A stretch of 64,000 nt of DNA, taken from the NCBI GenBank assembly GCA_035548375.1, contig DASZTG010000021.1, positions 138,646 through 202,645 of the forward strand. Direction: 5' to 3'. Positions 1 through 64,000 of the stretch are shown piece by piece. The translations under genes and the position numbers were made by a program. Each line of letters opens with the position of its first letter. Within the stretch, counting starts at the first letter, position 1. This stretch comes from Burkholderiales bacterium (GTDB lineage Bacteria > Pseudomonadota > Gammaproteobacteria > Burkholderiales > JACQAP01). Under the pieces are notes generated by a model. The model searched no databases and had not been told where the DNA came from. It saw only the letters and a list, made by a program, of their open reading frames with translations.

Positions 1-501
1 CAGGCCGATCACCGCAGCTTTCGACGTGGAGTAGGGCGCGAAGTAGGGGCTGCCGTTCTTGCCGGCAATGGAGGCAAGGTTGATGATGCGGCCGTACTTC
101 TGCGCGATCATGACTGGGATCACCGCGCGACTGCACAGGTAGACGCCGTCGACGTTGATCGCCATGACCTTGCGCCACTCGTCGAGCGGGTATTCCCAGC
201 TACGGCGCACGTTGCCCGAGATGCCGGCGTTGTTGACGAGGATGTCGATGCGCCCGAGGTTCTTCTGCGCCGCAGTGGCCGCGGAATTCACCTGGGTTTC
301 GTTGGTCACGTCGACGACGGCGGTGTTGACCTTCCCCTTGCCGCGCAGCTTCATGGCGGCGTCTTCCAGCGCGCCGCGATCCATGTCCCACATCGAGACG
401 GCGGCGCCGCCTTCGAGGAATTTCTCGGTGATCGCGAGGCCCAGTCCGCGTGCCGCGCCGGTGACGATGGCCACGCGGCCCTTGAAGTCGATGTTGTTCA
501 T
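1..501 (-). CDS. Short-chain dehydrogenase/reductase (FabG-like), first 167 codons; 3' end lies beyond the left edge
   Basis: Reverse translation from ATG (complement of 499-501) gives MNNIDFKGRVAIVTGAARGLGLAI... It has the TGxxxGxG dinucleotide motif, NNAG, and the YSTSK (YxxxK) catalytic motif. Absent from the ORF track because there is no stop inside the window. Its start overlaps the stop of the upstream RraA gene (TGATG). Confidence 0.85.
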   Translation of the reverse strand, partial: MNNIDFKGRVAIVTGAARGLGLAITEKFLEGGAAVSMWDMDRGALEDAAMKLRGKGKVNTAVVDVTNETQVNSAATAAQKNLGRIDILVNNAGISGNVRRSWEYPLDEWRKVMAINVDGVYLCSRAVIPVMIAQKYGRIINLASIAGKNGSPYFAPYSTSKAAVIGL

Positions 502-1145
502 CAGAATTTCCCGAACTTGAGATAGGCCTCCTGCGGGTCCATGCCCTCGAGGATGGCTCGGCGCACCTTGCTCTCGGTTTGCAGCACCTCCTCGGTCTTG
601 CTCACCACTTGCTCCGCGATCTTGCCGGGAATGATGACGACACCGTCACGGTCGGCCAGCAGCCAGTCGCCGGTGCTGATTTTAACCTCGCCGATCGTCA
701 CCGGCTCGCCGAAGTGGTCCGGCACCCAGCGGCCGACGATGTCGGCCGGCGTGTTGAAGCTGCAGAACACCGGGAAGCCCAGCTTGAGGATGAAGTCCGT
801 GTCGCGGCAACCGCCGTCGACCACGTAACCGAGCACGCCCTTGTGGTGCAGCGTCTCGGCGGAAAGCTCGCCCATCAGCGCGACCATATGCGTATTCGGC
901 TGGCAGACCATGACCTTGCCCGAAGGCGCCTTTGACAACAGCCCCGTCCACTGCACCAGGGTGTCGTGCGCGTCGCGCGTCTGGTCGATGCGACCGCTGA
1001 CGGTGTACACCTCGCCGGCCAGTTTCCTGGTCGGATCCAGTGGCTTGATGGCGGGTGGCAGCACGCACTTGCCGTGACCCATGCCGCGCAGCACGTCGTG
1101 GACTGCTGCGGCGTAGCATTTTTCGAGACGCTTCGTTAAGTCCAT
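501..1145 (-). CDS. RraA-family protein (RraA / HMG-aldolase-like)
   Basis: Track ORF 501..1193. Internal ATG at 1145 (MDLTKRLEKCYAAAVHDVLRG...) is preceded by GGGAGTGAG. GYVVDGGCRDTD and the overall length are typical of the RraA/demethylmenaquinone-methyltransferase-like fold. Confidence 0.75.
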   Translation of the reverse strand: MDLTKRLEKCYAAAVHDVLRGMGHGKCVLPPAIKPLDPTRKLAGEVYTVSGRIDQTRDAHDTLVQWTGLLSKAPSGKVMVCQPNTHMVALMGELSAETLHHKGVLGYVVDGGCRDTDFILKLGFPVFCSFNTPADIVGRWVPDHFGEPVTIGEVKISTGDWLLADRDGVVIIPGKIAEQVVSKTEEVLQTESKVRRAILEGMDPQEAYLKFGKF

Positions 1146-1190
1146 ATTTTTGTTCTCACTCCCGGGATAAGACCTACGACCTAAGGACAC

Positions 1191-1231
1191 CACCCAACGC
1201 AGAGGCGCAGAGGACGCAAAGGACGCAAAGC
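1191..1231. repeat. Cassette 1: solo arm of the CRCRRAGRR inverted-repeat family
   Basis: cacccaacgcagaggcgcagaggacgcaaaggacgcaaagc has the same terminus (CACCCAACGCA) and 9-nt units as the arms at 16985, 19362, 33399 and 35656. No partner arm was found up to 2168. Confidence 0.7.
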
Positions 1232-1456
1232 AAAATCATTAGGAATGGTACAGAGATTGGCGACGAGTTGAATTACAGCCACGAGTGGTGACAAAAGAAG
1301 AACGGGCTTATGCTATATGGGTACTGTAAATTTGGCAGTGGGTAATACGGCCGTTAAATGGCCGTAGGAGCGCAGCATTGTGAATAGAGGGCAGTCATTT
1401 GTCAGGTTAGCGGCTGGTGATACCTTAATTTCGACGTCTATGTAGGCTTTGTTGTT

Positions 1457-2014
1457 ATGAACGCGATCGATCCGCATCACTTTGATTCCATTCTTCGAGC
1501 CGTGCTCCAGGAGAGGCAAGCGATCGTATCCACTCATTGGAACGGCGCGCTCACACCCTTTACAACGCTTATGAAAACTGTGGTCCTGCCCGAAGTCGGT
1601 AGACGCCTTGGGCTTATACCTCATCCCTCCGAATACTATTCACTGGACTGTATCTATTTATCAGAGTACGACACAGAGCATTTTGGATCTGAGTCCGGGT
1701 ATCCGAAAGCATTCTCAGTAATCATCGAGCACGAAAACAATTCCAAGCAGTCTTGCGAAGAAATGAGCAAACTCCTCCTATTCAATTCGCCCTTGAAGGT
1801 GCTCATTACATATGCGCGCGCCGGGGAGGATCTGGAGGATCTTTTGGCGCGCTACGGCAAAATGATTGAAAACAGTGGAACAGCTGCGCTTGCCGTGAGC
1901 TCACAGAGAATTCTCGTCGTATTCGGCGATAATCCCGCAGGCAGTCCAACTTGGCGCTCGTACCTATACAATTACAGCGGCTTCATCGAGATTTCACCGC
2001 ATCTTCTCAAATAA
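1457..2014 (+). CDS. Hypothetical protein (185 aa) in a low-GC island
   Basis: Only long ORF in the visibly AT-richer stretch 1232-2168. No family recognised. The strand pattern LDCIYLSE / SVIIEHENNSK / KVLITYA / ILVVFGD could be a PD-(D/E)XK-like core, which is weak inference. Confidence 0.5.
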   Translation: MNAIDPHHFDSILRAVLQERQAIVSTHWNGALTPFTTLMKTVVLPEVGRRLGLIPHPSEYYSLDCIYLSEYDTEHFGSESGYPKAFSVIIEHENNSKQSCEEMSKLLLFNSPLKVLITYARAGEDLEDLLARYGKMIENSGTAALAVSSQRILVVFGDNPAGSPTWRSYLYNYSGFIEISPHLLK

Positions 2015-2168
2015 TAATTAGGGCAGGGGACAGTCCACCTTGTGGTGCTTAACAAGTGAAGATCAATTGCGGGCCGTATTCCTGGAATCCAAACTGCCTG
2101 CTTCCTGTCTCAAAGTTATTCACCCTAAGCTAGCGTTATCGCTTTTATAAGTCAGACCGATTCCGCTC

Positions 2169-3407
2169 ATGAGAATAACTAAAACGCTGCGAGCCCTGCT
2201 CGTCGTGGCCGCCTGTACATGCGCATCCCTCTGTGCTGCACAAGAGCCCATCAAGATCGCTCTTCTGGAACCGCTGAGCGGCCCCTTCGGTCTCGTCGGC
2301 GAAAGCATCAGCCGGCACATGCAGGCCGCGGTGGACGAGGTGAACGAGCACGGCGGCGTATTGGGCGGGACGAAGCTCGAGCTCATGCGCATGGACGACA
2401 AGCTCAGCCCGCAGGAGGGCGTGCTGCTGCTGAAGCATGCGATCGATGAGAAGGTGCGCATCGTCACGCTGGCTTCCGGCTCCAACATCGCGCACGCGCT
2501 GATCGAATCGATCGCCAAGCACAACGCCCGCAATCCGTCGGAGTCGGTGCTGTTCCTGAATTTCGGCGCGATGGACCCGGCGCTCACCAACGAGAAGTGC
2601 AACTTCTGGCATTTCCGCTTCGAGCCGAATACCGACATGAAGCTGAATGCCTTGACGGCTTACATGGCACACCAGCGGAAAATCCACGAGGTGTACTTGC
2701 TGAACGAGGACTTCGCCTACGGCCAGGCCATCAGCCGCGGGGCGAAGGAGCAACTGGCGCAGCGTCGCCCGGACGTCAAGATCGTCGGCGATGACCTGCA
2801 TCCTCTGCTCAAGGTGAAGGATTTCTCGCCCTATGTCGCGAAGGTCAAGGCGTCCGGCGCGGATTCACTGGTCACGGGAAATGGCGGGCCGGACATTTAC
2901 CTGCTGGTGAAGGCGGGCAAGGACGCGGGCCTCGACATCAATTACTACACGCTCAACGCCCATACCATCGGCGTTGCCGCTGCCATCGGCGGGGCGGGGG
3001 CCGACCGCATCAACCAGGTCCTGGCCTGGCACTCGAATGTTTCGCCCAACAAGCTGGAAGAGACCGCCGCCCGCTACAAGAAGCGCTTCAACGAGGATTA
3101 CTGGTACTACACGGCGAAGGTCGAGGTGGACATGCTGGTGAAGGCGATCAACCAGGCGCAGTCTGCGGATTCGCTCAAGATCGCGAAGGCGCTCGAAGGC
3201 CTGCGCATGCAAGGCGATACGGGCGAGCTGTGGATGCGAGCGGAGGACCATCAACTCGTGCAGCCTCTTTACGTGGCCACGTACAGGAAGGTGACGCCGC
3301 CGGCACACGACGTGGAAGGCATCGGATACGGCTGGCAGACCGATACCCGCATGGAAGGAAATGACACTGCCGTGCCGACCACCTGCAAGATGGAGCGGCC
3401 GGAATAG
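2169..3407 (+). CDS. Periplasmic substrate-binding protein, LivK/Peripla_BP_6 type (branched-chain amino acid/amide family), orphan
   Basis: Signal peptide MRITKTLRALLVVAACTCASLCAAQEP. IKIALLEPLSGPFG... and the length are typical of the Leu/Ile/Val-binding family. No adjacent permease genes. Confidence 0.8.
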   Translation: MRITKTLRALLVVAACTCASLCAAQEPIKIALLEPLSGPFGLVGESISRHMQAAVDEVNEHGGVLGGTKLELMRMDDKLSPQEGVLLLKHAIDEKVRIVTLASGSNIAHALIESIAKHNARNPSESVLFLNFGAMDPALTNEKCNFWHFRFEPNTDMKLNALTAYMAHQRKIHEVYLLNEDFAYGQAISRGAKEQLAQRRPDVKIVGDDLHPLLKVKDFSPYVAKVKASGADSLVTGNGGPDIYLLVKAGKDAGLDINYYTLNAHTIGVAAAIGGAGADRINQVLAWHSNVSPNKLEETAARYKKRFNEDYWYYTAKVEVDMLVKAINQAQSADSLKIAKALEGLRMQGDTGELWMRAEDHQLVQPLYVATYRKVTPPAHDVEGIGYGWQTDTRMEGNDTAVPTTCKMERPE

Positions 3408-3435
3408 CGTTGCCAGAACGCGTTCGCGGAGCGGC

Positions 3436-3921
3436 ATGCAAATCGAAGTCTTCAATCCGGCCTACGCGCAGGGCGTCGTCGACACCATCCTTCCCATCCA
3501 GCGCGAGGAATTCGGCATCCGGATATCCATCGACGACCAGCCGGATCTGAAGGACATCCCCGGTTTCTACCAGCGCGGTGCAGGCAACTTCTGGGTTGCA
3601 GTCGAGGACGATGCGGTCATCGGCACGATCGCGCTTCTGGACATCGGCAACAGGCAGGCCGCGTTGCGCAAGATGTTCGTGGCGAAGCCGTTTCGCGGTT
3701 CGGCCCGCAACGTCGCGCGTCAATTGCTGGATACGCTGATGCAGTGGTCGCGCGATCGAGGCATCGCGCAAATCTACCTCGGCACGACGCCCGCCTTCCA
3801 GGCCGCGCATCGCTTCTACGAAAAGCACGGATTCGTGGAAATCGCGAAAGAAGTGCTGCCCCCGGCTTTCCCGGTCATGAAGGTCGATACGAAGTTCTAC
3901 CTGCTTGCGCTGGCGCCGTAG
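3436..3921 (+). CDS. GNAT-family N-acetyltransferase
   Basis: ATG at 3436 inside track ORF 3361..3921. AVIGTIALLD...RKMFVAKPFRGSARNVARQLL...HRFYEKHGF matches GNAT motifs A/B. Confidence 0.75.
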   Translation: MQIEVFNPAYAQGVVDTILPIQREEFGIRISIDDQPDLKDIPGFYQRGAGNFWVAVEDDAVIGTIALLDIGNRQAALRKMFVAKPFRGSARNVARQLLDTLMQWSRDRGIAQIYLGTTPAFQAAHRFYEKHGFVEIAKEVLPPAFPVMKVDTKFYLLALAP

Positions 3922-4000
3922 CCTCGCTGCAGCGCATCGACACTACGGCTATGGTTTGAATTAAGCTGGCGAAACCCGGTCCCCGATAACGCTTCAGGGA

Positions 4001-4297
4001 ATGCCAGCCATCATGAAAACCCGCCTTCTTGTTGCGCTCTTGTCGCTGATCGGTTCGCTCGCGCATGCGCAAACGCCGGTGTGCTCCGAATGGGAGTCGA
4101 AACTGAAAGTGGATATCAACGAGGCCAACGGCTGCGAGGCCGAATACCAGGCCTGCGTCGACCTCGGCCCCACCAATCCGATGCGGGAATTGAATTACTG
4201 CCGCAACCTGCAGGCGACGTGCGAATCACTGGATGGGCCGATCGAGAGCGACGAAGTCAAGCAGCAGGTGGAGGAATACAAGAAGCAGTGCTCGTAG
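4001..4297 (+). CDS. Small secreted cysteine-rich protein, unknown function
   Basis: Signal peptide MPAIMKTRLLVALLSLIGSLAHA/QTP, then about 73 residues with 7 Cys. An alternative ATG lies at 4013. Confidence 0.55.
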   Translation: MPAIMKTRLLVALLSLIGSLAHAQTPVCSEWESKLKVDINEANGCEAEYQACVDLGPTNPMRELNYCRNLQATCESLDGPIESDEVKQQVEEYKKQCS

Positions 4298-4331
4298 TCA
4301 TGACCTACTGGCAAAGGGAGCGTTGAAAACA

Positions 4332-5129
4332 ATGAGGAGATTGGAAGGTCAAACCGCGCTTGTGACCGGTGCCGGTCGCGGCATCGGCGCGGCGATGGCA
4401 CTCGCGTATGCGCGCGAGGGTGCACACGTGGCCGTGACGGACCTGAGCGAAGCCGGCATCAATGGGGTGGCGGAACAGGTCCGGGCGCTCGGCGTGCAGG
4501 CGGAAGCTTTCGTCGTCGACGTGCGCGAGCCCGCGCAAACGGCGGCGATGGTCGAGCGCGTGGCGAAGCGATTCGGCCGGCTGGACCACATGGTCAACAA
4601 CGCCGGCGTCATCCGCGTGAAATCTTTCCTGAATACGACACCGGAAGATTGGGATTTCATCCAGTCAGTCAACGTGCGCGGACTGTTCTTTGCGTTGCAA
4701 GCGGGTGCACGGCAGATGCTGAAGCAATCGCCGCTCGCCGAGGGCCGGCCCAACGGCAAGATCCTGAACCTGGCATCCATCGCCGGGCGTGGCGGCCGGC
4801 CGATGCTGGCAGCCTATGCGGCGAGCAAGGCCACCGTGATCAATATCACGCAGACCGCGGCGCTGGAGTTCGCGCCGCGCGTGGCCGTCAACGCGATCTG
4901 CCCTGGTCCGGTGGATACGGACATGTGGAAGCTGATCGACGACGAGTGGACGAAGATCGAAGGCAAGCCGCCCGGCGCGGTCTGGAAGGAACGCACGCGC
5001 GCGATTCCTATGGGCCGTCCCGAGAAACCCGACGACCTGACCGGCATGGCGGTTTTCCTCGCCAGCAAGGAAGCCGACTACATCACCGGGCAGTCGTTCA
5101 ACATCGACGGCGGGCTGGTGCCGATGTGA
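4332..5129 (+). CDS. SDR-family oxidoreductase
   Basis: ATG 4332 inside track ORF 4233..5129. TGAGRGIG, NNAG and YAASK motifs. Confidence 0.85.
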   Translation: MRRLEGQTALVTGAGRGIGAAMALAYAREGAHVAVTDLSEAGINGVAEQVRALGVQAEAFVVDVREPAQTAAMVERVAKRFGRLDHMVNNAGVIRVKSFLNTTPEDWDFIQSVNVRGLFFALQAGARQMLKQSPLAEGRPNGKILNLASIAGRGGRPMLAAYAASKATVINITQTAALEFAPRVAVNAICPGPVDTDMWKLIDDEWTKIEGKPPGAVWKERTRAIPMGRPEKPDDLTGMAVFLASKEADYITGQSFNIDGGLVPM

Positions 5130-5144
5130 AGCGGAAAGCCACCG

Positions 5145-5909
5145 CTATTCCAGTCCGGGCCGCCAATCGTCCCCGGGATTCCACTGGAACGACGTACGCG
5201 CAGTGACGCCCGGCTTCAAGCGGCGATCCGGCCCATAGTCCGCGAGCGGGTGGAAAAAGAGCGGCGCGTCCGCCAGCAAGGAGTCCAGCCGATTCCGCAA
5301 AGCGTCCAGCATAGCCACTCGTGCCGGCTCGTCGATCAGCCCGATGCCGTGCGCGATGAACGGCGGCAGCACGTCGAAGCCGACGTAGCGTAGTACCCCG
5401 TTCTGGAGCGGCCACAGGATGCGGTGGATGTCGCCGTCCATGCCGTCGGGCGCGAATACGCTTTCCCTTGCGCCGGTCGTGACGGATACCAGTGCCCGCC
5501 GTCCCTTCAACAGGCCGTCCTCGAATCTTTGCGTGGGCGTGTAGGCGAAGCCGTAGGTCATCACGCGGTCGATCCAGCCCTTCAGGATCGCCGGGGGGCC
5601 AAACCACCACATCGGGAATTGCAGTATGAGCACCTCGCACCAGCGCAATTTTTCCTGCTCTTCTTCGATTTGAGGCACGTAACCAGAACCGGCCAGGGCG
5701 TGCTTCATCTCTGCGCGATACTCGTAGACGTCGGGATTTGCCCTTTCCGTGTAATCGGCGGGCCCGGCCGAGGGATCGAATCGTTGGGCGTAGAGGTCCG
5801 AGACCCGGACCTGATGACCGCGTGCATTCAGATGATCCATCGCCGTCTGCAGCAGCGCGCCGTTGAAGGATTTCGGCTCCGGGTGGGCAAAAACGAATAG
5901 TATTTTCAT
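5145..5909 (-). CDS. NAD(P)H dehydrogenase (quinone), Flavodoxin_2/NQO1-like
   Basis: ATG at 5909 (MKILFVFAHPEPKSFNGAL...). LILQFPMWWFGPPAILKGWIDRV is the family hallmark. The upstream 75 codons of the track ORF are discarded. Confidence 0.8.
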   Translation of the reverse strand: MKILFVFAHPEPKSFNGALLQTAMDHLNARGHQVRVSDLYAQRFDPSAGPADYTERANPDVYEYRAEMKHALAGSGYVPQIEEEQEKLRWCEVLILQFPMWWFGPPAILKGWIDRVMTYGFAYTPTQRFEDGLLKGRRALVSVTTGARESVFAPDGMDGDIHRILWPLQNGVLRYVGFDVLPPFIAHGIGLIDEPARVAMLDALRNRLDSLLADAPLFFHPLADYGPDRRLKPGVTARTSFQWNPGDDWRPGLE

Positions 5910-5991
5910 GTTGTCGAAGGGGTTATTGACCGGTGATCCGGTCGCGCGAGGAACGCAATATGCCATGCTCGAAATTATCCGGCGCCGCTCG

Positions 5992-7632
5992 ATGCGAGGA
6001 AGGCCTGTGAATCGGAACCTGCACGTCGCCGCTTTCGTCTTCGTGGTCGCGATATTTTCCGCGGCCGCGTGGGCCGACGAGCATGCCGCGCATGCTCTGG
6101 GCAAGGTGGATTTCCCCGCGAGTTGCGCAAGCACGGTGCAAGTAGACTTCGATCGCGCGGTGGCCTTGCTGCATCACATGACGTATCCGCAGGCGCGCGA
6201 AGCGTTCGCGAAAATCGCGGCCGCCGATCCGGGTTGCGCGATGGCGCACTGGGGCATCGCCATGACGCTGTTCCAGCCATTGTGGCCGACGCGCCCCGAC
6301 CTGGATACGCGCGCGCGAGGATGGGATGAGGTGCAGAAGGCCATCGCGCTGAAGCCACCGACAGAGCGGGAACGCCTGTTCATCGCCGCGGCTGCCGCAT
6401 TTTTCCAGGAGCCGGCGTCGAACGACTATTGGCTACGAATTCGTCGCTGGGAGCAGGCCCAGAAACAAGCTGCCGACGCCTACCCGGATGACGACGAGGC
6501 CCTGGCGTTCTACGCGCTTGCGCATCTTGCAGTTGCGCCTGCGGATGCGACTGCGCGCCGCTATTCCGATGAATCCGCCGCCATGCTGATGCGCGTCTAT
6601 CGCCACAATCCCGATCATCCCGGCGCCATGCATTACCTCGTCCACGCGAACGATGTGCCCGGGCGGGAACGCGAATCGCTGGAGATCACGCGCAAGTACG
6701 AATCGGTCGCACCGCGCAATCCGCACGCGCTGCACATGCCCACCCACATTTACACGCGCCTCGGTGACTGGGACGGGGTGATTCGCGGGAACCTGCTTGC
6801 CGCGGATGCGGCGCTGGAATTTCCCGCGGGCGATCGCGGCCAATACGTCTGGGACGAGTTTCCGCATGCAATCGAATACCTGGTCTACGCCGATCTCCAG
6901 AAGGGCCGGGATACCGCTGCCGCGGCGCAAGTGCAGCGTTTGCGTGAAACGGCGAATCTCGAGCCCACTTTCAAGACGGCCTTCCACCAGGCATCGACGC
7001 AGGCGCGATATGCGCTGGAGCAACGCGACTGGGTCGCGGCGGCGGCGATCGTGCCGCGCGAACCCGCTTCCGTCGATTGGGATCGCTTTGCCTGGCCCGA
7101 AGCGATCTCCCGCTTCGCGCGCGGACTGGGCGCGGCTCACCTCGGCGACCTCGATGAAGCGCGGGCGCAGCGCGCGGCACTCCAGCGCCTCGAGGATGCA
7201 ATGGCCAAGGCGGGCGAGGACTTGTTCGCGCGCAACATTCGCATGCTCGGCCTCGAGCTGGCAGCCTGGCGCGCGCACATGGAAGGGAAATACGAATCCA
7301 GCATCGGGTTGATGATCGAGGCGTCCGAACTCGAGGCTTCCACGCCCAAGCATGCCGTGACGCCCGGCCCGACCTTGCCGGCCGACGAACAGCTGGGGGA
7401 CATGCTCATGGAGCAGGAGCAGGCGCCCGCCGCGCTCGTCGCCTACCAGCGCGCGCTCGAACACTACCCTCGCCGGTTCAACAGCCTGCTTGGCGCGGCC
7501 CGCGCGGCACGCACGGTTCGCAACGACGAAGCCGCGCGTGCCTTTTACCAGGAACTTCTTGCGGTGGCGGGCGACGGCGAGCGCAAGCCGGCCGTGCTGG
7601 AAGCCAGAAGCTTTCTGGCCCAAAAACGCTGA
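5992..7632 (+). CDS. Exported helical-repeat (TPR-like) protein, unknown function
   Basis: ATG 5992 gives MRGRPVNRNLHVAAFVFVVAIFSAAAWA, a signal-like N-terminus. The protein is long and Ala/Leu-rich with repeated helical character. The start is uncertain; 5965 is an alternative. Confidence 0.55.
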   Translation: MRGRPVNRNLHVAAFVFVVAIFSAAAWADEHAAHALGKVDFPASCASTVQVDFDRAVALLHHMTYPQAREAFAKIAAADPGCAMAHWGIAMTLFQPLWPTRPDLDTRARGWDEVQKAIALKPPTERERLFIAAAAAFFQEPASNDYWLRIRRWEQAQKQAADAYPDDDEALAFYALAHLAVAPADATARRYSDESAAMLMRVYRHNPDHPGAMHYLVHANDVPGRERESLEITRKYESVAPRNPHALHMPTHIYTRLGDWDGVIRGNLLAADAALEFPAGDRGQYVWDEFPHAIEYLVYADLQKGRDTAAAAQVQRLRETANLEPTFKTAFHQASTQARYALEQRDWVAAAAIVPREPASVDWDRFAWPEAISRFARGLGAAHLGDLDEARAQRAALQRLEDAMAKAGEDLFARNIRMLGLELAAWRAHMEGKYESSIGLMIEASELEASTPKHAVTPGPTLPADEQLGDMLMEQEQAPAALVAYQRALEHYPRRFNSLLGAARAARTVRNDEAARAFYQELLAVAGDGERKPAVLEARSFLAQKR

Positions 7633-7681
7633 CAATAATGGTACGCAGCAAGATACCTTCACGAATATCGCGAATCCAATC

Positions 7682-8404
7682 ATGCCAAGAACCCTGACCC
7701 GCTTTCTGATTCTCTCTTTTCTCCTTGCCAGCGGTGCCGCCCTGGCGCAAAACGCCAACGAAGAGGCGGTCCAGCGAGTCGCGCAATCGCACGATCCGGC
7801 GATGTTCCTGGCAACCGGCGCGCTGTACGTGAAGCAGGAGGCCGTTCGCGCGAATGGCGGCAAGGCGCTGCCACCGGAACTGGATGCCGAAGTCGAGCGA
7901 TTGATCGACGCCGAGGTGCGCGATCCCGCGTGGTTCCGCGAAACGCTCGCAAAGGTCATCGCCGAATCGTTTTCCGCCGAGGAAGCCGATACCATCGCCA
8001 CCCACTTCGAAACCCCGGGCGGGAAACTGCAGCGCCGCACCGTCGAGCTGGCGGTAAGCGAAGTGCTGGCGAATATCTATACCTTCACCAACAAGATCGA
8101 CTACCAGCTGGCGGCGGCGTCGAAGCGCGAGATGGATGACTTGCACAAGGCCGCGGGACCGATGCGCGGCACCTGCAATTGCCCCACGCCCAAGGAGCGC
8201 GAGGAGATGCAGCGGGTTTCCAACGGCGCGCCGCTGGAAGGTCCGGCCGACTTGTCAAAATATCCGGAGGCGGTGAAGTTCGCCAACAGCGCGCTCGGCA
8301 TCAAGTACATGAAGACCCTGACGCTGCAAGGCATTTCTGCGATGAACTCGCACTTCGAAACCGCGGCGAAGCATGCCCGCGATCTCGTGGCGGCGGGGCG
8401 CTAG
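7682..8404 (+). CDS. Periplasmic hypothetical protein
   Basis: ATG 7682 gives MPRTLTRFLILSFLLASGAALA/QN, a signal peptide. No family recognised. Confidence 0.55.
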   Translation: MPRTLTRFLILSFLLASGAALAQNANEEAVQRVAQSHDPAMFLATGALYVKQEAVRANGGKALPPELDAEVERLIDAEVRDPAWFRETLAKVIAESFSAEEADTIATHFETPGGKLQRRTVELAVSEVLANIYTFTNKIDYQLAAASKREMDDLHKAAGPMRGTCNCPTPKEREEMQRVSNGAPLEGPADLSKYPEAVKFANSALGIKYMKTLTLQGISAMNSHFETAAKHARDLVAAGR

Positions 8405-8418
8405 CGAGGAAGTGCAGC

Positions 8419-9477
8419 TTAACCGACGACCTTGTGGTGGCCGGGATCGAGCACCGGATCCGCGATCCTGTTCGCCATGCGCGCGCGAATCCGCTTGCGC
8501 AGGGCAATCACGGGCTTCTCGACGTATTCGAAGGAAATCCAGGAAGACAGCAGGCACGACCCCACGAGCAGCAGGAAGTTGAGCTTGTCCACCAGGTCGA
8601 TGTCGAAATAGAGGAAGAGCCAGATGAACAGGAAGTGGTTCAGGAATACGCCGTAGCTCAGATTGCCGCACATCGTATCGAACGCGCCGCTCTTCACGTT
8701 ACGCAGCACCGTGACGATCGGCAGGCCGATGAGGAAGCCGCAGAGCACTTCCGGAATGTAGGGCTCCTGCGATGACGCCGAGAGCGAATGCAGGAAGAAC
8801 AACACGGCAAGCAGCAGCCAGACGGCCTTCAGTTGGCGTTCGCTGATCGCTTCCTTCGAATCGAGCAGGCTGCCGCAAAGGAAGAAGAACAGCGTGCCCG
8901 GGATCAGGCGATAGCCGAAGATCACCGGATCGAGGATGTGGAAGACGGCGAGCGCGAAAATGCCGAGCGACAGGAACAGCGCCGTCGCCCGAAATTTGCC
9001 CGCCAAGATGATCGGGATCAGGACGTAGAAGCACATTTCCAGCGCCAGCGACCATGTTTGTGGCATGAGCACGCTGTCCGACAGGCCGACCATCCAGTTG
9101 ATGTTCAGCGGGAACACCAGCATGTTCAGGACGAACTTCTCGAACGTCACGCCGCCGACCCAGTGATTGGCGGGATGGATCAGCAGCACGACGATGAGGC
9201 TCAAAACGAGGTAGAACAGGAATTGCGGATACAGCCGCATCAGGCGATCGAGATAGAAGTACCGAATTCCCCGCCATCCGGAATAGTGCTTCTCGATCTG
9301 CGCCGTCATGACGAAGCCGCTCAGCAGGAAAAACGAGATGACGGCGAATACGCCCTCGTTGCGGCTGAAAAAATAGACGCCGAAATGGGAAAGGAAAACC
9401 AGCAGGGCAAGAATCAGTCGGTAAGTACCCATCATCGACAACTCGTCGGCAGTTGCTTTTCCCGCATGCATCTCCAT
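8419..9477 (-). CDS. Membrane acyltransferase (Acyltransferase_3 family)
   Basis: About 10 predicted TM helices. LALLVFLSHF...FFLLSGFVM...QTWSLALEMCFY is typical of the family. The start is uncertain (ATG 9477 MEMHAG.. or 9435 MMGTYRL). Confidence 0.75.
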   Translation of the reverse strand: MEMHAGKATADELSMMGTYRLILALLVFLSHFGVYFFSRNEGVFAVISFFLLSGFVMTAQIEKHYSGWRGIRYFYLDRLMRLYPQFLFYLVLSLIVVLLIHPANHWVGGVTFEKFVLNMLVFPLNINWMVGLSDSVLMPQTWSLALEMCFYVLIPIILAGKFRATALFLSLGIFALAVFHILDPVIFGYRLIPGTLFFFLCGSLLDSKEAISERQLKAVWLLLAVLFFLHSLSASSQEPYIPEVLCGFLIGLPIVTVLRNVKSGAFDTMCGNLSYGVFLNHFLFIWLFLYFDIDLVDKLNFLLLVGSCLLSSWISFEYVEKPVIALRKRIRARMANRIADPVLDPGHHKVVG

Positions 9478-9994
9478 CGAGATGCGATTTTGGTGAACTG
9501 GAGTAACCCGGAGGGAGTGCGGGTCCAGCCAGCTCACGAAGTTGCAGCCATCATGACCGATTGACCTTACGTCAATCTTTTTACATCGATTTTTTCTTTT
9601 AGTCGGTCGACATGGCACCGGCGTTCGATCGACCGGCGGCAGGAAACGTGTCGCGTGAAGCGCAAATTCATGTGCGGTTCCCTGGCGAACCGGTGCGCCG
9701 CAGGTCTGGGCTGGACTTCGGCCCTTGCCGCCGAAATGGCAGCCCCACAGAATCATGATCTCGATTCCTTACTGTCAGCTTACGTACGTATGCCAAGTGC
9801 CTATCCGCAAGGTAGTTTATGCCGCATGGGTGAGGTTATCGCGCCCGGGGATTGGCCTCCGATGCCCCTCCTCGTGACTCGACCGGGATGGGTGCTGGCT
9901 GTTAGCCTTTCCTGCGCTGCTGCGAGATTTGGCACGACATATCAAACACTTGTAGGAATTTGCCGTTGCAGCCGCGGCGCGACCAGGAGACATC

Positions 9995-10264
9995 ATGTGC
10001 AGGAACATCAAGATCCTGTTCAACTTTGAGCCGCCGGTAACGGACGACGAGATCCGTGCCGCGGCGCTGCAGTTCGTGCGCAAGGTCAGTGGATTTACGC
10101 GGCCGTCACGCGCGAACGAAGCCGCGTTCGCTGCGGCTGTCGAGGAGATCGCGGCCGCATCGAGGAAGCTGCTCGGTTCCCTCGAAACGCACGCGCCGCC
10201 GCGCAACCGCGAGGACATGATCGCGAAGGCGCGCGAGCGCTCGGCGAAAAGATTTTCGAGTTAG
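9995..10264 (+). CDS. DUF2277 domain protein
   Basis: MCRNIKILFNFEPPVTDDEIRAAALQFVRKVSGF... matches my recollection of the conserved DUF2277 N-terminus. Confidence 0.65.
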   Translation: MCRNIKILFNFEPPVTDDEIRAAALQFVRKVSGFTRPSRANEAAFAAAVEEIAAASRKLLGSLETHAPPRNREDMIAKARERSAKRFSS

Positions 10265-10340
10265 CGGCGCCCCGAGGCGCCCGGACCGCAAGGGTGATAA
10301 CGTTCGCACAGGACATTTACATATACGGAGGGGGACCGTG

Positions 10341-10814
10341 ATGTTCGATCTGCAGACTTACACTTTGTTTCATGTCGTGCTGAGCCTGGTCGGCATCGTC
10401 GCCGGCCTGGTCGTCGTGGGAGGATTGATGTCAGGCGTGCGCCTGGATCGATGGACGCACGTTTTCCTGGCAACGACGTTGCTGACCAGCATCACCGGCT
10501 TCGGCTTTCCATTCACCGGGCTGCTGCCTTCGCACATGACGGGGATCGTGTCGCTGATCGTGCTGGTGCCGTGCTTCATGGCCCTCTACCTGAAGGGGCT
10601 GGGCGGCGGCTGGCGCAAGGTCTACGTGATCACGGCGGTGACGGCGTTGTGGCTGAACGTCTTCGTGCTGCTGGCCCAGCTGTTCCTGCGCGTACCGGCG
10701 CTCAACCAGCTTGGCCCGACGCCGAAGGATCCCGCATTCGCGATCACGCAATTGATGGGGCTCGTGCTATTCATTGTCATCGGGCGTGCGGCGTGGAGGG
10801 GATTTCGTAACTAG
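10341..10814 (+). CDS. Integral membrane protein (4-5 TM), unknown function
   Basis: GGAGGGGG lies 6 nt upstream of ATG 10341 (the track starts at GTG 10338). Hydrophobic throughout. Confidence 0.6.
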   Translation: MFDLQTYTLFHVVLSLVGIVAGLVVVGGLMSGVRLDRWTHVFLATTLLTSITGFGFPFTGLLPSHMTGIVSLIVLVPCFMALYLKGLGGGWRKVYVITAVTALWLNVFVLLAQLFLRVPALNQLGPTPKDPAFAITQLMGLVLFIVIGRAAWRGFRN

Positions 10815-10843
10815 CCGGTAAATGCCCGCGTCGACGATCTTGC

Positions 10844-12073
10844 CTAAGCCGGCGCCGGCGCCGGCTCCGGTGTGCGTTGCCGCGGCGGACTTTCGTCCAT
10901 CGACCACTGCAACGCAAACGCCGCGACGCCGATCACGATCAACGCGCCCCAGCCGAAGTTGTAGTTGCCCGTGAGATCGAAAATCACGCCACCCATCAGC
11001 GCGCCGAAGAACGAGCCGACCTGGTGGCTCAGGAACACGATCCCGAACAATGTATTGAAATGCGTCAGGCCGAATACGCGGCCGACGATCCCGGTGACCA
11101 GCGGCGCGACGCCTAGCCAGAGAAAGCCCATCGCCGAGGCGAACACCAGCGTCGTGGTGGCCGTCACCGGCATCAGCAGGAACGCGCCGATGAACAGCGT
11201 GCGCAGCAGGTAGATCATCGCCAGCAGGCGCTTCTGGCTATGGCGCGCGCCGAGCAAGCCGAAGACGTAGGTCCCGATCGTGTTGAACAGGCCGATCAGC
11301 GCGAGCGCGCTCGCACCCACTCCCGGAGCCACCCCGCAGAGCTGCAAGTAGGATGGCAGGTAGGTGGCGATGAACACGAGCTGGAATCCGCAGGCGAAGA
11401 ACGCCAGGGTCATGAACAGGTAACCGCAGTGCGTCAGTGCTTCGCGTACCGCCTCGCCGAGGTTCTGCTTGCGCCCTGTGACGTCGCCGCCTGCGAGCGG
11501 CTGCTCGCGGACCATCAGCGAGAACAAGGCCATCGAGGCAGCGATCGCCGCGAATGTGAACAGGCCAGACTTCCATCCGAATCCGCCGATCATCCCTTGC
11601 CCGAGCGGTGCGAGCACCATGGTGCCGAGCGAGCCGGCGGCGGAAACCAGGCCGACGGTCTGGCTGCGCTTCTCCGGCGGCGTCGCGCGCGATACCGTGC
11701 CGATGAGCACGCCGAAGCCCGTCCCCGCGGTGCCCACACCCATCATAAACCCCGCAATAGCCAGCCCGCCGGGCAGCGCGTTCGAATACACCATGAGCAG
11801 CAGGCCAGCCGCATAGGTTAATGCAGTGCCGATCAGGATCGGACGCGCGCCGTGGCGGTCGGCGAGCGCGCCCACGAAGGGTTGCGACAGGCCCCAGACG
11901 ATGTTCTGCAGCGCGATGGAAAAGCCGAACGTGGCCGCCGAGATGCCGAGCTCCGTCGTCATCGGGCGCATGAACAGGCCCAGGCTCTGGCGCAGGCCCA
12001 TGCAGATGGAAATGATGAGGCCGCTCAGGACGATCAGCAGGAGCATTGCACGACGCTGGTGCATGGAAGCCAT
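10844..12073 (-). CDS. MFS transporter
   Basis: 409 aa, 12 TM-like segments. GALADRHGARP is an MFS loop 2-3 motif. Divergent from fmdA. Confidence 0.85.
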   Translation of the reverse strand: MASMHQRRAMLLLIVLSGLIISICMGLRQSLGLFMRPMTTELGISAATFGFSIALQNIVWGLSQPFVGALADRHGARPILIGTALTYAAGLLLMVYSNALPGGLAIAGFMMGVGTAGTGFGVLIGTVSRATPPEKRSQTVGLVSAAGSLGTMVLAPLGQGMIGGFGWKSGLFTFAAIAASMALFSLMVREQPLAGGDVTGRKQNLGEAVREALTHCGYLFMTLAFFACGFQLVFIATYLPSYLQLCGVAPGVGASALALIGLFNTIGTYVFGLLGARHSQKRLLAMIYLLRTLFIGAFLLMPVTATTTLVFASAMGFLWLGVAPLVTGIVGRVFGLTHFNTLFGIVFLSHQVGSFFGALMGGVIFDLTGNYNFGWGALIVIGVAAFALQWSMDESPPRQRTPEPAPAPA

Positions 12074-12326
12074 GACGCGGGATCTCCCTCGAATTCGATC
12101 AGCGCATTAAAGACGAGCGGCGCGACTGATTCAAACGATCTTTTTGCACGTTAGCCATGCGTTGCGGGAATGGCGATTCATCTGCCCGACGCCAATGGAC
12201 GGCCGACGACGTCCCGCTTTGATTTTTTCTCGCGGAGTGCTATCTTCGCCATGCGTCGAGTGATCGGCGTCACAGCAGCTCAAGTTTCCTGCCGGCAAAG
12301 CCGCCTTCGGGAAACACGGCGAGGGA

Positions 12327-12371
12327 GCCCACCACAGTTTTCGAACTGTCGTGGGCTTTTTTGTTTCGTTT
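12327..12371 (+). terminator. Intrinsic-terminator-like hairpin inside the fmdA 5' leader (candidate attenuator)
   Basis: gcccaccacagtt-ttcg-aactgtcgtgggc is a 13-bp stem with one mismatch, followed by ttttttgtttcgttt. It lies about 60 nt upstream of the fmdA ATG, and no + strand gene lies upstream. Confidence 0.55.
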
Positions 12372-12428
12372 CCAGGGAGTCACACCGTCGCGCGTATCGC
12401 ACCAACCACTTTTTCACAGGAGTCCGCC

Positions 12429-13655
12429 ATGCCCGAAACCGTCATCAGCGTCGATTTGTCGAAGTCACCGCAGAACCAGCCCGATCCCGTCATCGTCAAC
12501 CGCTGGCATCCCGACACGCCCCAGTTCGCCCACGTCAATCCAGGCGACGACTTCATCGTGGAGACGTTCTCCTGGGACGGCGCGCAGATCGGCAACAACG
12601 ACAGCGCCAACGACGTGCGCGACTGCAATCTGCTGCCATGCCATCACCTGTCCGGCGCGGTGGGCATCGACGGTGCCGAGCCCGGCGACTTGCTAGTGGT
12701 GGACATCCTCGACATCGGCCCGTTCGACAAACAACGCTGGGGTTACACCGGCATTTTCCCGACCGACAACGGCGCCAGCTTCCTGACCGACCTGTTCCCG
12801 GAACCGCGCAAGGCGGTATGGGACTTCAAGGGCATCTACGCGACGTCGCGCCATGTGCCCAACGTGCGCTTTGCCGGCATCACGCATCCGGGCATCCTCG
12901 GCTGCGTGCCCTCGGCCGAGCTGCTGAAGAAATGGAACGACCGCGAAAGAAAGCTCATCGCGACCGATCCAAACCGTGTACCTCCGCTCGCGCTGCCGCC
13001 CGATCCGACCGGCGTTATTCTGGGAGGCCTGAAAGGCGACGCCCTGAAGAAGGCAGCCATGGAAGGCGCGCGCACCATTCCGCCGCGCGAGCACGGCGGC
13101 AATTGCGACATCAAGAACCTCTCGCGCGGCAGCCGCGTATACCTGCCCGTGTACGTCAAAGGCGGCGGACTGGTCACCGGCGATTTCCATTTTTCGCAGG
13201 GCGACGGGGAAATCACGTTCTGCGGCGCCATCGAGATGGCGGGCTGGATCCACCTCGGCGTCGACCTCATCAAGGGCGGTTGCAGCAAGTACAACATCAC
13301 GCAGGCGATGTTCGAGACCAGCCCGGTGGATCCGCGCTACGGCGAGTTCCTCGTATTCGAAGGCATATCGGTGGAGGACGACGGCACGCAGCGCTACAAC
13401 GACACCACGCTCGCCTACCGCCGTGCGTGCATCCACGCCATCAATTACCTCAAGAATTTCGGCTTCACCGGCGAGCAGGCGTACACGATCCTGAGCACAG
13501 CGCCGGTCGAGGGGCGCGTCAGCGGTGTCGTCGATATCCCGAATGCCTGCGTGTCGCTCTACATCCCGACCGCGATATTCGATTTCGACATCCGTCCGAA
13601 TTCCAAGGGTCCGTCGAAACAAGTCGGCAAGGGCGACCTCGCGCGCGCCGCGTGA
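12429..13655 (+). CDS. fmdA: Formamidase (acetamidase/formamidase family)
   Basis: AGGAG then ATG 12429 (MPETVISVDLSK...). HFSQGDGEITFCGAIEM and overall similarity to FmdA-type formamidases. 408 aa. Confidence 0.9.
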   Translation: MPETVISVDLSKSPQNQPDPVIVNRWHPDTPQFAHVNPGDDFIVETFSWDGAQIGNNDSANDVRDCNLLPCHHLSGAVGIDGAEPGDLLVVDILDIGPFDKQRWGYTGIFPTDNGASFLTDLFPEPRKAVWDFKGIYATSRHVPNVRFAGITHPGILGCVPSAELLKKWNDRERKLIATDPNRVPPLALPPDPTGVILGGLKGDALKKAAMEGARTIPPREHGGNCDIKNLSRGSRVYLPVYVKGGGLVTGDFHFSQGDGEITFCGAIEMAGWIHLGVDLIKGGCSKYNITQAMFETSPVDPRYGEFLVFEGISVEDDGTQRYNDTTLAYRRACIHAINYLKNFGFTGEQAYTILSTAPVEGRVSGVVDIPNACVSLYIPTAIFDFDIRPNSKGPSKQVGKGDLARAA

Positions 13656-13693
13656 TCGACCAGATATCCATCATTGGAGCGAAGGAGAACACG

Positions 13694-14002
13694 ATGCCGC
13701 TTTACGACTACCACTGCGATACCTGCGGGCCGTTCCGCCAATTCCGTTCGATCAGCAACCGGTTCGTCCCGGCCGACTGCGCAGCATGCGGGGCGAAAAT
13801 CGAAAGGGTCCTGACGGCCCCGCAATTGAACGTGATGTCGAGCAACAACCGGATCGCGGAAACGCGCAACGAGAAAAGCGCACACGAGCCGGGCGTGGTC
13901 AATGTGATGAAGCCCGCCGACGAAAAAAGACCGAAGGCGCCGAAGCCTTTGCGCGGTCACGGCCACGCGCACGCGCATCGGCCGTGGATGCTGGGGCACT
14001 GA
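13694..14002 (+). CDS. fmdB: FmdB-family zinc-ribbon regulatory protein
   Basis: GAAGGAG then ATG 13694. MPLYDYHCDTCGPF...CAACGAK is the CxxC...CxxC ribbon. This is the last 102 codons of the spurious track ORF 12170..14002. Confidence 0.8.
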   Translation: MPLYDYHCDTCGPFRQFRSISNRFVPADCAACGAKIERVLTAPQLNVMSSNNRIAETRNEKSAHEPGVVNVMKPADEKRPKAPKPLRGHGHAHAHRPWMLGH

Positions 14003-14158
14003 CAGGCAGGGAGTCCGGGAATGCCGCGACCGACGGACTTCCTGGACTCCCGGCTCATTGACTGGAGCTGGTTCGGGCCCATGCCGATCGAATGTAAGAT
14101 GCCGTAACTCAGGATTCGTGCGAATTGCCGGTCACGCGTCCTCAATGCAAGGGGGGCG

Positions 14159-14797
14159 ATGGCCATGCCGCACCTGATCCTGCTCGGCGATTCGATATTC
14201 GACAACGTGTCCTATACCGCAGGCGGCCCCGATGTGACCGCGCAAGTTCGCCGACTGCTGCCGTCCGACTGGGGACTGAGCCTGCTGGCGGTCGATGGCA
14301 ATTTCACCTCAGACGTGGAAAACCAGCTGGCGGGCCTGCCGGCGGATGCCACGCATCTCGTCATCAGCATCGGCGGCAACGACATCTTGATGCATGCCGG
14401 CGTGCTCGATCTGCTTGCGTCGACAACCGCCCATGCGGTCGGCATCCTTGCAGGGGAGAAGGAAAAATTCGAAAACGCATACCGCGCCGCGATCGGGCAT
14501 TGCCTGCGGCTCGAGCTTCCGCTCACCGTCTGCACGGTCTACAACGGTTCCTTTCCGGAGCAAGGCTACCAGCGCATCCTCTCGACGGCGCTGGCAATAT
14601 TCAATGACGTAATCCTGCGCGTGGCGATCGAGCACGGCTTGCCTGTCATTGACTTGCGTTCGATATGCCGTAACCCGGAGGACTACGCCAATCCCATCGA
14701 ACCGTCTTCAATCGGCGGAGACAAAATCGCGCATGCGATCGTCGGGGTCGTCACCGGCTCCGGAATTGGAAAGTCGGCATCGATCTATCGCCAGTAG
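14159..14797 (+). CDS. SGNH/GDSL hydrolase
   Basis: LLGDSIFDN (block I) and SIGGNDIL (block III). Confidence 0.75.
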   Translation: MAMPHLILLGDSIFDNVSYTAGGPDVTAQVRRLLPSDWGLSLLAVDGNFTSDVENQLAGLPADATHLVISIGGNDILMHAGVLDLLASTTAHAVGILAGEKEKFENAYRAAIGHCLRLELPLTVCTVYNGSFPEQGYQRILSTALAIFNDVILRVAIEHGLPVIDLRSICRNPEDYANPIEPSSIGGDKIAHAIVGVVTGSGIGKSASIYRQ

Positions 14798-14832
14798 CTT
14801 CCGCACAACCCGATCCTCGCGCCGACGAATTG

Positions 14833-15714
14833 TCAGATTGCAACAGGCGGTACCTGCCGCATGCCCACCAGGTGATTGATGACCAGCGCGCCGATGACGA
14901 TGCCGCCCCCGAGCAGGGCGGCGTCGCCGGGGCGCTCGCCTACGAACATCCACGTCGACACCACGCCGAAGATGATCTCGAGGATGGAGATCAGCGCGAC
15001 TTCCGCCGACGACAGGTGCGGCACCGCAAGCATGTAGAGCAGCAGGCCGACGCCAAGCTGTACCGCGCCCATCGTCGCCAGCAGGCCGAGGTCGGCCGGT
15101 GAGACGGCCAGCGGAAGCGCGAACGGCAGGGTCGTCGCCATCGAGAAAATGCCGGCCAGCAGGATGGAGGGAATGAAATCCAGCGTGGCCCGGTGCTTTC
15201 TCAGCAGCACCACGTTGAAGGCGAAGGCGATGGGGATGCACAGTGCGATCAGGTTGCCGGTTCCGCCGCCGCTGGAGATGGACTCATAGAACATCAGCAC
15301 GACGCCGGCGAATGCCGCGGCCATTGCGAACCAGGTACGCGACGCGACGGGTTCCCCCAGGAAAATCCGACCCGTCAGCGCGGCGGCGAAAGGCGAGATG
15401 CTGCCCAGTACCAGCGTGTTGGCGATCGTGGTGCGCGAAATCGCCAGGATGAAACACAGGAACATCAAGGCGAACATCGCGCCGGAGATCACGCCCGGCC
15501 AACCCATGGCGCGAATGCGCTCGAACAGGCGCCCGCGGTGCTGGAGCGCGAGCACGACCAGCAGGAATACCGTCAGGAACAGCGAGCGCCAGAACGTGAT
15601 TTTCCAACCGTCGTGGACCTCCATGTTCCGCACCAGCACGCCTGCGCTGGCCCAGCACATGCACGCACCCACGAGGAGGACGACGCCTTTGCGGTGTTGC
15701 GCGGATGCTGTCAT
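14833..15714 (-). CDS. EamA/DMT-family transporter
   Basis: 293 aa, 10 TM-like segments in two repeats. Confidence 0.8.
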   Translation of the reverse strand: MTASAQHRKGVVLLVGACMCWASAGVLVRNMEVHDGWKITFWRSLFLTVFLLVVLALQHRGRLFERIRAMGWPGVISGAMFALMFLCFILAISRTTIANTLVLGSISPFAAALTGRIFLGEPVASRTWFAMAAAFAGVVLMFYESISSGGGTGNLIALCIPIAFAFNVVLLRKHRATLDFIPSILLAGIFSMATTLPFALPLAVSPADLGLLATMGAVQLGVGLLLYMLAVPHLSSAEVALISILEIIFGVVSTWMFVGERPGDAALLGGGIVIGALVINHLVGMRQVPPVAI

Positions 15715-15737
15715 CGACTAGAGCTCTCGATCATAAA

Positions 15738-15920
15738 TCTCATCACGAAGACACGAAGGGCACGAAGAAATGCAAATGCGACAATGTTGAAAATTGTTTT
15801 CATTCCAGGTGAGCAATCGGACATCGCAACGTCTTGAGTAGACCTACGGTGATTTCGTGCGAGTTCTTTTTTTTGACCTTCTTCGTGTTTCTTTGTGTCC
15901 TTCGTGTCTTTGTGATGAGA
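15738..15920. repeat. Cassette 2: inverted-repeat cassette, CACGAAG flavour
   Basis: The left arm is tctcatcacgaagacacgaagggcacgaagaaa. The reverse complement of the right arm (15877-15920) begins tctcatcacaaagacacgaaggacacaaagaaa, matching at 30/33. The spacer is 106 bp. Confidence 0.85.
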
Positions 15921-15921
15921 A

Positions 15922-16977
15922 TTAGATGGCTGTGGGTATTGCGACGCCGAGTTTTTCGCTCCACGGCTGCAGCGCTGGCAGGATGCCGGGATACAGTTCC
16001 ACGCCGTCTTTCAATTGCTTCTCGCGTCGGCGCAATCCGGATTCGCCGGGCAGGCGTACGCGATCGAAGCCCGGGCGCGGCGGGGTGTTGCGGCATGCGT
16101 TCGCGATCCATTCGGTCTGGCGCACGAAGTCGTCCTCGCCGCCGAACAGCCGCGGATCGAACACCTGGACGTAGACGTTCGCGGCCCAGCCTTCATTCGG
16201 ATCTGCGCGCCCGTGACCGGACAGGCCCTGCGTCAATGCTTCGACCAGCAGGCCGAGCGAGTAACCCTTGTGGCCGTGGTCGAGTCCGCCGATCGGCAGC
16301 AGTCCGCCCTTGGGCTCATTGAACACGACGGCGGGATCGTCGGACGGATTGCCGTGGCCGTCGAGCACCCACTGGCCCGGCAGCTTGCGCTTCTCGCGAT
16401 TCAGGCGGCCGGTGAGGCCGTGCGTCGTGATCGACATGGACACGTCGATGATGACCGGGTCGCCCTTCGTCGGCCACGCCGCGGCGATCGGATTCGGCGT
16501 GTGCGTGCCGGTGCCCTTGCCGCCGTGGGGTACCACGCCGCCGACTTCCGGACCGGACGAGATCAGCATCACCATCATGCCCTGGTCCGTGACTTTCTTG
16601 AGGTAGGCCGCGAGGCAGGCGATGTGATGGCTGCGACGGATCGTCACCGTGCAGGTGCCAAGTGTCTTTGCGCGTTCCAGCGCGAGGTCGATCGCCGTTG
16701 CGGTCAGCCACACGCCGGGAAGACGCATCCCGTCCCAGGTCACCGCCGCGGGAAAATCCGCGATCACGCGCGGACTGCCCGACTTCGCCATGCCGCCTTT
16801 TTCGAGGTCGTTCAGATAGGGCGCCAGCAACTGCAGGCCATGTGTCGTGTGGCCGAGCAGGTCGCCCTCCACGAGAACCTCCGCGACGACTTTGGATTTG
16901 TCATGATCGAGCCCGGCCTTGTCGAGCAGGGCCGTCGCGTAGGTGATCAGTTCGGATGATTTGTATTTATCGGACAT
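15922..16977 (-). CDS. Ldh_2-family (malate/L-lactate/sulfolactate type) NAD(P)H-dependent dehydrogenase
   Basis: 351 aa. GDLLGHTTHGL and the overall layout fit the family. Confidence 0.8.
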   Translation of the reverse strand: MSDKYKSSELITYATALLDKAGLDHDKSKVVAEVLVEGDLLGHTTHGLQLLAPYLNDLEKGGMAKSGSPRVIADFPAAVTWDGMRLPGVWLTATAIDLALERAKTLGTCTVTIRRSHHIACLAAYLKKVTDQGMMVMLISSGPEVGGVVPHGGKGTGTHTPNPIAAAWPTKGDPVIIDVSMSITTHGLTGRLNREKRKLPGQWVLDGHGNPSDDPAVVFNEPKGGLLPIGGLDHGHKGYSLGLLVEALTQGLSGHGRADPNEGWAANVYVQVFDPRLFGGEDDFVRQTEWIANACRNTPPRPGFDRVRLPGESGLRRREKQLKDGVELYPGILPALQPWSEKLGVAIPTAI

Positions 16978-16984
16978 AGGTCAA

Positions 16985-17172
16985 AACCCAACGCAGAGAC
17001 GCAGAGGAAAAAGAGTTCGCAGAGGAAACGGAATGAACTAGAGGGGTATGGATTATGACCTGGATATCATCGCGCCTTCCCTCTTGAACATCGTCGAGCG
17101 TTCTGACTGGATCCTCCAACTGCTATTACTCTGTGTTCCTCCGTTATTCTCTGCGCCTCTGCGTTGGGTGTA
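16985..17172. repeat. Cassette 3: inverted-repeat cassette, CGCAGAG flavour
   Basis: The left arm is aacccaacgcagagacgcagaggaaaaag... The reverse complement of the right arm (17129-17172) is tacacccaacgcagaggcgcagagaataacgg... The first roughly 25 nt match and the inner parts diverge. Confidence 0.8.
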
Positions 17173-17190
17173 ATCAGTAGGCAGCAATCC

Positions 17191-18315
17191 TTAGATCATG
17201 ATGATCTGCCGCACCGTATGGCCGGAGGCGAGGCGATCGAAGCCGACGTTGATGTCTTCGAGCTTGATGTGGTCGCTCATGAGCTTGTTCACCGGCAGCA
17301 TGCCGCGGCGATACAGGTCGATGTAGCGCGGGATATCGCGCGACGCGACGCAGGAGCCGACGTAGCTGCCCTTGATGGTGCGTTCCTCCGCGACCATGTT
17401 CACGTGCTGCAGCGGCCAGCGGTGGTCGGGGTGGGGCAGGCCGGCGGAAACCGTTGTGCCGCCGCGGCGCGTGATGCGATAGGCGAGTTCCATGGCCTGT
17501 ACGGAGCCGGCCATTTCCAGCGCGAAGTGCACGCCGCCGCCGGTCAGGTCCTTCACCTTCTGGATCGCGTCGGGATCCTTCGCATTCACGGTGTCGGTTG
17601 CGCCCAGGTCTTTCGCCAGCTTGAGCTTGTCGTCGTGCAAGTCGATGGCGACGATTTGCTGCGCGCCGGCGACGATGGCGCCGAGCAATGAATTCAGTCC
17701 GACACCGCCAAGGCCAAGCACGGCGACTTTGGCACCGGGAAATACCTGCGCGGTGTTGAACACCGCACCGACGCCGGTGAGCACCGCGCAGCCGAACAGC
17801 GCGGCCTCGTCGAACGGCAGCGACTTGTCGATCCTGACCAGCGAGCCGCGATTGACCACGCAGTATTCCGCGAACGCGGAGACGCCGACATGGTGATAGA
17901 CCTGCGCGCCGTTCTGGCTCAGGCGCATGCCGCCGTTGAGCAGCTTGCCCGCGCCGTTGGCCTGCTGGCCGGGCTCGCAGCGGCCAGGATGGCCTTCGAC
18001 GCAGGGCGCGCACTGGCCGCAACTCGGCGCGAATACCAGCGCAACATGGTCGCCGACCTTGAGGTCGTTGATGCCGGCACCGATTTCCTCGACGATGCCG
18101 GACGCTTCATGCCCGAGCACCATCGGCATCTGGCGCGGGCGATCTCCATTGACCGTGGACAGGTCGGAATGGCACAGGCTCGCCGCCTTGACCTTGACCA
18201 GCACTTCGCGCTGGCCGGGCTTGTCGAGCTCGACTTCCTCTATGACCATGGGCTTGCTGTCCGCGTACGGCTGCGGCAGGTTCATCTGGCGAATGACTGC
18301 GGCTTTGATTTTCAT
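17191..18315 (-). CDS. Zn-dependent alcohol dehydrogenase (class III-like)
   Basis: GHEASGIVEEIG, structural-Zn CGQCAPCVEGHPGRC, and the GLGGVG NAD motif. Confidence 0.9.
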   Translation of the reverse strand: MKIKAAVIRQMNLPQPYADSKPMVIEEVELDKPGQREVLVKVKAASLCHSDLSTVNGDRPRQMPMVLGHEASGIVEEIGAGINDLKVGDHVALVFAPSCGQCAPCVEGHPGRCEPGQQANGAGKLLNGGMRLSQNGAQVYHHVGVSAFAEYCVVNRGSLVRIDKSLPFDEAALFGCAVLTGVGAVFNTAQVFPGAKVAVLGLGGVGLNSLLGAIVAGAQQIVAIDLHDDKLKLAKDLGATDTVNAKDPDAIQKVKDLTGGGVHFALEMAGSVQAMELAYRITRRGGTTVSAGLPHPDHRWPLQHVNMVAEERTIKGSYVGSCVASRDIPRYIDLYRRGMLPVNKLMSDHIKLEDINVGFDRLASGHTVRQIIMI

Positions 18316-18331
18316 TGCTGCTCCACGTCTG

Positions 18332-18500
18332 AATCGGAACCACGGAGAACACGGAGTAAACGGAGAGAAAAGAGATGGGGAAAGAATGGTGTGGCGCGCT
18401 CTTCAAAATCGATCGCCTGCACGGATCGATTCCTGTGCAACAACTCCTTCCGCTTTATGTTTTCTCCGTGCCCTCCGTGATCTCCGTGGTTCCGGATTGG
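18332..18500. repeat. Cassette 4: inverted-repeat cassette, CACGGAG flavour
   Basis: The left arm is aatcggaaccacggagaacacggagtaaacggagagaaaag. The reverse complement of the right arm (18460-18500) is ccaatccggaaccacggagatcacggagggcacggagaaaa. Confidence 0.85.
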
Positions 18501-18510
18501 AATTTTCGTC

Positions 18511-19260
18511 TTAGTAAGTCGCGCGACCGCCGGAGAGGTCGAACGTCGAAGCGGTCGTGAACGAGCAATCCTCGGTGCAAGCCCAGCACACGGTTGCCGC
18601 GATTTCCTCGACCAGGCCGAATCGGCCCATCGGGATTTTCGAGAGCATGTAGTCGATGTGGCTTTGCGCGACCTGGTCGAAGATCGGCGTCTTCACCGCG
18701 GCTGGTGTCACGCAATTCACGGTGATGTTGTTCTTCGCGAGTTCCTTGCCGAGCGACTTGGTCAGGCCGATCACGGCGGCCTTCGAGGAGCTGTACGCCG
18801 ATGCGTTCGGATTGCCTTCCTTGCCGGCGACCGAGGCGATGTTGACGATGCGCCCGTAATTGTTCTTGACCATGTGCGGCACGACGGTGCGGCAGGTGTA
18901 GAACGTGCCGTGCAGGTTGATGTCGTGCACGCGTATCCATTCGTCCACCGGGTAGTCGGCGACGGTCGCGTTCTTGCCGGCGACTCCCGCGGAATTCACC
19001 AGCGCGTCGACCTTGCCGAATGCGGCCACCGTGGATTTGAACGCGGCCTCGACCTGGTCGATCTTGCTGACATCGACCTTCGCCGTATGCACCTTGCCGG
19101 CGCCGAGTGATTTGGCCGCCTCCGCCATGCTCTGCTCGTTGAAGTCCCAGATGGCGACGTTCGCGCCGGATTGTGCGAGGCGCTTCGAGATGGCCAGTCC
19201 GATGCCGGACGCGCCGCCGGTGACGATGGCGCTGCGGCCCTTCATGTCGAGTTGGTTCAT
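18511..19260 (-). CDS. SDR-family oxidoreductase (3-oxoacyl-ACP reductase-like)
   Basis: TGGASGIG, NSAG and YSSSK motifs. Confidence 0.85.
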   Translation of the reverse strand: MNQLDMKGRSAIVTGGASGIGLAISKRLAQSGANVAIWDFNEQSMAEAAKSLGAGKVHTAKVDVSKIDQVEAAFKSTVAAFGKVDALVNSAGVAGKNATVADYPVDEWIRVHDINLHGTFYTCRTVVPHMVKNNYGRIVNIASVAGKEGNPNASAYSSSKAAVIGLTKSLGKELAKNNITVNCVTPAAVKTPIFDQVAQSHIDYMLSKIPMGRFGLVEEIAATVCWACTEDCSFTTASTFDLSGGRATY

Positions 19261-19361
19261 TGCACTACTCCTTATTGTTTTGTTCGATCGCCTGCCGACG
19301 GGGGGTGCCGGGCGCGGAAGACCGCCATTTTAATTCAAAACGGATTTTTGACGACCGAGGC

Positions 19362-19557
19362 GTACACCCAACGCAAAGGCGCAAAGGACGCGAAGAACGC
19401 AAAGGAAATCAATGGAATTGAAGTGGCGGCAAGCCGATCTTGCCGCTGCGAAATTTGCCAATGTTGTGGGCTTCATTCGAAGCGATTCGTTTCCCCTCCT
19501 TGACTTCGCGTTTCTTTGCGAACTCTGCGTCCTTTGCGCCTTTGCGTTGAGGTGTAT
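19362..19557. repeat. Cassette 5: inverted-repeat cassette, CGCAAAG flavour
   Basis: The left arm is gtacacccaacgcaaaggcgcaaaggacgcgaagaacgcaaaggaaa. The reverse complement of the right arm (19504-19557) is atacacctcaacgcaaaggcgcaaaggacgcagagttcgcaaagaaacgcgaag. Confidence 0.85.
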
Positions 19558-19559
19558 CC

Positions 19560-20714
19560 CTAGACAGCCTGTCCAGCGGCGTAGCCGGAGGCCCAGGCCC
19601 ACTGGAAGTTGTAACCGCCCAGGTGCCCGGTGACGTCCACGACCTCGCCGATGAAATACAGCCCCGGTTGCTTGCGGGCTTCCATCGTTTTCGAAGACAG
19701 TTCGCGGGTGTCGACGCCGCCGAGCGTGACTTCGGCCTTCTTGTATCCAACCGTACCGCTGGGCCGCACACGCCAGTCGTGCAGGCGCGCGGCGACTTCG
19801 CGCAGTCGTGTGGCGTCGATGCGCTTGACCGGCTGGTTTTCGAAATGCGCTTCCACCCAGCGCTGGGCGAACCGCTGCGGCAGCAATTCACCGAGGACGT
19901 TGGCGAGCAGTTTTTCCGACGCCTGCATGCTCGCCAGAACTTCTCTTGCATCCCCATCCGGCAGCAAGTCGATCGACAAATCGACGCCGGGACGCCAGTA
20001 GGAAGAAATCTGCAGGATGGCGGGCCCGGACAACCCGCGATGCATGACGAGAAGATTTTCGCGGAAGCTCGCGCCGTTGCAACTGACGATTGCATCGATC
20101 GAGATTCCGGAGAGCTCGCCGAACCGCGCCAGGGTTTCCGGTGCAAATGTGAGGCCGACGAGCGCGGGTCGCAGTTCCGTGACCGCGAGGCCGAACTGCC
20201 CGGCGACGCGATAGCCGAAAGGGCTTGCGCCGATCTGCGGGATCGACAATCCGCCGCTTGCGATGACCAGCGACGCACATTCGAAAACCCCGCGATCGGA
20301 AATGACGTGGAAACCGTTTTGTTTCTCGATCGAGGCGATCGTCGCAGGCATGCACCACTGCACGCCTGCACCGTCGCATTCGGCCCTCAGCATGTCGATG
20401 ACCTGCTGCGCCGAATCGTCGCAGAACAACTGGCCCAGTTTCTTTTCATGCCAGGCGATGCCGTGCTTCTCCACGAGCGCGATGAAGTCGCGCGGCGTAT
20501 ACCGCGCCAGCGCGGAGCGACAGAAATCGGGATTCCCGGAAAGATAGTTCTCGGGTCGTGCGTCTATGTTCGTGAAATTGCAGCGGCCGCCACCGGAGAT
20601 GCGGATTTTCTCGCCGAGCTTTGCCGCGTGATCGAGCAACACCACGCGACGGCCGCGCTTGCCGGCCTCGATCGCGCACATCATGCCGGCGGCCCCTGCG
20701 CCGACTATGAGCAC
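19560..20714 (-). CDS. HI0933/BaiN-family NAD(FAD)-utilising flavoprotein
   Basis: GTG start. VGAGAAGMMCA FAD motif and the family signature ISGGGRCNFTN. Confidence 0.8.
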   Translation of the reverse strand: MLIVGAGAAGMMCAIEAGKRGRRVVLLDHAAKLGEKIRISGGGRCNFTNIDARPENYLSGNPDFCRSALARYTPRDFIALVEKHGIAWHEKKLGQLFCDDSAQQVIDMLRAECDGAGVQWCMPATIASIEKQNGFHVISDRGVFECASLVIASGGLSIPQIGASPFGYRVAGQFGLAVTELRPALVGLTFAPETLARFGELSGISIDAIVSCNGASFRENLLVMHRGLSGPAILQISSYWRPGVDLSIDLLPDGDAREVLASMQASEKLLANVLGELLPQRFAQRWVEAHFENQPVKRIDATRLREVAARLHDWRVRPSGTVGYKKAEVTLGGVDTRELSSKTMEARKQPGLYFIGEVVDVTGHLGGYNFQWAWASGYAAGQAV

Positions 20715-20736
20715 GTCGGCGCGGACTGCGCCGCTC

Positions 20737-21312
20737 TTACCTGAAGAAATAGACCAACGCCAGCAGGATGACCACGCCCCCGATGACCCAGACGTAGGTT
20801 GGAAAGCCGGATCTTGCGGGGGGCGCGATGACGTTTTCCGCGGTTGCCGATGATTCTGTCGACGCAGGCGCCGCGGCGACCACGACGCTGTTGAAGCGGG
20901 CGAAGAAATCGTCGCTCATTTTCTTCGCGACGCCGTCGATCAGGCGCGAGCCGATCTGCGCGAGCTTGCCACCCACGCTCGCGTTGACCTTGTAGGAAAG
21001 CACGGTGCCGCCAGCTTCCGGCGCGAGTGAAACCTGGGCACCGCCCTTGCCGAAACCAGCCGCGCCGCCCGAGCCTTCGAACGCGAGGGAATACGAATTC
21101 GGCGGATTCAAATCGGCCAGCGTGAGCTTGCCGTTGAACTTCGCCTTGACCGGGCCGACCGCGGCCGTCATGGCCACCTTGTATTCGGTGTCCGACACCT
21201 TCTCGATGCTCTCGCAGCCCGGAATGCAGGCCTTGAGCGTTTCGGGGTCGTTGAGCGCCTCCCAGACGCGCTGCTGCGAAAGGGGGATGCGCTGCTCGCC
21301 GCTCATTTCCAT
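20737..21312 (-). CDS. coxG: CoxG-family SRPBCC protein with C-terminal membrane anchor
   Basis: ATG 21312 (MEMSGEQRIPLSQQRVWEALNDPETLKACIPGCE...), typical of the CoxG N-terminus. The C-terminal segment YVWVIGGVVILLALVYFF is hydrophobic. Confidence 0.75.
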   Translation of the reverse strand: MEMSGEQRIPLSQQRVWEALNDPETLKACIPGCESIEKVSDTEYKVAMTAAVGPVKAKFNGKLTLADLNPPNSYSLAFEGSGGAAGFGKGGAQVSLAPEAGGTVLSYKVNASVGGKLAQIGSRLIDGVAKKMSDDFFARFNSVVVAAAPASTESSATAENVIAPPARSGFPTYVWVIGGVVILLALVYFFR

Positions 21313-21451
21313 GTTGCCGCTTCTCCTGTTGGTTGCATTTGCGGCCCGATGCACCGTCTTGGGCCGCGCCACTGGATTATGCGCCCGCTTTGGTGGCATT
21401 CAAGCGCGAACTTCGCATCGATCGCGGTCATAACAGGAATTAGCGGTCGTC

Positions 21452-21471
21452 GATAACAACTACTCATTATC
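21452..21471. promoter_or_regulatory. Dyad GATAA-N10-TTATC (candidate LysR-type T-N11-A operator) in the divergent coxG / ABC-operon region
   Basis: Perfect 5+5 inverted repeat about 90 nt upstream of the binding-protein ATG. A further ATAACA copy lies at 21430. Confidence 0.3.
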
Positions 21472-21557
21472 TTTTTGGAAATCCCTTGGCTAGTCTGCAT
21501 GGGCGCACAGAGTCCGCACCAACCGCAACCGTTTGCATTCTCCAGGGGAGTTCCATC

Positions 21558-22910
21558 ATGAGCGATACCGTTGATACGAAAAAGGTAACGACCGTCGACG
21601 ACGCAGCCGCGCCGGCCGACGGAGGCATCAACACCACGCGCCGGGCGATTCTGAAAAGCGCCGCGGCAGCGGCAGGCGTCGCAGGCGCACAGGCAATCAC
21701 GGGATTTCCGTTGATCTGGTCTCAGGAAATCAAGGACATCGAGCTGCGACACGTCGGCGTGTCGTATTCGGTGGTCAAGGCGATCGGCGACCAGGCATCG
21801 AAGGATCTCGGCTTCAAGGTGACGATGCAGAACCTCGATACCTCGGCCGCGATCAACCGCTTCGTCACGCAGCCCAACACCGTAGACATCGCCGACGTCG
21901 AAGGCTGGCAGGCCAAACTGGCCACCAAGCGCGGCGTGATCCAGGGCATCGAACGCAAGAAGATCAAGGAATTCGAAAACATCCTGCCGATCTTCACGAA
22001 GGGTGCGATCGACGGCAAGGTGGTATCGCGCCAGGGCATCTCGCCTTATGAAGCGATGTACATCTCCAAGCCGGACGCGACGGAACTGCACGAGGGCGTG
22101 ACCGACTGGTGCACCTTCCTGCCGCAGGTCTACAACGCGGACTCCATCGGTTACCGGCCCGACCTGATCAAGAAGCCGATCACAGAATGGAAGGAACTCA
22201 TCAATCCCGAATACAAGGGCAAGGCCGCGATCCTCGACGTGCCCGCCATCGGCATCATGGATGCGGCGCTGTGCTTCGAGAGCGCGGGCGAAATCAAGTA
22301 CGGCAACAAGGGCAACATGACCAAGTCGGAGATCGATTTCACGATCAACCGGCTGATCGAGCTCAAGAAGAGCGGCCACTTCCGCGCCACCTGGACGACG
22401 TTCGACCAGTCCGTCCAGCTCATGGCCGCCGGCGAAGTCATCGTGCAGTCGATGTGGTCGCCCGCCGTCGCGGCCGTGCGCGTGAAGGGCATGCCCTGCA
22501 TCTATGCGCCGGTCAACAAGAAGGGCGACAAGGAAGGCTATCGCGGCTGGTGCAACGGCATGGCGCTCATGAAGCATCTGTCGGGCAAGAAGCTCGATGC
22601 CGCCTATGAATACCTGAACTGGTACCTGTCCGGCTGGCAGGGCGGCTTCGTCGCGCGCTACGGCTATTACAGCCCGGTGCCCTCGACGGCGAAGAAATTC
22701 CTGTCCGCGAACGAGTGGGCCTACTGGTACGAAGGCAAGCCCGCAAAGGAAACCATCCTCGATCCGTACGGCGTGGCGATGGAAAAAGCCGGCGCCCTGC
22801 GCGACGGCGGTTCCTTCCTCGATCGCGTGACCAACATTTCCTGCTGGAACACGCTGATGGACGAAGCGCAATACATGAACAAGCGCTGGAACGACTTCAA
22901 GGCAGCTTGA
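21558..22910 (+). CDS. ABC transporter substrate-binding protein (PotD/PotF-like) with twin-arginine signal
   Basis: GGGGAG then ATG 21558. Tat motif TRRAILKSAAAAAGVAGAQA. The size and W/Y-rich pattern fit polyamine-type SBPs. Confidence 0.8.
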   Translation: MSDTVDTKKVTTVDDAAAPADGGINTTRRAILKSAAAAAGVAGAQAITGFPLIWSQEIKDIELRHVGVSYSVVKAIGDQASKDLGFKVTMQNLDTSAAINRFVTQPNTVDIADVEGWQAKLATKRGVIQGIERKKIKEFENILPIFTKGAIDGKVVSRQGISPYEAMYISKPDATELHEGVTDWCTFLPQVYNADSIGYRPDLIKKPITEWKELINPEYKGKAAILDVPAIGIMDAALCFESAGEIKYGNKGNMTKSEIDFTINRLIELKKSGHFRATWTTFDQSVQLMAAGEVIVQSMWSPAVAAVRVKGMPCIYAPVNKKGDKEGYRGWCNGMALMKHLSGKKLDAAYEYLNWYLSGWQGGFVARYGYYSPVPSTAKKFLSANEWAYWYEGKPAKETILDPYGVAMEKAGALRDGGSFLDRVTNISCWNTLMDEAQYMNKRWNDFKAA

Positions 22911-22994
22911 CGTATCGGTAACGGGGGCAACCCGGGGGAGGGCGCATTCTTCCCCGGCGTTGCGACGCCCGGCCGCGCCGAATCCATCGCCGAT

Positions 22995-23894
22995 ATGTCC
23001 GCTACCGCACACGCATCGCTACCCGGGGCAGCCAGCCAGAAGAAGGGGCTGGTGTCCTGGCTCTATGTTTCGCCGCTCGTCGCGGTGCTGATCCCGTTTT
23101 TTGTCGTGCCCATCGTCGTCGTCGTGATCGCGAGCTTCCTCGAGCACGACGGTTTCGGCGGCATGATCCCGCACTTCACGCTGGCGAATTACGCAGGCGT
23201 TTTCACCGCCGGCCTGACCTTGAAGCTCTACCTCAGCACCATCAAGTTCGCGATCCTGACCTGGGCGTTCACCTTGCTCATTGGCTTCTGGATCGCCTAT
23301 TTCCTGGTGTTCCACGTGCGCAACCAGCTGCTTGCGATCGGCCTGTTCCTGGTCTGCACCGTGCCGTTCTGGACCTCGAACATCATTCGCATGATTTCGT
23401 GGATCCCGCTGCTGGGCAAGAACGGCCTGGTCAATGCGGGGCTGATTTCCAGCGGTGTCATCGACCAGCCGCTGGAATTCCTGCTGTTCTCGGATTTCGC
23501 GGTGGTGGTCGCGTACACCCACCAGCTCACCATCTTCATGATCGTGCCGATCTTCAATGCCATGGCACGCATCGACAAGCGCACCATCGAGGCCGCGCGG
23601 GACGCGGGTGCGAGCCGCTTCGAGATCATGCGCCACATCGTCGTGCCGCTTTCGCGCAACGGCATCGCGCTCGGCTCGATTTTCGTGTTGTCCATCGTCA
23701 TGGGCGACTTCTTCGTCGTGAAAGTCATGAGCGGTGGCGGTTCGGCGTCGGTCGTGTCCGCTCTCTTCGAAGACATCGCCGTCCTGCAATACCCGCCCGC
23801 GGCGGCTGCGGCGGTGATCCTGCTGCTGGTGGTCGTGATCATGATCGCGCTGATCCTGCGGACGGTGGACGTGCGCAAGGAAATCACGCGATGA
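22995..23894 (+). CDS. ABC transporter permease (PotB-like)
   Basis: 6 TM. EAA loop IEAARDAGASRFEIMRHIVVP. Confidence 0.85.
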   Translation: MSATAHASLPGAASQKKGLVSWLYVSPLVAVLIPFFVVPIVVVVIASFLEHDGFGGMIPHFTLANYAGVFTAGLTLKLYLSTIKFAILTWAFTLLIGFWIAYFLVFHVRNQLLAIGLFLVCTVPFWTSNIIRMISWIPLLGKNGLVNAGLISSGVIDQPLEFLLFSDFAVVVAYTHQLTIFMIVPIFNAMARIDKRTIEAARDAGASRFEIMRHIVVPLSRNGIALGSIFVLSIVMGDFFVVKVMSGGGSASVVSALFEDIAVLQYPPAAAAAVILLLVVVIMIALILRTVDVRKEITR

Positions 23895-24778
23895 GCGCCA
23901 CCACGATGTCGATTGCCCGCCATCCGAAAGCGCGCAAGCGCAGCGTGGCCGATGAATCGAAGCGGCCCTGGACGTTCTGGGTGCTGGCCGCGCTGTTCGC
24001 TGCCTACGTGCTGGCGCTGTACGGCCCCATGCTGTGCATCTACGTGCTGTCGTTCCAGGACGTGCGCGGCGGCCTGGTGTTCCCGATGAAAGGCCTGTCG
24101 ACGCACTGGTTCGTGGACTTGTTCACGCAAGTGCGCACCGGCGACGTCAAGGGCGGCTTCGATCGCTCGATCACGCTCGCGGTGATCGTGACGGTACTGA
24201 CGGTCGTGGGTTCGTTCCTCGCGGGCCTGGCGTTTCGCAACCGCTTCAAGGGCGACGGCATCGTCTTCTACGTGATGATAGGCAGCCTGGTTGCGCCCGG
24301 ACTCGTGCTCGGCATCGGCATCGGCCTGCTGTTCCAGTACTTCGGCCTGCCCGCAAGCTGGTACACGTCCGCGCTCGGCGCCCACCTGAGCTGGACCTTG
24401 CCATTCGGCGTGCTGGTCATGTTCGCCGTGATGTCGCGCTTCGATCGTGCGTGGGAGGAAGCCGGTCGCGACCTCGGCGCCACCTCGTGGCAGATTATTC
24501 GCATGGTCGTCATCCCCATCCTGCTGCCCGGCATCGTCGCCGTGGCACTGTTCGGCTTCACGCTTTCCTACGATGAATTCTCGCGCACGCTGCAGACCTC
24601 CGGCCCGCTCAACACCCTGCCGCTGGAAATCTGGAGCATGACCCTGAACGTGACATCGCCCTCGCTGTATGCCCTCGGCACGGTGACGACGCTGGCCTCC
24701 TTCCTGATCATCGGCGTCTGCCTCGGGGCGATCGCAATCTTGCAGAAGCGGCGCGCGCGTTCCCTTTCCTCGCATTGA
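23891..24778 (+). CDS. ABC transporter permease (PotC-like)
   Basis: ATG 23891 overlaps the preceding stop (ATGA). EAA loop EEAGRDLGATSWQIIRMVVIP. The track ORF 23399.. is an upstream out-of-gene extension. Confidence 0.85.
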   Translation: MSATTMSIARHPKARKRSVADESKRPWTFWVLAALFAAYVLALYGPMLCIYVLSFQDVRGGLVFPMKGLSTHWFVDLFTQVRTGDVKGGFDRSITLAVIVTVLTVVGSFLAGLAFRNRFKGDGIVFYVMIGSLVAPGLVLGIGIGLLFQYFGLPASWYTSALGAHLSWTLPFGVLVMFAVMSRFDRAWEEAGRDLGATSWQIIRMVVIPILLPGIVAVALFGFTLSYDEFSRTLQTSGPLNTLPLEIWSMTLNVTSPSLYALGTVTTLASFLIIGVCLGAIAILQKRRARSLSSH

Positions 24779-24788
24779 GTCGAACAAG

Positions 24789-25892
24789 ATGAAGATCGAA
24801 TCTGGAGACATCGAGCTGGCCGGGTTGTACAAGCACTTCGGCGAAACGGCCGCCGTGGACGGCGTGAACCTGAAGATCCCGGATGGCGCCTATTGCTGTT
24901 TCCTCGGGCCTTCGGGTTGCGGCAAGACCACCATCCTGCGCATGATCGCCGGCCACGAGGATCCGACCGGCGGCGAGATCCTGATCGGCGGGCATGACGT
25001 GGTCGGCCTGCCGCCGGTCGAACGGCGCACCGCGATGATGTTCCAGTCGTACGCGCTGTTCCCGCACCTGTCCGTGCGCGACAACGTCGCGTTCCCGTTG
25101 CGCGTGCGAGGTTTGTCGAAAGCCGACCGCTACAAGTCCGCCGATGCGATGCTGGAAAAAGTGCGCCTGACCGAGCTCGCGAATCGCCTGCCGGGACAAT
25201 TGTCCGGCGGCCAGCAGCAGCGCGTGGCGCTGGCTCGCGCCGCGATCACCGAGCCGAAGGTGCTGTTGCTCGATGAACCGCTGTCGGCGCTCGACGAGCA
25301 GTTGCGCATCCAGATGCGCACCGAACTGCGCCGCATGCAGCGCGAGCTCGGCATCACCTTCGTGCACGTCACCCACACGCAACTCGAAGCCATCGCGCTG
25401 GCGGATATCGTGGTCGTCATGGAGAAAGGCAAGATCAAGCAGGCGGGGCCGGCGCGGGAAGTCTATGCCGAGCCCAAGGATCGCTACGTGGCCGAGTTCC
25501 TCGGCGGCCAGAACGTGCTATCCGGCAAGGTCGAGAGTGTCAACGGCGCGAGCCTCGTGGTCAGCGCGCCGGATTCGGCGGCCATCGTCGTGCCGTTGAA
25601 AGGGCGCAACGCGGTCCATGGCGGCGAGCGCGTCGAACTCGCGGTGCGCCGCGACGACATTCATTTGCGCCGCCCGGGCCAGCAGAACCTGGAGCCGGGC
25701 TGGAATTCCATCAGTGCGCGCATCCGCGCCATCGAGTACCAGGGCGCGTTCGTCAAGGTCATGCTGGACGCGCTCGGCGAGGCGGAGTTCGTTGCTTACG
25801 TCCCCGAGCGCGAGTTCTTCGTCGACACGTTCGCGGTCGGCGACGTCGTCATCGCCGCCTGGCGCGCGGAACGTTCACTGCTGTTGTCGTAG
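24789..25892 (+). CDS. ABC transporter ATP-binding protein (PotA-like)
   Basis: Walker A GPSGCGKTT, signature LSGGQQQRV, Walker B LLLDEP, and a C-terminal TOBE-like domain. Confidence 0.9.
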   Translation: MKIESGDIELAGLYKHFGETAAVDGVNLKIPDGAYCCFLGPSGCGKTTILRMIAGHEDPTGGEILIGGHDVVGLPPVERRTAMMFQSYALFPHLSVRDNVAFPLRVRGLSKADRYKSADAMLEKVRLTELANRLPGQLSGGQQQRVALARAAITEPKVLLLDEPLSALDEQLRIQMRTELRRMQRELGITFVHVTHTQLEAIALADIVVVMEKGKIKQAGPAREVYAEPKDRYVAEFLGGQNVLSGKVESVNGASLVVSAPDSAAIVVPLKGRNAVHGGERVELAVRRDDIHLRRPGQQNLEPGWNSISARIRAIEYQGAFVKVMLDALGEAEFVAYVPEREFFVDTFAVGDVVIAAWRAERSLLLS

Positions 25893-25916
25893 CGAATCGA
25901 TTTCAGGAGAAAGACC

Positions 25917-26393
<477 letters not shown>

Positions 26394-26395
26394 CC

Positions 26396-28801
26396 ATGCC
26401 GGACCAGCACATGAACACCCCGGCCAATCCCACCGGCATCGGCGCCGCAGTCCGCCGCAGGGAGGACATGCGGTTCCTGCTCGGCAAGGGCAACTACGTC
26501 GCCGACATCAAGCTGCCGAACATGAGCTACGGCGCGATCCTGCGTTCGCCGCACGCGCATGCGCGAGTGAAGTCCGTGGATATTTCCGCCACGTTGAAGA
26601 TGCCGGGCGTCGTGGCCGTGTACACCGGCGCCGACCTCGCGGCCGACAAAGTGGGCGGCATGCCCTGCGCCTGGCCGGTGGTCGGCAAGGGCGACGTGCC
26701 GGCGAAGGAGCCCATGCGACCGGCGCTGGCCCAGGGCAAGGTGCGCCACGTCGGCGACCCGGTTGCCTTCATCGTCGCCGAGACGCTCGAGCAGGCGCGT
26801 GACGGCGCGGAAGCAGTGGTCGTGGACTATGACGAATTGCCTGCCGCGGTCGGGGTGCTCGATGCGATCAAGCCCGGCGCGCCCGCAGTGTTCGACGACA
26901 TTCCCGACAACGTTTGCGTCGATTGGGAACTGGGTGACAAGGCCGCGACCGATGCGGCCTTCAAGAAGGCGGCCCACATCGCGCGCCTGAGCCTGGTCAA
27001 CAACCGCCTGGTCGGCAATCCCATGGAGCCGCGCGCTGCGATCGGCGACTTCGATGTTTCTCGCGGGCAGCACACGCTGTACACCACCAGCCAGCTGCCG
27101 CACATCGCCAAGCTGCTGATGGGCAATTTCGTGCTCGGCATCCCGCAGCACAAGCTGCGCTGCGTCTCGCCTGACGTGGGCGGCGGCTTCGGCGTGAAGC
27201 AGGTCCACTACCTCGAAGAAGTGCTGGTCACCTGGGCCGCGCGCAAGCTGGGCCGGCCGGTGAAGTGGGTGGCGGAGCGCAGCGAAGGGTTCATCTCCGA
27301 CGCCCACGCACGCGACCATGTCACCGAGGCCGAGATGGCGATGGACGAGAACGGCAAGTTCCTCGGCCTCAAGGTGAGCACGGTCGCCAACATGGGCGCC
27401 TACCTCTCGACGTTTGGGCCCAACATTCCCACCAACCTGTACGGGCCGCTGCTCTCCGGGGTCTACAGGCTGCCTGCCATCTATTGCGAAGTGAAATGCG
27501 TGTTCACGAACACGCTGCCGGTGGACGCGTATCGCGGCGCCGGCCGGCCGGAGGCCACGTTCTGCCTCGAACGCATCGTGGACGTCGCTGCCGGCGAAAT
27601 GAAACTGTCGAAGGACGAGATCCGCCGCCGCAACATGCTGCGCATGGAAGACTATCCCTACCAGACGCCGGTGCTGATGAACTACGACAGCGGCGATCCC
27701 CTGGGTTGCATGGACAAGGCGCTCGCGGCGGCCGACTGGAAGGGTTTCCCGGCGCGCAAGGCGGAGGCGGCGAAGCGCGGCAAGCTGCGCGGTATCGGGC
27801 TTTGCACTTATGTCGAAGCCTGCGGGCTGGCGCCTTCTCGCATCGCGATCCGCCTCGGCGTGCGCGGCGGCCTGTTCGAGAGCGCGACGGTGCGCGTGCA
27901 TCCGACCGGGCACGTCACCGTACTGATCGGCACGCACAGCCACGGCCAGGGGCACGAGACGACATGGTCGCAGATCGTGTCGACGAAATTCGGCATCCCG
28001 GCCGAAAACGTCGAGGTGGTGTTCGGCGACACGGACAAGGTCCAATTCGGACTTGGCACTTATGGGTCGCGCTCGGCGGCCGTCGGCGGATCGGCGCTTG
28101 CCAAGGCGGCCGACAAGGTAATCCTCAAAGGCAAGAAGATCGCCGCCCACATGCTGGAAGCGTCCGAGGGTGACATCGAGTTCAAGAATGGCGTGTTCTC
28201 CGTCGCGGGGACGGACCGGTCGAAGACCTTCGGCGACATTGCGCTGATGGCGCATTTCCCGGTCAACTACCCGCTGGAAATCCTCGAGCCCGGCCTGGAA
28301 GAGCAGTCGTTCTACGACCCGGTCAATTTCACTTTCCCGTGCGGCGCGCACATCGCCGAGGTGGAGATCGATCCCGAGACCGGATTCGTGAAGCTGCTGA
28401 ACTACGTGGCGGTCGACGACGTCGGGACGGTCATCAACCCGATCATCGTCGAGGGCCAGATCCACGGCGGCGTGGTGCAGGGTGTGGGCCAGGCACTGTT
28501 CGAGGACTGCGTCTACGACGAGCACTCCGGGCAGCTGCTGTCCGGCTCGTTCATGGACTACTGCATGCCGCGCGCCGACAGCATTCCCGACATGACGGTC
28601 GAAACCCATGTTACGGCCTGCACGCACAACGAACTCGGCGTGAAGGGTTGCGGCGAGGTGGGCACGATCGGCTCGCCCGCGACGGTGATCAATGCCGTGG
28701 TCGATGCGCTCCAGCATCTTGGTGTCAACCATGTGGACATGCCGGCCTCGCCGAACCGCGTGTGGCGGATCATCGCCAACGCCGGCGGGGCAGTGAAATA
28801 G
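26396..28801 (+). CDS. coxL: Molybdopterin-binding large subunit, form-II CoxL-like (xanthine dehydrogenase family)
   Basis: AAGGAG then ATG 26396, 801 aa. The active-site loop is AYRGAGR (form II), not the AYRCSFR of bona fide Mo-Cu CO dehydrogenase. Confidence 0.85.
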   Translation: MPDQHMNTPANPTGIGAAVRRREDMRFLLGKGNYVADIKLPNMSYGAILRSPHAHARVKSVDISATLKMPGVVAVYTGADLAADKVGGMPCAWPVVGKGDVPAKEPMRPALAQGKVRHVGDPVAFIVAETLEQARDGAEAVVVDYDELPAAVGVLDAIKPGAPAVFDDIPDNVCVDWELGDKAATDAAFKKAAHIARLSLVNNRLVGNPMEPRAAIGDFDVSRGQHTLYTTSQLPHIAKLLMGNFVLGIPQHKLRCVSPDVGGGFGVKQVHYLEEVLVTWAARKLGRPVKWVAERSEGFISDAHARDHVTEAEMAMDENGKFLGLKVSTVANMGAYLSTFGPNIPTNLYGPLLSGVYRLPAIYCEVKCVFTNTLPVDAYRGAGRPEATFCLERIVDVAAGEMKLSKDEIRRRNMLRMEDYPYQTPVLMNYDSGDPLGCMDKALAAADWKGFPARKAEAAKRGKLRGIGLCTYVEACGLAPSRIAIRLGVRGGLFESATVRVHPTGHVTVLIGTHSHGQGHETTWSQIVSTKFGIPAENVEVVFGDTDKVQFGLGTYGSRSAAVGGSALAKAADKVILKGKKIAAHMLEASEGDIEFKNGVFSVAGTDRSKTFGDIALMAHFPVNYPLEILEPGLEEQSFYDPVNFTFPCGAHIAEVEIDPETGFVKLLNYVAVDDVGTVINPIIVEGQIHGGVVQGVGQALFEDCVYDEHSGQLLSGSFMDYCMPRADSIPDMTVETHVTACTHNELGVKGCGEVGTIGSPATVINAVVDALQHLGVNHVDMPASPNRVWRIIANAGGAVK

Positions 28802-28852
28802 TCGACGGGACGTTGTGAAGGCTCAACACCAATCACTCACGAGGAACGGAAC

Positions 28853-29659
28853 ATGAGGAGCTTCGAATATCTGCGGCCGGCGTCCCTGCCTGATGCGGCC
28901 AAGGCGCTTGCAGGCTCGGACGCGAAGCTGATGGCAGGCGGCATGACGCTGATCCCGGCCATGAAAATGCGGCTGACGCTGCCGGAAACCGTGGTCGACC
29001 TGGGTGCAATCGGCGAGTTGCGCGGCATTCGCGCGGCGAAGGACGAAATCACGATCGGGGCGATGACACGCCATGCGGACGTTGCGTCGTCGGCGGACGT
29101 GAAGAAGGCGATTCCCGCGCTGGCATCCCTGGCGGGGGGGATCGGCGATCCCCAGGTGCGCAATCGCGGCACCATCGGCGGCTCCATCGCCAACAACGAT
29201 CCCGCTGCCGACTATCCGGCGGCCGTTCTGGCACTTGGTGCGACGATCACGACGAACAAACGCAAGATCGTCGGGGATAAATTTTTCACGGGCATGTTCG
29301 AGACCGCGCTGGATGCCGGCGAGATCATCCAGCAGGTGAGCTTCCCGGTGCCGGCGATGGCGGCCTACGAAAAATTCCGCAGCCCCGCGTCGCGCTACGC
29401 GCTGGTGGGCGTGTTCGTCGCAAAAACAGCCGCAGGCGTGCGCGTGGCCGTGACCGGTGCCGCGCCCTGCGTATTCCGCGCCACGGCCCTGGAATCGCTG
29501 CTGTCCGAGAAATTTTCCGCGGAGGCCCTGAAGGGTTTCCGTTTCCCCGCGGAAGGGTTGAATTCGGACATGCATGGCGATGCGCAGTATCGTGCCGGGC
29601 TCATCGGTGTCCTCACGCGTCGCGCAGTGGCGAGCCTGACCGGCGCGGGAATGAATTGA
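28853..29659 (+). CDS. coxM: FAD-binding medium subunit (CoxM-like)
   Basis: MAGGMTLIPAMK and GTIGGSIANNDPAADYP motifs. Confidence 0.9.
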   Translation: MRSFEYLRPASLPDAAKALAGSDAKLMAGGMTLIPAMKMRLTLPETVVDLGAIGELRGIRAAKDEITIGAMTRHADVASSADVKKAIPALASLAGGIGDPQVRNRGTIGGSIANNDPAADYPAAVLALGATITTNKRKIVGDKFFTGMFETALDAGEIIQQVSFPVPAMAAYEKFRSPASRYALVGVFVAKTAAGVRVAVTGAAPCVFRATALESLLSEKFSAEALKGFRFPAEGLNSDMHGDAQYRAGLIGVLTRRAVASLTGAGMN

Positions 29660-31122
29660 TGGCGGCAACCGAAGGGCTGCGCAAGCAGGCGCCGCAGATC
29701 GGGGACCTGGCGCGCCTGCCCGCGGCCGACCTGCTGGAGGGCTACCGCACCGGAAGCTTCTCGCCCACCGACGTCATCGAAGAAGTCATCGATGCCCTCG
29801 AGGAGACGAACGCGGTTTGCAACGTGATGGCCGCGCCGATGTTCGAGACCGCCCGTAACGAAGCAAAGGCGGCGACCAGGGCGTGGCGCAGCGGTTCGCT
29901 CGTCGGGCCGCTGGCCGGCGTGCCGGTCACGGTGAAGGACCTGATATTCGTCGCGGGCGTGCCCGCGCGCGGCGGCGCGCCGGTGTTCAGGGATTTCGTG
30001 CCGGAAGCGGATTCGGCGGTGGTGACTTCGTTGCGCAAGGCCGGCGCGATCCTCACCTGCAAGACGACCACTTGCGAATCGGGCTACAAGCTCACCGCCG
30101 ACAGTCCCGTCACGGGCATCACGCGCAATCCGTGGCGGCTCGACCGCACCAGCGGCGGCTCCAGCGGCGGTGCCGCGGCCGGCGTTGCTGCCGGCTGCGG
30201 ACCGCTCGCGGTCGGGACGGACGGCGTCGGCTCGATCCGGGTGCCGTCGTCGTTCTGCGGCGTGTTCGGCATCAAGCCGACGTTCGGCCTCGTGCCGCGC
30301 TCGCCGGGCTTTTCGCCGCCGTCTTGGGCATCGCTGGCGCATACCGGACCGATCGCCCGCAATGTGCGTGATGCGGCGCTTTTGCTCGAAGTCATCGCAG
30401 GGCACGACGCGCGCGACGCGGCAAGCTTGCCGGTCGGCAAGCGCACCTATGACGTACAGCCCGGTCGCCTAGACGGCGTTCGCATTGCATTCACGCCGGA
30501 TCTGGGCTTCGCGGCCGTCTCGCCTGAAGTGCGCGCCGCATTTACCGCTGCGCTGACGGTATTCACCAACCTCGGCGCCGAGCTCATCGCGGACGACGTC
30601 GGCCTCGATCCGGAGGTGCTCGAGCGCACGATCAAGCCGATCGCCTACACGGAACAGGCCGCAGCGGTGTTGGCGCGAAACCCGGAGGCCATGGCGCTGT
30701 CGGATCGCGAATATCAGGACGTCATCGCGCGAGGGCGCCAATACCAGGGTGTCGAATACATCGACGCCACGTATCGGCGCACGGCCTTGCGCGGCCAGTT
30801 CCTGAAGGTCTTCCAGCGTGCGCAGTTGCTGGTGACGCCAACCGTTGCGGTGACCGCCTTCGGTGCGGGCAAGCTGGGCGTGGGAAAAATCGACGATCGC
30901 GCGGTGGATTTGCACCTGGGCTGGTCGCCGTTTTCGTGGCCGATCAACCTGGCCGGCTTGCCGGCGGCGACCATTCCCTGCGGATTCGACGCGGACGGCC
31001 TGCCGATCGGGCTGCAGATCGTCGCGCCGTGGCTGGAAGAGCAGCGTATTTTTCGCGCGGCCGCCGCGTACGAAGCGGCGGCGCCGTTTTCAGGCCGCTG
31101 GCCGGGATTCCTGGGCGGATGA
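29656..31122 (+). CDS. Amidase (amidase-signature family, GatA-like)
   Basis: ATGA overlap with the coxM stop. GGSSGGAAAGVAAG signature and the VKDLI Lys region. Confidence 0.85.
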   Translation: MMAATEGLRKQAPQIGDLARLPAADLLEGYRTGSFSPTDVIEEVIDALEETNAVCNVMAAPMFETARNEAKAATRAWRSGSLVGPLAGVPVTVKDLIFVAGVPARGGAPVFRDFVPEADSAVVTSLRKAGAILTCKTTTCESGYKLTADSPVTGITRNPWRLDRTSGGSSGGAAAGVAAGCGPLAVGTDGVGSIRVPSSFCGVFGIKPTFGLVPRSPGFSPPSWASLAHTGPIARNVRDAALLLEVIAGHDARDAASLPVGKRTYDVQPGRLDGVRIAFTPDLGFAAVSPEVRAAFTAALTVFTNLGAELIADDVGLDPEVLERTIKPIAYTEQAAAVLARNPEAMALSDREYQDVIARGRQYQGVEYIDATYRRTALRGQFLKVFQRAQLLVTPTVAVTAFGAGKLGVGKIDDRAVDLHLGWSPFSWPINLAGLPAATIPCGFDADGLPIGLQIVAPWLEEQRIFRAAAAYEAAAPFSGRWPGFLGG

Positions 31123-32079
31123 CGGGCGGCGCGCGCCGGAAATATCGGTGACCGCAGCCCCCGCTTTTTTCTGGTCGCCGGCCGCTTTCCCCGCCGGTTC
31201 GAGCGCCGCACGCGCGTCGGTCAACGTGCCGAGGTAGTGCGCGAGGTATTCGTGCAGGGCCGTCGCGGCGGGCGTGCTCTGGCCGGAGGCGCGGTAGAGC
31301 AGCAAGTCGACTTTTGGCAACGGCGGGAAATATTCGTTGATGCCGATCTGCTTCATGCCGTGCACGAGCGCACTCTTGCACAGCACGGTGACCGCCATGC
31401 CCGCGAACACCGCGGCCTGGAGTCCGCCGACGCTTTCGCTCACGCAGGCGATTTTCCATTTGCGGCCCTGGCGTTCGAGGCCTTCGATCGCGTGGTCGCG
31501 ATAAATGTTTCCCGGGGGCAGCACGGCGAGCGGCACGGGTTCCGCCAGATGCACGTCCGCGCCTTCGCCCATCGCCCAGATCAGTTGTTCCTGCCTCACC
31601 ACCTGGCCTCCCGTGAAGCCCGGCAGGCGCGTGACCAGCGCGATGTCGACCTCGCCGTGCTGCACGAGATTCACCAGCGGCGTCGACAGCGAACAGCGCA
31701 GCTCGACCTGGATCTTCGGAAAGGATTTGCGAAACAGCGCGAGGATGGACGGCAGCAGGTAGGCCGCATAAAGATCGGGTGTGCCAAGCACGACATGGCC
31801 TTCGATGTCCGGGGACGCCAGCTTGGTCAGCAGTTCGTCATGCAGCCGCAATATCGATTTCGCGTAGGACAGCACGAGGTCGCCCTCGTCCGTCAGCACC
31901 GGCCGGCGGCTATCCGGCCTGAACAGGATTTTCCCGGTCAGGTCTTCGAGGCGCTTCATTTGCAACGTGATCGCGGGCTGGGTGCGGCCGAGCCGGCGCG
32001 CGGTCTCGGTCACGCTGCCGGTCTCGACGACGGAGATGAAGGAACGCAGCACGCGCATGTCGACGCTGAAAAAGCTCAT
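31090..32079 (-). CDS. LysR-family transcriptional regulator
   Basis: ATG 32079. HTH SVTETARRLGRTQPAITLQMKRLE. The 3' end converges on and overlaps the amidase by 33 nt. Confidence 0.85.
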   Translation of the reverse strand: MSFFSVDMRVLRSFISVVETGSVTETARRLGRTQPAITLQMKRLEDLTGKILFRPDSRRPVLTDEGDLVLSYAKSILRLHDELLTKLASPDIEGHVVLGTPDLYAAYLLPSILALFRKSFPKIQVELRCSLSTPLVNLVQHGEVDIALVTRLPGFTGGQVVRQEQLIWAMGEGADVHLAEPVPLAVLPPGNIYRDHAIEGLERQGRKWKIACVSESVGGLQAAVFAGMAVTVLCKSALVHGMKQIGINEYFPPLPKVDLLLYRASGQSTPAATALHEYLAHYLGTLTDARAALEPAGKAAGDQKKAGAAVTDISGARRPSSAQESRPAA

Positions 32080-32230
32080 GGTGGGGGAGACCGGCAGTGA
32101 AATCGGATGTCCGGCCTGTATCGATGCAAGAAGCGTGCGCTTGTAAAATCCGTGGCTTAGGTTGGGATCGCGCAACTGGATGCCCGATCCCGGGCATGCG
32201 CCGGCGATCCGGCACCCCGATGGTGCGCAA

Positions 32231-33391
32231 TCACGCGGCGATGGCGGACGGTCGAGAATGGCGCAGCGAGCGCGCGAGATCGGTCAGGCTGTCGATGTTG
32301 TGGGCCGGCAGGAAAGCGTCGACATGCGGCAACATCAGTTTCACGCCCGCGGCTTTCGGCTCGAAATCCTCGAAGCGCAGCAGCGGATTCAGCCAGATCA
32401 ACTGGTGGCACGACTTGTGAAGGCGTTCGATCTGCTTGCCGAGGTCGTCGCCAGGATCGCGGTCCAGCCCGTCGCTGATCAGCATGACCACGGCGTTCTG
32501 GCCGAGCACGCGGCGCGACCAGCGCTGGTTGAATTCCTTCAGGGTGGCGCCGATGCGAGTGCCGCCCGACCAGTCCTCGACCAGTCCCGATACCGCGTTG
32601 AGCGCGACATCGACGTCGCGATGCCGCAGTTGCCGCGTGATGTTGGTGAGTCGCGTGCCGAACACGAAGCTCTGCACGCGGTCGCGATCGTTCGTGATCG
32701 CGTGCAGGAAGTGCAGGAACATGCGCGAATAACGGCTCATCGAGCCGGAGATGTCGCACAGCACGACGAGCGGCGGATGCAGCTTGCGCACGGAACGCCG
32801 GCGCAGCGGAATGACGTCGGCGTTGCCCCGCAGGCTTGCACGCAAGGTCGCACGCAGGTCGACGTGCCTTCCCCGGGCGTCCGGATGCAATCGCCGCGTC
32901 GCCACCTCGGGGATTGGCAGCCGCAGTCCGGCGATGAGCTTCTTCGCCTCGGCGAGTTCTTCCGACGTCATGGTTTCGAAGTCCTTGCGCTGCAATTTTT
33001 CCAGGTCGGACGCGCTCAACAGGACCTCGGGTTCCTCGTCCTGGTAGCCGGCCTTCATCGGCATTTTCCGCGTGAGGCCGAGCGCCTCCGCGATGCGGTT
33101 CGGTGCCTTGTTCGGATCGGTTTTCATGCCGGTGGCGGACGGCAGGGCGGGCATCGCCTGTTCCAGCAGGTGGCGCTCGCGCCAGAACAGTTTGAACGCC
33201 TGGTCGAATAGTTCGAAATGTTCGCGACGCGAGAGGAATACCGACGCCAGCGTCCAGTAAAAATCCTCGCGTCGCTCGATGCCGGCGATCTGCAGCGCGC
33301 GCAGGCCGTCGAGCACGCGATCGGGACCGACGGTAATGCCGGCGCGGCGCAGCGCGCGGGCAAAATGGGCGATGTTTTCAGCGAGCTTCAT
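32231..33391 (-). CDS. coxE: vWA-domain protein, CoxE-like maturation factor
   Basis: MKLAENIAHFARALRRAGI... is a CoxE-type N-terminus. MIDAS motif VVLCDISGSMSRY. Confidence 0.85.
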   Translation of the reverse strand: MKLAENIAHFARALRRAGITVGPDRVLDGLRALQIAGIERREDFYWTLASVFLSRREHFELFDQAFKLFWRERHLLEQAMPALPSATGMKTDPNKAPNRIAEALGLTRKMPMKAGYQDEEPEVLLSASDLEKLQRKDFETMTSEELAEAKKLIAGLRLPIPEVATRRLHPDARGRHVDLRATLRASLRGNADVIPLRRRSVRKLHPPLVVLCDISGSMSRYSRMFLHFLHAITNDRDRVQSFVFGTRLTNITRQLRHRDVDVALNAVSGLVEDWSGGTRIGATLKEFNQRWSRRVLGQNAVVMLISDGLDRDPGDDLGKQIERLHKSCHQLIWLNPLLRFEDFEPKAAGVKLMLPHVDAFLPAHNIDSLTDLARSLRHSRPSAIAA

Positions 33392-33831
33392 CTAGTGCCT
33401 ACACCCGACGCAAAGGCGCAAAGAACGCAAAGGTCGCGAAGAAGGACAACAAGTTGGAGATTGTTAACGACACGCTTGATAGATTGACGCAGAACGGCAG
33501 AGTTGAAGTTGATCAGTAGTCCAAGCTTCTTATCGGAAAGGCGCAGATAACTCAGGAGCTGGGCTTCATGAACTGGAAGAACATGCTCGATCGATTTGAC
33601 TTCGACGATCAGCATGTCGTTTACCAGTATATCCAGACGCAAACTACCTTCCAGCCGCTGACCCTTGTAGATAACCTCGACTTCCGCTTGCCGGGTTACC
33701 GCGAGCCCTCTCGATTTCAGTTCGATCGCAAGAGCTTCTTCGTAGAGGAATTCCAGAAGACCGGGGCCAAGCTCTTTGTGCACTTCGATCGCCGCGCCGA
33801 TAACTTCATGGGATAGGGCATTTTCATCCAT
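33388..33831 (-). CDS. GxxExxY protein (PD-(D/E)XK nuclease-fold, PDDEXK_3-like)
   Basis: GLLEFLY is the GxxExxY motif. RLDILVND...IVEVKS is a D...ExK core. The last roughly 20 codons (LLRDLCVLCAFASGVGTR) are the translated repeat arm. Its stop overlaps the coxE start (ATGA). Confidence 0.85.
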   Translation of the reverse strand: MDENALSHEVIGAAIEVHKELGPGLLEFLYEEALAIELKSRGLAVTRQAEVEVIYKGQRLEGSLRLDILVNDMLIVEVKSIEHVLPVHEAQLLSYLRLSDKKLGLLINFNSAVLRQSIKRVVNNLQLVVLLRDLCVLCAFASGVGTR

Positions 33832-33932
33832 CCGCGTTCCCCCAAAGCTCCGATGGCACTGGCGCGCCCCGTCGTCTCGCTGGCTTTCCTTTGCGACCTT
33901 TGCGTTCTTTGCGCCTTTGCGTTGGGTGTAGA
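33399..33932. mobile_element. Cassette 6: full-length inverted-repeat cassette carrying a GxxExxY ORF
   Basis: The left arm is ctacacccgacgcaaaggcgcaaagaacgcaaaggtcgcgaagaagg. The reverse complement of the right arm (33885-33932) is ctacacccaacgcaaaggcgcaaagaacgcaaaggtcgcaaaggaaag, about 44/47 identical. The arms bracket a 439-bp lower-GC insert between coxD and coxE. Confidence 0.8.
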
Positions 33933-33941
33933 CGCCAGGTA

Positions 33942-34862
33942 CTAACGATTGGCGATTTCTTCGAGTATTCTTGCCGCTTGAGTTCCGCGGACGGCGGCGA
34001 TGTCGTCCTGGTACTTGAGCAGGACGCCGAGGGTGTCGTCGACGACGCCGGGGTCCAGGGACCGGCGATCCAGTTCCAGCAGCGCACGGGCCCAGTCGAT
34101 CGTCTCGGCCACCCCGGGTTTCTTGAAGAGCTCGGAGGCGCGCAGCTTCTGCACGAAGGCGACGATTTCGCCGGAGAGTTTTTCCGCGATGCCGGGAACC
34201 TTGCGGCGGACGATCTCGAGTTCGGCACTCGCCGCCGGATAGTCCACCCAGTGATAGAGGCAGCGGCGCTTGACCGCGTCGTGAATTTCACGCGTCCGAT
34301 TGGACGTGATGACGACGATGGGCGGGCGCTGCGCCTCGATCGTGCCGATCTCGGGAATGGTGACCTGGAAGTCGGCCAGCACTTCCAGCAGATAGGCCTC
34401 GAACGGCTCGTCGGTGCGATCGAGCTCGTCGATCAGCAGCACCGGCGCCAGGCCGTCGGCCGAATCCATTGCCTGCAGCAACGGGCGGCGAATCAGGAAG
34501 CGTTCGTCGAAGATGTCCTTTTCGAGTTTTTCCCGTGCTCCCGCGCCTGCGGCTTCGGCCATGCGGATCTCGATCATCTGCCGCTGGTAGTTCCACTCAT
34601 ACACCGCCGAGGCGACGTCGAGTCCCTCGTAGCACTGCAGGCGGATCAGGCGACGGCCGAGGACCTGCGCCAGAACCTTGGCGATTTCGGTCTTGCCGAC
34701 GCCCGCTTCGCCCTCGAGGAACAAGGGCCGCTGCATGCGCAACGCCAGGAACACGGCGGTTGCGAGCGATCGTTCGGCGACATATTCGCCGGATGCAAGC
34801 AGCGCCAGCGTCGCGTCTATGGATTCCGGAACCTCACTTGCCAAGGGCCTGCTCCACGGCAC
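33942..34862 (-). CDS. coxD: MoxR-type AAA+ ATPase, CoxD-like
   Basis: Walker A GEAGVGKT and Walker B LLIDELDR. The start is uncertain (GTG 34862 or TTG 34845); both overlap the coxM 3' end. Confidence 0.85.
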   Translation of the reverse strand: MPWSRPLASEVPESIDATLALLASGEYVAERSLATAVFLALRMQRPLFLEGEAGVGKTEIAKVLAQVLGRRLIRLQCYEGLDVASAVYEWNYQRQMIEIRMAEAAGAGAREKLEKDIFDERFLIRRPLLQAMDSADGLAPVLLIDELDRTDEPFEAYLLEVLADFQVTIPEIGTIEAQRPPIVVITSNRTREIHDAVKRRCLYHWVDYPAASAELEIVRRKVPGIAEKLSGEIVAFVQKLRASELFKKPGVAETIDWARALLELDRRSLDPGVVDDTLGVLLKYQDDIAAVRGTQAARILEEIANR

Positions 34863-35634
34863 GCTTCGCCATGACGGTGATCAGGTGCGCGCGGTATTCG
34901 GCACTGGCATGGATGTCCGAATTGAGATCCGCGGACGACACCTTCACCGCGGCGACGGCATCGGCGGTGAAGGATTTCGCGAGCCCTTTCTCCATGTCGG
35001 CGACACGAAATACGCTCGGACCTGCACCGGTCACGGCAACGCGAATGCCGCCTGACGCTTCGGCGACGAATACGCCGACCATCGCATAACGCGAAGCCGG
35101 GTTCTTGAATTTCGCGTATCCGGCGCGCTTCGGCGCCGGGAAGGAAATCGACGTAATGATCTCGCCGGGTTCGAGCGCCGTTTCGTACATGCCGGTGAAG
35201 AACTGGTCCGCAGGGATCTTGCGCTTGTTCGTGGAAATCGTCGCACCCAGGCCGACGACGGCTGCGGGATAGTCCGCCGCCGGATCGTTGTTGGCGACCG
35301 ACCCACCCATCGTGCCCATGTTGCGAACCATCGGGTCGCCGATGCTGGCCGCGAGATGCGCAAGCGCGGGAATGGCCTTCGCGACTTCCTTCGAGGCGGC
35401 GACGGTCGCGTGGGTCGTCATCGCGCCGATGGTCACGGTATTGCCCTCGACCTTGATGCCGCGCAATTCGCCGATGCCGCCGAGGTCGATGACGTCGGCG
35501 GGTGCCGCGAGGCGCATCTTCATCGCGGCAATCAGTGTCTGGCCGCCCGCGAGGATCTTTGCGTCGGACGATGCCGACAGCTTTGCCGTCGCGTCCGCGA
35601 CGCTCGAGGCCTTGTGGTAGTTGAATGCGTGCAT
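34834..35634 (-). CDS. coxM: FAD-binding medium subunit (CoxM-like), second copy
   Basis: AGGAGG then ATG 35634. LAGGQTLIAAMK and GTMGGSVANNDPAADYP. Confidence 0.9.
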   Translation of the reverse strand: MHAFNYHKASSVADATAKLSASSDAKILAGGQTLIAAMKMRLAAPADVIDLGGIGELRGIKVEGNTVTIGAMTTHATVAASKEVAKAIPALAHLAASIGDPMVRNMGTMGGSVANNDPAADYPAAVVGLGATISTNKRKIPADQFFTGMYETALEPGEIITSISFPAPKRAGYAKFKNPASRYAMVGVFVAEASGGIRVAVTGAGPSVFRVADMEKGLAKSFTADAVAAVKVSSADLNSDIHASAEYRAHLITVMAKRAVEQALGK

Positions 35635-35655
35635 GTTCTGAATTCCTCCTGCTAT

Positions 35656-35845
35656 TTACACCCAACGCAAAGGCGCAAAGGACGCAAAGAAAGACGAAAA
35701 ACATTCTGGATAAATGAGCCCAAGCATGGCTTGCCATGCCGGGAAGTCATCCTTGGATTGCGAGTGCCACCGAATGGATTCGTTTTCTGATTCATTCTTG
35801 CTTGGCGTTTCCTTTGCGTTCTTTGCGCCTTTGCGTTGGACGTGG
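35656..35845. repeat. Cassette 7: inverted-repeat cassette, CGCAAAG flavour, between coxS and coxM
   Basis: The left arm is ttacacccaacgcaaaggcgcaaaggacgcaaagaaagacg. The reverse complement of the right arm (35805-35845) is ccacgtccaacgcaaaggcgcaaagaacgcaaaggaaacgc. The spacer is 103 bp. Confidence 0.85.
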
Positions 35846-35855
35846 GGTTTCGGCG

Positions 35856-36320
35856 TCAGGCCTTGGCGCCGGCCTGCACGGCCTTGACGATGTTGTGATA
35901 CCCCGTGCAGCGACAGAGATTGCCGTCGAGCTCGGCGCGGATGGTTTCCTCGTCCGGGTTCGGGTGGCGCTTGACCAGGTCGATCGCGCTCATGACCATG
36001 CCCGGCGTGCAGTAGCCGCATTGCAGCCCGTGATGGTCGCGGAACGCGGCCTGCATCGGATGCATGCTGCCGTCGGATTTGGCGAGTCCTTCGATCGTCA
36101 GGACGGTGGCGCCCTGGGCCTGGACGGCGAGCATGTTGCAACACTTCACCGCAACGCCGTTCATGTGGATGGTACAGGCGCCGCACTGGGCGGTATCGCA
36201 GCCGATGTGCGTGCCGGTGAGCCGCAGCGTGTCGCGAATGAAATCGACCAGCAGGGTGCGCGGTTCCACGTCTGCATTGACGGGTTTTCCGTTCACGGTC
36301 ATGGAGAGCCGGACTGGCAT
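35856..36320 (-). CDS. coxS: [2Fe-2S] small subunit (CoxS-like), second copy
   Basis: ATG 36320 ([14 protein letters not shown]...). [16 protein letters not shown] and CRCTGYHNI. The upstream 42 codons of the track ORF are dropped. Confidence 0.9.
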
Positions 36321-36473
36321 GGGGTTTTCCCTTCTTGGGCAGGTAGCGCCGGAACGAGCGGCGAGCCGCAATCGTAGACGGCCAGGGCGGCGGCGGCAAC
36401 CGGTACGCCGTTTTCGGACGTGGCGTAAAATCCTGAGGGTTCGCATCCAATACTAAAGACGGGACATAACCCC

Positions 36474-38777
36474 ATGGCAAAGTTCGGGATCGGTCAGGCA
36501 ATGACGCGCAGGGAGGACCAGCGACTGCTGTTCGGCGCCGGCCAGTACGTCGACGACGTGGTGCTGGCAAACGAAACCTTCCTGGCGTTCGTGCGTTCGC
36601 CGCACGCCCACGCCCGGGTCAAATCGATCGATGCGACGCAGGCCAGGAAGATGCCCGGCGTGGTTGCCGTGTTGACGGGCGCCGATCTCAAGGCCGACGG
36701 CATCGGCCCGATTCCGGATGGCGCGGGATTGAAGCGGGCAGACGACAAACCGATGGTGGGCGCGCCGCATGACGTGCTGGTCGTCGACAATGCGCGTTAC
36801 GTCGGACAGCCGGTTGCCGCCGTGATCGCGCAAACCAGAATCCAGGCCGAAGACGCTGCCGAACAGGTCGTCGTGGACTATGAAGAATTGCCCGCGGTCG
36901 TAACCATCGACGCCGCAACCGCAAAAGGCGCCCCGGTCATCTGGCCGGATGCTCCGGGCAACATCGCCGCGCAGACCGAGTTCGGCAAGAAAGACGTCTG
37001 CGACGCGGCTTTCGCCAAGGCGAAGCACGTCACCAGGCTGTCGCTCTACAACCAGCGACTCGTGCCGGTCAGCATGGAGCCGCGCGGCAGCATTGCCGAA
37101 TTCGACGCGGCCAGCGGTCGCGTGACCTTGCGCACGAGCTGCCAGAATCCGGCCGGGTTGCAGAAGACACTTGCGGAAGCCTGCCTGAAGGTGCCGGCAA
37201 AGGACGTCCGCGTAATCGTCGGCGACGTCGGCGGCGGCTTCGGCATGAAAACCCAGCTCTACGCCGAGGACGTGGTGTGTGCATGGGCCGCGCGCAAGCT
37301 CAAGCGCCCCGTGCACTGGCGTGCAAGCCGCAGCGAGGAATTCCTCGGCGGCAATCACGGCCGCGATCAGGTCAACCATGCGGAAATGGCGTTCGATGCG
37401 GAAGGCAAGATCCTCGGCCTGCGCGTGGACATCATCGGCAACATTGGCGCACACGCCAGCGGCCCGGGCGCGGTGATCGTGGTTGCGGTCGGGCCCAAAG
37501 TGATCACGGGCGTCTACCACATCCCCGCGCTGCACCTGCGCGGCACGGCCGTCATGACCAATACCAACCTTGTCGGCGCCTATCGCGGCGCAGGGCGTCC
37601 CGAGGCGATTTATCTGCTCGAGCGCCTGATGGACCAGGCTGCGGCGGAAATGAAAATGGATCCGGCGGAACTGCGCCGGCGCAATTTCATCCAGCCCTCG
37701 CAAATGCCCTACAAGACGCCGATGGGCGAGAAGTTTGACAGCGGCAATTTCCCGCACATGCTGGACCGCATCCTCGAGGCCGCGGACTGGAAAGGCTACC
37801 CGTCGCGTCGCGAGGAATCGAAGAAGCGCGGCAAGCTGCGCGGTCGTGCCTTGTCCACGTTCCTGGAATGGACGGGCGTCGTGCACGAGGAGACGATCAA
37901 CCTGCATGTCGAGGCCGACGGTCGCGTGCTGGTCTATACCGCGATGCAGGCCATGGGGCAGGGCATCGAGACCAGCTACGTGCAGATCCTTTCCGAGACG
38001 CTGGACATCGATCCGGACAAGATCGTCATCGTGCAGGGCGACAGCGACGTCGCGCAGGGCATCGGCAGCATGGGCAGCCGCTCGCTGTATATCGGCGGCT
38101 CCGCGATGCTGACCGCATCGAAGCAAACCATCGAAAAGGGCCGCGAGCTTGCCGGTGACGCGCTCGAGGCATCCGGGCACGACATCGAGTATCGCGACGG
38201 GCGTTTCAAGGTCGCGGGCACGGATCTCGGCATCGGTCTTTTCGATCTGGCTGCGAAGCAGCCCGCGAAACGCATCGCGATCCAGACGCTGCAGAAAGTC
38301 GACGGCCCGTCCTGGCCGAACAGCTGCCACGTCTGCGAGGTCGAGATCGATCCCGAGACCGGCGTCACGCAGATCGTGCGTTACACGACCGTCGACGACG
38401 TGGGCCGCGTGATCAATCCGATGATCGTTGCCGGACAAGTGCACGGCGGCATCGCGCAGGCGGTCGGCCAGGCGCTGCTCGAGAACACCCACTACGATCC
38501 CGAAACCGGCCAGCTTATCACCGGTTCGCTGCTGGATTACTGCCTGCCGCGCGCCGACGACCTGCCGAGCTTCGACACGCACACCGACGAAACGACGCCG
38601 TGCAAGATCAACCCGCTCGGCGCCAAGGGCGTCGGCGAGCTCGGCACGGTGGGCGGCACGCCAACGGTCATGAACGCGGTGATCGACGCGTTGCGGCCGA
38701 TGGGCGTCAAGCAGATCGAGATGCCGGCCACGCCGGAGAAAGTCTGGCGGGCGATCAACCAGGCAAAAGCTGCGTGA
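36474..38777 (+). CDS. coxL: Form-II CoxL-like molybdopterin large subunit, second copy, divergent from its coxS-coxM partners
   Basis: 767 aa with the AYRGAGR loop. Same family as 26396..28801. Confidence 0.85.
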   Translation: MAKFGIGQAMTRREDQRLLFGAGQYVDDVVLANETFLAFVRSPHAHARVKSIDATQARKMPGVVAVLTGADLKADGIGPIPDGAGLKRADDKPMVGAPHDVLVVDNARYVGQPVAAVIAQTRIQAEDAAEQVVVDYEELPAVVTIDAATAKGAPVIWPDAPGNIAAQTEFGKKDVCDAAFAKAKHVTRLSLYNQRLVPVSMEPRGSIAEFDAASGRVTLRTSCQNPAGLQKTLAEACLKVPAKDVRVIVGDVGGGFGMKTQLYAEDVVCAWAARKLKRPVHWRASRSEEFLGGNHGRDQVNHAEMAFDAEGKILGLRVDIIGNIGAHASGPGAVIVVAVGPKVITGVYHIPALHLRGTAVMTNTNLVGAYRGAGRPEAIYLLERLMDQAAAEMKMDPAELRRRNFIQPSQMPYKTPMGEKFDSGNFPHMLDRILEAADWKGYPSRREESKKRGKLRGRALSTFLEWTGVVHEETINLHVEADGRVLVYTAMQAMGQGIETSYVQILSETLDIDPDKIVIVQGDSDVAQGIGSMGSRSLYIGGSAMLTASKQTIEKGRELAGDALEASGHDIEYRDGRFKVAGTDLGIGLFDLAAKQPAKRIAIQTLQKVDGPSWPNSCHVCEVEIDPETGVTQIVRYTTVDDVGRVINPMIVAGQVHGGIAQAVGQALLENTHYDPETGQLITGSLLDYCLPRADDLPSFDTHTDETTPCKINPLGAKGVGELGTVGGTPTVMNAVIDALRPMGVKQIEMPATPEKVWRAINQAKAA

Positions 38778-38793
38778 CTTTCGTTGCGCCATG

Positions 38794-38827
38794 AAAAAAG
38801 CCCCGGATGTCCGGGGCTTTTCGTTTT
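38794..38827. terminator. Bidirectional Rho-independent terminator
   Basis: aaaaaa-agccccgg-atgt-ccggggct-tttcgtttt. An A tract and a T tract flank an 8-bp GC stem. It serves coxL (+) and the minus-strand operon ending at 38842. Confidence 0.8.
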
Positions 38828-38841
38828 GCGCCGAGGGCGGC

Positions 38842-38967
38842 TCAGTGGCTCTGCTTCTTCCAGAGCTCCTCGTGCAGCTTCATCTGTTCCTTGCCGAGCG
38901 ACATGACCCAGTAAAGGCAGCCGATGATCACGGCGAGGGGGGCGAGGAGCAGGATGGCGCCAGTCAT
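38842..38967 (-). CDS. Small membrane protein, 41 aa (below ORF-track cutoff)
   Basis: GGGAGA lies 6 nt upstream of ATG 38967. The product is MTGAILLLAPLAVIIGCLYWVMSLGKEQMKLHEELWKKQSH: one TM helix plus a charged tail. The stop lies 24 nt before the terminator hairpin. Confidence 0.45.
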   Translation of the reverse strand: MTGAILLLAPLAVIIGCLYWVMSLGKEQMKLHEELWKKQSH

Positions 38968-39043
38968 GCGAGTTCTCCCGAAGGGTGAGATTGGATGTCG
39001 CGCATGATACCCGAACGATCCCGCCGCCGGGAGTGGCCGGTAC

Positions 39044-40447
39044 TCAGAGCTTGCGGCTCCTGGCGTTCCAGTGGCGTTCGAGGTTCGCGATCAACGCCGG
39101 GCTGAAGTGGCAGTACGCCTGGTCGCGCGCGTAGGCGGCGAAATAGCGGCGGAATACGTCCAGAGGTTCCTGCGATACCCGCATCACGCGGCGGTTGGAC
39201 GCCGCGCTGACGATGCCCGAACCCGTGAAGTTTTCGACCACGCGATCGATCGCGGCATCCATGTCCGCCGGTGCCACGATCTCATTGCAGATCATGCGGC
39301 CCTCCGGGCTGTCGCAATCCAGCCGGCGCTCGTACAGGATGGCTTCGCGTGCGATGCGCTCGCCGGTGAAGCGCGGCAGGCGCATGTTGGCCGCACCCGG
39401 GATGATGCCTTCCTTGCGCGCGGGCAGCGTCATGAACGCGCCCTTGGCGGCCAGCACGTAGTCCATCGCCAGCAGGTACTGGCAGTGGCCGCCGATGGCG
39501 AATTGCTCGACCACGGCGATCCACGGCTTTTCAGTGGTGACGCCGCTGACGTCGTCCGGCACGGCGTCCTCGGAGGCAATGCCGCGGAACAGCTTGTTGA
39601 CGATGCCCAGGTCGCGTTGCAGGTACCAGATGTACGGGATCTTGCCGTAGTAGAGATGCGTCAGGTTGATGCCGCTGCCGAGCATGCGCAGGCCATCGTA
39701 CTTGCCGCCCTGCACGGGGTCGCCACGCAGCACGCCGATCTGGATTTGCGGATCCAGCAGCGCGACGTCGGCCGCGATTTCCGCCGCGTCTATCGTGTCG
39801 TCGTCTTCCGCGTTGAGGTGGCGCGGATTCTTCTGGATGAGGTGGGCAGCGCGTCCCCTGCGCACCAGGTCCGCGCCCTCCAGGGAGAGCCTGCCGGTCC
39901 GCGCGAATTCCGGAAGCAGCTCGGCGGCCTCTGGCCGCGGTAGCAGCATCGCGTGGCAAAGATGGGTTCCAGCCCTGGTGTCCGCCAGCACCGCCGAGAC
40001 GAACAATCCCTGGTCGACCTCTACGCCCTCCTTGTCGCGCAGCATGAGCGTGGATTCGGCATCCACGCGGGCGCGCGTCGGCACGAGGCCGGGCAAGAGC
40101 GCGGCAGCGTCGTAGATCAACTGCTGGACGCGCACGAAACGCGTGCGGTTTCGGGTCAGCCGGTCATACACGGACGCGGCATGCGCGGCGAGGAAGCGCG
40201 TGCGCGAGTCACGCGCGAAGCGCTTGACGGAATCGGCCAGCGCCGATTGGCTTTCATTGCGATCCGGCCTGGGCGGCAGGGCGGCAAGCAGGGCGTCGCC
40301 GGCGAGCCAGAATTGCGAATAGCGCGTGCAATCGCCGGAGAAGTCGCCGATGTCCGCCGGCGCCGAGCGTTGCCACGCCGCCACCGCGCCGTCGTCGATG
40401 ACGGCGTTTTTCATGGCGGGTGTCGGGCGTTGCGGAATGGTCGACAC
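39044..40447 (-). CDS. Crotonase-superfamily protein with long N-terminal extension, DpgC-like (candidate cofactor-independent acyl-CoA dioxygenase)
   Basis: AGGAGA then GTG 40447. The C-terminal half has crotonase features (GSGINLTHLY, KPWIAVVEQFAIGGHCQYLLAMDYVLA, LPARKEGIIPG). A roughly 230-aa helical N-domain as in DpgC; the DpgC assignment is from memory of the architecture. Confidence 0.55.
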   Translation of the reverse strand: MSTIPQRPTPAMKNAVIDDGAVAAWQRSAPADIGDFSGDCTRYSQFWLAGDALLAALPPRPDRNESQSALADSVKRFARDSRTRFLAAHAASVYDRLTRNRTRFVRVQQLIYDAAALLPGLVPTRARVDAESTLMLRDKEGVEVDQGLFVSAVLADTRAGTHLCHAMLLPRPEAAELLPEFARTGRLSLEGADLVRRGRAAHLIQKNPRHLNAEDDDTIDAAEIAADVALLDPQIQIGVLRGDPVQGGKYDGLRMLGSGINLTHLYYGKIPYIWYLQRDLGIVNKLFRGIASEDAVPDDVSGVTTEKPWIAVVEQFAIGGHCQYLLAMDYVLAAKGAFMTLPARKEGIIPGAANMRLPRFTGERIAREAILYERRLDCDSPEGRMICNEIVAPADMDAAIDRVVENFTGSGIVSAASNRRVMRVSQEPLDVFRRYFAAYARDQAYCHFSPALIANLERHWNARSRKL

Positions 40448-40458
40448 GGTGTCTCCTT

Positions 40459-41766
40459 TCAGGCCTTCGGGCGCCTGTCGATCACGCGCACGGCCTTGCC
40501 CTGGGAGCGCGGCAGCGTGTCAGGCTCGACAACCCTGACCTTCGTGCTCACGCCGATCAACCCCTTGATCAATCGTTCCACGTCGCGTTCGGCGCTTTCG
40601 CGGGCGGCCGCTGCGAGCGGTCCGGGAATATCTGTGCGCCGTTCCACCAGGACGTCGAGTTCGTCCATGTTGCCGTCTCGCCTGACCTCGAGCACATAGT
40701 GCGGCGACAGCGCCGGCTGCTTCACGAGGATTTCCTCGACCTGCGACGGAAAAACGTTGACGCCGCGAATGATCAGCATGTCGTCGCTGCGCCCCGTGAC
40801 GCGCGCCATGCGGCGCATCGTGCGCGCGCTGCCGGGCAGCAGGCGGGTGAGGTCGCGGGTACGGTAGCGGATGACCGGCATGCCGACCTTGGTCAGCGAG
40901 GTGAACACCAGTTCCCCGGTTTGCCCATCGGGCAATACCTCGCCCGACGCAGGATCGATGATCTCGGGGTAGAAATGGTCTTCCCAGATGGTTAAGCCGT
41001 CGTGCGTCTCGATGCATTCGGCAGCCACGCCCGGGCCGATGACTTCCGACAGGCCGTACAGGTCGAGCGCGGTGATGCCGAAGCGCTTTTCCAGTTGCGC
41101 CTGCATGCTTTCCGACCAGGGTTCCGCGCCGAAGATACCCACGCGCGGCGAGGACTTCGCCGGATCCAGCCCTTGCCGCTCGAACTCATCCGCGATCACC
41201 AGCAGGTAGGACGGCGTGCACATGATCACATCAGGCCTGAAATCGCAGATCAGCCTGACCTGGCGCTCGGTCATGCCGCCTCCGGAAGGGATGACCGTGG
41301 CCCCGAGCGCTTCGGCGCCGTAATGCGCGCCCAGGCCGCCGGTAAACAATCCGTAGCCGTAGGCGATGTGCACGATGTCTGTCGACCGGACGCCGCCCGC
41401 GCGCAGCGAACGCGCCATCAGTCCGGACCACATTTCGATGTCCTGCTTCGTGTAGCCGACGACCGTGGCTTTTCCCGTCGTGCCGCTGGAGGCGTGCACG
41501 CGCACGATGTCGCTCATCGGCGCGGCGAACATGCCGAAAGGGTAGTTTTCGCGGAGTTCGGCCTTGGTCGTGAAAGGGAAGCGCGAGAGGTCCGAGAGTT
41601 GCCGCAGTTGCGCCGGATTCACGCCGGCGGCGTCGAATGCGCGGCGATAGTGCGGCACGTTCTCGTAGGCGTGGCGCAGGCTCCAGCGCAGCCTGTCGAG
41701 TTGCAGCGCGCGAAGCTCGGCTATCCCGGCCTTCTCGATGGGCTCGAGCCGGTCCATCGCTCCCAT
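40459..41766 (-). CDS. Phenylacetate-CoA ligase family protein (PaaK-like)
   Basis: GGAGG then ATG 41766. SSGTTGKATVV P-loop and the characteristic MDRLEPIEKAGIAELRALQL...FPFTTKAELRENYPFGMFA N-terminus. The upstream 301 codons of track ORF 40459..42669 are a frame artefact over the next gene. Confidence 0.85.
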   Translation of the reverse strand: MGAMDRLEPIEKAGIAELRALQLDRLRWSLRHAYENVPHYRRAFDAAGVNPAQLRQLSDLSRFPFTTKAELRENYPFGMFAAPMSDIVRVHASSGTTGKATVVGYTKQDIEMWSGLMARSLRAGGVRSTDIVHIAYGYGLFTGGLGAHYGAEALGATVIPSGGGMTERQVRLICDFRPDVIMCTPSYLLVIADEFERQGLDPAKSSPRVGIFGAEPWSESMQAQLEKRFGITALDLYGLSEVIGPGVAAECIETHDGLTIWEDHFYPEIIDPASGEVLPDGQTGELVFTSLTKVGMPVIRYRTRDLTRLLPGSARTMRRMARVTGRSDDMLIIRGVNVFPSQVEEILVKQPALSPHYVLEVRRDGNMDELDVLVERRTDIPGPLAAAARESAERDVERLIKGLIGVSTKVRVVEPDTLPRSQGKAVRVIDRRPKA

Positions 41767-41792
41767 GACTTCCTCCCCGTTGTCGCGCCAGT

Positions 41793-42938
41793 TTAACCCT
41801 GCAGCAATTCCCTGACGTGCGCGGCGATCGCCAGCGAGGCGGTCAGGCCGGGAGATTCGATGCCGTACAGGTTCACGAGGCCGCGTACGCCGTGGTCCCT
41901 GGGGCCGCGGATGATGAAGTCGGCGGCCGGCTCGGTCGGGCCGGACACCTTGGGCCGGATGCCCGTGTAGCCCGGCTGCAGCTGGCCGTCCTTCAATCCC
42001 GGGTAGTACTTGCGGATGGCTTCGTAGAAGAGCGGTTCGCGCGCGTGGTCGAAGCTGTAGTCCACGCCGTCCACCCAGGTGACGTCGGGCCCGAACTTGA
42101 CCTGGCCGCCGAGATCGATGGTGACGTGCACGCCCAGGTGGGCGTTGCTCGCCACCGGATAGACAAGCCTGCCGAACGGCGATTTTCCGGAGAGCGTGTA
42201 GTAATGCGCCTTGGCGAAATACTGCGGCGGAATGCTTTCCACGGGAATTCCGCGAATCGCGCGCGCGACGTCCTGCGCATACAGTCCCGCGGAATTCACG
42301 ACGGTGTCGCAGGCGATGCTCATGGGTTCCGCTCCGCCCACTTCGAGCACGATCCTGCCTCCGGAAATCTCGCCCGACGCGACGCGGCTCTTGAATGCCA
42401 CGGCGGCACCGCGATTTTCCGCATCGCCCTGGTAGGCCAGCATGAGGGCATGGCTGTCGACGATGCCGGTGGATGGCGAGAAAAATCCGCTGACGCATTC
42501 CACCGCGGGCTCGAGATCGCGCAACTCCTCGCGCGACAGCCAGCGCAGGTCGCGAACGCCGTTTGCGCCGGCCTTTTCGACATAGGTCTTGAGAACCGGA
42601 ACCTCGTCCTGCGTGACGGCGACGACGATCTTGCCGATGTTGTCGAACGGCACGCCGCGGTCGGCGCAATATTCGTAGAGCAGGGACTTGCCGGCGACGC
42701 AGAAGCGCGCCTTCAGCGAACCCTTCGGATAGTAAAGACCGGCGTGGATGACTTCGGAGTTGCGCGAGCTGGTATGCGTGCCGATGCCGTCCTCGGCTTC
42801 GATCACGATGACCTCGCGGCCCGCGAGGGCGAGCTCACGCGCAATGGCGAGACCCACCACGCCGGCGCCGATGACGACGCAATCTACTTGTTGTGCCACG
42901 ATGCGGGAATTCGGTTGGCTATACTGCGAGGCATGCAT
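41793..42938 (-). CDS. FAD-dependent oxidoreductase (DAO family, L-2-hydroxyglutarate oxidase-like)
   Basis: VVIGAGVVGLAIAREL GxGxxG motif, SSRNSEVIHAGLYY and YGIESPGLTASLAIA. Confidence 0.8.
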   Translation of the reverse strand: MHASQYSQPNSRIVAQQVDCVVIGAGVVGLAIARELALAGREVIVIEAEDGIGTHTSSRNSEVIHAGLYYPKGSLKARFCVAGKSLLYEYCADRGVPFDNIGKIVVAVTQDEVPVLKTYVEKAGANGVRDLRWLSREELRDLEPAVECVSGFFSPSTGIVDSHALMLAYQGDAENRGAAVAFKSRVASGEISGGRIVLEVGGAEPMSIACDTVVNSAGLYAQDVARAIRGIPVESIPPQYFAKAHYYTLSGKSPFGRLVYPVASNAHLGVHVTIDLGGQVKFGPDVTWVDGVDYSFDHAREPLFYEAIRKYYPGLKDGQLQPGYTGIRPKVSGPTEPAADFIIRGPRDHGVRGLVNLYGIESPGLTASLAIAAHVRELLQG

Positions 42939-42964
42939 GTTACCCGAACGCCTCCGCCGATCGC

Positions 42965-43807
42965 ATGGCCGATCTCTGGAATGTCGACTGGCTGACGCGC
43001 TCGGACATGTTCGCGCCGTTGCGGGTGGCGGGTGGCCGGCTTCCGGACATCGGCTGGCCGAATCCCGAGTTGCTCAATGCGATGGCGGACGCGGGCGGCC
43101 GGATCGTCAACGCGCAGGGCACGCGCGTGCGCTTCGTGAACCCGTCCCGGGCCGGCAAGGGATTCGAGGACGGGTTCGAGCCGCGCGCTTACCTGAAAGG
43201 CGAGGTGCAGGTGCGCCCGCTCGACTGGCACGACCTCTTCAACGCGCTCGTCTGGATGACGTTTCCGACCGCCAAGGCCGTCATCAACGCGCGTCACTAC
43301 GAAACCCTTTCAAGTGCGGCGTCTTCCAGCAGGAGCGCGGTCGGCGATGCATTGACCATGTTCGACGAAGACGGCGTGGTCGTGCTTTCCAGCGACACTG
43401 AGTTGCTGGAACTGGTGCGCGCGTTTCGGTGGAAGGAGTTGTTCTGGAAGCGACGCGAGGACGTCAGGAAACGCATGCGCTTCTTCCTCTTCGGTCATGC
43501 GCTCTACCAAAAAGCGCTCAATCCTTTTGTCGGCATGACGGGCAAGGCCATCTTGCAGGCAGTCCCGGATTCGTTCGCCAACCTGTCCACGCCCGCGCAA
43601 GTTGCGCAGGCGGACCGGCTGGTCGCCGCATATCTGTGGGACCGGTCCCGCATGAACGGCGGTCGGGAGCTATCACCGCTGCCGGTGCTTGGCGTGCCTG
43701 GCTGGCATGCGGCAAACGAGGAAGAGCGCTTCTACGAGGACAGCGGCTACTTCCGGCCGGGGCGAAGCAACGACCTGCTTCAGCCTGCGTCGCCGTCGGC
43801 GGAGTAG
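42965..43807 (+). CDS. DUF3025 domain protein
   Basis: ATG 42965. WHDLFNALVWMTFPTAKAVINARH matches my recollection of DUF3025. The 3' end overlaps the convergent GGDEF gene by 28 nt. Confidence 0.55.
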   Translation: MADLWNVDWLTRSDMFAPLRVAGGRLPDIGWPNPELLNAMADAGGRIVNAQGTRVRFVNPSRAGKGFEDGFEPRAYLKGEVQVRPLDWHDLFNALVWMTFPTAKAVINARHYETLSSAASSSRSAVGDALTMFDEDGVVVLSSDTELLELVRAFRWKELFWKRREDVRKRMRFFLFGHALYQKALNPFVGMTGKAILQAVPDSFANLSTPAQVAQADRLVAAYLWDRSRMNGGRELSPLPVLGVPGWHAANEEERFYEDSGYFRPGRSNDLLQPASPSAE

Positions 43808-44850
43808 GCGATGACGCGGTTGCGGCCGCGTTGCTTCGCGCGGTACATGGCCTTGTCGGCCTTGTCGAGAATCACATCGAGATTGCCGCCGTCGTCCGGA
43901 TAGCTGGCCACGCCGAGGCTGACCGTGAGGTTGGTGTCGCCGTTGCGGACGTCGAAGCGCGAGACCTCCACGGCCTTGCGAATGCGCTCGGCCATTTCCA
44001 TGGCGCCCTTGTTGTTGGTCTCCGGCAGCAGCACGATGAATTCGTCGCCCCCGAAGCGGGCCATGACGTCGGAGCCGCGAAGCTGCTCGCGGATGCAGCG
44101 AACCACGTGCTGGAGCAGGCGGTTGCCGGTCTCGTGCCCGTGCGTGTCGTTGATCTGCTTGAGGTTGTCCGAGTCGATCATGACGACCGACATGGCGTGG
44201 CCGTAGCGCACCGATTGCCGGAAAGCCCGCTGCAGCATCGATGAGAACGCCCGCATGTTGTAGGTGCCGGTGAGCTCGTCGGTGTCGGACACCTGCTTGA
44301 TCTTGTCCACCGCGTAGCGAATGTCTCCCGAAAGCATCGTGGTGATATAGGCGACCAGAATGATCGGCGCCGATATGGCCAGCAGCTCGGCCCAGAACGG
44401 CATGGTGAGCAGCGTTTTTGATTTCGGGTTGTAGGAAAAGAACATCAGGCAGGCCACGATCGCGCCGACTTTCAGCGCGGTCGGCAATTTCCCGAATATG
44501 AGCGCGCTGGCAATGACCGGAAGCAGGTAGAGGTTCAGCAGCGGACTGCCGATCTGGCCGGTATACCAGACAACCCAGGTGATGAAGACGATCATCACCC
44601 AGGTTTCGAACATCAGCTTGGAGCGGTTCTCCAGCTTGTAGAAGCTGATGTAGTGCAGGCCGAGGATGAAGGCGGTGAAGAAGAACAGCGCCATGTGGAT
44701 GGCCGTTCTGCCATCTTCCGGCGAGCCTCCCGCAAGCAGGTAAACGAGTACGAGGCCTAGAAGCAACCACTCGATTTCCGCGATGGTCCTGGAAAAACCC
44801 TTCAGCTCGTCCTGTTCGATGGTCAGGCCGATGTTTGTTCTTGTCAGCAT
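43780..44850 (-). CDS. Membrane-anchored diguanylate cyclase (GGDEF)
   Basis: ATG 44850 (MLTRTNIG...). About 6 TM segments, then DELTGTYNMRAF...RFGGDEFIVLL...RAKQRGRNR. Confidence 0.85.
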   Translation of the reverse strand: MLTRTNIGLTIEQDELKGFSRTIAEIEWLLLGLVLVYLLAGGSPEDGRTAIHMALFFFTAFILGLHYISFYKLENRSKLMFETWVMIVFITWVVWYTGQIGSPLLNLYLLPVIASALIFGKLPTALKVGAIVACLMFFSYNPKSKTLLTMPFWAELLAISAPIILVAYITTMLSGDIRYAVDKIKQVSDTDELTGTYNMRAFSSMLQRAFRQSVRYGHAMSVVMIDSDNLKQINDTHGHETGNRLLQHVVRCIREQLRGSDVMARFGGDEFIVLLPETNNKGAMEMAERIRKAVEVSRFDVRNGDTNLTVSLGVASYPDDGGNLDVILDKADKAMYRAKQRGRNRVIAYSADGDAG

Positions 44851-45047
44851 GGATTTCGGATGGGCCGTTTCCTTAAGTTCTGGCGCAGCGTCTTTGATTT
44901 TGCTGGCAGAAACTCCGCAAAGACTAAATGGTTTCTGCCGCCAAAGCCAGAGCCTCGTTACATTTGGGAGAACGCACCCCTCCCTGATTTCTCCGACGGC
45001 ACCGGCCCCGTCTGGGTGATTTCGGCCAGTCTTCTCGGGGCAGATTG

Positions 45048-45075
45048 TTGACTTGATCCGAGGCAATGCTACACT
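45048..45075 (+). promoter_or_regulatory. Sigma-70-type promoter TTGACT-N16-TACACT upstream of rubrerythrin
   Basis: Direct read. Followed at 45087-45101 by the dyad TTAGA-TTTAG-TCTAA, nested in gccgtt(45083)...aacggc(45117). Confidence 0.45.
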
Positions 45076-45170
45076 CGGTTTAGCCGTTAGATTTAGTCTA
45101 ATTGTCGATTGAACGGCCAAAATGCGCGCCGTTCGAGTCATACAACGCAGGGAAAAAACAGGAGGCCAGC

Positions 45171-45593
45171 ATGAAAGCACTGAAGGGTTCGAAGACCGAG
45201 CAAAGCCTGAAGGACGCGTTCGCGGGTGAGTCCCAGGCGAACCGCCGCTATCTCTATTTCGCAGCGAAGGCCGACGTGGAAGGCCAGAACGACGTCGCAT
45301 CGATTTTCCGTTCGACCGCCGAAGGCGAAACCGGGCACGCCCACGGCCACCTTGAGTACCTCGAAGCTTCGGGTGATCCGGCAACCGGCCTGCCGATCGG
45401 CCGCTCCCGCGACAACCTGAAGGCGGCGATCGCGGGCGAGACGCACGAATACACCGACATGTATCCCGGCATGGCAAAGAATGCCCGCGACGAAGGTTTC
45501 GACGAAATCGCGGACTGGTTCGAGACGCTCGCGAAGGCGGAGCGTTCCCACGCGAACCGTTTCCAGAAGGCCCTGGACGCGCTGGCAGACTGA
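45171..45593 (+). CDS. Rubrerythrin-family diiron protein lacking the rubredoxin domain
   Basis: GGAGG then ATG 45171. E...ExxH pairs (ESQANRRY / [10 protein letters not shown] / GETHEY / KAERSH). No C-terminal CxxC. Confidence 0.85.
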
Positions 45594-45602
45594 CGTTGCA
45601 CT

Positions 45603-45680
45603 GAAGGGAGAAGGGTAAAGGGGGAAGGGCGAGAGCTCTCCGGCACGAGGCTTTTCCCCTTCACGCCTTCCCCCTTTCTC
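45603..45680. repeat. Cassette 8 (possible relative): purine-tract/pyrimidine-tract inverted repeat, GAAGGG flavour
   Basis: gaagggagaagggtaaagggggaagggcgagag ... cttttccccttcacgccttccccctttctc. A 12-nt perfect pairing joins aaagggggaagg (45617-28) and ccttcccccttt (45666-77). The central palindrome is gagagctctc. Confidence 0.4.
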
Positions 45681-45691
45681 GCATTCCTACA

Positions 45692-47035
45692 ATGACCGTC
45701 CGCGAAGGTTCGCTGGAAGCGCCCACCCGGCACCCCATCGAGTGGCGCACGCAGGATTTCTACGACGAGGCGAAGACGCACGCGGAAATGCATCGCGTGT
45801 TCGATATCTGCCACGGTTGCCGGCGTTGCGTGAATCTCTGCACGGCATTTCCGACGTTGTTCGACCTCATCGACGAAGGCAAGACCGGGGAACTCGACGG
45901 AGTCGATGCCGCCGATTTCGTCAAGGTCGTCGACAAGTGCTACCTCTGCGACATGTGCTACATGTCCAAGTGCCCGTATGTCCCTCCGCATCCCTGGAAC
46001 GTCGATTTCCCGCACCTGATGCTGCGCGCGAAGGCCATCAAGTTCCGCAAGGGCGAGACGACTTTTCGCGACAAGCTGCTGACGAGCACCGATGCGGTGG
46101 GCAAGCTGGCGTCGATTCCGGTGGTCGTGCAGGTCGTCAATTCCGTGAACAAGGCGCCGGCAGCCCGCAAGGTCATGCAGTCGGCGCTGGGCATCCACAA
46201 GGACAGGATCCTGCCGGAATACAGCAGTGCGACCTTCCGCTCGACGGCGAAAGCGAATGCGACATTTCCGCCGAGGGACGGCCAGCGCGCGCCCGGCAAG
46301 GTCGCCATCTTTTCGACCTGCTACGTCAATTACAACGAGCCCGGCATCGGCCACGACCTGCTGAAGATCCTCGAGCACAACGAAATCCCGGCCGTCATCG
46401 TCGAGAAGGAAGCCTGTTGCGGCATGCCGAAGCTCGAGCTGGGCGACCTCGAGACCGTGGCAAAGCTCAAGGACAAGAACATTCCCGTCCTCGCGAAGCT
46501 CGCCCGCGAAGGTTATGCGATCCTGACGGCGGTACCGTCCTGTACGTTGATGTTCAAGCAGGAGTTGCCGTTGATGTTTCCCGACGATGCCGACGTGAAG
46601 CTGGTGCAGGAAGCCATGTTCGACCCGTTCGAATACCTCGCCCTGCGCAATCGCGACGGCCTGCTGAAGAAGGATTTCAAGGCGTCGCTGGGCAGAGTTT
46701 CGTATCACATCCCCTGTCACCTGCGCGTGCAGAACATGGGCCAGAAGACGCGGGAGGTGCTGGAGCTCATCCCGCAAACCGTGGTCAATACCGTTGAGCG
46801 CTGCGCGGGCCATGACGGCACCTGGGGCGTCAAGGTGGAATATTTCGCGGATTCCATGAAGATCGGCCGGCCGGTTTTCCGGCAGATGGCCTCCACTTCG
46901 CCCGACTACGTGAGCTCGGATTGTGCGATAGCCGGGCGGCACATCCGGCAGGGTATGGATGCCGGCGAGCAGGGCGAGGGCAGGAAAGAGAAGCAGCATC
47001 CGCTGACGCTGGTGCGCATTGCATATGGCCTTTGA
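45692..47035 (+). CDS. Heterodisulfide-reductase-related Fe-S protein (2x4Fe-4S plus CCG domains, GlpC/HdrD-like)
   Basis: [11 protein letters not shown] and [13 protein letters not shown] ferredoxin motifs, plus CCGMP and PCH CCG-type motifs. Confidence 0.8.
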
Positions 47036-47066
47036 ACCCTGCGTCGCCTCGAATCCGGGATAGGAA

Positions 47067-47654
47067 ATGGGCGCGATCACCATAGAGAGCCTGATGTCGC
47101 TCGAGCAATACGCCAGGGCACGCAAGGAATTCCGCGAGCGGGTACTGGCCCACAAGAAGCCGCGTACCGTGAGGCTGGGCGAGCATGTCACCCTGGTATT
47201 CGAGGATGAATTGACCATGCGCTACCAGATCCAGGAGATGCTGCGGGCGGAGCGCATTTTCGAGGAAGACGGCATACGCGACGAGATCGACGCCTACAAT
47301 CCGCTGGTTCCGGACGGGAGCAACTGGAAGGCGACGATGCTCATCGAATACCCCGACCTCGACGAGAGGCGAGACGCGCTCGCCCGCATGATCGGTATCG
47401 AGGATAGTGTCTGGATCCAGGTGGACGGACAGCCGCGCCAGTACGCGATAGCGGATGAAGACCTCGACCGCGAAAACGACGTCAAGACGTCGGCGGTGCA
47501 TTTCCTGCGATTCGAGCTTGCGGCCCCTGCGAAGAAAGCGCTTGGGTCCGGGGCCGCATTGGCGATGGGAATCGACCATCCGGCCTATACCGTTACGCTG
47601 GACAGGGCATCCGACGGCACTTTGCGATCGCTGCTGGGCGACCTCAAATTCTAG
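47067..47654 (+). CDS. DUF3501 family protein
   Basis: Position immediately after the rubrerythrin and CCG Fe-S genes, and 195 aa length, match the conserved trio as I recall it. Confidence 0.55.
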
Positions 47655-47750
47655 GTTCGTTTCCGCGTTTTTCCGTCTTGCCGTTACAATGATGGCGACT
47701 TTCGGGTCGCCTGTGGATTTCTCGGCGACCCACCTTCCCGGGGAGTTGCG

Positions 47751-48956
47751 ATGCTGGAATCCCGCATGATCGGTTTACTCGAGGGGCGCCTCAAGCGTGC
47801 CGGGCTGCCCATCAACATGACGCTGTGGAACGGGGAGACGATCCGCACCGGAGCGGATGCGCATCTCAACCTGACGGTCAAATCGCCCCAGGCATTGATG
47901 TCGCTGGCGAATCCCAGCCTGGGTGCCATTGCGAAAGCCTACGTCGAGGGGCAACTGGATCTCGACGGGGATATTCGCGAGACCATCCGCATCGGCGAAG
48001 ACCTGGTTTCCGGCGAGTCGTCGACCTACGGCAGCCGCGCGAGCGTGTGGAAATGGTGGCGGCACACGCGGCCGGCCGATCGCAAGAACATCCAGCGCCA
48101 CTACGACGTGGGCAACGATTTCTACGGGCTATGGCTGGACCGCAACCGCGTCTATTCCTGCGCCTATTTCAAGACGCCCGACGACACGCTCGATGTGGCA
48201 CAGGAGCAGAAGCTCGACCACATCTGCCGCAAGCTCGACCTGAAGCCCGGCGAGCGCTTCCTCGACATCGGCTGCGGATGGGGCGGCCTCATCCTGTGGG
48301 CGGTAAGGAATTACGGCGTGCGCGCCATGGGAATCACGCTATCGGACGATCAGCATGCCTTCGCCGCGCAGCGGATCCAGGAGCTTGGCCTGCAGGATCG
48401 CTGCGAAGTGCGGCTGATGGACTATCGCGACGTGGACGAAGCCGAGCCTTTCGACAAGATTGCCAGCGTGGGCATGTTCGAGCATGTCGGCAAGCGCAAT
48501 CTCGGCGCGTATTTCGGGAAGATCTTCCGCGTGCTCAAGCCTGGCGGCATGGTCATGAACCACGGCATCACCACGAATTCGATCGAGGATGCCGAGCTGG
48601 GCAGCGGCATCGGGGATTTCGTGGACGAGTACGTCTTTCCCGGCGGCGAACTCGTGCATGTCTCGCGGGTGATCTCGGAAATGTCGACCCAGGGGCTCGA
48701 AGCCTGGGATGCCGAATGCCTCAGGCCGCACTACGCGCGCACGCTCTGGGAATGGGTCGGCCGGCTCGAAGCGAGGCAGGAAGAGGCGCGCCGCATCGTC
48801 GGCGAAAAGCTTTACCGGATCTGGCGCATCTATATGGCAGGCTCCGCCCACGCCTTCGATCGCGGCTGGATATCCATCTTCCAGATCCTGGGCACCAGGC
48901 CGCTCGCCAACGGCACCGTTGCCTACCCGCTCACGCGCGGGCACGTATACAAGTGA
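47751..48956 (+). CDS. cfa: Cyclopropane-fatty-acyl-phospholipid synthase family methyltransferase
   Basis: GGGGAG then ATG. HYDVGNDFYGLWLD and SAM motif LDIGCGWGG. Confidence 0.85.
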   Translation: MLESRMIGLLEGRLKRAGLPINMTLWNGETIRTGADAHLNLTVKSPQALMSLANPSLGAIAKAYVEGQLDLDGDIRETIRIGEDLVSGESSTYGSRASVWKWWRHTRPADRKNIQRHYDVGNDFYGLWLDRNRVYSCAYFKTPDDTLDVAQEQKLDHICRKLDLKPGERFLDIGCGWGGLILWAVRNYGVRAMGITLSDDQHAFAAQRIQELGLQDRCEVRLMDYRDVDEAEPFDKIASVGMFEHVGKRNLGAYFGKIFRVLKPGGMVMNHGITTNSIEDAELGSGIGDFVDEYVFPGGELVHVSRVISEMSTQGLEAWDAECLRPHYARTLWEWVGRLEARQEEARRIVGEKLYRIWRIYMAGSAHAFDRGWISIFQILGTRPLANGTVAYPLTRGHVYK

Positions 48957-49543
48957 TCCGGCGTTGCGCCCGGCCATCGCAGGGGCGTGCCGTCTCGGCG
49001 ATTCTCCTCGCGACGCTATGGATGGGGGCCTGCGGGCCTTCGACCGCACCGAACGTCAAATCCACGCAGCGCGGCATGAAGGACGACATCGGCGGCGTCC
49101 TCGAGGAAAAGAAATTCAAGGAAAGCGACGTGACCTTGCCGCCGTACCCGGATGCGGCCCGTTTCATCGAGTTCAAGCCACGCCGTAACAGCAGTAACCA
49201 TTTCTTCATCGATCGCGAGTCCGTGTCGCTCGCCGAGGACAGGGTGGTGCGATACAGCGTGGTGGTCAAGTCGGAATCCGGGGCCACGACCACCAGCTAC
49301 GAAGGCTTGCGATGCAAGACCGCGGAATACAAGGTCTACGCATTCGGGCTTCAGGGCAATCAATGGACGCCGACGGCCGACCCGCAATGGCGGCCGATCC
49401 TGAGGCTCACGCCGGACTTCCGCTTCGCGTTGTACAAGGATTATTTCTGCGATGTCGCCTCGGTCGCGGGGCGTAACGCGGAAGACCTCGTGGCGAACGT
49501 GGTCGGCAATCCGCTGAACAACGTTTCCGACAAGAATCGCTAG
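48953..49543 (+). CDS. CNP1-like lipoprotein
   Basis: GTG 48953 overlaps the cfa stop (GTGA). The lipobox-like LLATLWMGAC is lost if the first ATG is used. RYSVVVKSESGATTTSYEGLRCKTAEYKVYAFG resembles the CNP1 family. Confidence 0.55.
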   Translation: MIRRCARPSQGRAVSAILLATLWMGACGPSTAPNVKSTQRGMKDDIGGVLEEKKFKESDVTLPPYPDAARFIEFKPRRNSSNHFFIDRESVSLAEDRVVRYSVVVKSESGATTTSYEGLRCKTAEYKVYAFGLQGNQWTPTADPQWRPILRLTPDFRFALYKDYFCDVASVAGRNAEDLVANVVGNPLNNVSDKNR

Positions 49544-49766
49544 TCCAGGCCGGGCATCGCCGAATCGAAGTTCGCCTCCGCTCTGGAGAAACCAGAGCAG
49601 GACCAGGTTGTAATTCCGGCACGTCCTGCGGACTTAACCTTGTCGTTGCACGAAAAGGTTAGCCTTCATTGCAACTTGGTCTTGCTAGAGCGGCAAATTG
49701 TAGCTTTCACGTCACGCTGCTTCGCCGCATGAGTGTCCGCTGTAACTGATTCCTGCTCTGATGAAA

Positions 49767-50885
49767 TCAGAGCAGGACTAAGTTATCCCGGTGGATGAGC
49801 TCCGGCTCGTCGATATAGCCCAGGCGGGCCTCGATCTCGTGGCTTGGAGATTTCAGGATCCTGCGGGTTTCGGCGGAGCTGTAGTTGACGAGCCCGCGCG
49901 CGATTTCCTGCCCCTCGGGATCCAGGCAACTGACCACTTCGCCGCGCTCGAAATCACCCGTTGCCTCGAACACGCCGATCGGAAGCAAGCTTTTGCCGTC
50001 GGTCTTCAGCGCGCGCACCGCACCGGCATCGAGCTTGAGCTTGCCTCTCACCTGGAGATGATCGGCCATCCATTGCTTGCGGGCCGCCAGCGTCAGGGTT
50101 TCGGCAACGAGTTCGGTTCCGATCGCCTCTCCGGAAGCGAGCCGACCCAATACGTTGTTCTCGCGTCCGGACGCGATGACGGTTGCGGCACCGCTGCGCG
50201 CCGCTCGACGCGCAGCGAGTATTTTCGTCAGCATGCCGCCACTGCCGACATGGCTGCCGGCGCCGCCCGCCATCTTCTCGAGTGCGGGGTCACCGGCCTT
50301 GGCCTGGCTGACGAATTCGGCATCGGCGTGGCGCCGCGGATCGCGGGTATACAGGCCGGGCTGGTCGGTCAGGATAACGAGCACGTCCGCCTCGATGAGA
50401 TTGGTGACCAGCGCAGCCAGCGTGTCGTTGTCGCCGAAGCGAATCTCGTCCGTCGCCACGGTGTCGTTTTCATTGATGACCGGAATCACGCCCAGGTCCA
50501 GCAGGGTGCGCAACGTCGAGCGGGCGTTCAGGTAGCGCTTGCGATCAGCGAGATCCTCGTGGGTCAGCAGGACTTGCGCGGCATGCAGTCCATGCTTGCG
50601 GAAGCACGATTCGTAAGCCTCGACCAGCCCCATCTGCCCGACCGCGGCGGCGGCCTGCAACTCGTGAAGGGCGTTCGGCCGGCGTTTCCAGCCCAAACGC
50701 TGCATGCCTTCGGCAACCGCCCCGCTGGAAACGAGGACGATTTCCCGGTTGCGTTTCTTGAGGTCCGCTATCTGACCTGCCCAGCGCGCCAGCGCGGCGT
50801 GGTCCAGTCCCCGGCCTTCGTTGGTGACGAGGCTGCTTCCCACCTTGACGACCAGGCGGGTGCAATCGGCAACGACTGATTTCAT
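49767..50885 (-). CDS. proB: Glutamate 5-kinase
   Basis: ATG 50885 ([21 protein letters not shown]...). [22 protein letters not shown] and a C-terminal PUA domain. Confidence 0.95.
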
Positions 50886-50916
50886 GGCTTGCGCAAGCGT
50901 GGACCGGCGACGCCGA

Positions 50917-51978
50917 TCATGCGGTCTTGTCCTCGTCAGCCGCCGCATCCGGCCTGGCATTGTGTTCGAGGTGATCCATGATCGCCAGCATGAGTCCGCG
51001 TCCTCCTTCCCCGGTGAGCGCGGAAATGATAAAGCTTTTGCCCGGATCGGAAACCATATGCCGGTATTCATCGAGGAAAAGCCGGACGCGTTCGTCGCGC
51101 TCCTCGGCGGGGATCAGGTCGATCTTGTTGAGCACGAGCCAGCGCGGCTTCCGGTAAAGCGCTTCGTCGTACTTGCGCAATTCCTCGATGATCGCCCGTG
51201 CGTCGTTTGCGGGATGTACGTTTTCATCGAAGGGCGCGAGGTCCACCAAGTGCAGCAAGAGTCGCGTGCGTTGCAGGTGGCGCAGGAACTGGTGCCCGAG
51301 CCCGGCACCTTCCGATGCGCCCTCGATCAGGCCGGGAATGTCGGCAATGACGAAACTGCGGTTCTCGTCCACGCGCACGACGCCGAGATTCGGATGCAGG
51401 GTCGTGAACGGATAGTCTGCGACTTTCGGCCTCGCGGCGGAGACGGAGCGAATGTACGTCGACTTGCCGGCGTTGGGCATGCCAAGCAGGCCGACGTCGG
51501 CCAGGACCTTGAGCTCCAGCTTTAGCCGGCGGCTTTCGCCGGGCGTGCCTGGGGTGAACTGCCGCGGCGAGCGATTGGTGCTCGACTTGAAGTGGATGTT
51601 GCCCAGGCCGCCTTGTCCGCCTTTGGCAAGGACGGCAGTCTGGCCGTCGGTCGACAGGTCGGCGATCGGTTGCCCGGTATCGGCATCCGTCACGACCGTG
51701 CCGACCGGCATGCGCAGGGTGATGTCCTCCGCCGCCGCGCCATAGCAATCCGAGCCGCGGCCCTTTTCGCCGTTGCGGGCGCGATGGATCCTCGCATACC
51801 GGAATTCCACGAGGGTGTTGATGTTGCGATCGGCGATTGCAAGGATGCTGCCGCCACGACCGCCGTCTCCCCCGTCGGGCCCGCCGCGCGGGATGAATTT
51901 TTCGCGCCGGAAACTCGCGATGCCGTCCCCGCCCTTGCCGGCGTGGACTTCAATGCTGGATTCGTCGACAAATTTCAT
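50917..51978 (-). CDS. obgE: GTPase Obg/CgtA
   Basis: [28 protein letters not shown]..., G1 [10 protein letters not shown]3 [10 protein letters not shown]4 NKIDL. Confidence 0.95.
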
Positions 51979-52147
51979 GGCAGCGCTGTAAAAAATCTCG
52001 GGAATGATCGGAACGCCACTCTTCCGGCGCCCCGGGCGATCGGACGGCATTCAGCCTGACGGATCACATGGACCGGGCGCAAGCACAACACGCAACGCGG
52101 CCTGTTTCGTTGGAGACCAACTATTTACGCAGCGCATGGTCGTGTCG

Positions 52148-52182
52148 AAAACAAAAAAGCCCTACCGATGCCGATAGGGCTT
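52148..52182 (-). terminator. Terminator-like hairpin downstream of rpmA
   Basis: The minus strand reads aagccctatcggcatcggtagggc followed by ttttttgtttt. The stem is imperfect (6 bp plus partial). Confidence 0.5.
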
Positions 52183-52201
52183 CTGGCTGAACGCGAAAAA
52201 C

Positions 52202-52459
52202 CTAGGCCGGCAGTACGCTCACGGTTTTTTTCCTGGCCGGGCCACGGGTGGTGAAGGCAACCGTCCCGTTTACCTTCGCGAACAACGTGTGGTCCTTACC
52301 CATGCCCACGTTCTCACCCGGATGCACCTGGGTGCCGCGCTGGCGCACGATGATGCTCCCAGCCGAAATCGCTTCGCCGCCGTAACGCTTCACGCCGAGT
52401 CGCTTGGATTGGGAGTCGCGGCCGTTTCGTGAGCTGCCGCCAGCTTTTTTGTGTGCCAT
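52202..52459 (-). CDS. rpmA: 50S ribosomal protein L27
   Basis: [24 protein letters not shown]... Confidence 0.97.
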
Positions 52460-52469
52460 GGTGGATTCC

Positions 52470-52778
52470 TTATGCCGATATCGTGCCGATCTGCAGTTCG
52501 GTGTAGTTCTGGCGATGTCCGCCGTGACGCTGGTAGTGCTTGCGACGGCGCATCTTGAAGATGGTCACCTTGTCGTGCCGGCCATGGCCTACCACCGTTG
52601 CCTGGACCTTTGCGCCCGCGACGAGCGGCTTGCCGATCGACACATTGTCGCCGTCCGCGACCATCAGAACATCCACCGCGACCTCGCTGCCGACGTCCGC
52701 AGATAACTGTTCTACCTTGATTTTTTCGCCTGAAGCGACCCGGTACTGCTTGCCGCCGCTCTTGATGACCGCATACAT
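52470..52778 (-). CDS. rplU: 50S ribosomal protein L21
   Basis: [23 protein letters not shown]... Confidence 0.97.
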
Positions 52779-52919
52779 GGTGTGGACCCTCGGGAACGCT
52801 TTTGAGGAAAGCCGCGCATACTACAAAAAAAGAAGGGCTTAGTAAAGCCAAAATGCGCGACGCATCCGACTGGGTGCCTGAGCGGCCGCCAGCCGGTTTA
52901 TCATTGCACGGAACGTTTC

Positions 52920-52949
52920 TTGACACGCCCTCTACGCAATTTCTACCAT
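52920..52949 (+). promoter_or_regulatory. Candidate ispB promoter TTGACA-N18-TACCAT
   Basis: Direct read in the rplU/ispB divergent region. The spacer is one nt longer than optimal. Confidence 0.3.
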
Positions 52950-52995
52950 CGCGGACCTTGCTTTCCGCCTGGTCTCATCGCCCCAATTCCCCTTC

Positions 52996-53964
52996 GTGAC
53001 TCCGGAACACACCAACACGCTGATCGCCCAGGATCTGAAGCAGGTCGATAACGTAATTCGCGCACGCCTGGATTCCAATGTCGTACTGATTCGCGAGGTC
53101 GCCAACTACATAATTGGCGGCGGCGGCAAACGCCTCAGGCCGGCGCTGGTCATTCTTTCTGCGGGCGCCTGCGGCTATTCGGGCCGCCACCACCATCAAC
53201 TGGCGGCGGTCGTCGAGTTCATTCATACCGCGACCTTGCTGCATGACGACGTAGTCGACGATTCCAACATGCGCCGCGGCAAGGCGACCGCCAACTCCGC
53301 GTTCGGCAATGCTGCGGCCGTGCTGGTAGGGGATTTCCTCTATTCCCGTGCCTTCCAGATGATGGTGGAAATCCAGAACATGCGCGTGATGGAAGTGCTG
53401 GCCGAGGCCACCAACACGATTGCGGAGGGCGAGGTCATGCAGTTGATGCATGTCCACAACGCCGACGTGAACGAGGAAGACTACTTGCGCGTGATTCGTG
53501 CCAAGACCGCGAAGCTGTTCGAAGCCGCGGGGCGACTCGGCGCGATCATCGCCGGCGTTCCCGAAGCGCAGGAGACAGCGCTTGCCCGATACGGGATGCA
53601 CCTGGGCACCGCGTTCCAGCTGATCGACGACATCCTCGACTATTCAGGCGACCTTGCGCAGACGGGCAAGAATCTCGGCGACGACCTCGCTGAAGGCAAG
53701 ACGACGCTTCCCATCATCCACGCCATGCGCCACGGAGATGCCCGGCAGGCGGATATCATACGCAAGGCGCTGGTAGACGGCGGACTGGATGATTTCGGGC
53801 TGGTCGTGGAAGCCATGAAGCAAACGGGCGCGCTCGACTACACGCGCTCGCAGGCCGAGTCTTCCGCGCGCGCGGCGCGGGATGCGGTTGCCATGCTTCC
53901 AGATTCAAAATACAAGGAGAGTTTGCTAGAATTGGCGACCTTTGCGGTGACCCGCAAGTATTGA
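52996..53964 (+). CDS. ispB: Octaprenyl-diphosphate synthase (polyprenyl synthetase)
   Basis: GTG start. First and second Asp-rich motifs LLHDDVVDD and LIDDILD. Classic position divergent from rplU. Confidence 0.9.
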   Translation: MTPEHTNTLIAQDLKQVDNVIRARLDSNVVLIREVANYIIGGGGKRLRPALVILSAGACGYSGRHHHQLAAVVEFIHTATLLHDDVVDDSNMRRGKATANSAFGNAAAVLVGDFLYSRAFQMMVEIQNMRVMEVLAEATNTIAEGEVMQLMHVHNADVNEEDYLRVIRAKTAKLFEAAGRLGAIIAGVPEAQETALARYGMHLGTAFQLIDDILDYSGDLAQTGKNLGDDLAEGKTTLPIIHAMRHGDARQADIIRKALVDGGLDDFGLVVEAMKQTGALDYTRSQAESSARAARDAVAMLPDSKYKESLLELATFAVTRKY

Positions 53965-53974
53965 AACTCGCCGT

Positions 53975-54052
<78 letters not shown>

Positions 54053-54079
54053 TCAAAACGTTCGCGCTGCGGAGTTTGC

Positions 54080-54346
54080 GTGGCCAAATTCCTCCTCGTC
54101 ATCGCCGTCTTCATCGTGGTCTATCTGTTGTTGCGCAACCACGCGCGCCGCCAGGGCGCCGGCGCCAATCCCGCCGCCGCAGATCGTACTTCGAATTCCG
54201 GCTCCTCCAGGCACGGCGAAGACATGGTGAGGTGCAGCGTCTGCGGCGTGCACCTGCCGACCAGCGAAGCCGTTACCTCGCAGGGCGACTTCTTCTGCAG
54301 CAGGGAACACCTGCAACTCGCTGACCGGGATCGCGCGCAACGCTAG
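54080..54346 (+). CDS. Small membrane-anchored zinc-binding protein (PP0621-like)
   Basis: GTG start. N-terminal TM segment FLLVIAVFIVVYLLL. C-terminal CSVCGVHLP...FFCSREH. Lies immediately upstream of the kinase/regulator pair, as I recall for that family. Confidence 0.55.
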   Translation: MAKFLLVIAVFIVVYLLLRNHARRQGAGANPAAADRTSNSGSSRHGEDMVRCSVCGVHLPTSEAVTSQGDFFCSREHLQLADRDRAQR

Positions 54347-54368
54347 CTCTGCGTCGTCGACGCAACCC

Positions 54369-55988
54369 ATGAGCAGCATTCCGGTTCCCATGCAGAATTT
54401 ATCGGTCGAGCGCCGCCAATATGGCGACGCCTTCTGGCGGTCGCTCTTCTACTTCAACATCTACCGGCTGGTAGCCGCCGGGGTCCTGCTTGCTGCGGTC
54501 GCCACGCTGGGAGACGACGTGCCTTTCGGGTCCAATTCCCGGCACGCGTATATCTATACCAACTTCGCGTACATCGCGTTCAGCGTGCTGGCGTTCGGCG
54601 CCATCCTCCCGCGCAAGCCCTATTTCACGATCCAGCTGGCCGTCTATATATGTGCCGACATCCTGTTCCTGACGCTGATGATGCATTTCAGCGGCGGAAT
54701 CGGAAGCGGCCTCGGGTTGCTGCTGCTCGCGTCTCTGGCCGCAGTCGGGCTCATCAGCCGCGGCAGGCTCACCCTGTTCTTCGCCGCGCTCGCGACGATT
54801 GCAGTCCTGGCCGAGCACACGTACGAGGTCATTTTCGGAGCGGCATCGACGGCCCAGTACGTGCAGGCCGGATTGCTGAGCATGGGCTTCTTCGCGACCG
54901 GATGGCTGGCGCACTCATTGGCCAAGCGCGCGGTCGCGATCGAGGCGATCGCCGCCCAGCGCGAGGTGGACCTGGCCAACCTTGCTCAGGTAAATCAACT
55001 GGTCATCCAGGACATGCAGGACGGCGTGGTCGTGGTCGACGAACGCGGAGCGATCAGGCAGATCAACAGCCGGGCCGAGACAATACTGGGGCCGCTGCGA
55101 CGGTCCCACGGAGAGATCCTGCTGCAGGACTACGCGCCGACGCTGGCGGCGAGGCTTGGCCAATGGCGCCGCGATCCCAGCACGGGTTTCGATCCGCTGC
55201 GCACACTGCAGACCAGCAAGCCGACGGCGGCGAGGTTCGTCCAGGCCGGAATTTCCCGGAACGTCGGCGTCGTCATCTTCCTCGAGGACCTGACGAGGGT
55301 GCAGCAGCAGGCACAGCAGCTCAAGCTGGCGTCGCTCGGCCGCCTCACCGCGAACATCGCGCACGAGATTCGCAACCCGTTATCGGCGATCAATCACGCG
55401 ACGGAGCTCCTGCTCGAGGAATCCGGCCTGCGCAGCCCTTCCCACGCCCGGATGCTGCAGATCATCCACGACAACACCCAGCGCCTCGACCGCATGGTCC
55501 AGGACGTGCTGAAGCTGAACCGGCGCGATCGCGCCGTGCGCGAGAAATTCGACCTGGGCGATTACCTGGAGACCTTCGTGGCGGAGTTCTGCGAGATCGA
55601 GAAGGTATCCTCCGACGTCATCCGTACCGACGCGGAGATCGAGGCGACCGTGACCTTCGACCGCAGCCACCTCAACCAGATCATGTGGAACCTGTGCCGC
55701 AACGCGCTGCGCTATTGCCAGAAGAATGCGGGCAGCATCGTGGTGAGGATGCAGTCGGGACCGCGGCAGGGTACGGTAGAATTGTCCGTAATCGACGATG
55801 GCATGGGCATCGCCGAATCGTTGCGGGGGCACCTGTTCGAGCCCTTCTTCACGACGGCATCCAGCGGCACCGGCCTGGGTTTGTACATAGCGCGAGAGAT
55901 TTGCGAGGCGAATGGCGCGACGCTCGACTACGTCGAGCGTCCCGCCGGCGCACAGTTCAGCCTGATCTGCAAAGGAGTGACAGCTTGA
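54369..55988 (+). CDS. Sensor histidine kinase (PilS/NtrB-like, polytopic N-terminus)
   Basis: About 6 TM, a PAS-like segment, H-box HEIRNPLSAI, N-box NLCRNALRY, G-boxes DDGMGI and GTGLGL. Confidence 0.85.
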   Translation: MSSIPVPMQNLSVERRQYGDAFWRSLFYFNIYRLVAAGVLLAAVATLGDDVPFGSNSRHAYIYTNFAYIAFSVLAFGAILPRKPYFTIQLAVYICADILFLTLMMHFSGGIGSGLGLLLLASLAAVGLISRGRLTLFFAALATIAVLAEHTYEVIFGAASTAQYVQAGLLSMGFFATGWLAHSLAKRAVAIEAIAAQREVDLANLAQVNQLVIQDMQDGVVVVDERGAIRQINSRAETILGPLRRSHGEILLQDYAPTLAARLGQWRRDPSTGFDPLRTLQTSKPTAARFVQAGISRNVGVVIFLEDLTRVQQQAQQLKLASLGRLTANIAHEIRNPLSAINHATELLLEESGLRSPSHARMLQIIHDNTQRLDRMVQDVLKLNRRDRAVREKFDLGDYLETFVAEFCEIEKVSSDVIRTDAEIEATVTFDRSHLNQIMWNLCRNALRYCQKNAGSIVVRMQSGPRQGTVELSVIDDGMGIAESLRGHLFEPFFTTASSGTGLGLYIAREICEANGATLDYVERPAGAQFSLICKGVTA

Positions 55989-57352
55989 AGCGCAAGGATC
56001 AGACCGCCGGGGCGACATCCCGCTCCGTATTGATAGTCGACGACGAAGAGGACATCCTCGAACTGATCGAGCTGACCCTGCTGCGCATGGGGCTCGACGT
56101 CGAGAGGGCCACGACGGTGAAGGCGGCCATCGAGAAGGTGAAGGCCGGCAGCTACGATCTTTGCCTGACGGACATGCGCCTCCCCGACGGCGAGGGGCTC
56201 GAGCTGGTCCAGTTCATTTCCGACAACGTTTCCGACTTGCCGGTCGCGGTCATCACGGCCCACGGCAACACGGAAAACGCGGTCGCGGCGCTGAAGGCGG
56301 GCGCCTTCGACTATCTCGCCAAGCCGGTCTCACTCGAGCAGTTGCGCACCCTCGTCAAATCGGCGCTTTCGCTGCCGCAGCCCACGGCGGCCAAGCCGCC
56401 CAGCGATCACGCGCTGCTTGGCGACTCCGGCGCGATCCAGCAGGTCAGGGAATTGATCGAAAAGCTGGCCCGCAACGAGGCCGCGGTCCACATCACCGGC
56501 GAATCCGGCAGCGGCAAGGAATTGGCGGCGAGACTGATCCACGAGCGCAGCGTGCGGCGTTCGCAACCCTTTGTGCCGGTCAACTGCGGCGCCATCCCCG
56601 AAAATCTCATGGAGTCCGAATTTTTCGGTTACCGCAAGGGCGCGTTCACCGGTGCCGAGTCCGATCGGGACGGTTTTTTCCAGGCCGCCAGCGGCGGGAC
56701 CCTGTTCCTGGACGAGGTCGCGGACTTGCCGCTGCCCATGCAGGTCAAGCTGCTGCGCGCGATCCAGGAGAAGAAGGTACGCAAGGTCGGCGCGACGCAG
56801 GAAGAGCCGGTCAATGTCCGCATCATCAGCGCGACCCACCAGAAGCTCGGGGAGAATGTCGAGGCAGGCAAGTTTCGCCACGACCTCTATTACCGCCTCA
56901 ACGTGATCGAGCTGCGCATGCCCGCGCTGCGTGAAATGCGCGAAGACATTCCCCAGTTCGTCGATGCCCTGCTGGAAAAACTCGCGCGCAATGCCGGGGG
57001 CAAGAAGCCCGAGGTCGCGGCGGAAGCGCTGGACGAGCTCAAGCACTATGACTTCCCCGGCAATGTCCGCGAGCTTGAAAACGTCCTCGAGCGGGCCATG
57101 GCGCTATGCAGCGAAAGCCGGATCAACGCCGACGACTTGCAGCTCACGCCGGAGGATTTGCCGGAAGCGACACCGGGTTCGGCGGGCGGCGACAACAAGG
57201 CGCCTTTGCAGGATTACCTGGACCGGGTCGAGAAGGAAGCCATCATGGAAGCCCTGGAAAAGACCCGGTACAACCGCACGGCTGCCGCCAAGCTGCTGGG
57301 CATCACCTTCCGCTCGATGCGTTACCGGATGGAACGCCTCGGCCTGAACTGA
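55985..57352 (+). CDS. Sigma-54-dependent response regulator (PilR/NtrC family)
   Basis: TTG 55985 overlaps the kinase stop; the first in-frame ATG would truncate the receiver domain. LIVDDEED...TDMRLPDG receiver, GESGSGKE Walker A, GAFTGA, and the Fis-type HTH AAKLLGITFRSMRYRM. Confidence 0.85.
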   Translation: MKRKDQTAGATSRSVLIVDDEEDILELIELTLLRMGLDVERATTVKAAIEKVKAGSYDLCLTDMRLPDGEGLELVQFISDNVSDLPVAVITAHGNTENAVAALKAGAFDYLAKPVSLEQLRTLVKSALSLPQPTAAKPPSDHALLGDSGAIQQVRELIEKLARNEAAVHITGESGSGKELAARLIHERSVRRSQPFVPVNCGAIPENLMESEFFGYRKGAFTGAESDRDGFFQAASGGTLFLDEVADLPLPMQVKLLRAIQEKKVRKVGATQEEPVNVRIISATHQKLGENVEAGKFRHDLYYRLNVIELRMPALREMREDIPQFVDALLEKLARNAGGKKPEVAAEALDELKHYDFPGNVRELENVLERAMALCSESRINADDLQLTPEDLPEATPGSAGGDNKAPLQDYLDRVEKEAIMEALEKTRYNRTAAAKLLGITFRSMRYRMERLGLN

Positions 57353-57411
57353 AATCGCGCCGGGGCGGGTTTGCGTCGGTTTCGAAGTTCGATCACCAGT
57401 CCAGGGCGCGC

Positions 57412-57978
57412 ATGACGATTTCCGCGTCCTGGATGTTGTCCGGGGACGGCATGCTTCCCGCGGCGCGCCATGTTCCGTCGCCTAATTTCGACGACCGGCC
57501 GGATGGCGTCGCCATCGACCTTCTGGTCATCCACAACATCAGCCTGCCTCCGGCGCAGTTCGGCGGTCCGGGCATCGTCGAGCTGTTCACGAATTGCCTC
57601 GATCCGGACGCGCATCCTTACTATCGGCAGATCGCGGATGCCAGGGTGTCCAGCCATTTCCTGGTTCGCCGCGACGGAGAGATCATCCAGTTCGTGGCCT
57701 GCGGCCGGCGCGCCTGGCATGCGGGGCAGTCGCACTGGAAGGGCCGGACGCGCTGCAACGATTTTTCCATCGGCATCGAGCTGGAGGGAACGGACGACCA
57801 GGCCTTCACGGACGTCCAATACGACATGCTTGCGCGACTCGCCGCATCTCTGCGGCGCGCGTATCCCACCATCGAATGCGCCGGCCACTCCGATATTGCC
57901 GTGCCGCCGGGCCGCAAGACCGATCCGGGGCCGCACTTCGACTGGAACCGGTTTCGGGCGATGCTCGGGCAAGCCTGA
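57412..57978 (+). CDS. ampD: 1,6-anhydro-N-acetylmuramyl-L-alanine amidase
   Basis: ATG 57412. VIHNISLPP..., HFLVRRDGEIIQFV, RAWHAGQSHW and NDFSIGIELEG (Amidase_2). Confidence 0.9.
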   Translation: MTISASWMLSGDGMLPAARHVPSPNFDDRPDGVAIDLLVIHNISLPPAQFGGPGIVELFTNCLDPDAHPYYRQIADARVSSHFLVRRDGEIIQFVACGRRAWHAGQSHWKGRTRCNDFSIGIELEGTDDQAFTDVQYDMLARLAASLRRAYPTIECAGHSDIAVPPGRKTDPGPHFDWNRFRAMLGQA

Positions 57979-58361
57979 TCGCTGAGCGGCGCGAACGCCG
58001 CAAACCGGCAAGTCTTCCAGTCGAACTTCCAGCTACCGCGGAACTCGCGACACCAGGTAATTCGCGAACCACTCGCGCCTGAAGGCAATAGTCCATCGCG
58101 CTGTTTCGTTCGAGAGTGCACCGGAACGGAGCAGGCAACCACGAGAACGATCGACTTCCTCGTATCGGAGCCTTCGGAAATCTCTCTGCGCGATCGGCGA
58201 CGCCCACTGCCCGCGCCACGACATCTGCATTTCCCGAAATCCGTCGCCGGATTGCGACAAATTTCACGACGACCGAAAAATTTTCTCGGTGATGCCTTGC
58301 CGCGTGTCCGACACGTCGTGTAGGAGAACCGCGCGGTCTGGTTTGCGAATATAAAAATTTC

Positions 58362-58389
58362 TTGACAGTGTTTCTGTGCCTACTAGAAT
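58362..58389 (+). promoter_or_regulatory. nrdA promoter TTGACA-N16-TAGAAT
   Basis: Direct read in an AT-richer patch about 135 nt upstream of the nrdA ATG. Confidence 0.5.
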
Positions 58390-58426
58390 TAGTTTTTACT
58401 CGCTGCGCGAACACAACATATAGTGG
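58380..58426 (+). promoter_or_regulatory. Tandem NrdR-box candidates
   Basis: Box 2 acacaacatatagtgg (58411-26) matches the remembered consensus acaCwAtATaTwGtgt at 13/16. Box 1 ctactagaattagttt (58380-95) matches at about 10/16 and overlaps the -10. The centres are 31 bp apart, as is typical for NrdR. Confidence 0.45.
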
Positions 58427-58522
58427 TTTAGTGATTTCGGCCGGTTGGATGAGCCGAATGGATGTTCCCGGCGGGTGCAATCGGTTGCTTGCCGGCGACA
58501 AGAAATAATCGAGGGAGAAAAA

Positions 58523-61393
58523 ATGCAATTAGGCACTCACCAGGGCGCGGCAGCATCGTCCGGCAACTACCCCGTTGAAAGCGATTCCTCTTCGCAGGAA
58601 AAAGAGCGTTACGCCCAGTACAAGATCATTCGTCGCAACGGTGCGGTGGTGTCCTTCGAGCCCGGCAAGATTTCGGTTGCGGTCACGAAGGCGTTCCTGG
58701 CCATCAACGGCGGGCAGGGTGCGGCGTCCGCGCGCGTGCGCGAAATGGTGGAAAAGCTGACGGAATCCGTCGTCGGTGCGCTCATGCGCCGGCAGCCGAA
58801 CGGCGGCACCTTCCATATCGAGGACGTTCAGGACCAGGTCGAGTTGTCGCTCATGCGTTCAGGCGAGCACGAGGTCGCGCGGGCCTATGTGCTGTATCGC
58901 GAGGACCGGGCCCGCGAGCGCGCCCGCAATCGCGAGGCGCATGCGGCCGCCGCACCGGCTTCGGCGATCAACGTGGTCGAAGGCGGCCGGACCCGCCCGC
59001 TCGAGCTCGATCGCCTGACCGCGCTGATCAAGGATTCCTGCGAAGGCCTGGGTCGCGCGGTCGATGCCTCGCTCATCCTGCAGATGACGTTGAAGGATTT
59101 GTACGAAGGCGTGCCGATGGAAGAAGTGCGCAAGTGCACCATTCTGGCGGCCCGTTCCCTCATCGAGAAGGATCCGGCCTACAGCTACGTGACGGCCCGA
59201 CTCCTATTAAATAGCGTGCGTTTCGAGGTTTTGGGCGAGGAAGTATCGCAGGGCGACATGCTCAGCCGGTATGCGGACTACTTTCCCCAGTTCATCAAGC
59301 GCGGCATCGACGCCGGACTGCTGGACGAGCGCCTGAGCCGCTTCGACCTCAATTCCCTGGGCGCCGCGCTGGATGCAACCCGCGATTTCAAGTTCGGCTA
59401 TCTCGGGCTGCAAACCCTGTATGACCGCTACTTCCTGCACGTCAGCGACCGGCGCATCGAGCTGCCGCAGGCATTTTTCATGCGGGTTGCGATGGGCCTC
59501 GCGATCAACGAAGTGGAGCGCGAAGCGAGGGCCATCGAGTTCTACAACGTGCTATCGAGCTTCGATTTCATGTCGTCGACGCCGACCTTGTTCAATTCCG
59601 GTACCCAGCGCTCGCAGCTCTCGAGCTGCTACCTGACCACGGTGTCGGACGACCTCGAAGGCATCTACGACGCCATCAAGGAAAACGCATTGCTGTCCAA
59701 GTTTGCCGGCGGGCTGGGCAACGACTGGACGCCGGTGCGTGCCTTGGGCTCGCACATCAAGGGAACGAATGGCCGGTCCCAGGGCGTAGTGCCGTTCCTG
59801 AAGGTGGTCAACGACACCGCCGTCGCGGTGAACCAGGGCGGCAAGCGCAAGGGCGCGGTTTGCTCCTATCTGGAAACCTGGCACCTCGACATCGAGGAAT
59901 TCCTGGAATTGCGCAAGAACACGGGCGACGACCGCCGCCGCACCCATGACATGAACACGGCGAACTGGATTCCCGACCTGTTCATGAAGCGGGTCATGGA
60001 AGCGGGAGAGTGGACCCTGTTCTCGCCGGCCGATGCCCCGGACCTGCACGACAAGGTCGGCAAGGAATTCGAGGCGGCCTACACGGAATACGAGCGCAGG
60101 ACGCGAACCGGCGAACTGAAGCTGTTCAAGCGGGTTCCGGCGCTGACCATCTGGCGCAAGATGCTGACCATGCTGTTCGAAACCGGGCATCCGTGGATCA
60201 CGTTCAAGGATCCCTGCAACATCCGCAGCCCGCAACAGCATGTCGGCATGGTGCACAGCTCCAACCTGTGCACGGAAATAACGCTCAACACCTCGGACAC
60301 CGAGATCGCCGTCTGCAACCTGGGGTCGGTCAACCTCGTCGCCCATATCAAGGACGGCAAGCTGGACCAGGAAAAGCTCAAGAACACCGTGTCGACCGCC
60401 ATGCGCATGCTCGACAACGTGATCGACATCAACTATTACGCGGTGAACAAGGCACGCAACGCCAATTTCAAGCATCGCCCGGTCGGGCTCGGCATCATGG
60501 GATTCCAGGACTGCCTGCATGAGATGCGCGTGGCCTACGGTTCGACGGAGGCGATGGAATTCGCCGACCGCTCGATGGAGGCGGTGGCCTACTATGCCTA
60601 TTGGGCCTCCACCGAACTGGCGGAAGAGCGCGGGCGCTATTCCACCTACGACGGCTCGCTCTGGTCCAAGGGCATCCTGCCGCAGGATTCGCTGAAGCTG
60701 CTCGCCGAAGAACGCGGCGGATACGTGGAAGTCGACGGCTCTTCGGCCCTGAACTGGGATCCGCTGCGTGCCCGCATCCGCCAGTTCGGCATGCGCAATT
60801 CCAATTGCCTCGCCATTGCGCCGACGGCGACCATTGCCAACATCGTGGGCGTATCGGCTTCGATCGAGCCGACCTACCAGAACCTGTACGTGAAGTCGAA
60901 CCTGTCGGGCGAATTCACCGTGACCAACGAATACCTGGTCCATGACCTTAAGCGGCTCAACATGTGGGACGAGGTCATGATCGCCGACCTGAAGTACTTC
61001 GACGGCAGCCTGGCCAAGATCGATCGCATTCCGCAGGACATCCGCTCGCTCTATGCCACGGCCTTCGAGGTCGACCCGACCTGGGTCGTTGAGGCCGGCT
61101 CGCGCCGGCAAAAATGGATAGACCAAGCCCAGTCTCTCAACATATATATGGCGGGCGCCTCCGGCAAAAAGCTGGACGACACCTACAAGCTGGCCTGGAA
61201 GCGCGCGCTGAAGACCACGTACTACTTGCGCACGCTTGGCGCGACCTCGACGGAAAAATCGACCGGCCGCGCCGGCCAGCTCAATTCGGTGCCGAGCGAT
61301 GCGGGTGCATCGGGAATGAATGCCGCGGAAGCGCCAGCCGAGGAAGCCAAGTTCTGCAGTATCGATAACCCCGAGTGCGAGGCATGCCAGTAA
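58523..61393 (+). CDS. nrdA: Class Ia ribonucleotide reductase alpha subunit
   Basis: GAGGGAG then ATG 58523. ATP-cone KIIRRNGAVVSFEPGKI, active site SSNLCTEI, and the C-terminal CEACQ pair. Confidence 0.95.
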   Translation: MQLGTHQGAAASSGNYPVESDSSSQEKERYAQYKIIRRNGAVVSFEPGKISVAVTKAFLAINGGQGAASARVREMVEKLTESVVGALMRRQPNGGTFHIEDVQDQVELSLMRSGEHEVARAYVLYREDRARERARNREAHAAAAPASAINVVEGGRTRPLELDRLTALIKDSCEGLGRAVDASLILQMTLKDLYEGVPMEEVRKCTILAARSLIEKDPAYSYVTARLLLNSVRFEVLGEEVSQGDMLSRYADYFPQFIKRGIDAGLLDERLSRFDLNSLGAALDATRDFKFGYLGLQTLYDRYFLHVSDRRIELPQAFFMRVAMGLAINEVEREARAIEFYNVLSSFDFMSSTPTLFNSGTQRSQLSSCYLTTVSDDLEGIYDAIKENALLSKFAGGLGNDWTPVRALGSHIKGTNGRSQGVVPFLKVVNDTAVAVNQGGKRKGAVCSYLETWHLDIEEFLELRKNTGDDRRRTHDMNTANWIPDLFMKRVMEAGEWTLFSPADAPDLHDKVGKEFEAAYTEYERRTRTGELKLFKRVPALTIWRKMLTMLFETGHPWITFKDPCNIRSPQQHVGMVHSSNLCTEITLNTSDTEIAVCNLGSVNLVAHIKDGKLDQEKLKNTVSTAMRMLDNVIDINYYAVNKARNANFKHRPVGLGIMGFQDCLHEMRVAYGSTEAMEFADRSMEAVAYYAYWASTELAEERGRYSTYDGSLWSKGILPQDSLKLLAEERGGYVEVDGSSALNWDPLRARIRQFGMRNSNCLAIAPTATIANIVGVSASIEPTYQNLYVKSNLSGEFTVTNEYLVHDLKRLNMWDEVMIADLKYFDGSLAKIDRIPQDIRSLYATAFEVDPTWVVEAGSRRQKWIDQAQSLNIYMAGASGKKLDDTYKLAWKRALKTTYYLRTLGATSTEKSTGRAGQLNSVPSDAGASGMNAAEAPAEEAKFCSIDNPECEACQ

Positions 61394-61780
61394 TGGGTAA
61401 GGCGGCGCGCCTGAATGAGGTGGACGCTAGCTTGGTTCATCGGACCAAGTTAAGTGCAAAGCACGGCCGGAACCGCAACCCGCAAGGCTTCTTTGGAAGC
61501 CTGCCAAGGAACGGCGGGGCCTGCCAGTGAGGGCAGCGCGGCAGGCCGGCGTCGCCGCGAGAAGGCGATTGGCATTCTGGCTGCGCCGCGCGCGCGAAGA
61601 ACAGGTCCGGCTCGCGATGTCGACGCGGCCGCTGCGGAGAAATTGAGTGTCCTTATTCGGCGCGATGAACGAATCGAACTTCGATTTGTTGCGCATACGA
61701 CATAAAAAGGGGCCGCATTGCGGCCGAATATCAAAGAAGTATTTGACATTCCACCGATAACATTTATAAAGGAACCATCG

Positions 61781-62920
61781 ATGTTGCAATTTGAAGATCA
61801 CATTCCAGGCATCGGCGGCCCTGCATTGCAGCCCGTCGTGAATATCCCGCCCGCGCGAGTCCCGGCCGTCGCCGGCGGTTCAATATCCGCGGATGCGTCG
61901 ATGCGCCGGGTGCGCGTCGAAGACAAGCGCATCATCAATGGCAAGGCTGACGTAAACCAGCTGGTGCCGTTCAAGTACAAGTGGGCCTGGGACAAATACC
62001 TTTCGGGTTGCGCGAACCACTGGATGCCCCAGGAAATCAACATGAGCCGGGACATCGCCACGTGGAAGAACCCCGGCGGCCTGACCGAGGACGAGCGGCT
62101 GATCGTCAAGCGCAACCTCGGGTTCTTCGTGACGGCGGACAGCCTCGCCGCCAACAACATCGTGCTGGGCACCTATCGGCACATCACGGCGCCCGAATGC
62201 CGGCAGTATCTCTTGCGCCAGGCTTTCGAAGAGGCCATCCATACCCACGCCTACCAGTACATCGTCGAAAGCCTGGGGCTGGACGAGGGCGAGATCTTCA
62301 ATGCCTACCATGAGGTGTCGAGCATCCGGGAGAAGGACGAATTCCTGATCCCGTTCATCGAGACGCTGACGAATCCCGAATTCACCACCGGAACGCCGGA
62401 AACCGACCAGCAGTTGCTGAGAAGCCTGATCGTCTTCGCCTGCATCATGGAAGGCCTGTTCTTCTACGTCGGCTTCGCCCAGATCCTGGCGCTCGGCCGG
62501 CAGAACAAGATGACCGGGGCCGCCGAGCAGTACCAGTACATCCTGCGCGACGAGTCCATGCACTGCAATTTCGGCATCGACCTGATCAACCAGATCAAGA
62601 TGGAGAACCCCCATCTCTGGACTCCCGAGTTCCGCGACGACATTCGCGGGTTGATCCAGCGCGGCGTCGAACTGGAATACCGCTACGCGGAGGATACGAT
62701 GCCGCGCGGCGTGCTCGGACTCAACGCGCCGATGTTCAAGGAATATCTTCGCTTCGTCGCGAATCGTCGCGCACAGCAGATTGGACTTGATCCATTGTTC
62801 CCGGGAGCGAATAATCCGTTCCCGTGGATGTCGGAAATGATCGACCTGAAAAAGGAAAAGAACTTCTTCGAGACGCGTGTCATCGAGTACCAGACGGGTG
62901 GCGCGCTGAATTGGGATTGA
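61781..62920 (+). CDS. nrdB: Class Ia ribonucleotide reductase beta subunit
   Basis: AAGGAA then ATG 61781. Diiron ligand motifs EEAIHTHAY and DESMHCNF. Confidence 0.95.
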
Positions 62921-63508
62921 GATGAGATATGCCGATCAAGTTCTGGTTGCGAAGGATGACCCGGCCGGTGCCGGGTTTCCCGCTTCGCGCAATCGCAGCC
63001 AAAGGACTTTTTCGAGATCCCGTGCGATCGAGCATCGGACGGGCCGCGCTCTGGACAGGGATTGACCGTGATGGCATCGATCTCCAGGGCCGCAAAGCCA
63101 TTCGTGAAACCCGCACTGCCCGATGCGACGTCGGGGGGTAGTGCATTCGACAGGCTGAATGGGTAAACCGGACACAACCGAATTTCATTCATCGCGAATC
63201 GCGCACCAACCTTCCCCGGGTTGCGGCGCCGGACCGGAAACCACGGGTTTCCAGTCAAAGATTCCCTTTCCCAGCCGTATTCATTCCCTGGCCGGCGATG
63301 GTTTTCCATCGGATCGCGGCCTTCATCATTTGTTTTTCCGGAATCGTTCCGCGCTCGAGTTTCTTCGAGGGCGGGCAACAGGACTGTCCCTTGACCGGAC
63401 ATGCGGCTTGCATGGCGCGCGCACGGTCATGGGCGGTAAGCGCGCAGGGGAAATCCTTCTCCTGCGTGCCGGTAGTACCTTTGTTTAACTCTCATTAGGA
63501 GAATCAGA

Positions 63509-63859
63509 ATGGCTGCAAAGAAAAAAGCTGCAAAGAAGACCGCGAAGAAAAAGACCGCGAAGAAGGCCGCGAAGAAGCCTGCGAAAAAGGCTGCGAAGAA
63601 GCCCGCGAAAAAGGCGGCGAAAAAGCCTGCTAAAAAGGCCGCGAAGCGGCCGGCCAAGAAAAAGGCCGCGAAGAAGAAGGCCAAGAAGCCGGCCAAGAAA
63701 AAGGCGAAGAAGGCTGCGAAAAAGAAGCCTGCCAAAAAGAAGGCGGCCAAAAAGAAGCCTGCGTCCAAGCCGGTTGCGATGAGCGCACCGGCGGCGCCGA
63801 AGCCTGTTTCAGCACCGGCGGCCTGGCCGTTTCCGGTAGCCGGCAACCGGCCTAACTAA
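63509..63859 (+). CDS. Histone H1-like Lys/Ala-rich nucleoid protein
   Basis: AGGAGA then ATG. MAAKKKAAKKTAKKKTAKKAAKKPAKKAAKKPAKK... with a non-repetitive Pro/Ala tail. Confidence 0.75.
   Translation: MAAKKKAAKKTAKKKTAKKAAKKPAKKAAKKPAKKAAKKPAKKAAKRPAKKKAAKKKAKKPAKKKAKKAAKKKPAKKKAAKKKPASKPVAMSAPAAPKPVSAPAAWPFPVAGNRPN
63563..63660 (+). repeat. In-frame 24-bp tandem repeat (AAKKPAKK)n inside the H1-like gene
   Basis: The unit gccgcgaagaagcctgcgaaaaag is repeated about 4 times with synonymous variation. Confidence 0.7.
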
Positions 63860-64000
63860 GCTTCCCATATGCTCGCGGGCAATCTGCATCCGCGAGGGAT
63901 ACCAGGCACTGAGCCGCGAGCTTTGGGATTTGCAGCAAGCCTGACGTCGTGCCCGCAGTCGGTGCGACGCGTCTGGATTTAGTATCACACCCTCGCCGAT

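Follow-up and report, generated by a model that had tools for sequence, protein, structure and literature searches.

Palindromic intercistronic cassettes with co-varying purine-rich arms in a Burkholderiales bacterium

A 64 kb stretch of DNA from a Burkholderiales bacterium (GCA_035548375.1 DASZTG010000021.1:138646-202645), referred to as the window, contains palindromic cassettes in which two mirror-image arms enclose either a spacer or a gene for a 125-aa GxxExxY protein. The family is widespread and apparently undescribed. We give a probability of about 0.55 to the reading that the elements are selfish, IVS-like intercistronic cassettes that undergo concerted evolution and whose stem would be cut by RNase III.

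Cassettes in the window and their cargo

Six inverted-repeat elements with both arms (B–G) were identified along with a solo arm (A), which makes ~1 element per 9 kb. Each arm is built from a short terminus followed by 2–5 tandem 8–9-nt units (C-R-C-R-R-A-G-G/A-N), and the stems are 30-45 bp long. The window contains no rRNA, and every element lies between protein-coding genes. In the list below, the length and identity of the arm match follow the arm coordinates.

1193-1233, unstranded: element A, solo purine-rich arm; terminus CACCCAAC, CGCAGAG/CGCAAAG units; profile E 1e-6
15734-15924, unstranded: element B; arms 15738-15776 and 15878-15921 (37 nt, 89%), loop about 110 nt; terminus TCTCATCAC, CACGAAG/CACAAAG units; separates the Ldh_2 stop from the EamA start (genes on the minus strand)
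16985-17172, unstranded: element C; arms 16988-17026 and 17127-17168; terminus ACCCAAC, CGCAGAG units; separates the ADH stop from the Ldh_2 start
18332-18494, unstranded: element D; arms 18338-18374 and 18454-18491 (35 nt, 86%); terminus GGAACCAC, CACGGAG units; separates the SDR stop from the ADH start
19362-19555, unstranded: element E; arms 19367-19408 and 19511-19551 (39 nt, 87%); terminus CACCCAAC, CGCAAAG units; separates the HI0933-like stop from the SDR start
33399-33931, unstranded: element F, cargo-bearing cassette; arms 33399-33441 and 33889-33931 (43 nt, 95%); CGCAAAG units; between coxD (AAA) and coxE
33457-33831, minus strand: cargo of element F, 125-aa GxxExxY / PDDEXK_3 nuclease-fold protein
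35656-35846, unstranded: element G; arms 35661-35699 and 35806-35842 (31 nt, 94%); terminus CACCCAAC, CGCAAAG units; separates the [2Fe-2S] subunit stop from the FAD-subunit start in the cox-type cluster
45603-45680, unstranded: hairpin H; located between rubrerythrin and a CCG-domain gene; purine-rich arms of GAAGGG type

The doubled-unit pattern CRCRRAGRRCRCRRAGRR matched 8 times in the window compared to 0.01 expected. Single units were scanned with a regular expression in which C1, C3, A6 and G7 were fixed, and clusters marked the arms at 1198, 15744/15881, 16992/17129, 18341/18464, 19372/19504, 33409/33889 and 35666/35812. In an inverted-repeat scan the arm pairs of the elements, 86-95% complementary, were among the longest in the window. 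A profile built exclusively from arms of other genomes returned exactly the 13 known arms and no other match in 64 kb. Therefore the arms are not generic purine tracts, and the repeat family reported in a first-pass annotation of this DNA is real. A purine run at 63541-63574 belongs to Lys/Ala-rich coding sequence and is no arm.

The first-pass annotation described the unit as CRCRRAGRR. The CRCRRAG core holds and is followed by a linker that varies between 1 and 2 nt. Because the first repeat is mostly 8 nt long and those after it 9 nt, the final RR (positions 8-9) is only approximate. The termini seen were ACCCAAC, TTCACC, CTCAAC and GAACC, with a GCTCAAC form as well; ACCCAAC was the most frequent (19 of the termini counted). 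The original description was right about the unit variants, or flavours, and about CACCCAAC, TCTCATCAC and GGAACCAC as termini. Unit types outside the scan pattern (CGCCAAG, GGCACKAG, CGCAGAT and ACAAAT) also occur, and the family is therefore broader than the pattern scanned. Spacers of the short elements, a sample that centres on one operon, are about 100 nt long and not conserved. The outer end of element B overlaps the stop codon of Ldh_2. Translation of the arms yields spurious ORFs and odd C-terminal tails, including the peptides TQRTQ, AKDAK, HEDTKGTK and TENTE noted earlier, and the cargo protein of the window itself ends in an arm-derived tail (...LRDLCVLCAFASGV).

Each right arm was said to mirror its own left arm, which applies to elements B–G. 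Element A is a solo arm with no partner downstream, where an AT-richer 0.9-kb stretch is found instead. The sense RNA of element E folds with -107.9 kcal/mol (z = -10.5), and the other elements also fold as end-to-end stems. Hairpin H, proposed as a GAAGGG variant, folds well (-43.6 kcal/mol), but the arm profile gives no hit there, and by that measure it is not a family member. It may be related to a G-rich-arm kind that surrounds a DUF559 nuclease gene at another locus (L030).

The cargo of element F matched Pfam PF13366 (E 3e-41; 140.8 bits, cut-off 22) and TIGR04256 (E 5e-43; 146 bits, cut-off 35). It carries GxxExxY and D..ExK motifs, and residues G24, E27, Y30, D67, E77 and K79 are invariant among 34 homologues. 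The predicted fold (model pLDDT 92) is PD-(D/E)XK, closest to Cas4 and lambda exonuclease. Members of the GxxExxY/PDDEXK_3 family are numerous (7,998/8,000 candidates scored at E <= 1e-10), and the family's function is listed as unknown (PMC3424549). The gene lies on the strand of the flanking cox genes, and its frame continues into the arm to 33388. Cargo occurs in 1/7 elements of the window. In the window and at related loci, every long-loop element found contains a GxxExxY gene, and its orientation is that of the host operon in the about ten independent insertions counted. Most close homologues of the cargo lie at a single site, coxD|coxE, so independent cargo insertions in this lineage are few. 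No four-helix-bundle cargo was found among the loci examined. DUF559, a second small nuclease family, occupies an analogous cassette at L030.

Co-variation of the arms and exchange of cassettes

Both arms had the same flavour in 44/65 pairs compared to 9.0 expected, and an arm was more similar to its own partner (identity 0.81) than to arms of other elements (0.65). When left arms were aligned with mirrored right arms, the compensatory test suggested at the outset gave 89.1% paired cells versus 63.7% after shuffling, and a covariation score of 0.718 versus 0.266 for shuffled and 0.12-0.24 for slid alignments. Linkers of same-index units in the two arms matched at 0.71 versus 0.47-0.49 otherwise; because they match by unit index, the symmetry of the arms is in register, as a stem requires. 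Nested elements also pair their flavours correctly, for example 7445[7500..7643]7689 at locus L021. Flavour is uniform across all units of both arms (0.87-0.91, compared to 0.53 between elements), and this element-wide uniformity is more than pairing demands. The four neighbouring cassettes at 15.7-19.6 kb had been noted as all different in flavour; in the sample, neighbours do not differ unusually often, with 10/25 adjacent pairs alike versus 4.9 expected.

Arm mismatches compatible with G:U numbered 55 on the sense strand and 85 on the antisense strand. There is no sense-strand excess, and therefore nothing shows selection on an mRNA stem. At one orthologous site in five species the arms were 74-97% identical while the loops were at the random level, and this comparison indicates that the arms are under constraint at a site where the loops have been randomised. 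The pattern had been summarised as pairing kept with sequence free, the product of selection on a hairpin rather than on a protein-binding word. The arms do co-vary strongly and in register. The summary is only partly right, however. The sequence is not free: unit and termini recur across phyla, and arms are conserved at the orthologous site. In addition, flavour is element-wide, and a G:U excess is absent on the sense strand. The evidence does not allow the conclusion that a hairpin rather than a protein-binding word was selected.

Bacteroidota, Alphaproteobacteria and Gemmatimonadota have the unit and the termini as well, and GxxExxY genes with the same arms were found in Bacteroides, Sphingomonas, Bernardetia and Gemmatirosa. 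In other phyla the arms were located by inverted-repeat search without use of the motif, and C1, C3, A6, G7 and the termini TTCACC and GAACC recurred near the GxxExxY genes. Variant units were present in Prevotella, Treponema and a fusobacterium.

Two loci, L083 and L173, differ mainly in the cassette. Their coxE proteins are 94% identical and the flanks about 90% identical in DNA, whereas the cassettes have 17-73% DNA identity and the cargo 67% protein identity; similarity breaks off at two points, the coxD stop and the right terminus. Arms and cargo travel together, by descent and by exchange, as a single block at fixed intergenic sites. A proposed comparison of flavour with cargo proved informative, in that flavour tracks the cargo-nuclease clade and not the host lineage. 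The flavour at L103 agrees with its cargo clade despite a different site, and at L183 CGCAAAAG is present in both arms and the flavour is again consistent with the clade. Such a link would be expected from co-inheritance or from protein recognition no less than from structure.

Nesting, solo arms and deletion remnants are traces of decay or mobility. A homologous loop was found at non-orthologous sites, and one loop was inverted. Loops of copies with shared arms are unrelated except at orthologous sites, and no remnant of a cargo gene was detected in short loops. The flanking genes form an operon that is syntenic across species. Related genomes have no element, or unrelated hairpins, at equivalent sites; a clean filled versus empty site at strain level was not found among the relatives examined, the nearest of which are 94% identical in protein or identical to the window. 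Neither the well-bounded Bacteroides and Sphingomonas cassettes nor the window elements have direct repeats at their ends, so no target-site duplication is visible.

Origin and meaning of the cassettes

Uniform units and in-register mirror arms amount to concerted evolution, which accounts for the co-variation between arms. Homogenisation would proceed by slippage among tandem units and by conversion from arm to arm and from copy to copy. Sequence comparison shows the flavours to be lineage markers of cassette families. The cassette would be transcribed within the operon mRNA and its 30-45-bp stem would loop out the insert. By analogy with the 23S rRNA IVS of Coxiella, the stem is probably an RNase III substrate, and cutting would lessen the harm of insertion and free the mRNA of the cargo. 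Decay would account for the short elements and the solo arms. We speculate that the nuclease aids the spread or persistence of its own cassette.

A different role for the nuclease follows if the elements move by homing or transposition at the DNA level, which we consider less likely but a serious alternative. The arms would then be GxxExxY recognition and cleavage sites as well as recombination homology, and each flavour a specificity class evolving together with the nuclease. The enzyme would cut cognate arms, whether in duplex, hairpin or cruciform form, repair would copy the cargo-bearing cassette into the cut site, and short elements would be non-autonomous derivatives whose hairpin matters in DNA and not in RNA. 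The invariant catalytic D..E-x-K and GxxExxY residues within a PD-(D/E)XK fold agree with this scheme, as do unit and terminus sequences conserved across phyla, the association of flavour with cargo clade instead of host, block replacement with breaks at the arm ends, the missing RNA wobble signature, and the DUF559 nuclease in an analogous cassette. Copies with common arms differ in their loops, as arm-mediated cassette exchange predicts. On the other hand, the family has no known nuclease activity or target (its function is listed as unknown, PMC3424549), and linkage by itself would explain the correlation of flavour with cargo. Cargo is present in only one of the seven window elements; copies are few, with many staying at one site over long divergence, and a purely DNA-level mechanism does not predict strict co-orientation with host genes. 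We regard as unlikely the broader proposal that GxxExxY and DUF559 are the engines of pan-bacterial homing cassettes, with arms serving as flavour-specific sites and copying homology and with rRNA IVS being the same elements in rRNA genes. If it were true, the flavours would be specificity classes co-evolving with the enzyme, and cassettes would be copied into cognate empty hairpins.

The view of the first-pass annotation, that these are RNA or DNA hairpins serving the host, selected for pairing only and otherwise drifting freely, seems improbable to us. Such hairpins could be mRNA stabilisers, processing sites or translational-coupling devices. The strong compensatory pattern, in-register linkers, very stable folds and location between co-directional genes all suit it, and the STRR hairpins of cyanobacterial hupS–hupL have been proposed as transcript stabilisers or translation couplers (PMC2670836). 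However, sequence conservation far exceeds the needs of pairing, flavour is uniform within arms, the G:U excess is absent, and equivalent sites in related genomes lack elements or have unrelated hairpins. Nesting, solo arms and nuclease cargo indicate selfish DNA. Genes separated by palindromes also resemble an integron cassette array, and the termini ACCCAAC...GTTGGGT and GCTCAAC, with ACCCAAC commonest, fit attC core sites. That the elements are attC sites is nevertheless very improbable, since TTCACC, GAACC and TCTCATCAC do not fit, the tandem units form long continuous helices and not R/L boxes with a central unpaired spacer, a Pfam scan of about 40 window ORFs revealed no tyrosine recombinase, and the flanking genes belong to a syntenic operon. 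Purine-rich coding repeats like that at 63541-63574 do exist, but the probability that chance or generic low-complexity purine tracts produced the arms is close to nil given the pattern count and the profile result; all arms are intergenic and, the solo arm apart, paired in inverted orientation.

The origin and mobility of rRNA IVS have been open since their discovery (PMC4990558). Under the selfish, IVS-like reading, one sequence-defined architecture would join GxxExxY genes, 'empty' intercistronic hairpins (hundreds per genome) and rRNA IVS. At their density in the window, the elements make up a substantial unannotated part of the genome in a common soil lineage. Arms of defined flavour are concrete substrates for tests of RNase III processing and nuclease-dependent spread, and cultured carriers include Bacteroides finegoldii, with a radA|GxxExxY cassette, and Sphingomonas parapaucimobilis, with a fabD|GxxExxY|fabG cassette.

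Comparison with known repeat systems

REP sequences are imperfect palindromes of 20-40 nt with a GTAG-type head, and RAYT, a Y1/HUH transposase gene, is flanked by such repeats. Like REP/REPIN-RAYT systems, the cassettes are high-copy extragenic hairpin palindromes, nested or clustered between genes and associated with a single-copy enzyme gene that has the same repeats on either side. They differ in lacking a GTAG-type head, in having 30-45-nt arms made of tandem-unit arrays and long loops unrelated between copies, and in encoding a PD-(D/E)XK protein instead of an HUH/Y1 transposase; no RAYT gene was found among about 40 ORFs scanned in the 64-kb window. MITEs (Correia, ERIC, Nezha and similar) also have terminal inverted repeats, are intergenic, can be nested and have longer gene-bearing relatives with the same ends, but the elements described here have no visible target-site duplication, their internal sequence is not common to copies, and their gene-bearing relatives encode no known transposase.

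The core sites of integron attC are RYYYAAC ... GTTRRRY. Both attC sites and the cassettes are imperfect palindromes between co-directional genes with structure more conserved than sequence. ACCCAAC and CTCAAC termini fit the core pattern and TTCACC, GAACC and TCTCATCAC do not; there is no integrase in the ORFs scanned and no bulged R/L-box layout, and the flanks are syntenic core genes.

The STRR of hupS-hupL are likewise tandem short units in intercistronic spacers and capable of forming hairpins (PMC2670836). Their units are 7 bp, of other sequences, and occur in heterocystous or filamentous cyanobacteria, whereas those described here are 8-9 nt and come from an uncultured betaproteobacterium. 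In the STRR description consulted (PMC2670836), neither defined termini nor a cargo gene nor flavours of the arms are mentioned.

The Coxiella 23S IVS has a 28-bp terminal stem with tandem GACAGAT x3 in its 5' part, the number varying with strain, and an internal ORF (PMC4990558). RNase III cuts inside the stem; this excision was demonstrated for the Coxiella IVS (PMC4990558) and is inferred here from stem length only. IVS are held to be selfish, with an unknown mechanism of mobility (PMC4990558). They reside inside helices of 23S or 16S rRNA, and their optional ORF is of the S23p four-helix-bundle family, whereas the cassettes lie between protein-coding cistrons, carry a GxxExxY PD-(D/E)XK gene or, in most copies, no ORF, and have 8-9 nt CRCRRAG-type units. 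In common with the cassettes, the IVS of Coxiella burnetii, Leptospira and Salmonella are inserts of a few hundred nt between complementary stem-forming termini, with tandem short repeats and an optional small ORF in the direction of the host transcript.

Anatomy and setting of the elements

The window holds 8 copies of the doubled unit CRCRRAGRRCRCRRAGRR, where chance predicts 0.01. A clustered single-unit scan identified purine-rich runs on the plus strand, followed 100-450 nt on by a pyrimidine-rich mirror.

Arms in the window (clustered-unit scan; purine-rich run, plus strand/pyrimidine-rich mirror)
15744/15881: mirror arm pair
16992/17129: mirror arm pair
18341/18464: mirror arm pair
19372/19504: mirror arm pair
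33409/33889: mirror arm pair of the cargo-bearing element, between coxD and coxE
35666/35812: mirror arm pair
1198: run without partner (solo arm A)

In a generic inverted-repeat search these pairs were among the longest inverted repeats of the 64 kb, with 86-95% complementarity. An nhmmer arm profile, trained solely on other genomes and then run on the window, matched exactly the 13 known arms and nothing more. The arm-only profile was chosen over a covariance model, which was unsuitable because the loops span 100-550 nt without conservation.

The unit variants (flavours), the termini and the odd translated peptides described in the first-pass annotation were all found in the window. The core of its CRCRRAGRR unit was as stated, but positions 8-9 proved to be a linker that varies, and 8 nt is the usual length of the first repeat. 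The copy at 1191, read there as a full cassette, is a solo arm, and the GAAGGG hairpin at 45603, proposed as a possible member, folds but gave no match to the arm profile. A purine run at 63541 was rejected as an arm; it is coding sequence. Solo arm A adjoins an AT-richer stretch (1240-2160) with a 185-aa ORF (1457-2014, plus strand), for which Pfam, NCBIfam, PADLOC and PHROGs gave no match. The stretch may be foreign DNA that took the place of the absent right arm.

The source of the window is an uncultured soil betaproteobacterium (Burkholderiales-type MAGs). Species-level genomes hold orthologues of its ADH with protein identities of up to 94%. Each of the six complete elements separates two co-directional minus-strand genes (EamA, Ldh_2, ADH, SDR and HI0933-like; coxE, coxD, FAD and [2Fe-2S] subunits) and starts 0-18 nt past the upstream stop codon. 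No integrase, transposase or RAYT was identified among ~40 window ORFs scanned against Pfam. The elements have no Rfam family; at gathering thresholds the sole window match was a tRNA gene (53975-54048, 63 bits), and a permissive Rfam scan of 15.6-19.7 kb gave chance matches alone. A promoter and terminator scan showed no enrichment. Two long opposite-strand ORFs beside the gene of the cox-type [2Fe-2S] subunit overlap almost completely (36453-38792); the minus-strand ORF (779 aa) had no Pfam match at 1e-5, though a large molybdopterin subunit is expected there.

The host operon is syntenic across related genomes, and loci fetched from related betaproteobacteria (L numbers) were rich in elements, while alphaproteobacterial and more distant loci from the same query had none. 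Bracket-matching of arms generated 58-66 elements. Their loop lengths are bimodal, ~100-150 nt and 350-550 nt. Some elements are nested, with correctly nested flavours (L021 7445[7500..7643]7689; L034 5747[5794..5889]5923), and solo arms or deletion remnants occur, as in L001 between coxD and coxE and in L002 at the Ldh_2/EamA site. Seven-unit runs of CACCAAGGA or CACCAAGA were seen in one arm with 2 or 3 units in the partner (L017 4741-4801; L012 1685-1739). Such unstable unit number is expected from slippage.

A second, smaller palindromic element of ~36-40 nt, ATACCC[GT]ACG..GTACCCTTTTAG or ATACCCGACGTGCnnnGCACGTCGGGTAT, lies inside arm units after CRCRG. It was located at L007 6356-6400, L003 8294-8364, L016 803-853, L014 ~900-940, the D site of L010 and of L001, and both arms of L173 (~1440-1475 and ~1880-1915), there at mirror positions. 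It forms the entire hairpin tip in some loci. Genomes lacking CRCRRAG elements at given sites hold other tandem-unit motifs there, namely the ADH/Ldh_2 spacer of L002, L003, L006 and L013, the SDR/ADH spacer of L005 and L013, and L066 5824-5976. These are mirror-less CGTGACG runs and hairpins, some of 7-nt GGCAC[GT]AG units and one of CGCCAAGA units that encloses a half element.

Co-variation and sequence constraint in the arms

The two arms of an element co-vary, as had been proposed. They share their majority heptamer in 44/65 pairs, against 9.0 expected by permutation and a maximum of 21 in 5,000 trials. Left arms matched their own right arm at 0.81 and the arms of other elements at 0.65; the own partner ranked first for 19/58 left arms and within the top five for 40/58. 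Compensatory change was tested by aligning left arms to reverse-complemented right arms in a gap-free alignment of 52 arm pairs. Standard pairs filled 89.1% of cells (63.7% when shuffled), 547 cells had changed on both sides (213 shuffled), and the covariation score was 0.718, compared with 0.266 shuffled and 0.12-0.24 with the partner slid by 1-3 columns. The arms are DNA inverted repeats, however, and the same pattern arises from any process that keeps both arms as mutual copies.

Linker positions (8-9) agreed at 0.71 for units of the same index in the two arms and otherwise at 0.47-0.49. The two arms thus mirror each other in register, a condition of stem formation. At the flavour positions (2, 4 and 5), any two units of one element agreed at 0.87-0.91 regardless of arm or index, compared with 0.53 between elements. 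Flavour is homogenised across the whole element, beyond what a stem needs. At the orthologous Ldh_2/EamA site of five species, arms were 74-97% identical and loops were at the random level (z = 0 to 2.6). Conservation extends across phyla, since an inverted-repeat search that did not use the motif located like arms around GxxExxY genes.

Arms flanking GxxExxY genes in other phyla
Bacteroides finegoldii: TTCACCACAGAGGACGCAGAGGACACGGAG / ...GGTGAA
Sphingomonas parapaucimobilis: TTCACGCGAAGGCGCGAGGACGCGA
Gemmatirosa: GAACCGCAGAGGACGCAGAGGGCCGCAGAGGA
Bernardetia: similar
Prevotella, Treponema, a fusobacterium: shorter or AT-richer variants (ACAAAT, CACGGAT, CACAGAT)

The element-wide flavour, the conserved arms around random loops and the cross-phylum arms thus place the sequence under constraint well beyond pairing. 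Of the earlier view that pairing is kept while sequence is free, the in-register pairing stands and the freedom does not. Neighbouring elements had also seemed unusually different in flavour; 10/25 adjacent pairs share one against 4.9 expected, and neighbour avoidance was rejected on this count.

The cargo nuclease and block exchange of cassettes

All long-loop elements found, in the window and in related loci, encode a 125-aa GxxExxY (PF13366) protein. G24, E27 and Y30 of the motif, as well as D67, E77 and K79 of catalytic type, were invariant in 34 homologues. The predicted model is of high confidence (pLDDT 92) and has a generic PD-(D/E)XK fold; its closest structures were Cas4 and lambda exonuclease, with a TM of ~0.5 that marks a weak, generic likeness. 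No solved structure related by sequence was found, PADLOC gave a marginal Cas4 match alone and PHROGs gave none. The GxxExxY family has no known function (PMC3424549). We counted ~10 independent cargo insertions, all co-oriented with their neighbours, at sites such as coxD/coxE, hsdR/hsdM, ADH/Ldh_2, upstream of coxD, radA/FAD protein and fabD/fabG. The idea that short loops arose from the cargo gene by deletion was rejected, as tblastn identified no cargo remnant in them.

The window cargo frame is stop-free up to and through the arm (33388-33456), giving a predicted 147-aa protein whose tail, ...QLVVLLRDLCVLCAFASGV, seems to be an annotation artefact produced by the repeats. A second GxxExxY gene in L083 (5470-6040), 41% identical to that of the window, occupies the hsdR/hsdM spacer of a type I restriction-modification operon, with arms of CGCAGAT-type units. 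At the SDR/ADH site of L030 (4620-5030), a DUF559 gene (PF04480, E 4e-41; annotated as of unknown function) lies between G-rich inverted arms GGGGAGGGCCGGGGAGAGGG / CCCTCTCCCC... This is the GxxExxY-cassette design with a different gene family, and the GAAGGG hairpin of the window (45603-45680) may be an empty relative.

Close homologues of the window cargo were all at coxD/coxE, and the cargo tree conflicts with that of the hosts. Between L083 and L173, protein identity is 94% for coxE and 67% for the cargo, with flanking DNA ~90% identical; L083 has CGCAAAG arms and L173 CGCAGAG arms. The loss of identity starts precisely at the coxD stop codon and ends at the right terminus. A correlation of flavour with cargo had been suggested, and flavour was found to track cargo clade.

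Arm flavour and cargo identity
CGCAAAG: window, L083, L193; cargo 72-77% identical
CGCAGAG: L002, L046, L173, L103 (L103 at a different site); cargo 68-82% identical
Indel flavour CGCAAAAG: L183, both arms

Loops of L008 and L046 are homologous at non-orthologous sites, and in the SDR/ADH elements of L004 and L044 the loop of one aligns with the reverse strand of the other (84% over 49 nt), which suggests loop inversion by recombination between the arms. Both point the same way: the cassette is a unit of inheritance. L007 and L010 have 95% identical ADH DNA and wholly different elements at two sites, differing also in the flanks and first codons of Ldh_2. Concerted point change of flavour in situ was therefore rejected for this pair in favour of allelic replacement.

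Exact-protein look-up gave window-identical contigs alone, and a metagenome scan nothing closer than 94% protein identity, so that insertion boundaries could not be read from a strain-level filled/empty pair. In L083 (10405-10440) a direct duplicate of the right terminus and flank TTGGGTGTTGCCTTAG immediately precedes the coxE start; the 3' flank of L173 has a partial duplication of TTGGGTGTTGCCTTAG.

Mechanism and known systems

Our overall reading, to which we give a probability of roughly 55%, is a cassette resembling an intervening sequence, with concerted evolution of its arms and a transcribed stem as RNase III substrate. Slippage and conversion would keep the arms alike. The element would be transcribed within the operon mRNA and, by analogy with rRNA, its 30-45-bp stem might be cut by RNase III and the insert looped out. 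More speculatively, the nuclease could spread its own cassette. Most doubt falls on the RNA step. Arm transition mismatches showed no sense-strand G:U excess (55 G:U-compatible on the sense strand, 85 on the antisense). Homing at the DNA level, a rather unlikely but serious rival, gives the same account of what the element is and differs solely in where the hairpin acts.

Neither REP/RAYT elements nor MITEs fit in all their defining features; integron attC sites do not either, and that reading was rejected. A literature search by family names and literal repeat strings returned no description of these repeats. Nearest in design to the intervening-sequence-like cassette is the 23S rRNA intervening sequence. 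[quoted passage not shown] A second analogue is provided by the cyanobacterial STRR hairpins of the hupS-hupL spacer (PMC2670836).

Follow-up and report, generated by a model that had tools for sequence, protein, structure and literature searches.

REP units are self-palindromic, being imperfect palindromes of 20–40 nt with a GTAG head, and their sequences are species-specific. In the REP/BIME/RAYT system (the 'REPtron'), RAYT is a HUH tyrosine transposase of the IS200/IS605 type flanked by repeats. REPINs are short intergenic repeats in inverted orientation that are capable of forming hairpins (PMC3116915). The Correia elements of Neisseria (CREE, or nemis) form a stem that is bound or cut by RNase III and alters the expression of neighbouring genes; they have a conserved core, a TA target duplication, and IHF or promoter motifs, and are without a known enzyme gene (PMC2649163, PMC10969869). 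The intervening sequences of 23S rRNA in Coxiella and Leptospira consist of an inverted-repeat stem with a small selfish ORF in the loop (PMC4990558). Elements of this type sit within rRNA helices, from which RNase III excises them.

The inverted-repeat cassettes described here were found in a 64,000-nucleotide stretch of Burkholderiales DNA (hereafter the window). Like REP and REPIN sequences, they are inverted intergenic pairs, with many ORF-less copies and few that flank a small enzyme gene, and they occupy gene 3' ends and operon interiors, where they would be tolerated since they are non-terminating. Unlike REP units, their arms are direct CRCNRAG arrays that are not self-complementary, end in TT[C/A/T]AC and lack a GTAG head; the original claim that these are not REP palindromes is upheld. 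Their loops are unique as well as long, the design is common to many phyla, and the flanked gene encodes a 125-aa PD-(D/E)XK (GxxExxY) nuclease rather than an HUH transposase. With Correia and ERIC sequences they share a length of 100–190 bp, terminal inverted repeats, a location beside or between genes, and presumed co-transcription, but in contrast to Correia elements they have unique loops, no duplication was detected, and promoter-like sites within them showed no excess over chance. They resemble 23S intervening sequences in that a long stem brackets a small ORF within a host transcript, yet they lie between protein-coding genes instead of in rRNA helices and their ORF belongs to another family. 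Resemblances to attC sites (imperfect palindromes after same-strand genes; AAC...GTT-type ends in four window copies) are offset by differences in structure, gene-order conservation and loop content. MITEs likewise have terminal inverted repeats; however, the interiors of the window cassettes share nothing with each other or with the GxxExxY cassette, while other genomes do have copies with an interior in common. No description of such elements was found in the searchable literature, and the four cassettes treated first belong to a very widespread family of palindromic elements in intergenic DNA, apparently undescribed, of which they represent the ORF-less form.

Four cassettes in one gene string

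The host gene string (14833..20714, minus strand) was delineated from reading frames and profile matches and comprises genes for an EamA transporter (14833-15714), an Ldh_2 protein (15922-16977), a Zn-ADH (adh, 17191-18315), an SDR (sdr, 18511-19260) and an HI0933-like flavoprotein (19560-20714), all on the minus strand. One inverted-repeat cassette had been predicted in each of the four gaps, and an inverted-repeat search recovered all four; no strand is assigned to the cassettes. E1 (15734..15924, ldh2/eamA gap) has CACGAAG/CACAAAG array arms (15734-15770 and 15888-15924; 37 nt, 89% complementary) around a unique spacer of ∼110 nt. The CGCAGAG array arms of E2 (16986..17172, adh/ldh2 gap) were located at 16986-17011 and 17144-17169 (26 nt, 88% complementary), with pairing that extends further in the RNA fold and with ends ACCCAACG...CGTTGGGT. 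E3 (18332..18500, sdr/adh gap) carries CACGGAG arrays (18335-18369 and 18460-18494; 35 nt, 86% complementary) and ends in CGGAACC...GGTTCCG. E4 (19363..19552, flavoprotein/sdr gap) carries CGCAAAG/CGCGAAG arrays (19369-19407 and 19511-19549; 39 nt, 87% complementary), ends in TACACCCAACG...CGTTGAGGTGTA, and is followed on the sdr side by ∼100 nt that are native to the region upstream of sdr. This stretch lies between E4 and sdr and is in part conserved in a relative, and the description of the gene string as one operon found no support.

For E1 to E4, respectively, the distance from the upstream stop codon to the cassette is about 1, 18, 10–16 and 2–7 nt, and that from the cassette to the downstream start codon is 23, 8, 16–19 and 101 nt; these values match those originally claimed, and the cassettes fill their gaps. 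Spacers are lower in GC, as predicted (0.42–0.51 vs 0.625 window-wide). Upon folding, the minus-strand RNAs of the cassettes formed long terminal stems (MFE −62 to −104 kcal/mol; z −5 to −9 against mononucleotide shuffles). A terminator search agreed with the claim that U tracts are absent, as no U-tract terminator was found in any of the four cassettes. The sole intrinsic-terminator match inside a cassette, a stem of five pairs, falls in the spacer of E4 and on the strand that is not transcribed (+); counts were below shuffle expectation, and this candidate was rejected. Among Rfam 15 covariance models, the only match at the gathering threshold was tRNA, and nothing credible was obtained at E ≤ 5 between 15600 and 19700.

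The arms had been described as reverse complements of each other. Their complementarity is confirmed, but they are not arbitrary sequence: each is an array of 3–5 degenerate heptamers (C-R-C-N-R-A-G), 8–9 nt apart, of a design that recurs in multiple phyla. Within a cassette, one heptamer variant is common to all units of both arms, whereas neighbouring cassettes differ (CACGAAG in E1, CGCAGAG in E2, CACGGAG in E3 and CGCAAAG in E4, all with 8/9-nt spacing). The arm pattern CRCRRAGRCRCRRAGRRCRCRRAG, scanned with up to two mismatches permitted, matched the window at 10 sites, the expectation from 100 shuffles being 0.02, in keeping with the claim of a density far above chance. Every window array of at least three heptamer units is intergenic, with none in coding sequence.

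Additional copies and the GxxExxY gene

The window contains three additional copies: one gene-bearing (E5), one short (E6) and one solo arm (E7). Cassette E5 (33400..33930), in the gap between coxD-like AAA and coxE-like VWA genes and 14 kb from the four cassettes, has CGCAAAG-type arms (33400-33445 and 33886-33930) enclosing a GxxExxY gene. E6 (35657..35845, coxS-like/coxM-like gap) has CGCAAAG-type arms that are 94% complementary and a unique spacer of 116 nt; the NCBI contig of this MAG terminates within its right arm, as would be expected of a dispersed repeat. E7 (1191..1231) is a left arm of two CGCAGAG and two CGCAAAG units that adjoins the start of an RraA-like gene; a search for its partner arm found none, and it sits where a rearrangement broke the ancestral cluster.

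The arms of E4, E5 and E6 are near-identical although they lie at three loci. All six complete copies are situated between co-directional genes, 1–18 nt past a stop codon, and all window copies fall within pieces of one ancestral gene cluster, with none in the other 52 kb, a placement that random transposition does not predict. The spacers of the five short cassettes are mutually unrelated and contain no GxxExxY remnant; in this genome, these cassettes resemble neither the copies of a single master element nor deletion derivatives.

The GxxExxY/PDDEXK_3 nuclease ORF (33388..33831, minus strand, 147 aa) was identified by profile matches to TIGR04256 (E 5e-43, 146.1 bits with the cut-off at 35, aligned from position 2 to position 116 of a 116-position profile) and PF13366 (E 3e-41, 140.8 bits against a cut-off of 22). 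Its family-length part is 33457-33831, and the C-terminal 22 aa are read-through into the arm. Residues G24, E27, Y30, D67, E77 and K79 are kept in 44 homologues, and the catalytic D...ExK is conserved. Two-domain fused forms of the protein exist, which suggests that the nuclease may be a dimer. Neither a Y1 transposase nor an integron integrase was found among the 29 window proteins scanned; the original statement that no transposase lies nearby was nevertheless incomplete, as it overlooked E5 and its PD-(D/E)XK nuclease gene.

Pairing of nuclease and arms across phyla

Exact heptamer arrays were present on both sides of 49 of 76 unrelated metagenomic GxxExxY genes, compared to 0 of 153 control placements, and the flanking inverted-repeat score exceeded all shuffled controls for 56 of 80 metagenomic GxxExxY genes. 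At loci selected by their arrays, all four GxxExxY genes found abut arrays; GxxExxY was the sole recurrent small ORF beside arrays, and no other gene was found between such arms. In a sample not chosen by DNA pattern, unit spacing was 8 then 9 nt with ends TTCAC, TTAAC or TTTAC, and the outer arm end is typically TT[C/A/T]AC. Array pairs faced inward in 83 cases (within 190 nt) and outward in 5 (within 200 nt), and the purine-rich arm was 5' in 47/52 cassettes, on either strand. Loop lengths were bimodal, at either 0–200 nt or the length of a whole gene, with almost nothing between; what the loop holds is 2–190 nt of unrelated sequence or a complete GxxExxY gene.

A genome scan for arrays returned at least 120 stretches. 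The 80 of these listed with phylum included Proteobacteria, Bacteroidota, Chloroflexota, Cyanobacteria, Planctomycetota, Verrucomicrobiota, Acidobacteriota and others; complete hairpins were seen in several phyla, and ORF-less hairpins of like design in more than 12. Short cassettes, including the loop, are multicopy in other genomes (three copies each in L118 and L298, two in L127). The hairpin family is real and crosses phyla, and the nuclease gene is systematically embedded in it. GxxExxY proteins that are 84% identical can bear different arm variants and protein similarity barely tracks heptamer type, so that no co-specificity of enzyme and ends is apparent.

The same gaps in related genomes

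In a relative with 92% adh identity the gaps are empty, and in another with 82% identity the genes overlap at one gap. Empty gaps in genome L241 measure 40, 43 and 105 nt, and ldh2 and eamA overlap by 4 nt in L246. The gaps of L240 and L246 hold cassettes of other heptamer types, one of which, in L246, contains a 7-unit 9-nt expansion. In a relative with 94% adh identity, two gaps contain cassettes at the same post-stop offset but with a different heptamer variant, such that variants change in concert between orthologous cassettes. Since the same gene string can have empty gaps, overlaps or variant cassettes, the elements do not behave as conserved regulatory DNA, attC sites, intrinsic terminators or REP/RAYT.

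A syntenic genome (L330), whose flanking proteins are 80–90% identical, has an ortholog of E5, which is therefore a stable resident rather than a recently mobile copy. The arms of E5 are ∼95% identical to those of the ortholog, while conservation is visibly lower in the CDS between them (77% protein identity) and the inner non-coding DNA is unalignable. The prediction that the cassettes are insertions thus agrees with the empty and overlapping gaps (at 92% and 82% identity), but the shared offset at 94% identity and the orthologous E5 indicate that some copies are old residents and not recent insertions. Neither a transposition event nor a target-site duplication was recovered, nor was a clean pair of empty and filled alleles, the flanks of filled and empty sites being too diverged for alignment; no direct repeats abut any of the six copies, whose ends are approximate and for which no empty site was alignable. 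In 52 gene-bearing cassettes, 82 arm mismatches were G·U and 86 were A·C (p = 0.82); the operon cassettes gave 13 and 21, respectively. The absence of a G·U bias, together with arms better conserved than the gene they enclose, points to sequence-specific maintenance at the DNA level.

Origin of the cassettes

On balance, and with modest confidence, we favour the reading that the cassettes are non-autonomous hairpin elements of a REPIN/MITE-like kind, with GxxExxY cassettes as their relatives. It is also conceivable, though rather unlikely, that the hairpins are immobile RNA processing or stability elements selected by the host, with GxxExxY genes lodging in or homing into their loops. The uniform placement of the six complete copies just past stop codons of co-directional genes would suit such a role, as would the strength of the predicted stems, the occupied gaps in diverged relatives (including the two same-offset cassettes at 94% adh identity) and the bimodal loops, which fit discrete insertion of a gene. 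A sense transcript under selection is, however, difficult to reconcile with the lack of G·U over A·C bias, with arm primary sequence and heptamer register conserved across phyla beyond pairing, with a close relative lacking a cassette in all four gaps and another whose genes overlap at one, or with hairpins that are multicopy, loop included, in other genomes. Local generation at each site without dispersal, by tandem 9-nt expansion and template switching into a palindrome, is improbable: the 7-unit expansion in L246, the single heptamer variant per cassette with differing neighbours, and the concerted switching between orthologs are what it would produce, yet unrelated phyla show the same register, end sequence and polarity, arms are near-identical at the three loci of E4, E5 and E6, and cassettes with the same loop are multicopy elsewhere.

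Readings based on described mobile elements fare worse. Ordinary MITEs, derived by internal deletion from an insertion sequence with a DDE transposase elsewhere in the genome, would account for terminal inverted repeats, intergenic location, a size of 160–190 bp and the contig break at one copy; this origin is nonetheless quite improbable given mutually unrelated spacers, GxxExxY as the only gene found between such arms, an arm design common across phyla unlike IS-specific TIRs, and no target-site duplications seen at the approximate element ends. An integron-like cassette array with attC sites is a barely credible reading of the gene string. The same-strand genes each followed by an imperfect palindrome, and the ACCCAAC...GTTGGGT ends of E2, E4, E5 and E6, which fit RYYYAAC/GTTRRRY, invite the comparison, and the phyla found resemble those in which integrons are known. 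But relatives keep the gene order with gaps of 40–43 nt or an overlap, hence the genes are no independent cassettes; pairing of the arms runs unbroken through 26–39 nt with no unpaired spacer or extrahelical bases; E1 and E3 are without core sites and the family-wide TT[C/A/T]AC end is in a different register; the loops can hold a whole gene; and the 29 scanned proteins include no integrase. With gene order, continuous pairing and loop content all in disagreement, the attC reading is largely refuted.

If the cassettes are hairpin elements related to GxxExxY cassettes, the arms would be protein-recognition ends, TIR-like and kept at the DNA level, and the short cassettes would be non-autonomous partners of the gene-bearing ones, as REPINs are to RAYT genes. 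The likely dimeric nuclease may act on the arms in duplex, hairpin or cruciform form, leading to transposition or to break-and-repair copying between copies. A stem without a U tract does not terminate transcription, and for this reason the elements would persist between co-directional genes. By analogy with Correia elements, whose RNase III effect served as the model, and with REP sequences, the 30–45 bp stem in the transcript is probably an RNase III site or a barrier to 3'-exonucleases, and could uncouple the stability of neighbouring cistrons. More broadly, and only tentatively, since we hold it possible but somewhat short of probable, GxxExxY genes and heptamer-array hairpins may constitute an undescribed pan-bacterial selfish class, a 'nuclease in a hairpin' accompanied by thousands of satellites lacking an ORF and colonising operon gaps, in which a minimal PD-(D/E)XK enzyme replaces a DDE/HUH transposase for copying or maintenance. 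Were this true, the concerted heptamer switching across the units of both arms would reflect the copying mechanism of a selfish element.

GxxExxY proteins are small nucleases. The confident AF2 model of the window ORF (pLDDT 90.7) has a PD-(D/E)XK core with the alpha-beta-beta-beta-alpha-beta fold, and its nearest solved folds, matched weakly (E 5e-3, TM 0.56–0.59), are Cas4, lambda exonuclease and RecE.

Inverted-Repeat Cassettes of the Minus-Strand Gene String

The ORFs flanking the four gaps, all on the minus strand, encode an EamA transporter (eamA), an Ldh_2 dehydrogenase (ldh2), a zinc alcohol dehydrogenase (adh), an SDR (sdr) and an HI0933-like flavoprotein. The original prediction had placed one inverted repeat in each gap between these genes, and an inverted-repeat search reproduced this in 4/4 gaps, with exactly one repeat in each. 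The left and right arms were located at 15734-15770 and 15888-15924 in the eamA|ldh2 cassette (E1; 37 nt, 89% complementarity), 16986-17011 and 17144-17169 in ldh2|adh (E2; 26 nt, 88%), 18335-18369 and 18460-18494 in adh|sdr (E3; 35 nt, 86%), and 19369-19407 and 19511-19549 in sdr|flavoprotein (E4; 39 nt, 87%). The distances it had given from the arms to the neighboring stop and start codons were correct upon reading of the sequence, and the spacers were of lower GC content as described (0.42–0.51 versus 0.625 for the window). When folded as minus-strand RNA, each cassette formed a long terminal stem (MFE −62 to −104 kcal/mol, z −5 to −9). The reported lack of U tracts was likewise confirmed, as a terminator scan detected no U-tract terminator inside any cassette, and intrinsic terminators were therefore excluded. 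Promoter-like sites were not above chance in the promoter and terminator scan, and no Rfam match to the cassettes was obtained at gathering or permissive thresholds.

Arm Design and Additional Copies in the Window

Each arm is an array of three to five copies of a degenerate heptamer (C-R-C-N-R-A-G) placed 8–9 nt apart, a design that extends beyond the original observation. The heptamer is CACGAAG in E1, CGCAGAG in E2, CACGGAG in E3 and CGCAAAG in E4, with the complementary variant always present in the partner arm. The degenerate arm pattern CRCRRAGRCRCRRAGRRCRCRRAG matched the window 10 times, as compared to 0.02 expected matches, and in combination with a window-wide inverted-repeat search revealed three further copies: a long cassette whose arms enclose a GxxExxY ORF (E5, 33400-33930), a short cassette between coxS-like and coxM-like genes (E6, 35657-35845), and a solo arm abutting the start of an RraA-like gene (E7, 1191-1231). 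The arm type of E5 (TACACCCRACGCAAAGGCGCAAAG...) is that of E4 and E6. It is nearly certain that the window cassettes belong to one family of heptamer-array hairpins. The six complete cassettes are each situated between co-directional genes of the minus strand, and every array of at least three units in the window is intergenic; a similar density inside coding DNA, which the original prediction had named as evidence against itself, was not seen.

Every cassette in the window falls within one of three segments (1-1232, 14833-21399 and 32231-36446), which together form a single contiguous cluster (coxS-M-D-E-G, sdr, adh, ldh2, eamA, RraA, SDR) in two comparison loci from other genomes, L246 and L241, and are parted in the window by cassette-free blocks of ∼13.6 kb and ∼10.8 kb. 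No cassettes were found outside of the cluster pieces, either in the remaining 52 kb or in the 7.8 kb upstream. Since eamA occupies the site of E7 in the relatives, E7 marks the breakpoint of a rearrangement by which the ancestral cluster was split. A partner arm for E7 was found neither beside the island nor beside the eamA stop. Within window 1191-2168, the E7 arm is succeeded by a low-GC stretch containing a 185-aa ORF on the plus strand (1457-2014) with no match in Pfam, NCBIfam or PADLOC.

Assemblies break at the cassette repeats: the NCBI contig CAZHPT010000092.1 (174,480 nt) stops within the right arm of E6, at window position ∼35837. The GxxExxY protein is recorded on a 204-kb contig, so the window sequence presumably derives from a longer assembly.

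The GxxExxY Nuclease Gene of E5

The ORF inside E5 (33388-33831, minus strand) encodes a full-length GxxExxY protein of 147 aa, with strong matches to TIGR04256 (E 5e-43, 146 bits against a cut-off of 35) and to Pfam PDDEXK_3 (PF13366; E 3e-41), and conserves both the GxxExxY motif and the nuclease residues D67...E77-x-K79. Its last 22 residues are an in-frame read-through of the arm; many of the 130–150 aa homologues in databases probably carry arm-encoded extensions of a like kind. The tail in E5 (window 33388-33456) reads LQLVVLLRDLCVLCAFASGVGTR.

An AlphaFold model of the protein was confident (pLDDT 90.7), and the nearest solved folds were those of Cas4 SSO0001, lambda exonuclease and RecE, at weak similarity (E 5e-3, TM 0.56–0.59). 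Searching solved structures by sequence yielded no match, and PADLOC returned a weak Cas4 match alone. The GxxExxY/PDDEXK_3 family comprises 32,742 clusters at 50% identity (E ≤ 1e-3), and its function is recorded as unknown in the searchable literature. Proteins of ∼240–295 aa with two tandem GxxExxY domains (P0241-P0255 and others) topped the representative search, and such natural fusions suggest, from sequence, that the enzyme may be dimeric.

Association of GxxExxY Genes and Heptamer Arrays across Bacteria

The association was examined at 80 metagenomic GxxExxY loci picked by protein patterns only. When the two flanks of each gene were compared, the top-scoring inverted repeat exceeded every shuffled control at 56 of the 80 loci, and the repeats at these 56 were nearly all arrays of CGCAGAG, CACAGAG, CGCCGAG, CACGGAG or CGCAAAG. 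Among the 76 genes with full flanks, exact arrays were present on both sides of 49, on one side of 13 and on neither side of 14, while control placements in the same loci yielded no two-sided arrays (0/153). In this sample, for which no DNA pattern had been used, the register was again 8 then 9 nt and the outer end was TTCAC, TTAAC or TTTAC; the same ends occur on complete hairpins from several phyla. Heptamer type was hardly tracked by protein identity, providing little sign of co-specificity between enzyme and arm. Many GxxExxY contigs are only ∼1–2 kb long.

A scan with the arm pattern matched 117 stretches in IMG/VR contigs and at least 120 in GTDB species genomes, where the 80 matches listed came from Proteobacteria, Bacteroidota, Chloroflexota, Cyanobacteria, Planctomycetota, Verrucomicrobiota, Acidobacteriota, Desulfobacterota and other phyla. 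Among the matches listed, 83 array pairs were inward-facing (within 190 nt) versus 5 outward-facing (within 200 nt), and GxxExxY was the only recurrent small ORF beside the arrays. Loop lengths were bimodal, measuring either 0–200 nt or ∼370–600 nt (one of 785 nt), the latter with a complete gene. The loops are unique and AT-richer. Several apparent cassettes of ∼500 nt in viral contigs were in reality purine-rich coding repeats of phage genes. A second PDDEXK_3 gene at locus L330 (5475-6032), which separates the hsdR and hsdM genes in a type I restriction-modification operon, is bracketed by the inverted repeat ATCCGCAGATTGACGCAG and constitutes another intra-operon GxxExxY cassette.

Comparison with Related Genomes

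Homologues of the window proteins were annotated as Burkholderiales or Betaproteobacteria, and relatives are described here by the identity of their adh protein to that of the window. L240 (94%) carries cassettes between flavoprotein and sdr and between sdr and adh, at the same post-stop offset as in the window, with the CGCGGAG variant in all units of both arms and spacers that could not be aligned to those of the window. L241 (92%) has sdr-adh-ldh2-eamA without any cassette, the gaps measuring 40, 117 and 43 nt. At L246 (82%), the ldh2 and eamA genes share a 4-nt overlap, and cassettes of other heptamer types occupy 7/7 non-overlapping gaps of the wider cluster. Heptamer variants change in concert between orthologous cassettes, in all units of both arms. 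The syntenic L330, with flanking proteins 80–90% identical, has an E5 ortholog in its coxD|coxE gap as well. In this pair, identity is ∼95% in the arms, the CDS has clearly diverged more (77% identity at the protein level), and the non-coding interior could not be aligned. The arms are thus the most constrained part of the cassette.

The states of these gaps indicate that the cassettes do not represent conserved regulatory DNA, as occupancy varies among relatives. This much of the original prediction held, and its view of the elements as insertions is supported in part, some copies being long-term residents. Neither insertion boundaries nor target duplications could be defined by comparing empty and filled orthologous gaps, the flanks being too diverged to align.

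Maintenance and Possible Mobility of the Cassettes

Were the arms maintained by pairing in the transcript, G·U would be expected to predominate among transition mismatches in the sense RNA. No such wobble bias was observed in 52 gene-bearing cassettes (G·U:A·C 82:86, p = 0.82), in the window copies (5:10) or in orthologous copies (8:11), and the purine-rich arm was 5' in 47 of the 52. Conservation of arm primary sequence, together with fixed register and fixed polarity, points to arms that may be recognized as DNA in a sequence-specific way, as transposon ends are. An RNA consequence is compatible with this reading. In the Correia elements of Neisseria, a U-less stem in the co-transcript is bound or cut by RNase III (PMC2649163), and by analogy the 30–45 bp U-less stem of the cassettes could be bound or cut in the same manner. 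A rival explanation holds that the hairpins are purely RNA structures selected by the host, into which GxxExxY genes home; we consider it less likely but a serious alternative. A REPIN/MITE-like, selfish nature of the cassettes is likely. Mobility is favored by whole short cassettes, loop included, that are multicopy elsewhere (three copies each at L118 and L298, two in opposite orientations at L127, and the pairs L107/L117 and L126/L234), as well as by the shared arms of E4, E5 and E6, the contig end in E6, the short GxxExxY contigs and the differences in occupancy. Against it, no target duplication and no alignable pair of empty and filled sites was found, the short cassettes of the window have unrelated loops, protein similarity and arm variant hardly track each other, and the window copies are confined to one cluster. 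On balance, mobilization of the cassettes by GxxExxY is put forward tentatively, at somewhat below even chances.

Integron attC sites fail as an explanation even though four copies have ends (ACCCAAC...GTTGGGT) that match the attC core consensus: the cores are missing from E1 and E3, the arms pair without interruption and leave no unpaired spacer, loops are able to hold a gene, relatives keep the gene order in the absence of the elements, and an integrase was absent among the 29 window proteins scanned. The elements had been distinguished from REP palindromes at the outset, and REP/RAYT membership indeed fails on enzyme and unit structure. Membership among classical MITEs fails on parent element and shared interior, and short cassettes as deletion derivatives were rejected, given that a six-frame HMM search found no GxxExxY remnant in 135 short loops (best E 0.28) and BLAST detected no similarity between the short-cassette spacers of the window. 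Closest in kind to the pairing of hairpin and GxxExxY is the REPIN/RAYT relationship (PMC3116915), from which the GxxExxY cassettes differ in enzyme superfamily, repeat design and cross-phylum spread.

No description of the cassette repeat strings was found in the searchable literature, where GxxExxY, PDDEXK_3, PF13366 and TIGR04256 occur in mere listings, and nothing similar appears in a review of prokaryotic MITEs from 2024. Curators of the databases may be aware of the association. That GxxExxY genes typically reside within a conserved hairpin architecture offers a testable role for a very large family, and the architecture also exists gene-less in huge numbers. It accounts for a recurrent class of DNA that fills intergenic gaps in many environmental bacteria, for one cause of contig breaks in metagenome assemblies, and for spurious low-complexity tails on proteins, such as ...LCVLCAF.... 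Should the nuclease mobilize the hairpins, REP/MITE-like repeats would have a new enzymatic route of origin; should the hairpins instead serve as sites of RNA processing, they would be a widespread and unrecognized determinant of operon expression.

Other Repeats in the Window and Its Relatives

Two small hairpins of a repeat type that differs from the heptamer cassettes (GCTCTGG...CCAGAGC and CTGCTCTGA...TCAGAGCAG) lie at window 49580-49773, within a 473-nt gap between minus-strand genes. The adh|ldh2 gap of L240 (6150-6190) and L241 (6155-6195), neither of which has a cassette there, contains a conserved one-sided array of four CGTGAC units at 8–10 nt spacing; the array is absent from the window, where E2 occupies this gap. 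A small palindrome, GGATACCC-GACGTGCTACGCACGT-AGGGTATCC, is nested in or beside cassette arms in two gaps of L240 (∼4950-4990 and ∼7300-7350) and is another dispersed element of that genome. Lastly, seven tandem copies of CACCAAGGA were found within a CGCAAAG-type cassette of L246 (3720-3790); the 9-nt unit can expand in a minisatellite-like manner.

Follow-up and report, generated by a model that had tools for sequence, protein, structure and literature searches.

GxxExxY genes, which encode PD-(D/E)XK-type proteins, are usually found in several bacterial phyla inside inverted arms built from CRCRRAG units. Short, unique spacers scattered over intergenic DNA are bounded by the same type of arm. 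One such gene was analysed in a window of 64 kb, the whole stretch of Burkholderiales DNA under study. It forms a resident “foldback cassette” between coxD and coxE, in which two inverted arms enclose a gene that lacks its own promoter and encodes a 125-aa Cas4/RecB-like PD-(D/E)XK nuclease; each arm consists of a terminal ACCCAAC motif and four tandem CGCAAAG octamers. The arm-plus-gene design is widespread in several phyla, and we could not find a description of it in Rfam or in the searchable literature. A partnership between the nuclease and the repeats is discussed below as a tentative reading.

The cassette between coxD and coxE

The first-pass annotation had proposed inverted-repeat arms around an ORF at this junction. 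This was confirmed: two 50-nt arms, complementary at 45 of 50 positions (90%) and separated by 447 nt, enclose a 147-aa ORF (Table 1). The insert also has the lower GC content that had been noted, with 0.48-0.58 as opposed to 0.62-0.66 in the flanks. The terminus CTACACCCRACGCAAAGGCGCAAAG has 6 matches in the window with at most 3 mismatches, compared with 0 in 100 shuffles; an arm match at position 40588 was rejected as a chance match within coding sequence. The cassette is oriented like its neighbour genes in the cox accessory operon, and a search for a promoter or terminator role found no promoter-like site and terminator-like sites at chance level only. The arms fold as 35-45-bp stems on either strand (z-scores -4.6 to -11). 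Since the outer end of the 3' arm abuts the start codon of coxE, the ribosome-binding region of this gene lies inside the stem. The leader is not conserved in the orthologous cassettes, where its length ranges from 0 to 118 nt. An exact-protein look-up of the CoxD of the window found no record.

Table 1. Features of the coxD-coxE cassette and of the related elements in the window.
Feature	Position	Strand	Description
5' arm (ORF sense)	33889..33938	-	terminal motif CTACACCCAAC, then four tandem units CGCAAAGG, CGCAAAGA, ACGCAAAGG, TCGCAAAG
Leader, 5' arm to start codon	33832..33888	-	57 nt; purine-rich GGGGGA ~6 nt before ATG
Conserved GxxExxY / PDDEXK_3 reading frame	33457..33831	-	125 codons; G24-L-L-E27-F-L-Y30, D67, E77-V-K79, Q91...Y95
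Full ORF	33388..33831	-	147 aa
Read-through tail	33388..33456	-	22 codons + stop; encoded by spacer + 3' arm (...LCVLCAFASGVGTR)
3' arm	33392..33441	-	reverse complement of 5' arm, 45/50; outer end abuts coxE start codon
CoxD-like AAA (MoxR-type) ATPase, upstream neighbour	33942..34862	-	
CoxE (VWA_CoxE), downstream neighbour	32231..33391	-	PF05762, 5.7e-69
ORF-less hairpin, CGCAAAG units	35656..35845	.	31-nt arms, 94% complementary, 116 nt apart; between coxS and coxM, same operon
ORF-less hairpin, CGCAAAG units	19362..19555	.	39-nt arms, 87% complementary, 103 nt apart; intergenic gap
ORF-less hairpin, CACGGAG units	18335..18494	.	35-nt arms, 86% complementary, 90 nt apart; between ADH and SDR genes
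ORF-less hairpin, CGCAGAG units	16986..17169	.	26-nt arms, 88% complementary, 132 nt apart; between Ldh_2 and ADH genes
ORF-less hairpin, CACGAAG/CACAAAG units	15734..15924	.	37-nt arms, 89% complementary, 117 nt apart; between EamA and Ldh_2 genes
Lone arm	1190..1230	+	CACCCAAC then CGCAGAG/CGCAAAG units; no partner arm found; borders low-GC island

As had also been annotated, the ORF reads through the distal arm, namely with its last 22 codons, and its stop codon TGA (33388-33390) overlaps the ATG of coxE (33389-33391), so that the minus strand reads ATGA here. The homologues, which cover 85% of the 147-aa query, are almost all 125 aa long, so that residues 126-147 are arm-encoded read-through; in the orthologues, TGA follows directly after ...VVNNL. 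Read-through into the arm is independently recurrent, being found in P0114 and in Sphingomonas.

By sequence, the ORF is clearly a GxxExxY / PF13366 PD-(D/E)XK protein whose putative catalytic residues are intact, as the first reading of the family motif and of a D...EVK nuclease core had suggested. In profile HMM searches it matched TIGR04256 (GxxExxY protein) with 146.1 bits against a cut-off of 35 and PF13366 (PDDEXK_3) with 140.8 bits against a cut-off of 22, both over the full length, and these were its only Pfam and NCBIfam matches. In an alignment of 45 sequences, G24, E27, Y30, D67 and E77 are invariant, K79 is conserved in at least 90%, and a Q91xxxY95 motif is present. The AF2 model (pLDDT 90.2) has a restriction-endonuclease-like fold, predicted to be similar to that of Cas4 and lambda exonuclease; the best PDB fold matches, with a modest TM of ~0.5, were Cas4 SSO0001, lambda exonuclease, the AdnAB nuclease domain and a splicing endonuclease. 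A sequence search of the PDB with the ORF protein found no relative with a solved structure, PADLOC gave weak Cas4-core matches only, and PHROGs gave none. A phage origin appears unlikely, with one haloarchaeal virus match among 50,697 phage records. The family comprises 22,119 clusters at 50% identity (E <= 1e-3), and a literature search found no experimental paper on GxxExxY / PDDEXK_3 (PF13366/TIGR04256).

Arm units in the window and across phyla

The arms are built from three to five tandem units of 8-9 nt of the form CRCRRAG, together with the terminal ACCCAAC motif. Across phyla, C1, C3, A6 and G7 of the unit are fixed, only R-to-R changes occur at positions 2, 4 and 5, and the spacing is 8-9 nt. 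A bare stem would not need such a fixed pattern, which implies a sequence-reading factor. Besides the cassette, the window contains five paired ORF-less elements and one lone arm; there are four different unit types in these 64 kb and only one GxxExxY gene. The claim that similar arms bracket ORF-less spacers elsewhere in the window thus stands with regard to their recurrence, which extends to the relatives, and needs correction with regard to spacer size, which is 90-132 nt and not 85-106. Their presence varies at orthologous junctions among relatives, and the outer arm sequence of the ORF copy is nearly identical to that of the ORF-less I2 and I5. When compared by blastn, the interiors of the ORF-less elements matched neither the ORF copy nor one another, and hmmsearch detected no GxxExxY remnants in 49 interiors. 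With such unrelated interiors, the ORF-less elements did not arise from the ORF copy by internal deletion.

The majority unit is the same in both arms in 76 of 105 elements, as opposed to ~35 expected. Arm mismatches are strand-symmetric, with 36 G:U and 33 A:C (p = 0.81), a comparison whose power is limited if selection acts on overall stem stability only. No direct repeat that would indicate a target-site duplication was seen by inspection at the approximate ends of the six elements, and no conserved insertion site was seen. Rfam contained no family for the arms (window at the gathering threshold, 17 loci at the E-value threshold), and the literature searchable with GxxExxY, PDDEXK_3, PF13366/TIGR04256 and six arm sequences yielded no description of them. 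Two candidate roles of the arm sequence were dropped: the arm terminus GAGGTG as a general source of a downstream Shine-Dalgarno sequence fits L205 and neither the window nor the CACGGAG-type arms, and the likeness of CACGGAG to a CsrA site does not extend to the CGCAAAG units, which lack GGA.

Tandem-unit arms accompany the gene family well beyond the window. Among 75 testable metagenome GxxExxY loci, such arms were present within 150 nt on both sides in 53 and on at least one side in 62, compared with 0 of 159 control positions. Arm-enclosed GxxExxY genes occur in Beta- and Alphaproteobacteria, Bacteroidota, Gemmatimonadota and many soil metagenome contigs; similar arms were found, for example, in Sphingomonas (fabD-fabG), Bacteroides (radA) and Gemmatirosa. 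The geometry is tight, with 377-393 nt between the arms for an ORF of 354-375 nt, and at ~80% of the loci the neighbours are co-oriented with the GxxExxY ORF according to a heuristic gene call. The arms are not exclusive to the nuclease, since they also enclose other small ORFs (115 aa, 147 aa and, on a phage-like contig, 100 aa) and form many simple hairpins on contigs showing no GxxExxY gene. Simple hairpins with loops of 15-200 nt are far commoner than ORF cassettes. Apparent “cargo” that arose from pairing the arms of neighbouring elements across host genes is spurious and was excluded.

Persistence of the ORF copy and proposed roles of the arms

Judging from the sequence comparisons, the ORF copy is old and resident and not a fresh insertion, and it behaves as a vertically inherited gene under purifying selection. 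It lies directly upstream of coxE in 8 of 8 sampled orthologues (63-84% identity), whose upstream neighbour differs. The dN of the cassette ORF is 0.156, compared with 0.174 for coxD and 0.226 for coxE, with dS saturated. The coxD-coxE junction is empty in L005 and L009, so the polymorphism for which the first-pass annotation had proposed a check does exist; recent mobility of the ORF copy is not supported, given its constant position next to coxE and the purifying selection. The orthologous coxE-linked cassettes carry CGCAAAG, CGCAGAG/CACAGAG or CACAGAG units, and both arms changed together across lineages. In the CGCAAAG orthologues the arms are near-invariant, whereas the leader is unalignable and dS is saturated.

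These observations suggest that the nuclease may be a sequence-specific partner of the octamer-repeat hairpins, in a pairing like that of REPIN-RAYT with a different enzyme, a reading to which we give slightly less than an even chance. On this view, the octamer repeats would be bound by the nuclease, which would cleave or recombine the DNA of the arms, as duplex inverted repeats or as snap-back hairpins and on either strand. Hairpin elements would thereby arise, spread or be homogenised, and the arms within an element would remain matched, whereas the nuclease gene itself would stay in place by vertical inheritance. Expression of the cassette would probably come from read-through of the host operon. 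Because the native stop codon has been lost in the window copy, ribosomes can run through the 3' arm to ATGA; their passage may open the stem over the ribosome-binding region of coxE and couple the translation of coxE to that of the cassette. The partner reading is supported by the family, motif and fold of the protein, the arms that accompany the gene family across phyla (53/75 vs 0/159), the fixed unit pattern, the excess of elements with one majority unit in both arms (76/105), the joint change of unit type in both arms at the coxE-linked site, the near-invariance of the arms next to an unalignable leader and saturated dS, the tight arm-to-ORF geometry and strand-symmetric mismatches, the vertical persistence upstream of coxE, the presence or absence of ORF-less elements among relatives, and the recurrent read-through into the arm together with the mostly co-oriented neighbours. 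Against it stand the other small ORFs enclosed by the same arms, the many simple hairpins that these arms form on contigs showing no GxxExxY gene, the four unit types next to a single GxxExxY gene in the window, and the lack of a visible target-site duplication or conserved insertion site. The wider proposal that CRCRRAG foldback hairpins and GxxExxY nucleases constitute a previously undescribed cross-phylum partnership, a PD-(D/E)XK counterpart of REPIN-RAYT, in which an octamer-reading nuclease makes, spreads or homogenises hairpins at the DNA level and persists for long in housekeeping operons (cox, fab, radA), is a speculative one with chances well below even.

The ORF copy had originally been proposed as the autonomous parent of a MITE-like family, an active transposon whose ORF-less elements would be internal-deletion derivatives mobilised in trans. 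The near-identical outer arms of the ORF copy, I2 and I5 and the polymorphism of the ORF-less copies among relatives fit this idea, which is already weakened and now seems very improbable, because the ORF-less interiors resemble neither the ORF copy nor one another at the DNA or protein level, no target-site duplication was seen, the ORF copy has stayed next to coxE over a divergence at which dS is saturated, and the 64 kb contain a single ORF copy but six further elements, which represent four unit types. The octamer hairpins could instead be REP-like repeats read by another factor, or stabilisers or attenuators of host mRNA, whose loops serve as insertion hot spots for small genes, mostly GxxExxY, whose product might be a homing-type endonuclease cutting vacant hairpins. 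The abundance of simple hairpins, the unique interiors, the several unrelated cargos inside similar arms and an IS3-family element inside the hairpin element adjoining the L216 cassette are all in line with this, the last being reminiscent of IS1397 and ISKpn1, whose targets are REP loops. However, passive landing hardly explains the near-obligate and geometrically tight tie of one protein family to the arms across phyla, nor that, at one locus, the unit type of the arms follows the lineage of the GxxExxY gene, and we regard this explanation as unlikely.

A role at the RNA level, on the analogy with 23S rRNA intervening sequences drawn in the first-pass annotation, would have RNase III cut the arm stem in the operon transcript and thereby release or insulate the cassette RNA from the cox mRNA, the nuclease being selfish cargo or acting on RNA. 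This would agree with the stable stems, the position of the coxE start region within one of them, the co-orientation of the cassette and most of its relatives with the host genes in the absence of a promoter-like site, and the documented ORF-bearing rRNA intervening sequences whose terminal complementary sequences are cut by RNase III (PMC4990558). Nevertheless, the mismatches show no sense-strand excess of G:U over A:C, an RNase III stem needs neither a cross-phylum octamer pattern nor tandem periodicity, the arms match no Rfam family, the host is an mRNA and not an rRNA helix, and the proteins that PMC4990558 and PMC11270868 document in rRNA intervening sequences are of the four-helix-bundle type S23p / 23S_rRNA_IVP. 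Such a role is not supported by these data, and we regard it as unlikely.

GxxExxY / PDDEXK_3 is a very large family with no assigned function, for which the usual enclosure by arms, together with the many ORF-less hairpins of the same arms, provides a concrete and testable candidate substrate. If true, the partnership would assign a role to >22,000 sequence clusters, and the few long-lived repeat-enzyme systems of bacteria would gain a second class of enzyme. The arms also have practical consequences: metagenome assemblies break at them, protein predictions acquire spurious N- and C-terminal extensions or are fused into two-domain ORFs, and in housekeeping genes, coxE and fabG among them, the start region comes to lie under a stable stem.

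Comparison with known systems

Correia, ERIC and RIME are small intergenic inverted-repeat elements in operons that have a conserved interior and usually target-site duplications. The ORF-less elements likewise lie between the genes of operons, and relatives differ in whether they carry them, but members of the cassette family share their arms only; as in a MITE family, the terminal inverted repeats are common to ORF-bearing and ORF-less copies, whereas the interior of the latter does not derive from the ORF copy. The foldback (FB) transposons of Drosophila have terminal inverted repeats that are themselves composed of short subrepeats in tandem; the segment between them varies and contains ORFs in some copies only. 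The tandem subrepeats of the cassette arms resemble them in architecture only, since FB elements are eukaryotic, much longer and encode other proteins. With free-standing homing endonuclease genes, the cassette shares a small nuclease gene that has no promoter of its own and is squeezed in between conserved genes of like orientation. Homing genes, however, lack enclosing inverted repeats, and the cassette copy has long persisted by vertical descent under strong purifying selection.

The intervening sequences in the 23S rRNA of Coxiella and Leptospira contain a small ORF of S23p / 23S_rRNA_IVP between stem-forming terminal complementary sequences and are tolerated in the host transcript (PMC4990558). 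The cassette ORF is also bounded by complementary, stem-forming ends inside a host transcript, but it lies in an mRNA operon between protein-coding genes, with no rRNA in the window, its arms consist of repeated octamers, and its protein is of the PD-(D/E)XK type instead of a four-helix bundle. In the REPIN-RAYT systems, an enzyme gene is flanked by inverted copies of dispersed, intergenic short palindromic repeats, and this gene is long-lived, largely inherited vertically and does not hop (PMC3116915; bioRxiv 10.1101/2022.05.22.493013; PMC5581495). The nuclease gene of the cassette is likewise flanked by inverted copies of dispersed intergenic repeats; it appears to be inherited vertically, with a low dN, one copy in the 64-kb window and the cassette at the coxE-linked site in all 8 orthologues. 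It differs in that its enzyme is a PD-(D/E)XK (Cas4/RecB-like) protein and not an HUH/Y1 (IS200/IS605-like) transposase, in that its arms are tandem octamers and not a REP hairpin with GTAG, and in that cassette-type elements have a unique interior in each copy.

Architecture of the cassette and its arms

The ORF between coxD and coxE belongs to the GxxExxY family and has a PD-(D/E)XK core, as the first-pass annotation had proposed: TIGR04256 (GxxExxY, 146 bits) and PF13366 (PDDEXK_3, 141 bits) match it over their full model length, and the catalytic residues are kept in an alignment of 45 homologues, in which G24, E27, Y30, D67, E77, H88, Q91 and Y95 are invariant and K79 is conserved in at least 90%. 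Judged by sequence, E...D...ExK...QxxxY is the pattern of the Cas4/RecB/lambda-exonuclease branch of this fold. The best PDB matches of the AlphaFold2 model (pLDDT 90.2), at a modest TM-score of about 0.5, are Cas4 SSO0001, lambda exonuclease, the AdnAB nuclease domain and splicing endonucleases; a sequence search for a relative of solved structure found none. At E <= 1e-3 the family comprises 22,119 clusters (50% identity), and it is nearly missing among phage records. The homologues of the ORF are 125 aa long in almost all cases. Proteins of 263-295 aa with two GxxExxY domains (P0121-P0134) probably represent a pair of neighbouring cassettes, joined by ORF calls that cross stop-free arms.

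The neighbours of the cassette are genes for an AAA/MoxR-type ATPase (CoxD-like) and a VWA_CoxE protein (PF05762, 5.7e-69), which cluster with CoxS-, CoxM- and CoxL-like genes. The coordinates and base composition agree with the earlier description of a 147-aa ORF in a lower-GC insert (0.48-0.58 against 0.62-0.66 in the flanks), whose stop codon TGA (33388-33390) forms an ATGA on the minus strand with the start codon of the following gene (ATG, 33389-33391). The arm pair described around it is also present, and its terminal 25-mer has 6 matches in the window at <=3 mismatches as opposed to 0 in 100 shuffles. The CoxD-like ORF is listed with a GTG start at 34862, which makes its first 29 nt (34834-34862) coincide with the end of the CoxM-like ORF; its true start may lie further downstream.

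Each arm is a tandem array of 8-9-nt units (TRF period 8-9) of the form C-R-C-R-R-A-G, with (T)ACACCCAAC ahead of the array on its outer side. Six arm pairs and an unpaired arm lie in the 64-kb window, in four unit types; such arms do recur around ORF-less spacers, in five of the pairs. Between 15.7 and 19.6 kb, four successive gaps that separate ordinary metabolic genes contain one element each. All window elements form long hairpins on either strand (z-scores -4.6 to -11), and whichever strand is read, the arm rich in purines always comes first (5').

Features of the cassette and of the arm elements in the window
Feature	Position	Strand	Description
Cassette ORF	33388..33831	minus	147 aa
Cassette arms	33392-33441 and 33889-33938		50 nt each, 90% complementary, 447 nt between
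ORF-carrying element	33392-33938		CGCAAAG units
Element between coxS and coxM	35656-35845		CGCAAAG units
Intergenic element	19362-19555		CGCAAAG units
Intergenic element	16986-17169		CGCAGAG units
Intergenic element	18335-18494		CACGGAG units
Intergenic element	15734-15924		CACGAAG units
Lone arm	1190-1230		CGCAGAG/CGCAAAG units

For the lone arm no partner was found before the next gene (2169..3407, periplasmic binding protein). It edges about 1 kb of low-GC DNA (1190-2170) with an orphan 185-aa ORF (1457..2014, plus strand; no Pfam match). At the other end of the window, a long array of tandem repeats (periods of 12/15/24 nt; AAGAAGGCCGCG..., 63518-63762) reaches the window end and would encode a lysine/alanine-rich repeat.

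Persistence of the cassette beside coxE

The closest CoxD relatives are found in uncultured Burkholderiales and Betaproteobacteria MAGs (74-86% identity), and the coxD-coxE junction is polymorphic among them. Two of these loci, L005 and L009, have no insert (in L005 the gap is 50 nt, without arms), L004 has an ORF-less element followed by a terminator, and L006 and L007 contain ordinary additional genes; some 70 relatives at a greater distance have a short, arm-free gap. The sampled nuclease orthologues (P0003, P0016, P0031, P0034, P0070, P0091, P0119 and the window copy, 63-84% identity) all lie directly upstream of coxE, with coxD, coxL, an amidohydrolase gene or an IS3-family element as the varying upstream neighbour. 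Between the window and the relative L001, the nuclease shows a dN of 0.156 with saturated dS, compared with 0.174 and 1.21 for coxD and 0.226 and 0.975 for coxE. Because of this constant adjacency and the low dN at saturated dS, we regard the cassette as old, inherited with coxE and under purifying selection. The presence of ORF-less elements varies at the coxS|coxM and coxM|coxD junctions of the same relatives; they are gained or lost over a shorter time-scale than the cassette.

The arm cores are almost invariant among the CGCAAAG-unit orthologues, in which the leader between arm and start codon (0-118 nt) is unalignable. In two other coxD-[GxxExxY]-coxE cassettes both arms have changed, to CGCAGAG/CACAGAG units in L217 and to CACAGAG units in L218. 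The majority unit is identical in both arms in 76 of 105 distinct elements, as opposed to about 35 by chance (2000 shuffles, maximum 47). Locally, two tandem copies of a 16-nt sequence (GTTGGGTGTTGCCTTA) in L203 straddle the outer boundary of the 3' arm, just before the coxE start (3925-3956), and L216 has four successive left-type arms of unit types CACGGAG, CACAGAG, CACGAAG and CACCAAG (640-800), after which comes an IS3-family insertion.

In the orthologues, a TGA directly follows ...VVNNL; the window has CAA at that codon, and its frame continues for 22 codons through the 3' arm, ending ...LCVLCAFASGVGTR, which agrees with the roughly 20 arm-encoded residues claimed earlier. Arm-encoded tails arose independently in P0114 (...LLCALCALCAS...) and in an annotated Sphingomonas gene.

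Spread of the arms and their cargo

Eighty metagenome loci encoding relatives at 47-71% identity were fetched, 75 of them with sufficient flank. Tandem-unit arms lie within 150 nt on both sides in 53/75 and on at least one side in 62/75, compared with 0/159 control positions; in several of the other loci, arms are present at a greater distance. The arm-to-arm distance is typically 377-393 nt for an ORF of 354-375 nt, and by a heuristic gene call the neighbours are co-oriented with the ORF upstream in 44/53 and downstream in 41/51 cases. In Sphingomonas parapaucimobilis the cassette (CGCGAAG units) lies between fabD and fabG, where the annotated 142-aa ORF (L211, NZ_CP155749.1, 1495-1926) crosses the 3' arm and has its stop 2 nt short of the fabG ATG; in Bacteroides finegoldii it follows radA, with arms beginning TTCACCACAGAGG.... 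Gemmatirosa kalamazoonensis has a GxxExxY locus with a complete CGCAGAG hairpin on each side; its GxxExxY match (L210, plasmid 1, 1432-1874) is split between two reading frames and is possibly a frameshifted pseudogene. Two loci contain tandem duplications that cross arm boundaries. In L110 (2520-3000) a segment with a 133-nt period, made up of upstream flank, the left arm and the initial ~70 nt of the ORF, is present four times; in L126 (2200-2480) a segment that runs from the end of the ORF over the right arm into the downstream flank is present three times.

The arms are not exclusive to the GxxExxY gene. A scan of IMG/VR for CACGGAG arms gave 39 loci. Most hits are plain hairpins with loops of 15-200 nt, frequently more than one to a contig, and lack a nearby GxxExxY gene. 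One IMG/VR contig rich in CACGGAG hairpins has an Acido-Lenti-1 RNA match (L168 3218-3263, 54 bits), which suggests an acidobacterial origin for it. Arms of the same kind also enclose ORFs without a Pfam match, of 115 aa (L214 827-1260, L215 9444-9877) and 147 aa (L186 4922-5367), and a 100-aa ORF on a phage-like contig (L219 9472-9877, also L220).

The first-pass annotation took the ORF copy as the autonomous parent of MITE-like derivatives. This was not borne out: when 20 element interiors, taken from the window and its relatives, were compared by blastn, only ORFs matched each other, and six-frame translations of 49 ORF-less interiors gave no GxxExxY match, which rules out deletion derivatives. 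Since the arms are the sole part in common, a parent-and-MITE relationship does not fit.

Reading of the arms and comparison with known systems

One of the two main alternatives is an RNA role of the arms, cut by RNase III as in intervening sequences of 23S rRNA (PMC4990558). The arms are 90.8% paired across 41 distinct cassettes. Transition mismatches on the sense strand comprise 36 of G:U type and 33 of A:C type (p = 0.81, in a test of limited power), which lends no support to selection for a sense-strand RNA stem; no Rfam family matched the arms. Because the octamer pattern is conserved, periodic and changed in concert, the arm sequences point to a factor that would read the sequence, beyond a mere stem. 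The other main alternative, that the hairpins are landing pads for small genes, receives some support from L216, where an IS3-family insertion (HTH_Tnp_1 + rve, 900-2080) lies within the ORF-less element preceding the coxE-linked cassette.

For a sequence-reading factor, the nuclease itself is the candidate, which would bind the octamer repeats and act on arm DNA. Expression of the cassette presumably comes from read-through of the operon, as a search for promoter-like sites gave none, and in the window copy translation reading through to the ATGA could open the stem over the coxE start region.

The protein family is already known. The searchable literature mentioning GxxExxY, which excludes subscription literature and curators' notes, holds no description of the arms, and the arm sequences do not occur in the searchable literature; the octamer-repeat foldback design, the cross-phylum spread and the link to ORF-less hairpins appear to be undescribed in searchable sources. 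The proposed partnership of nuclease and octamer repeats would resemble the REPIN-RAYT system (PMC3116915; 10.1101/2022.05.22.493013), in which a repeat is paired with an enzyme.
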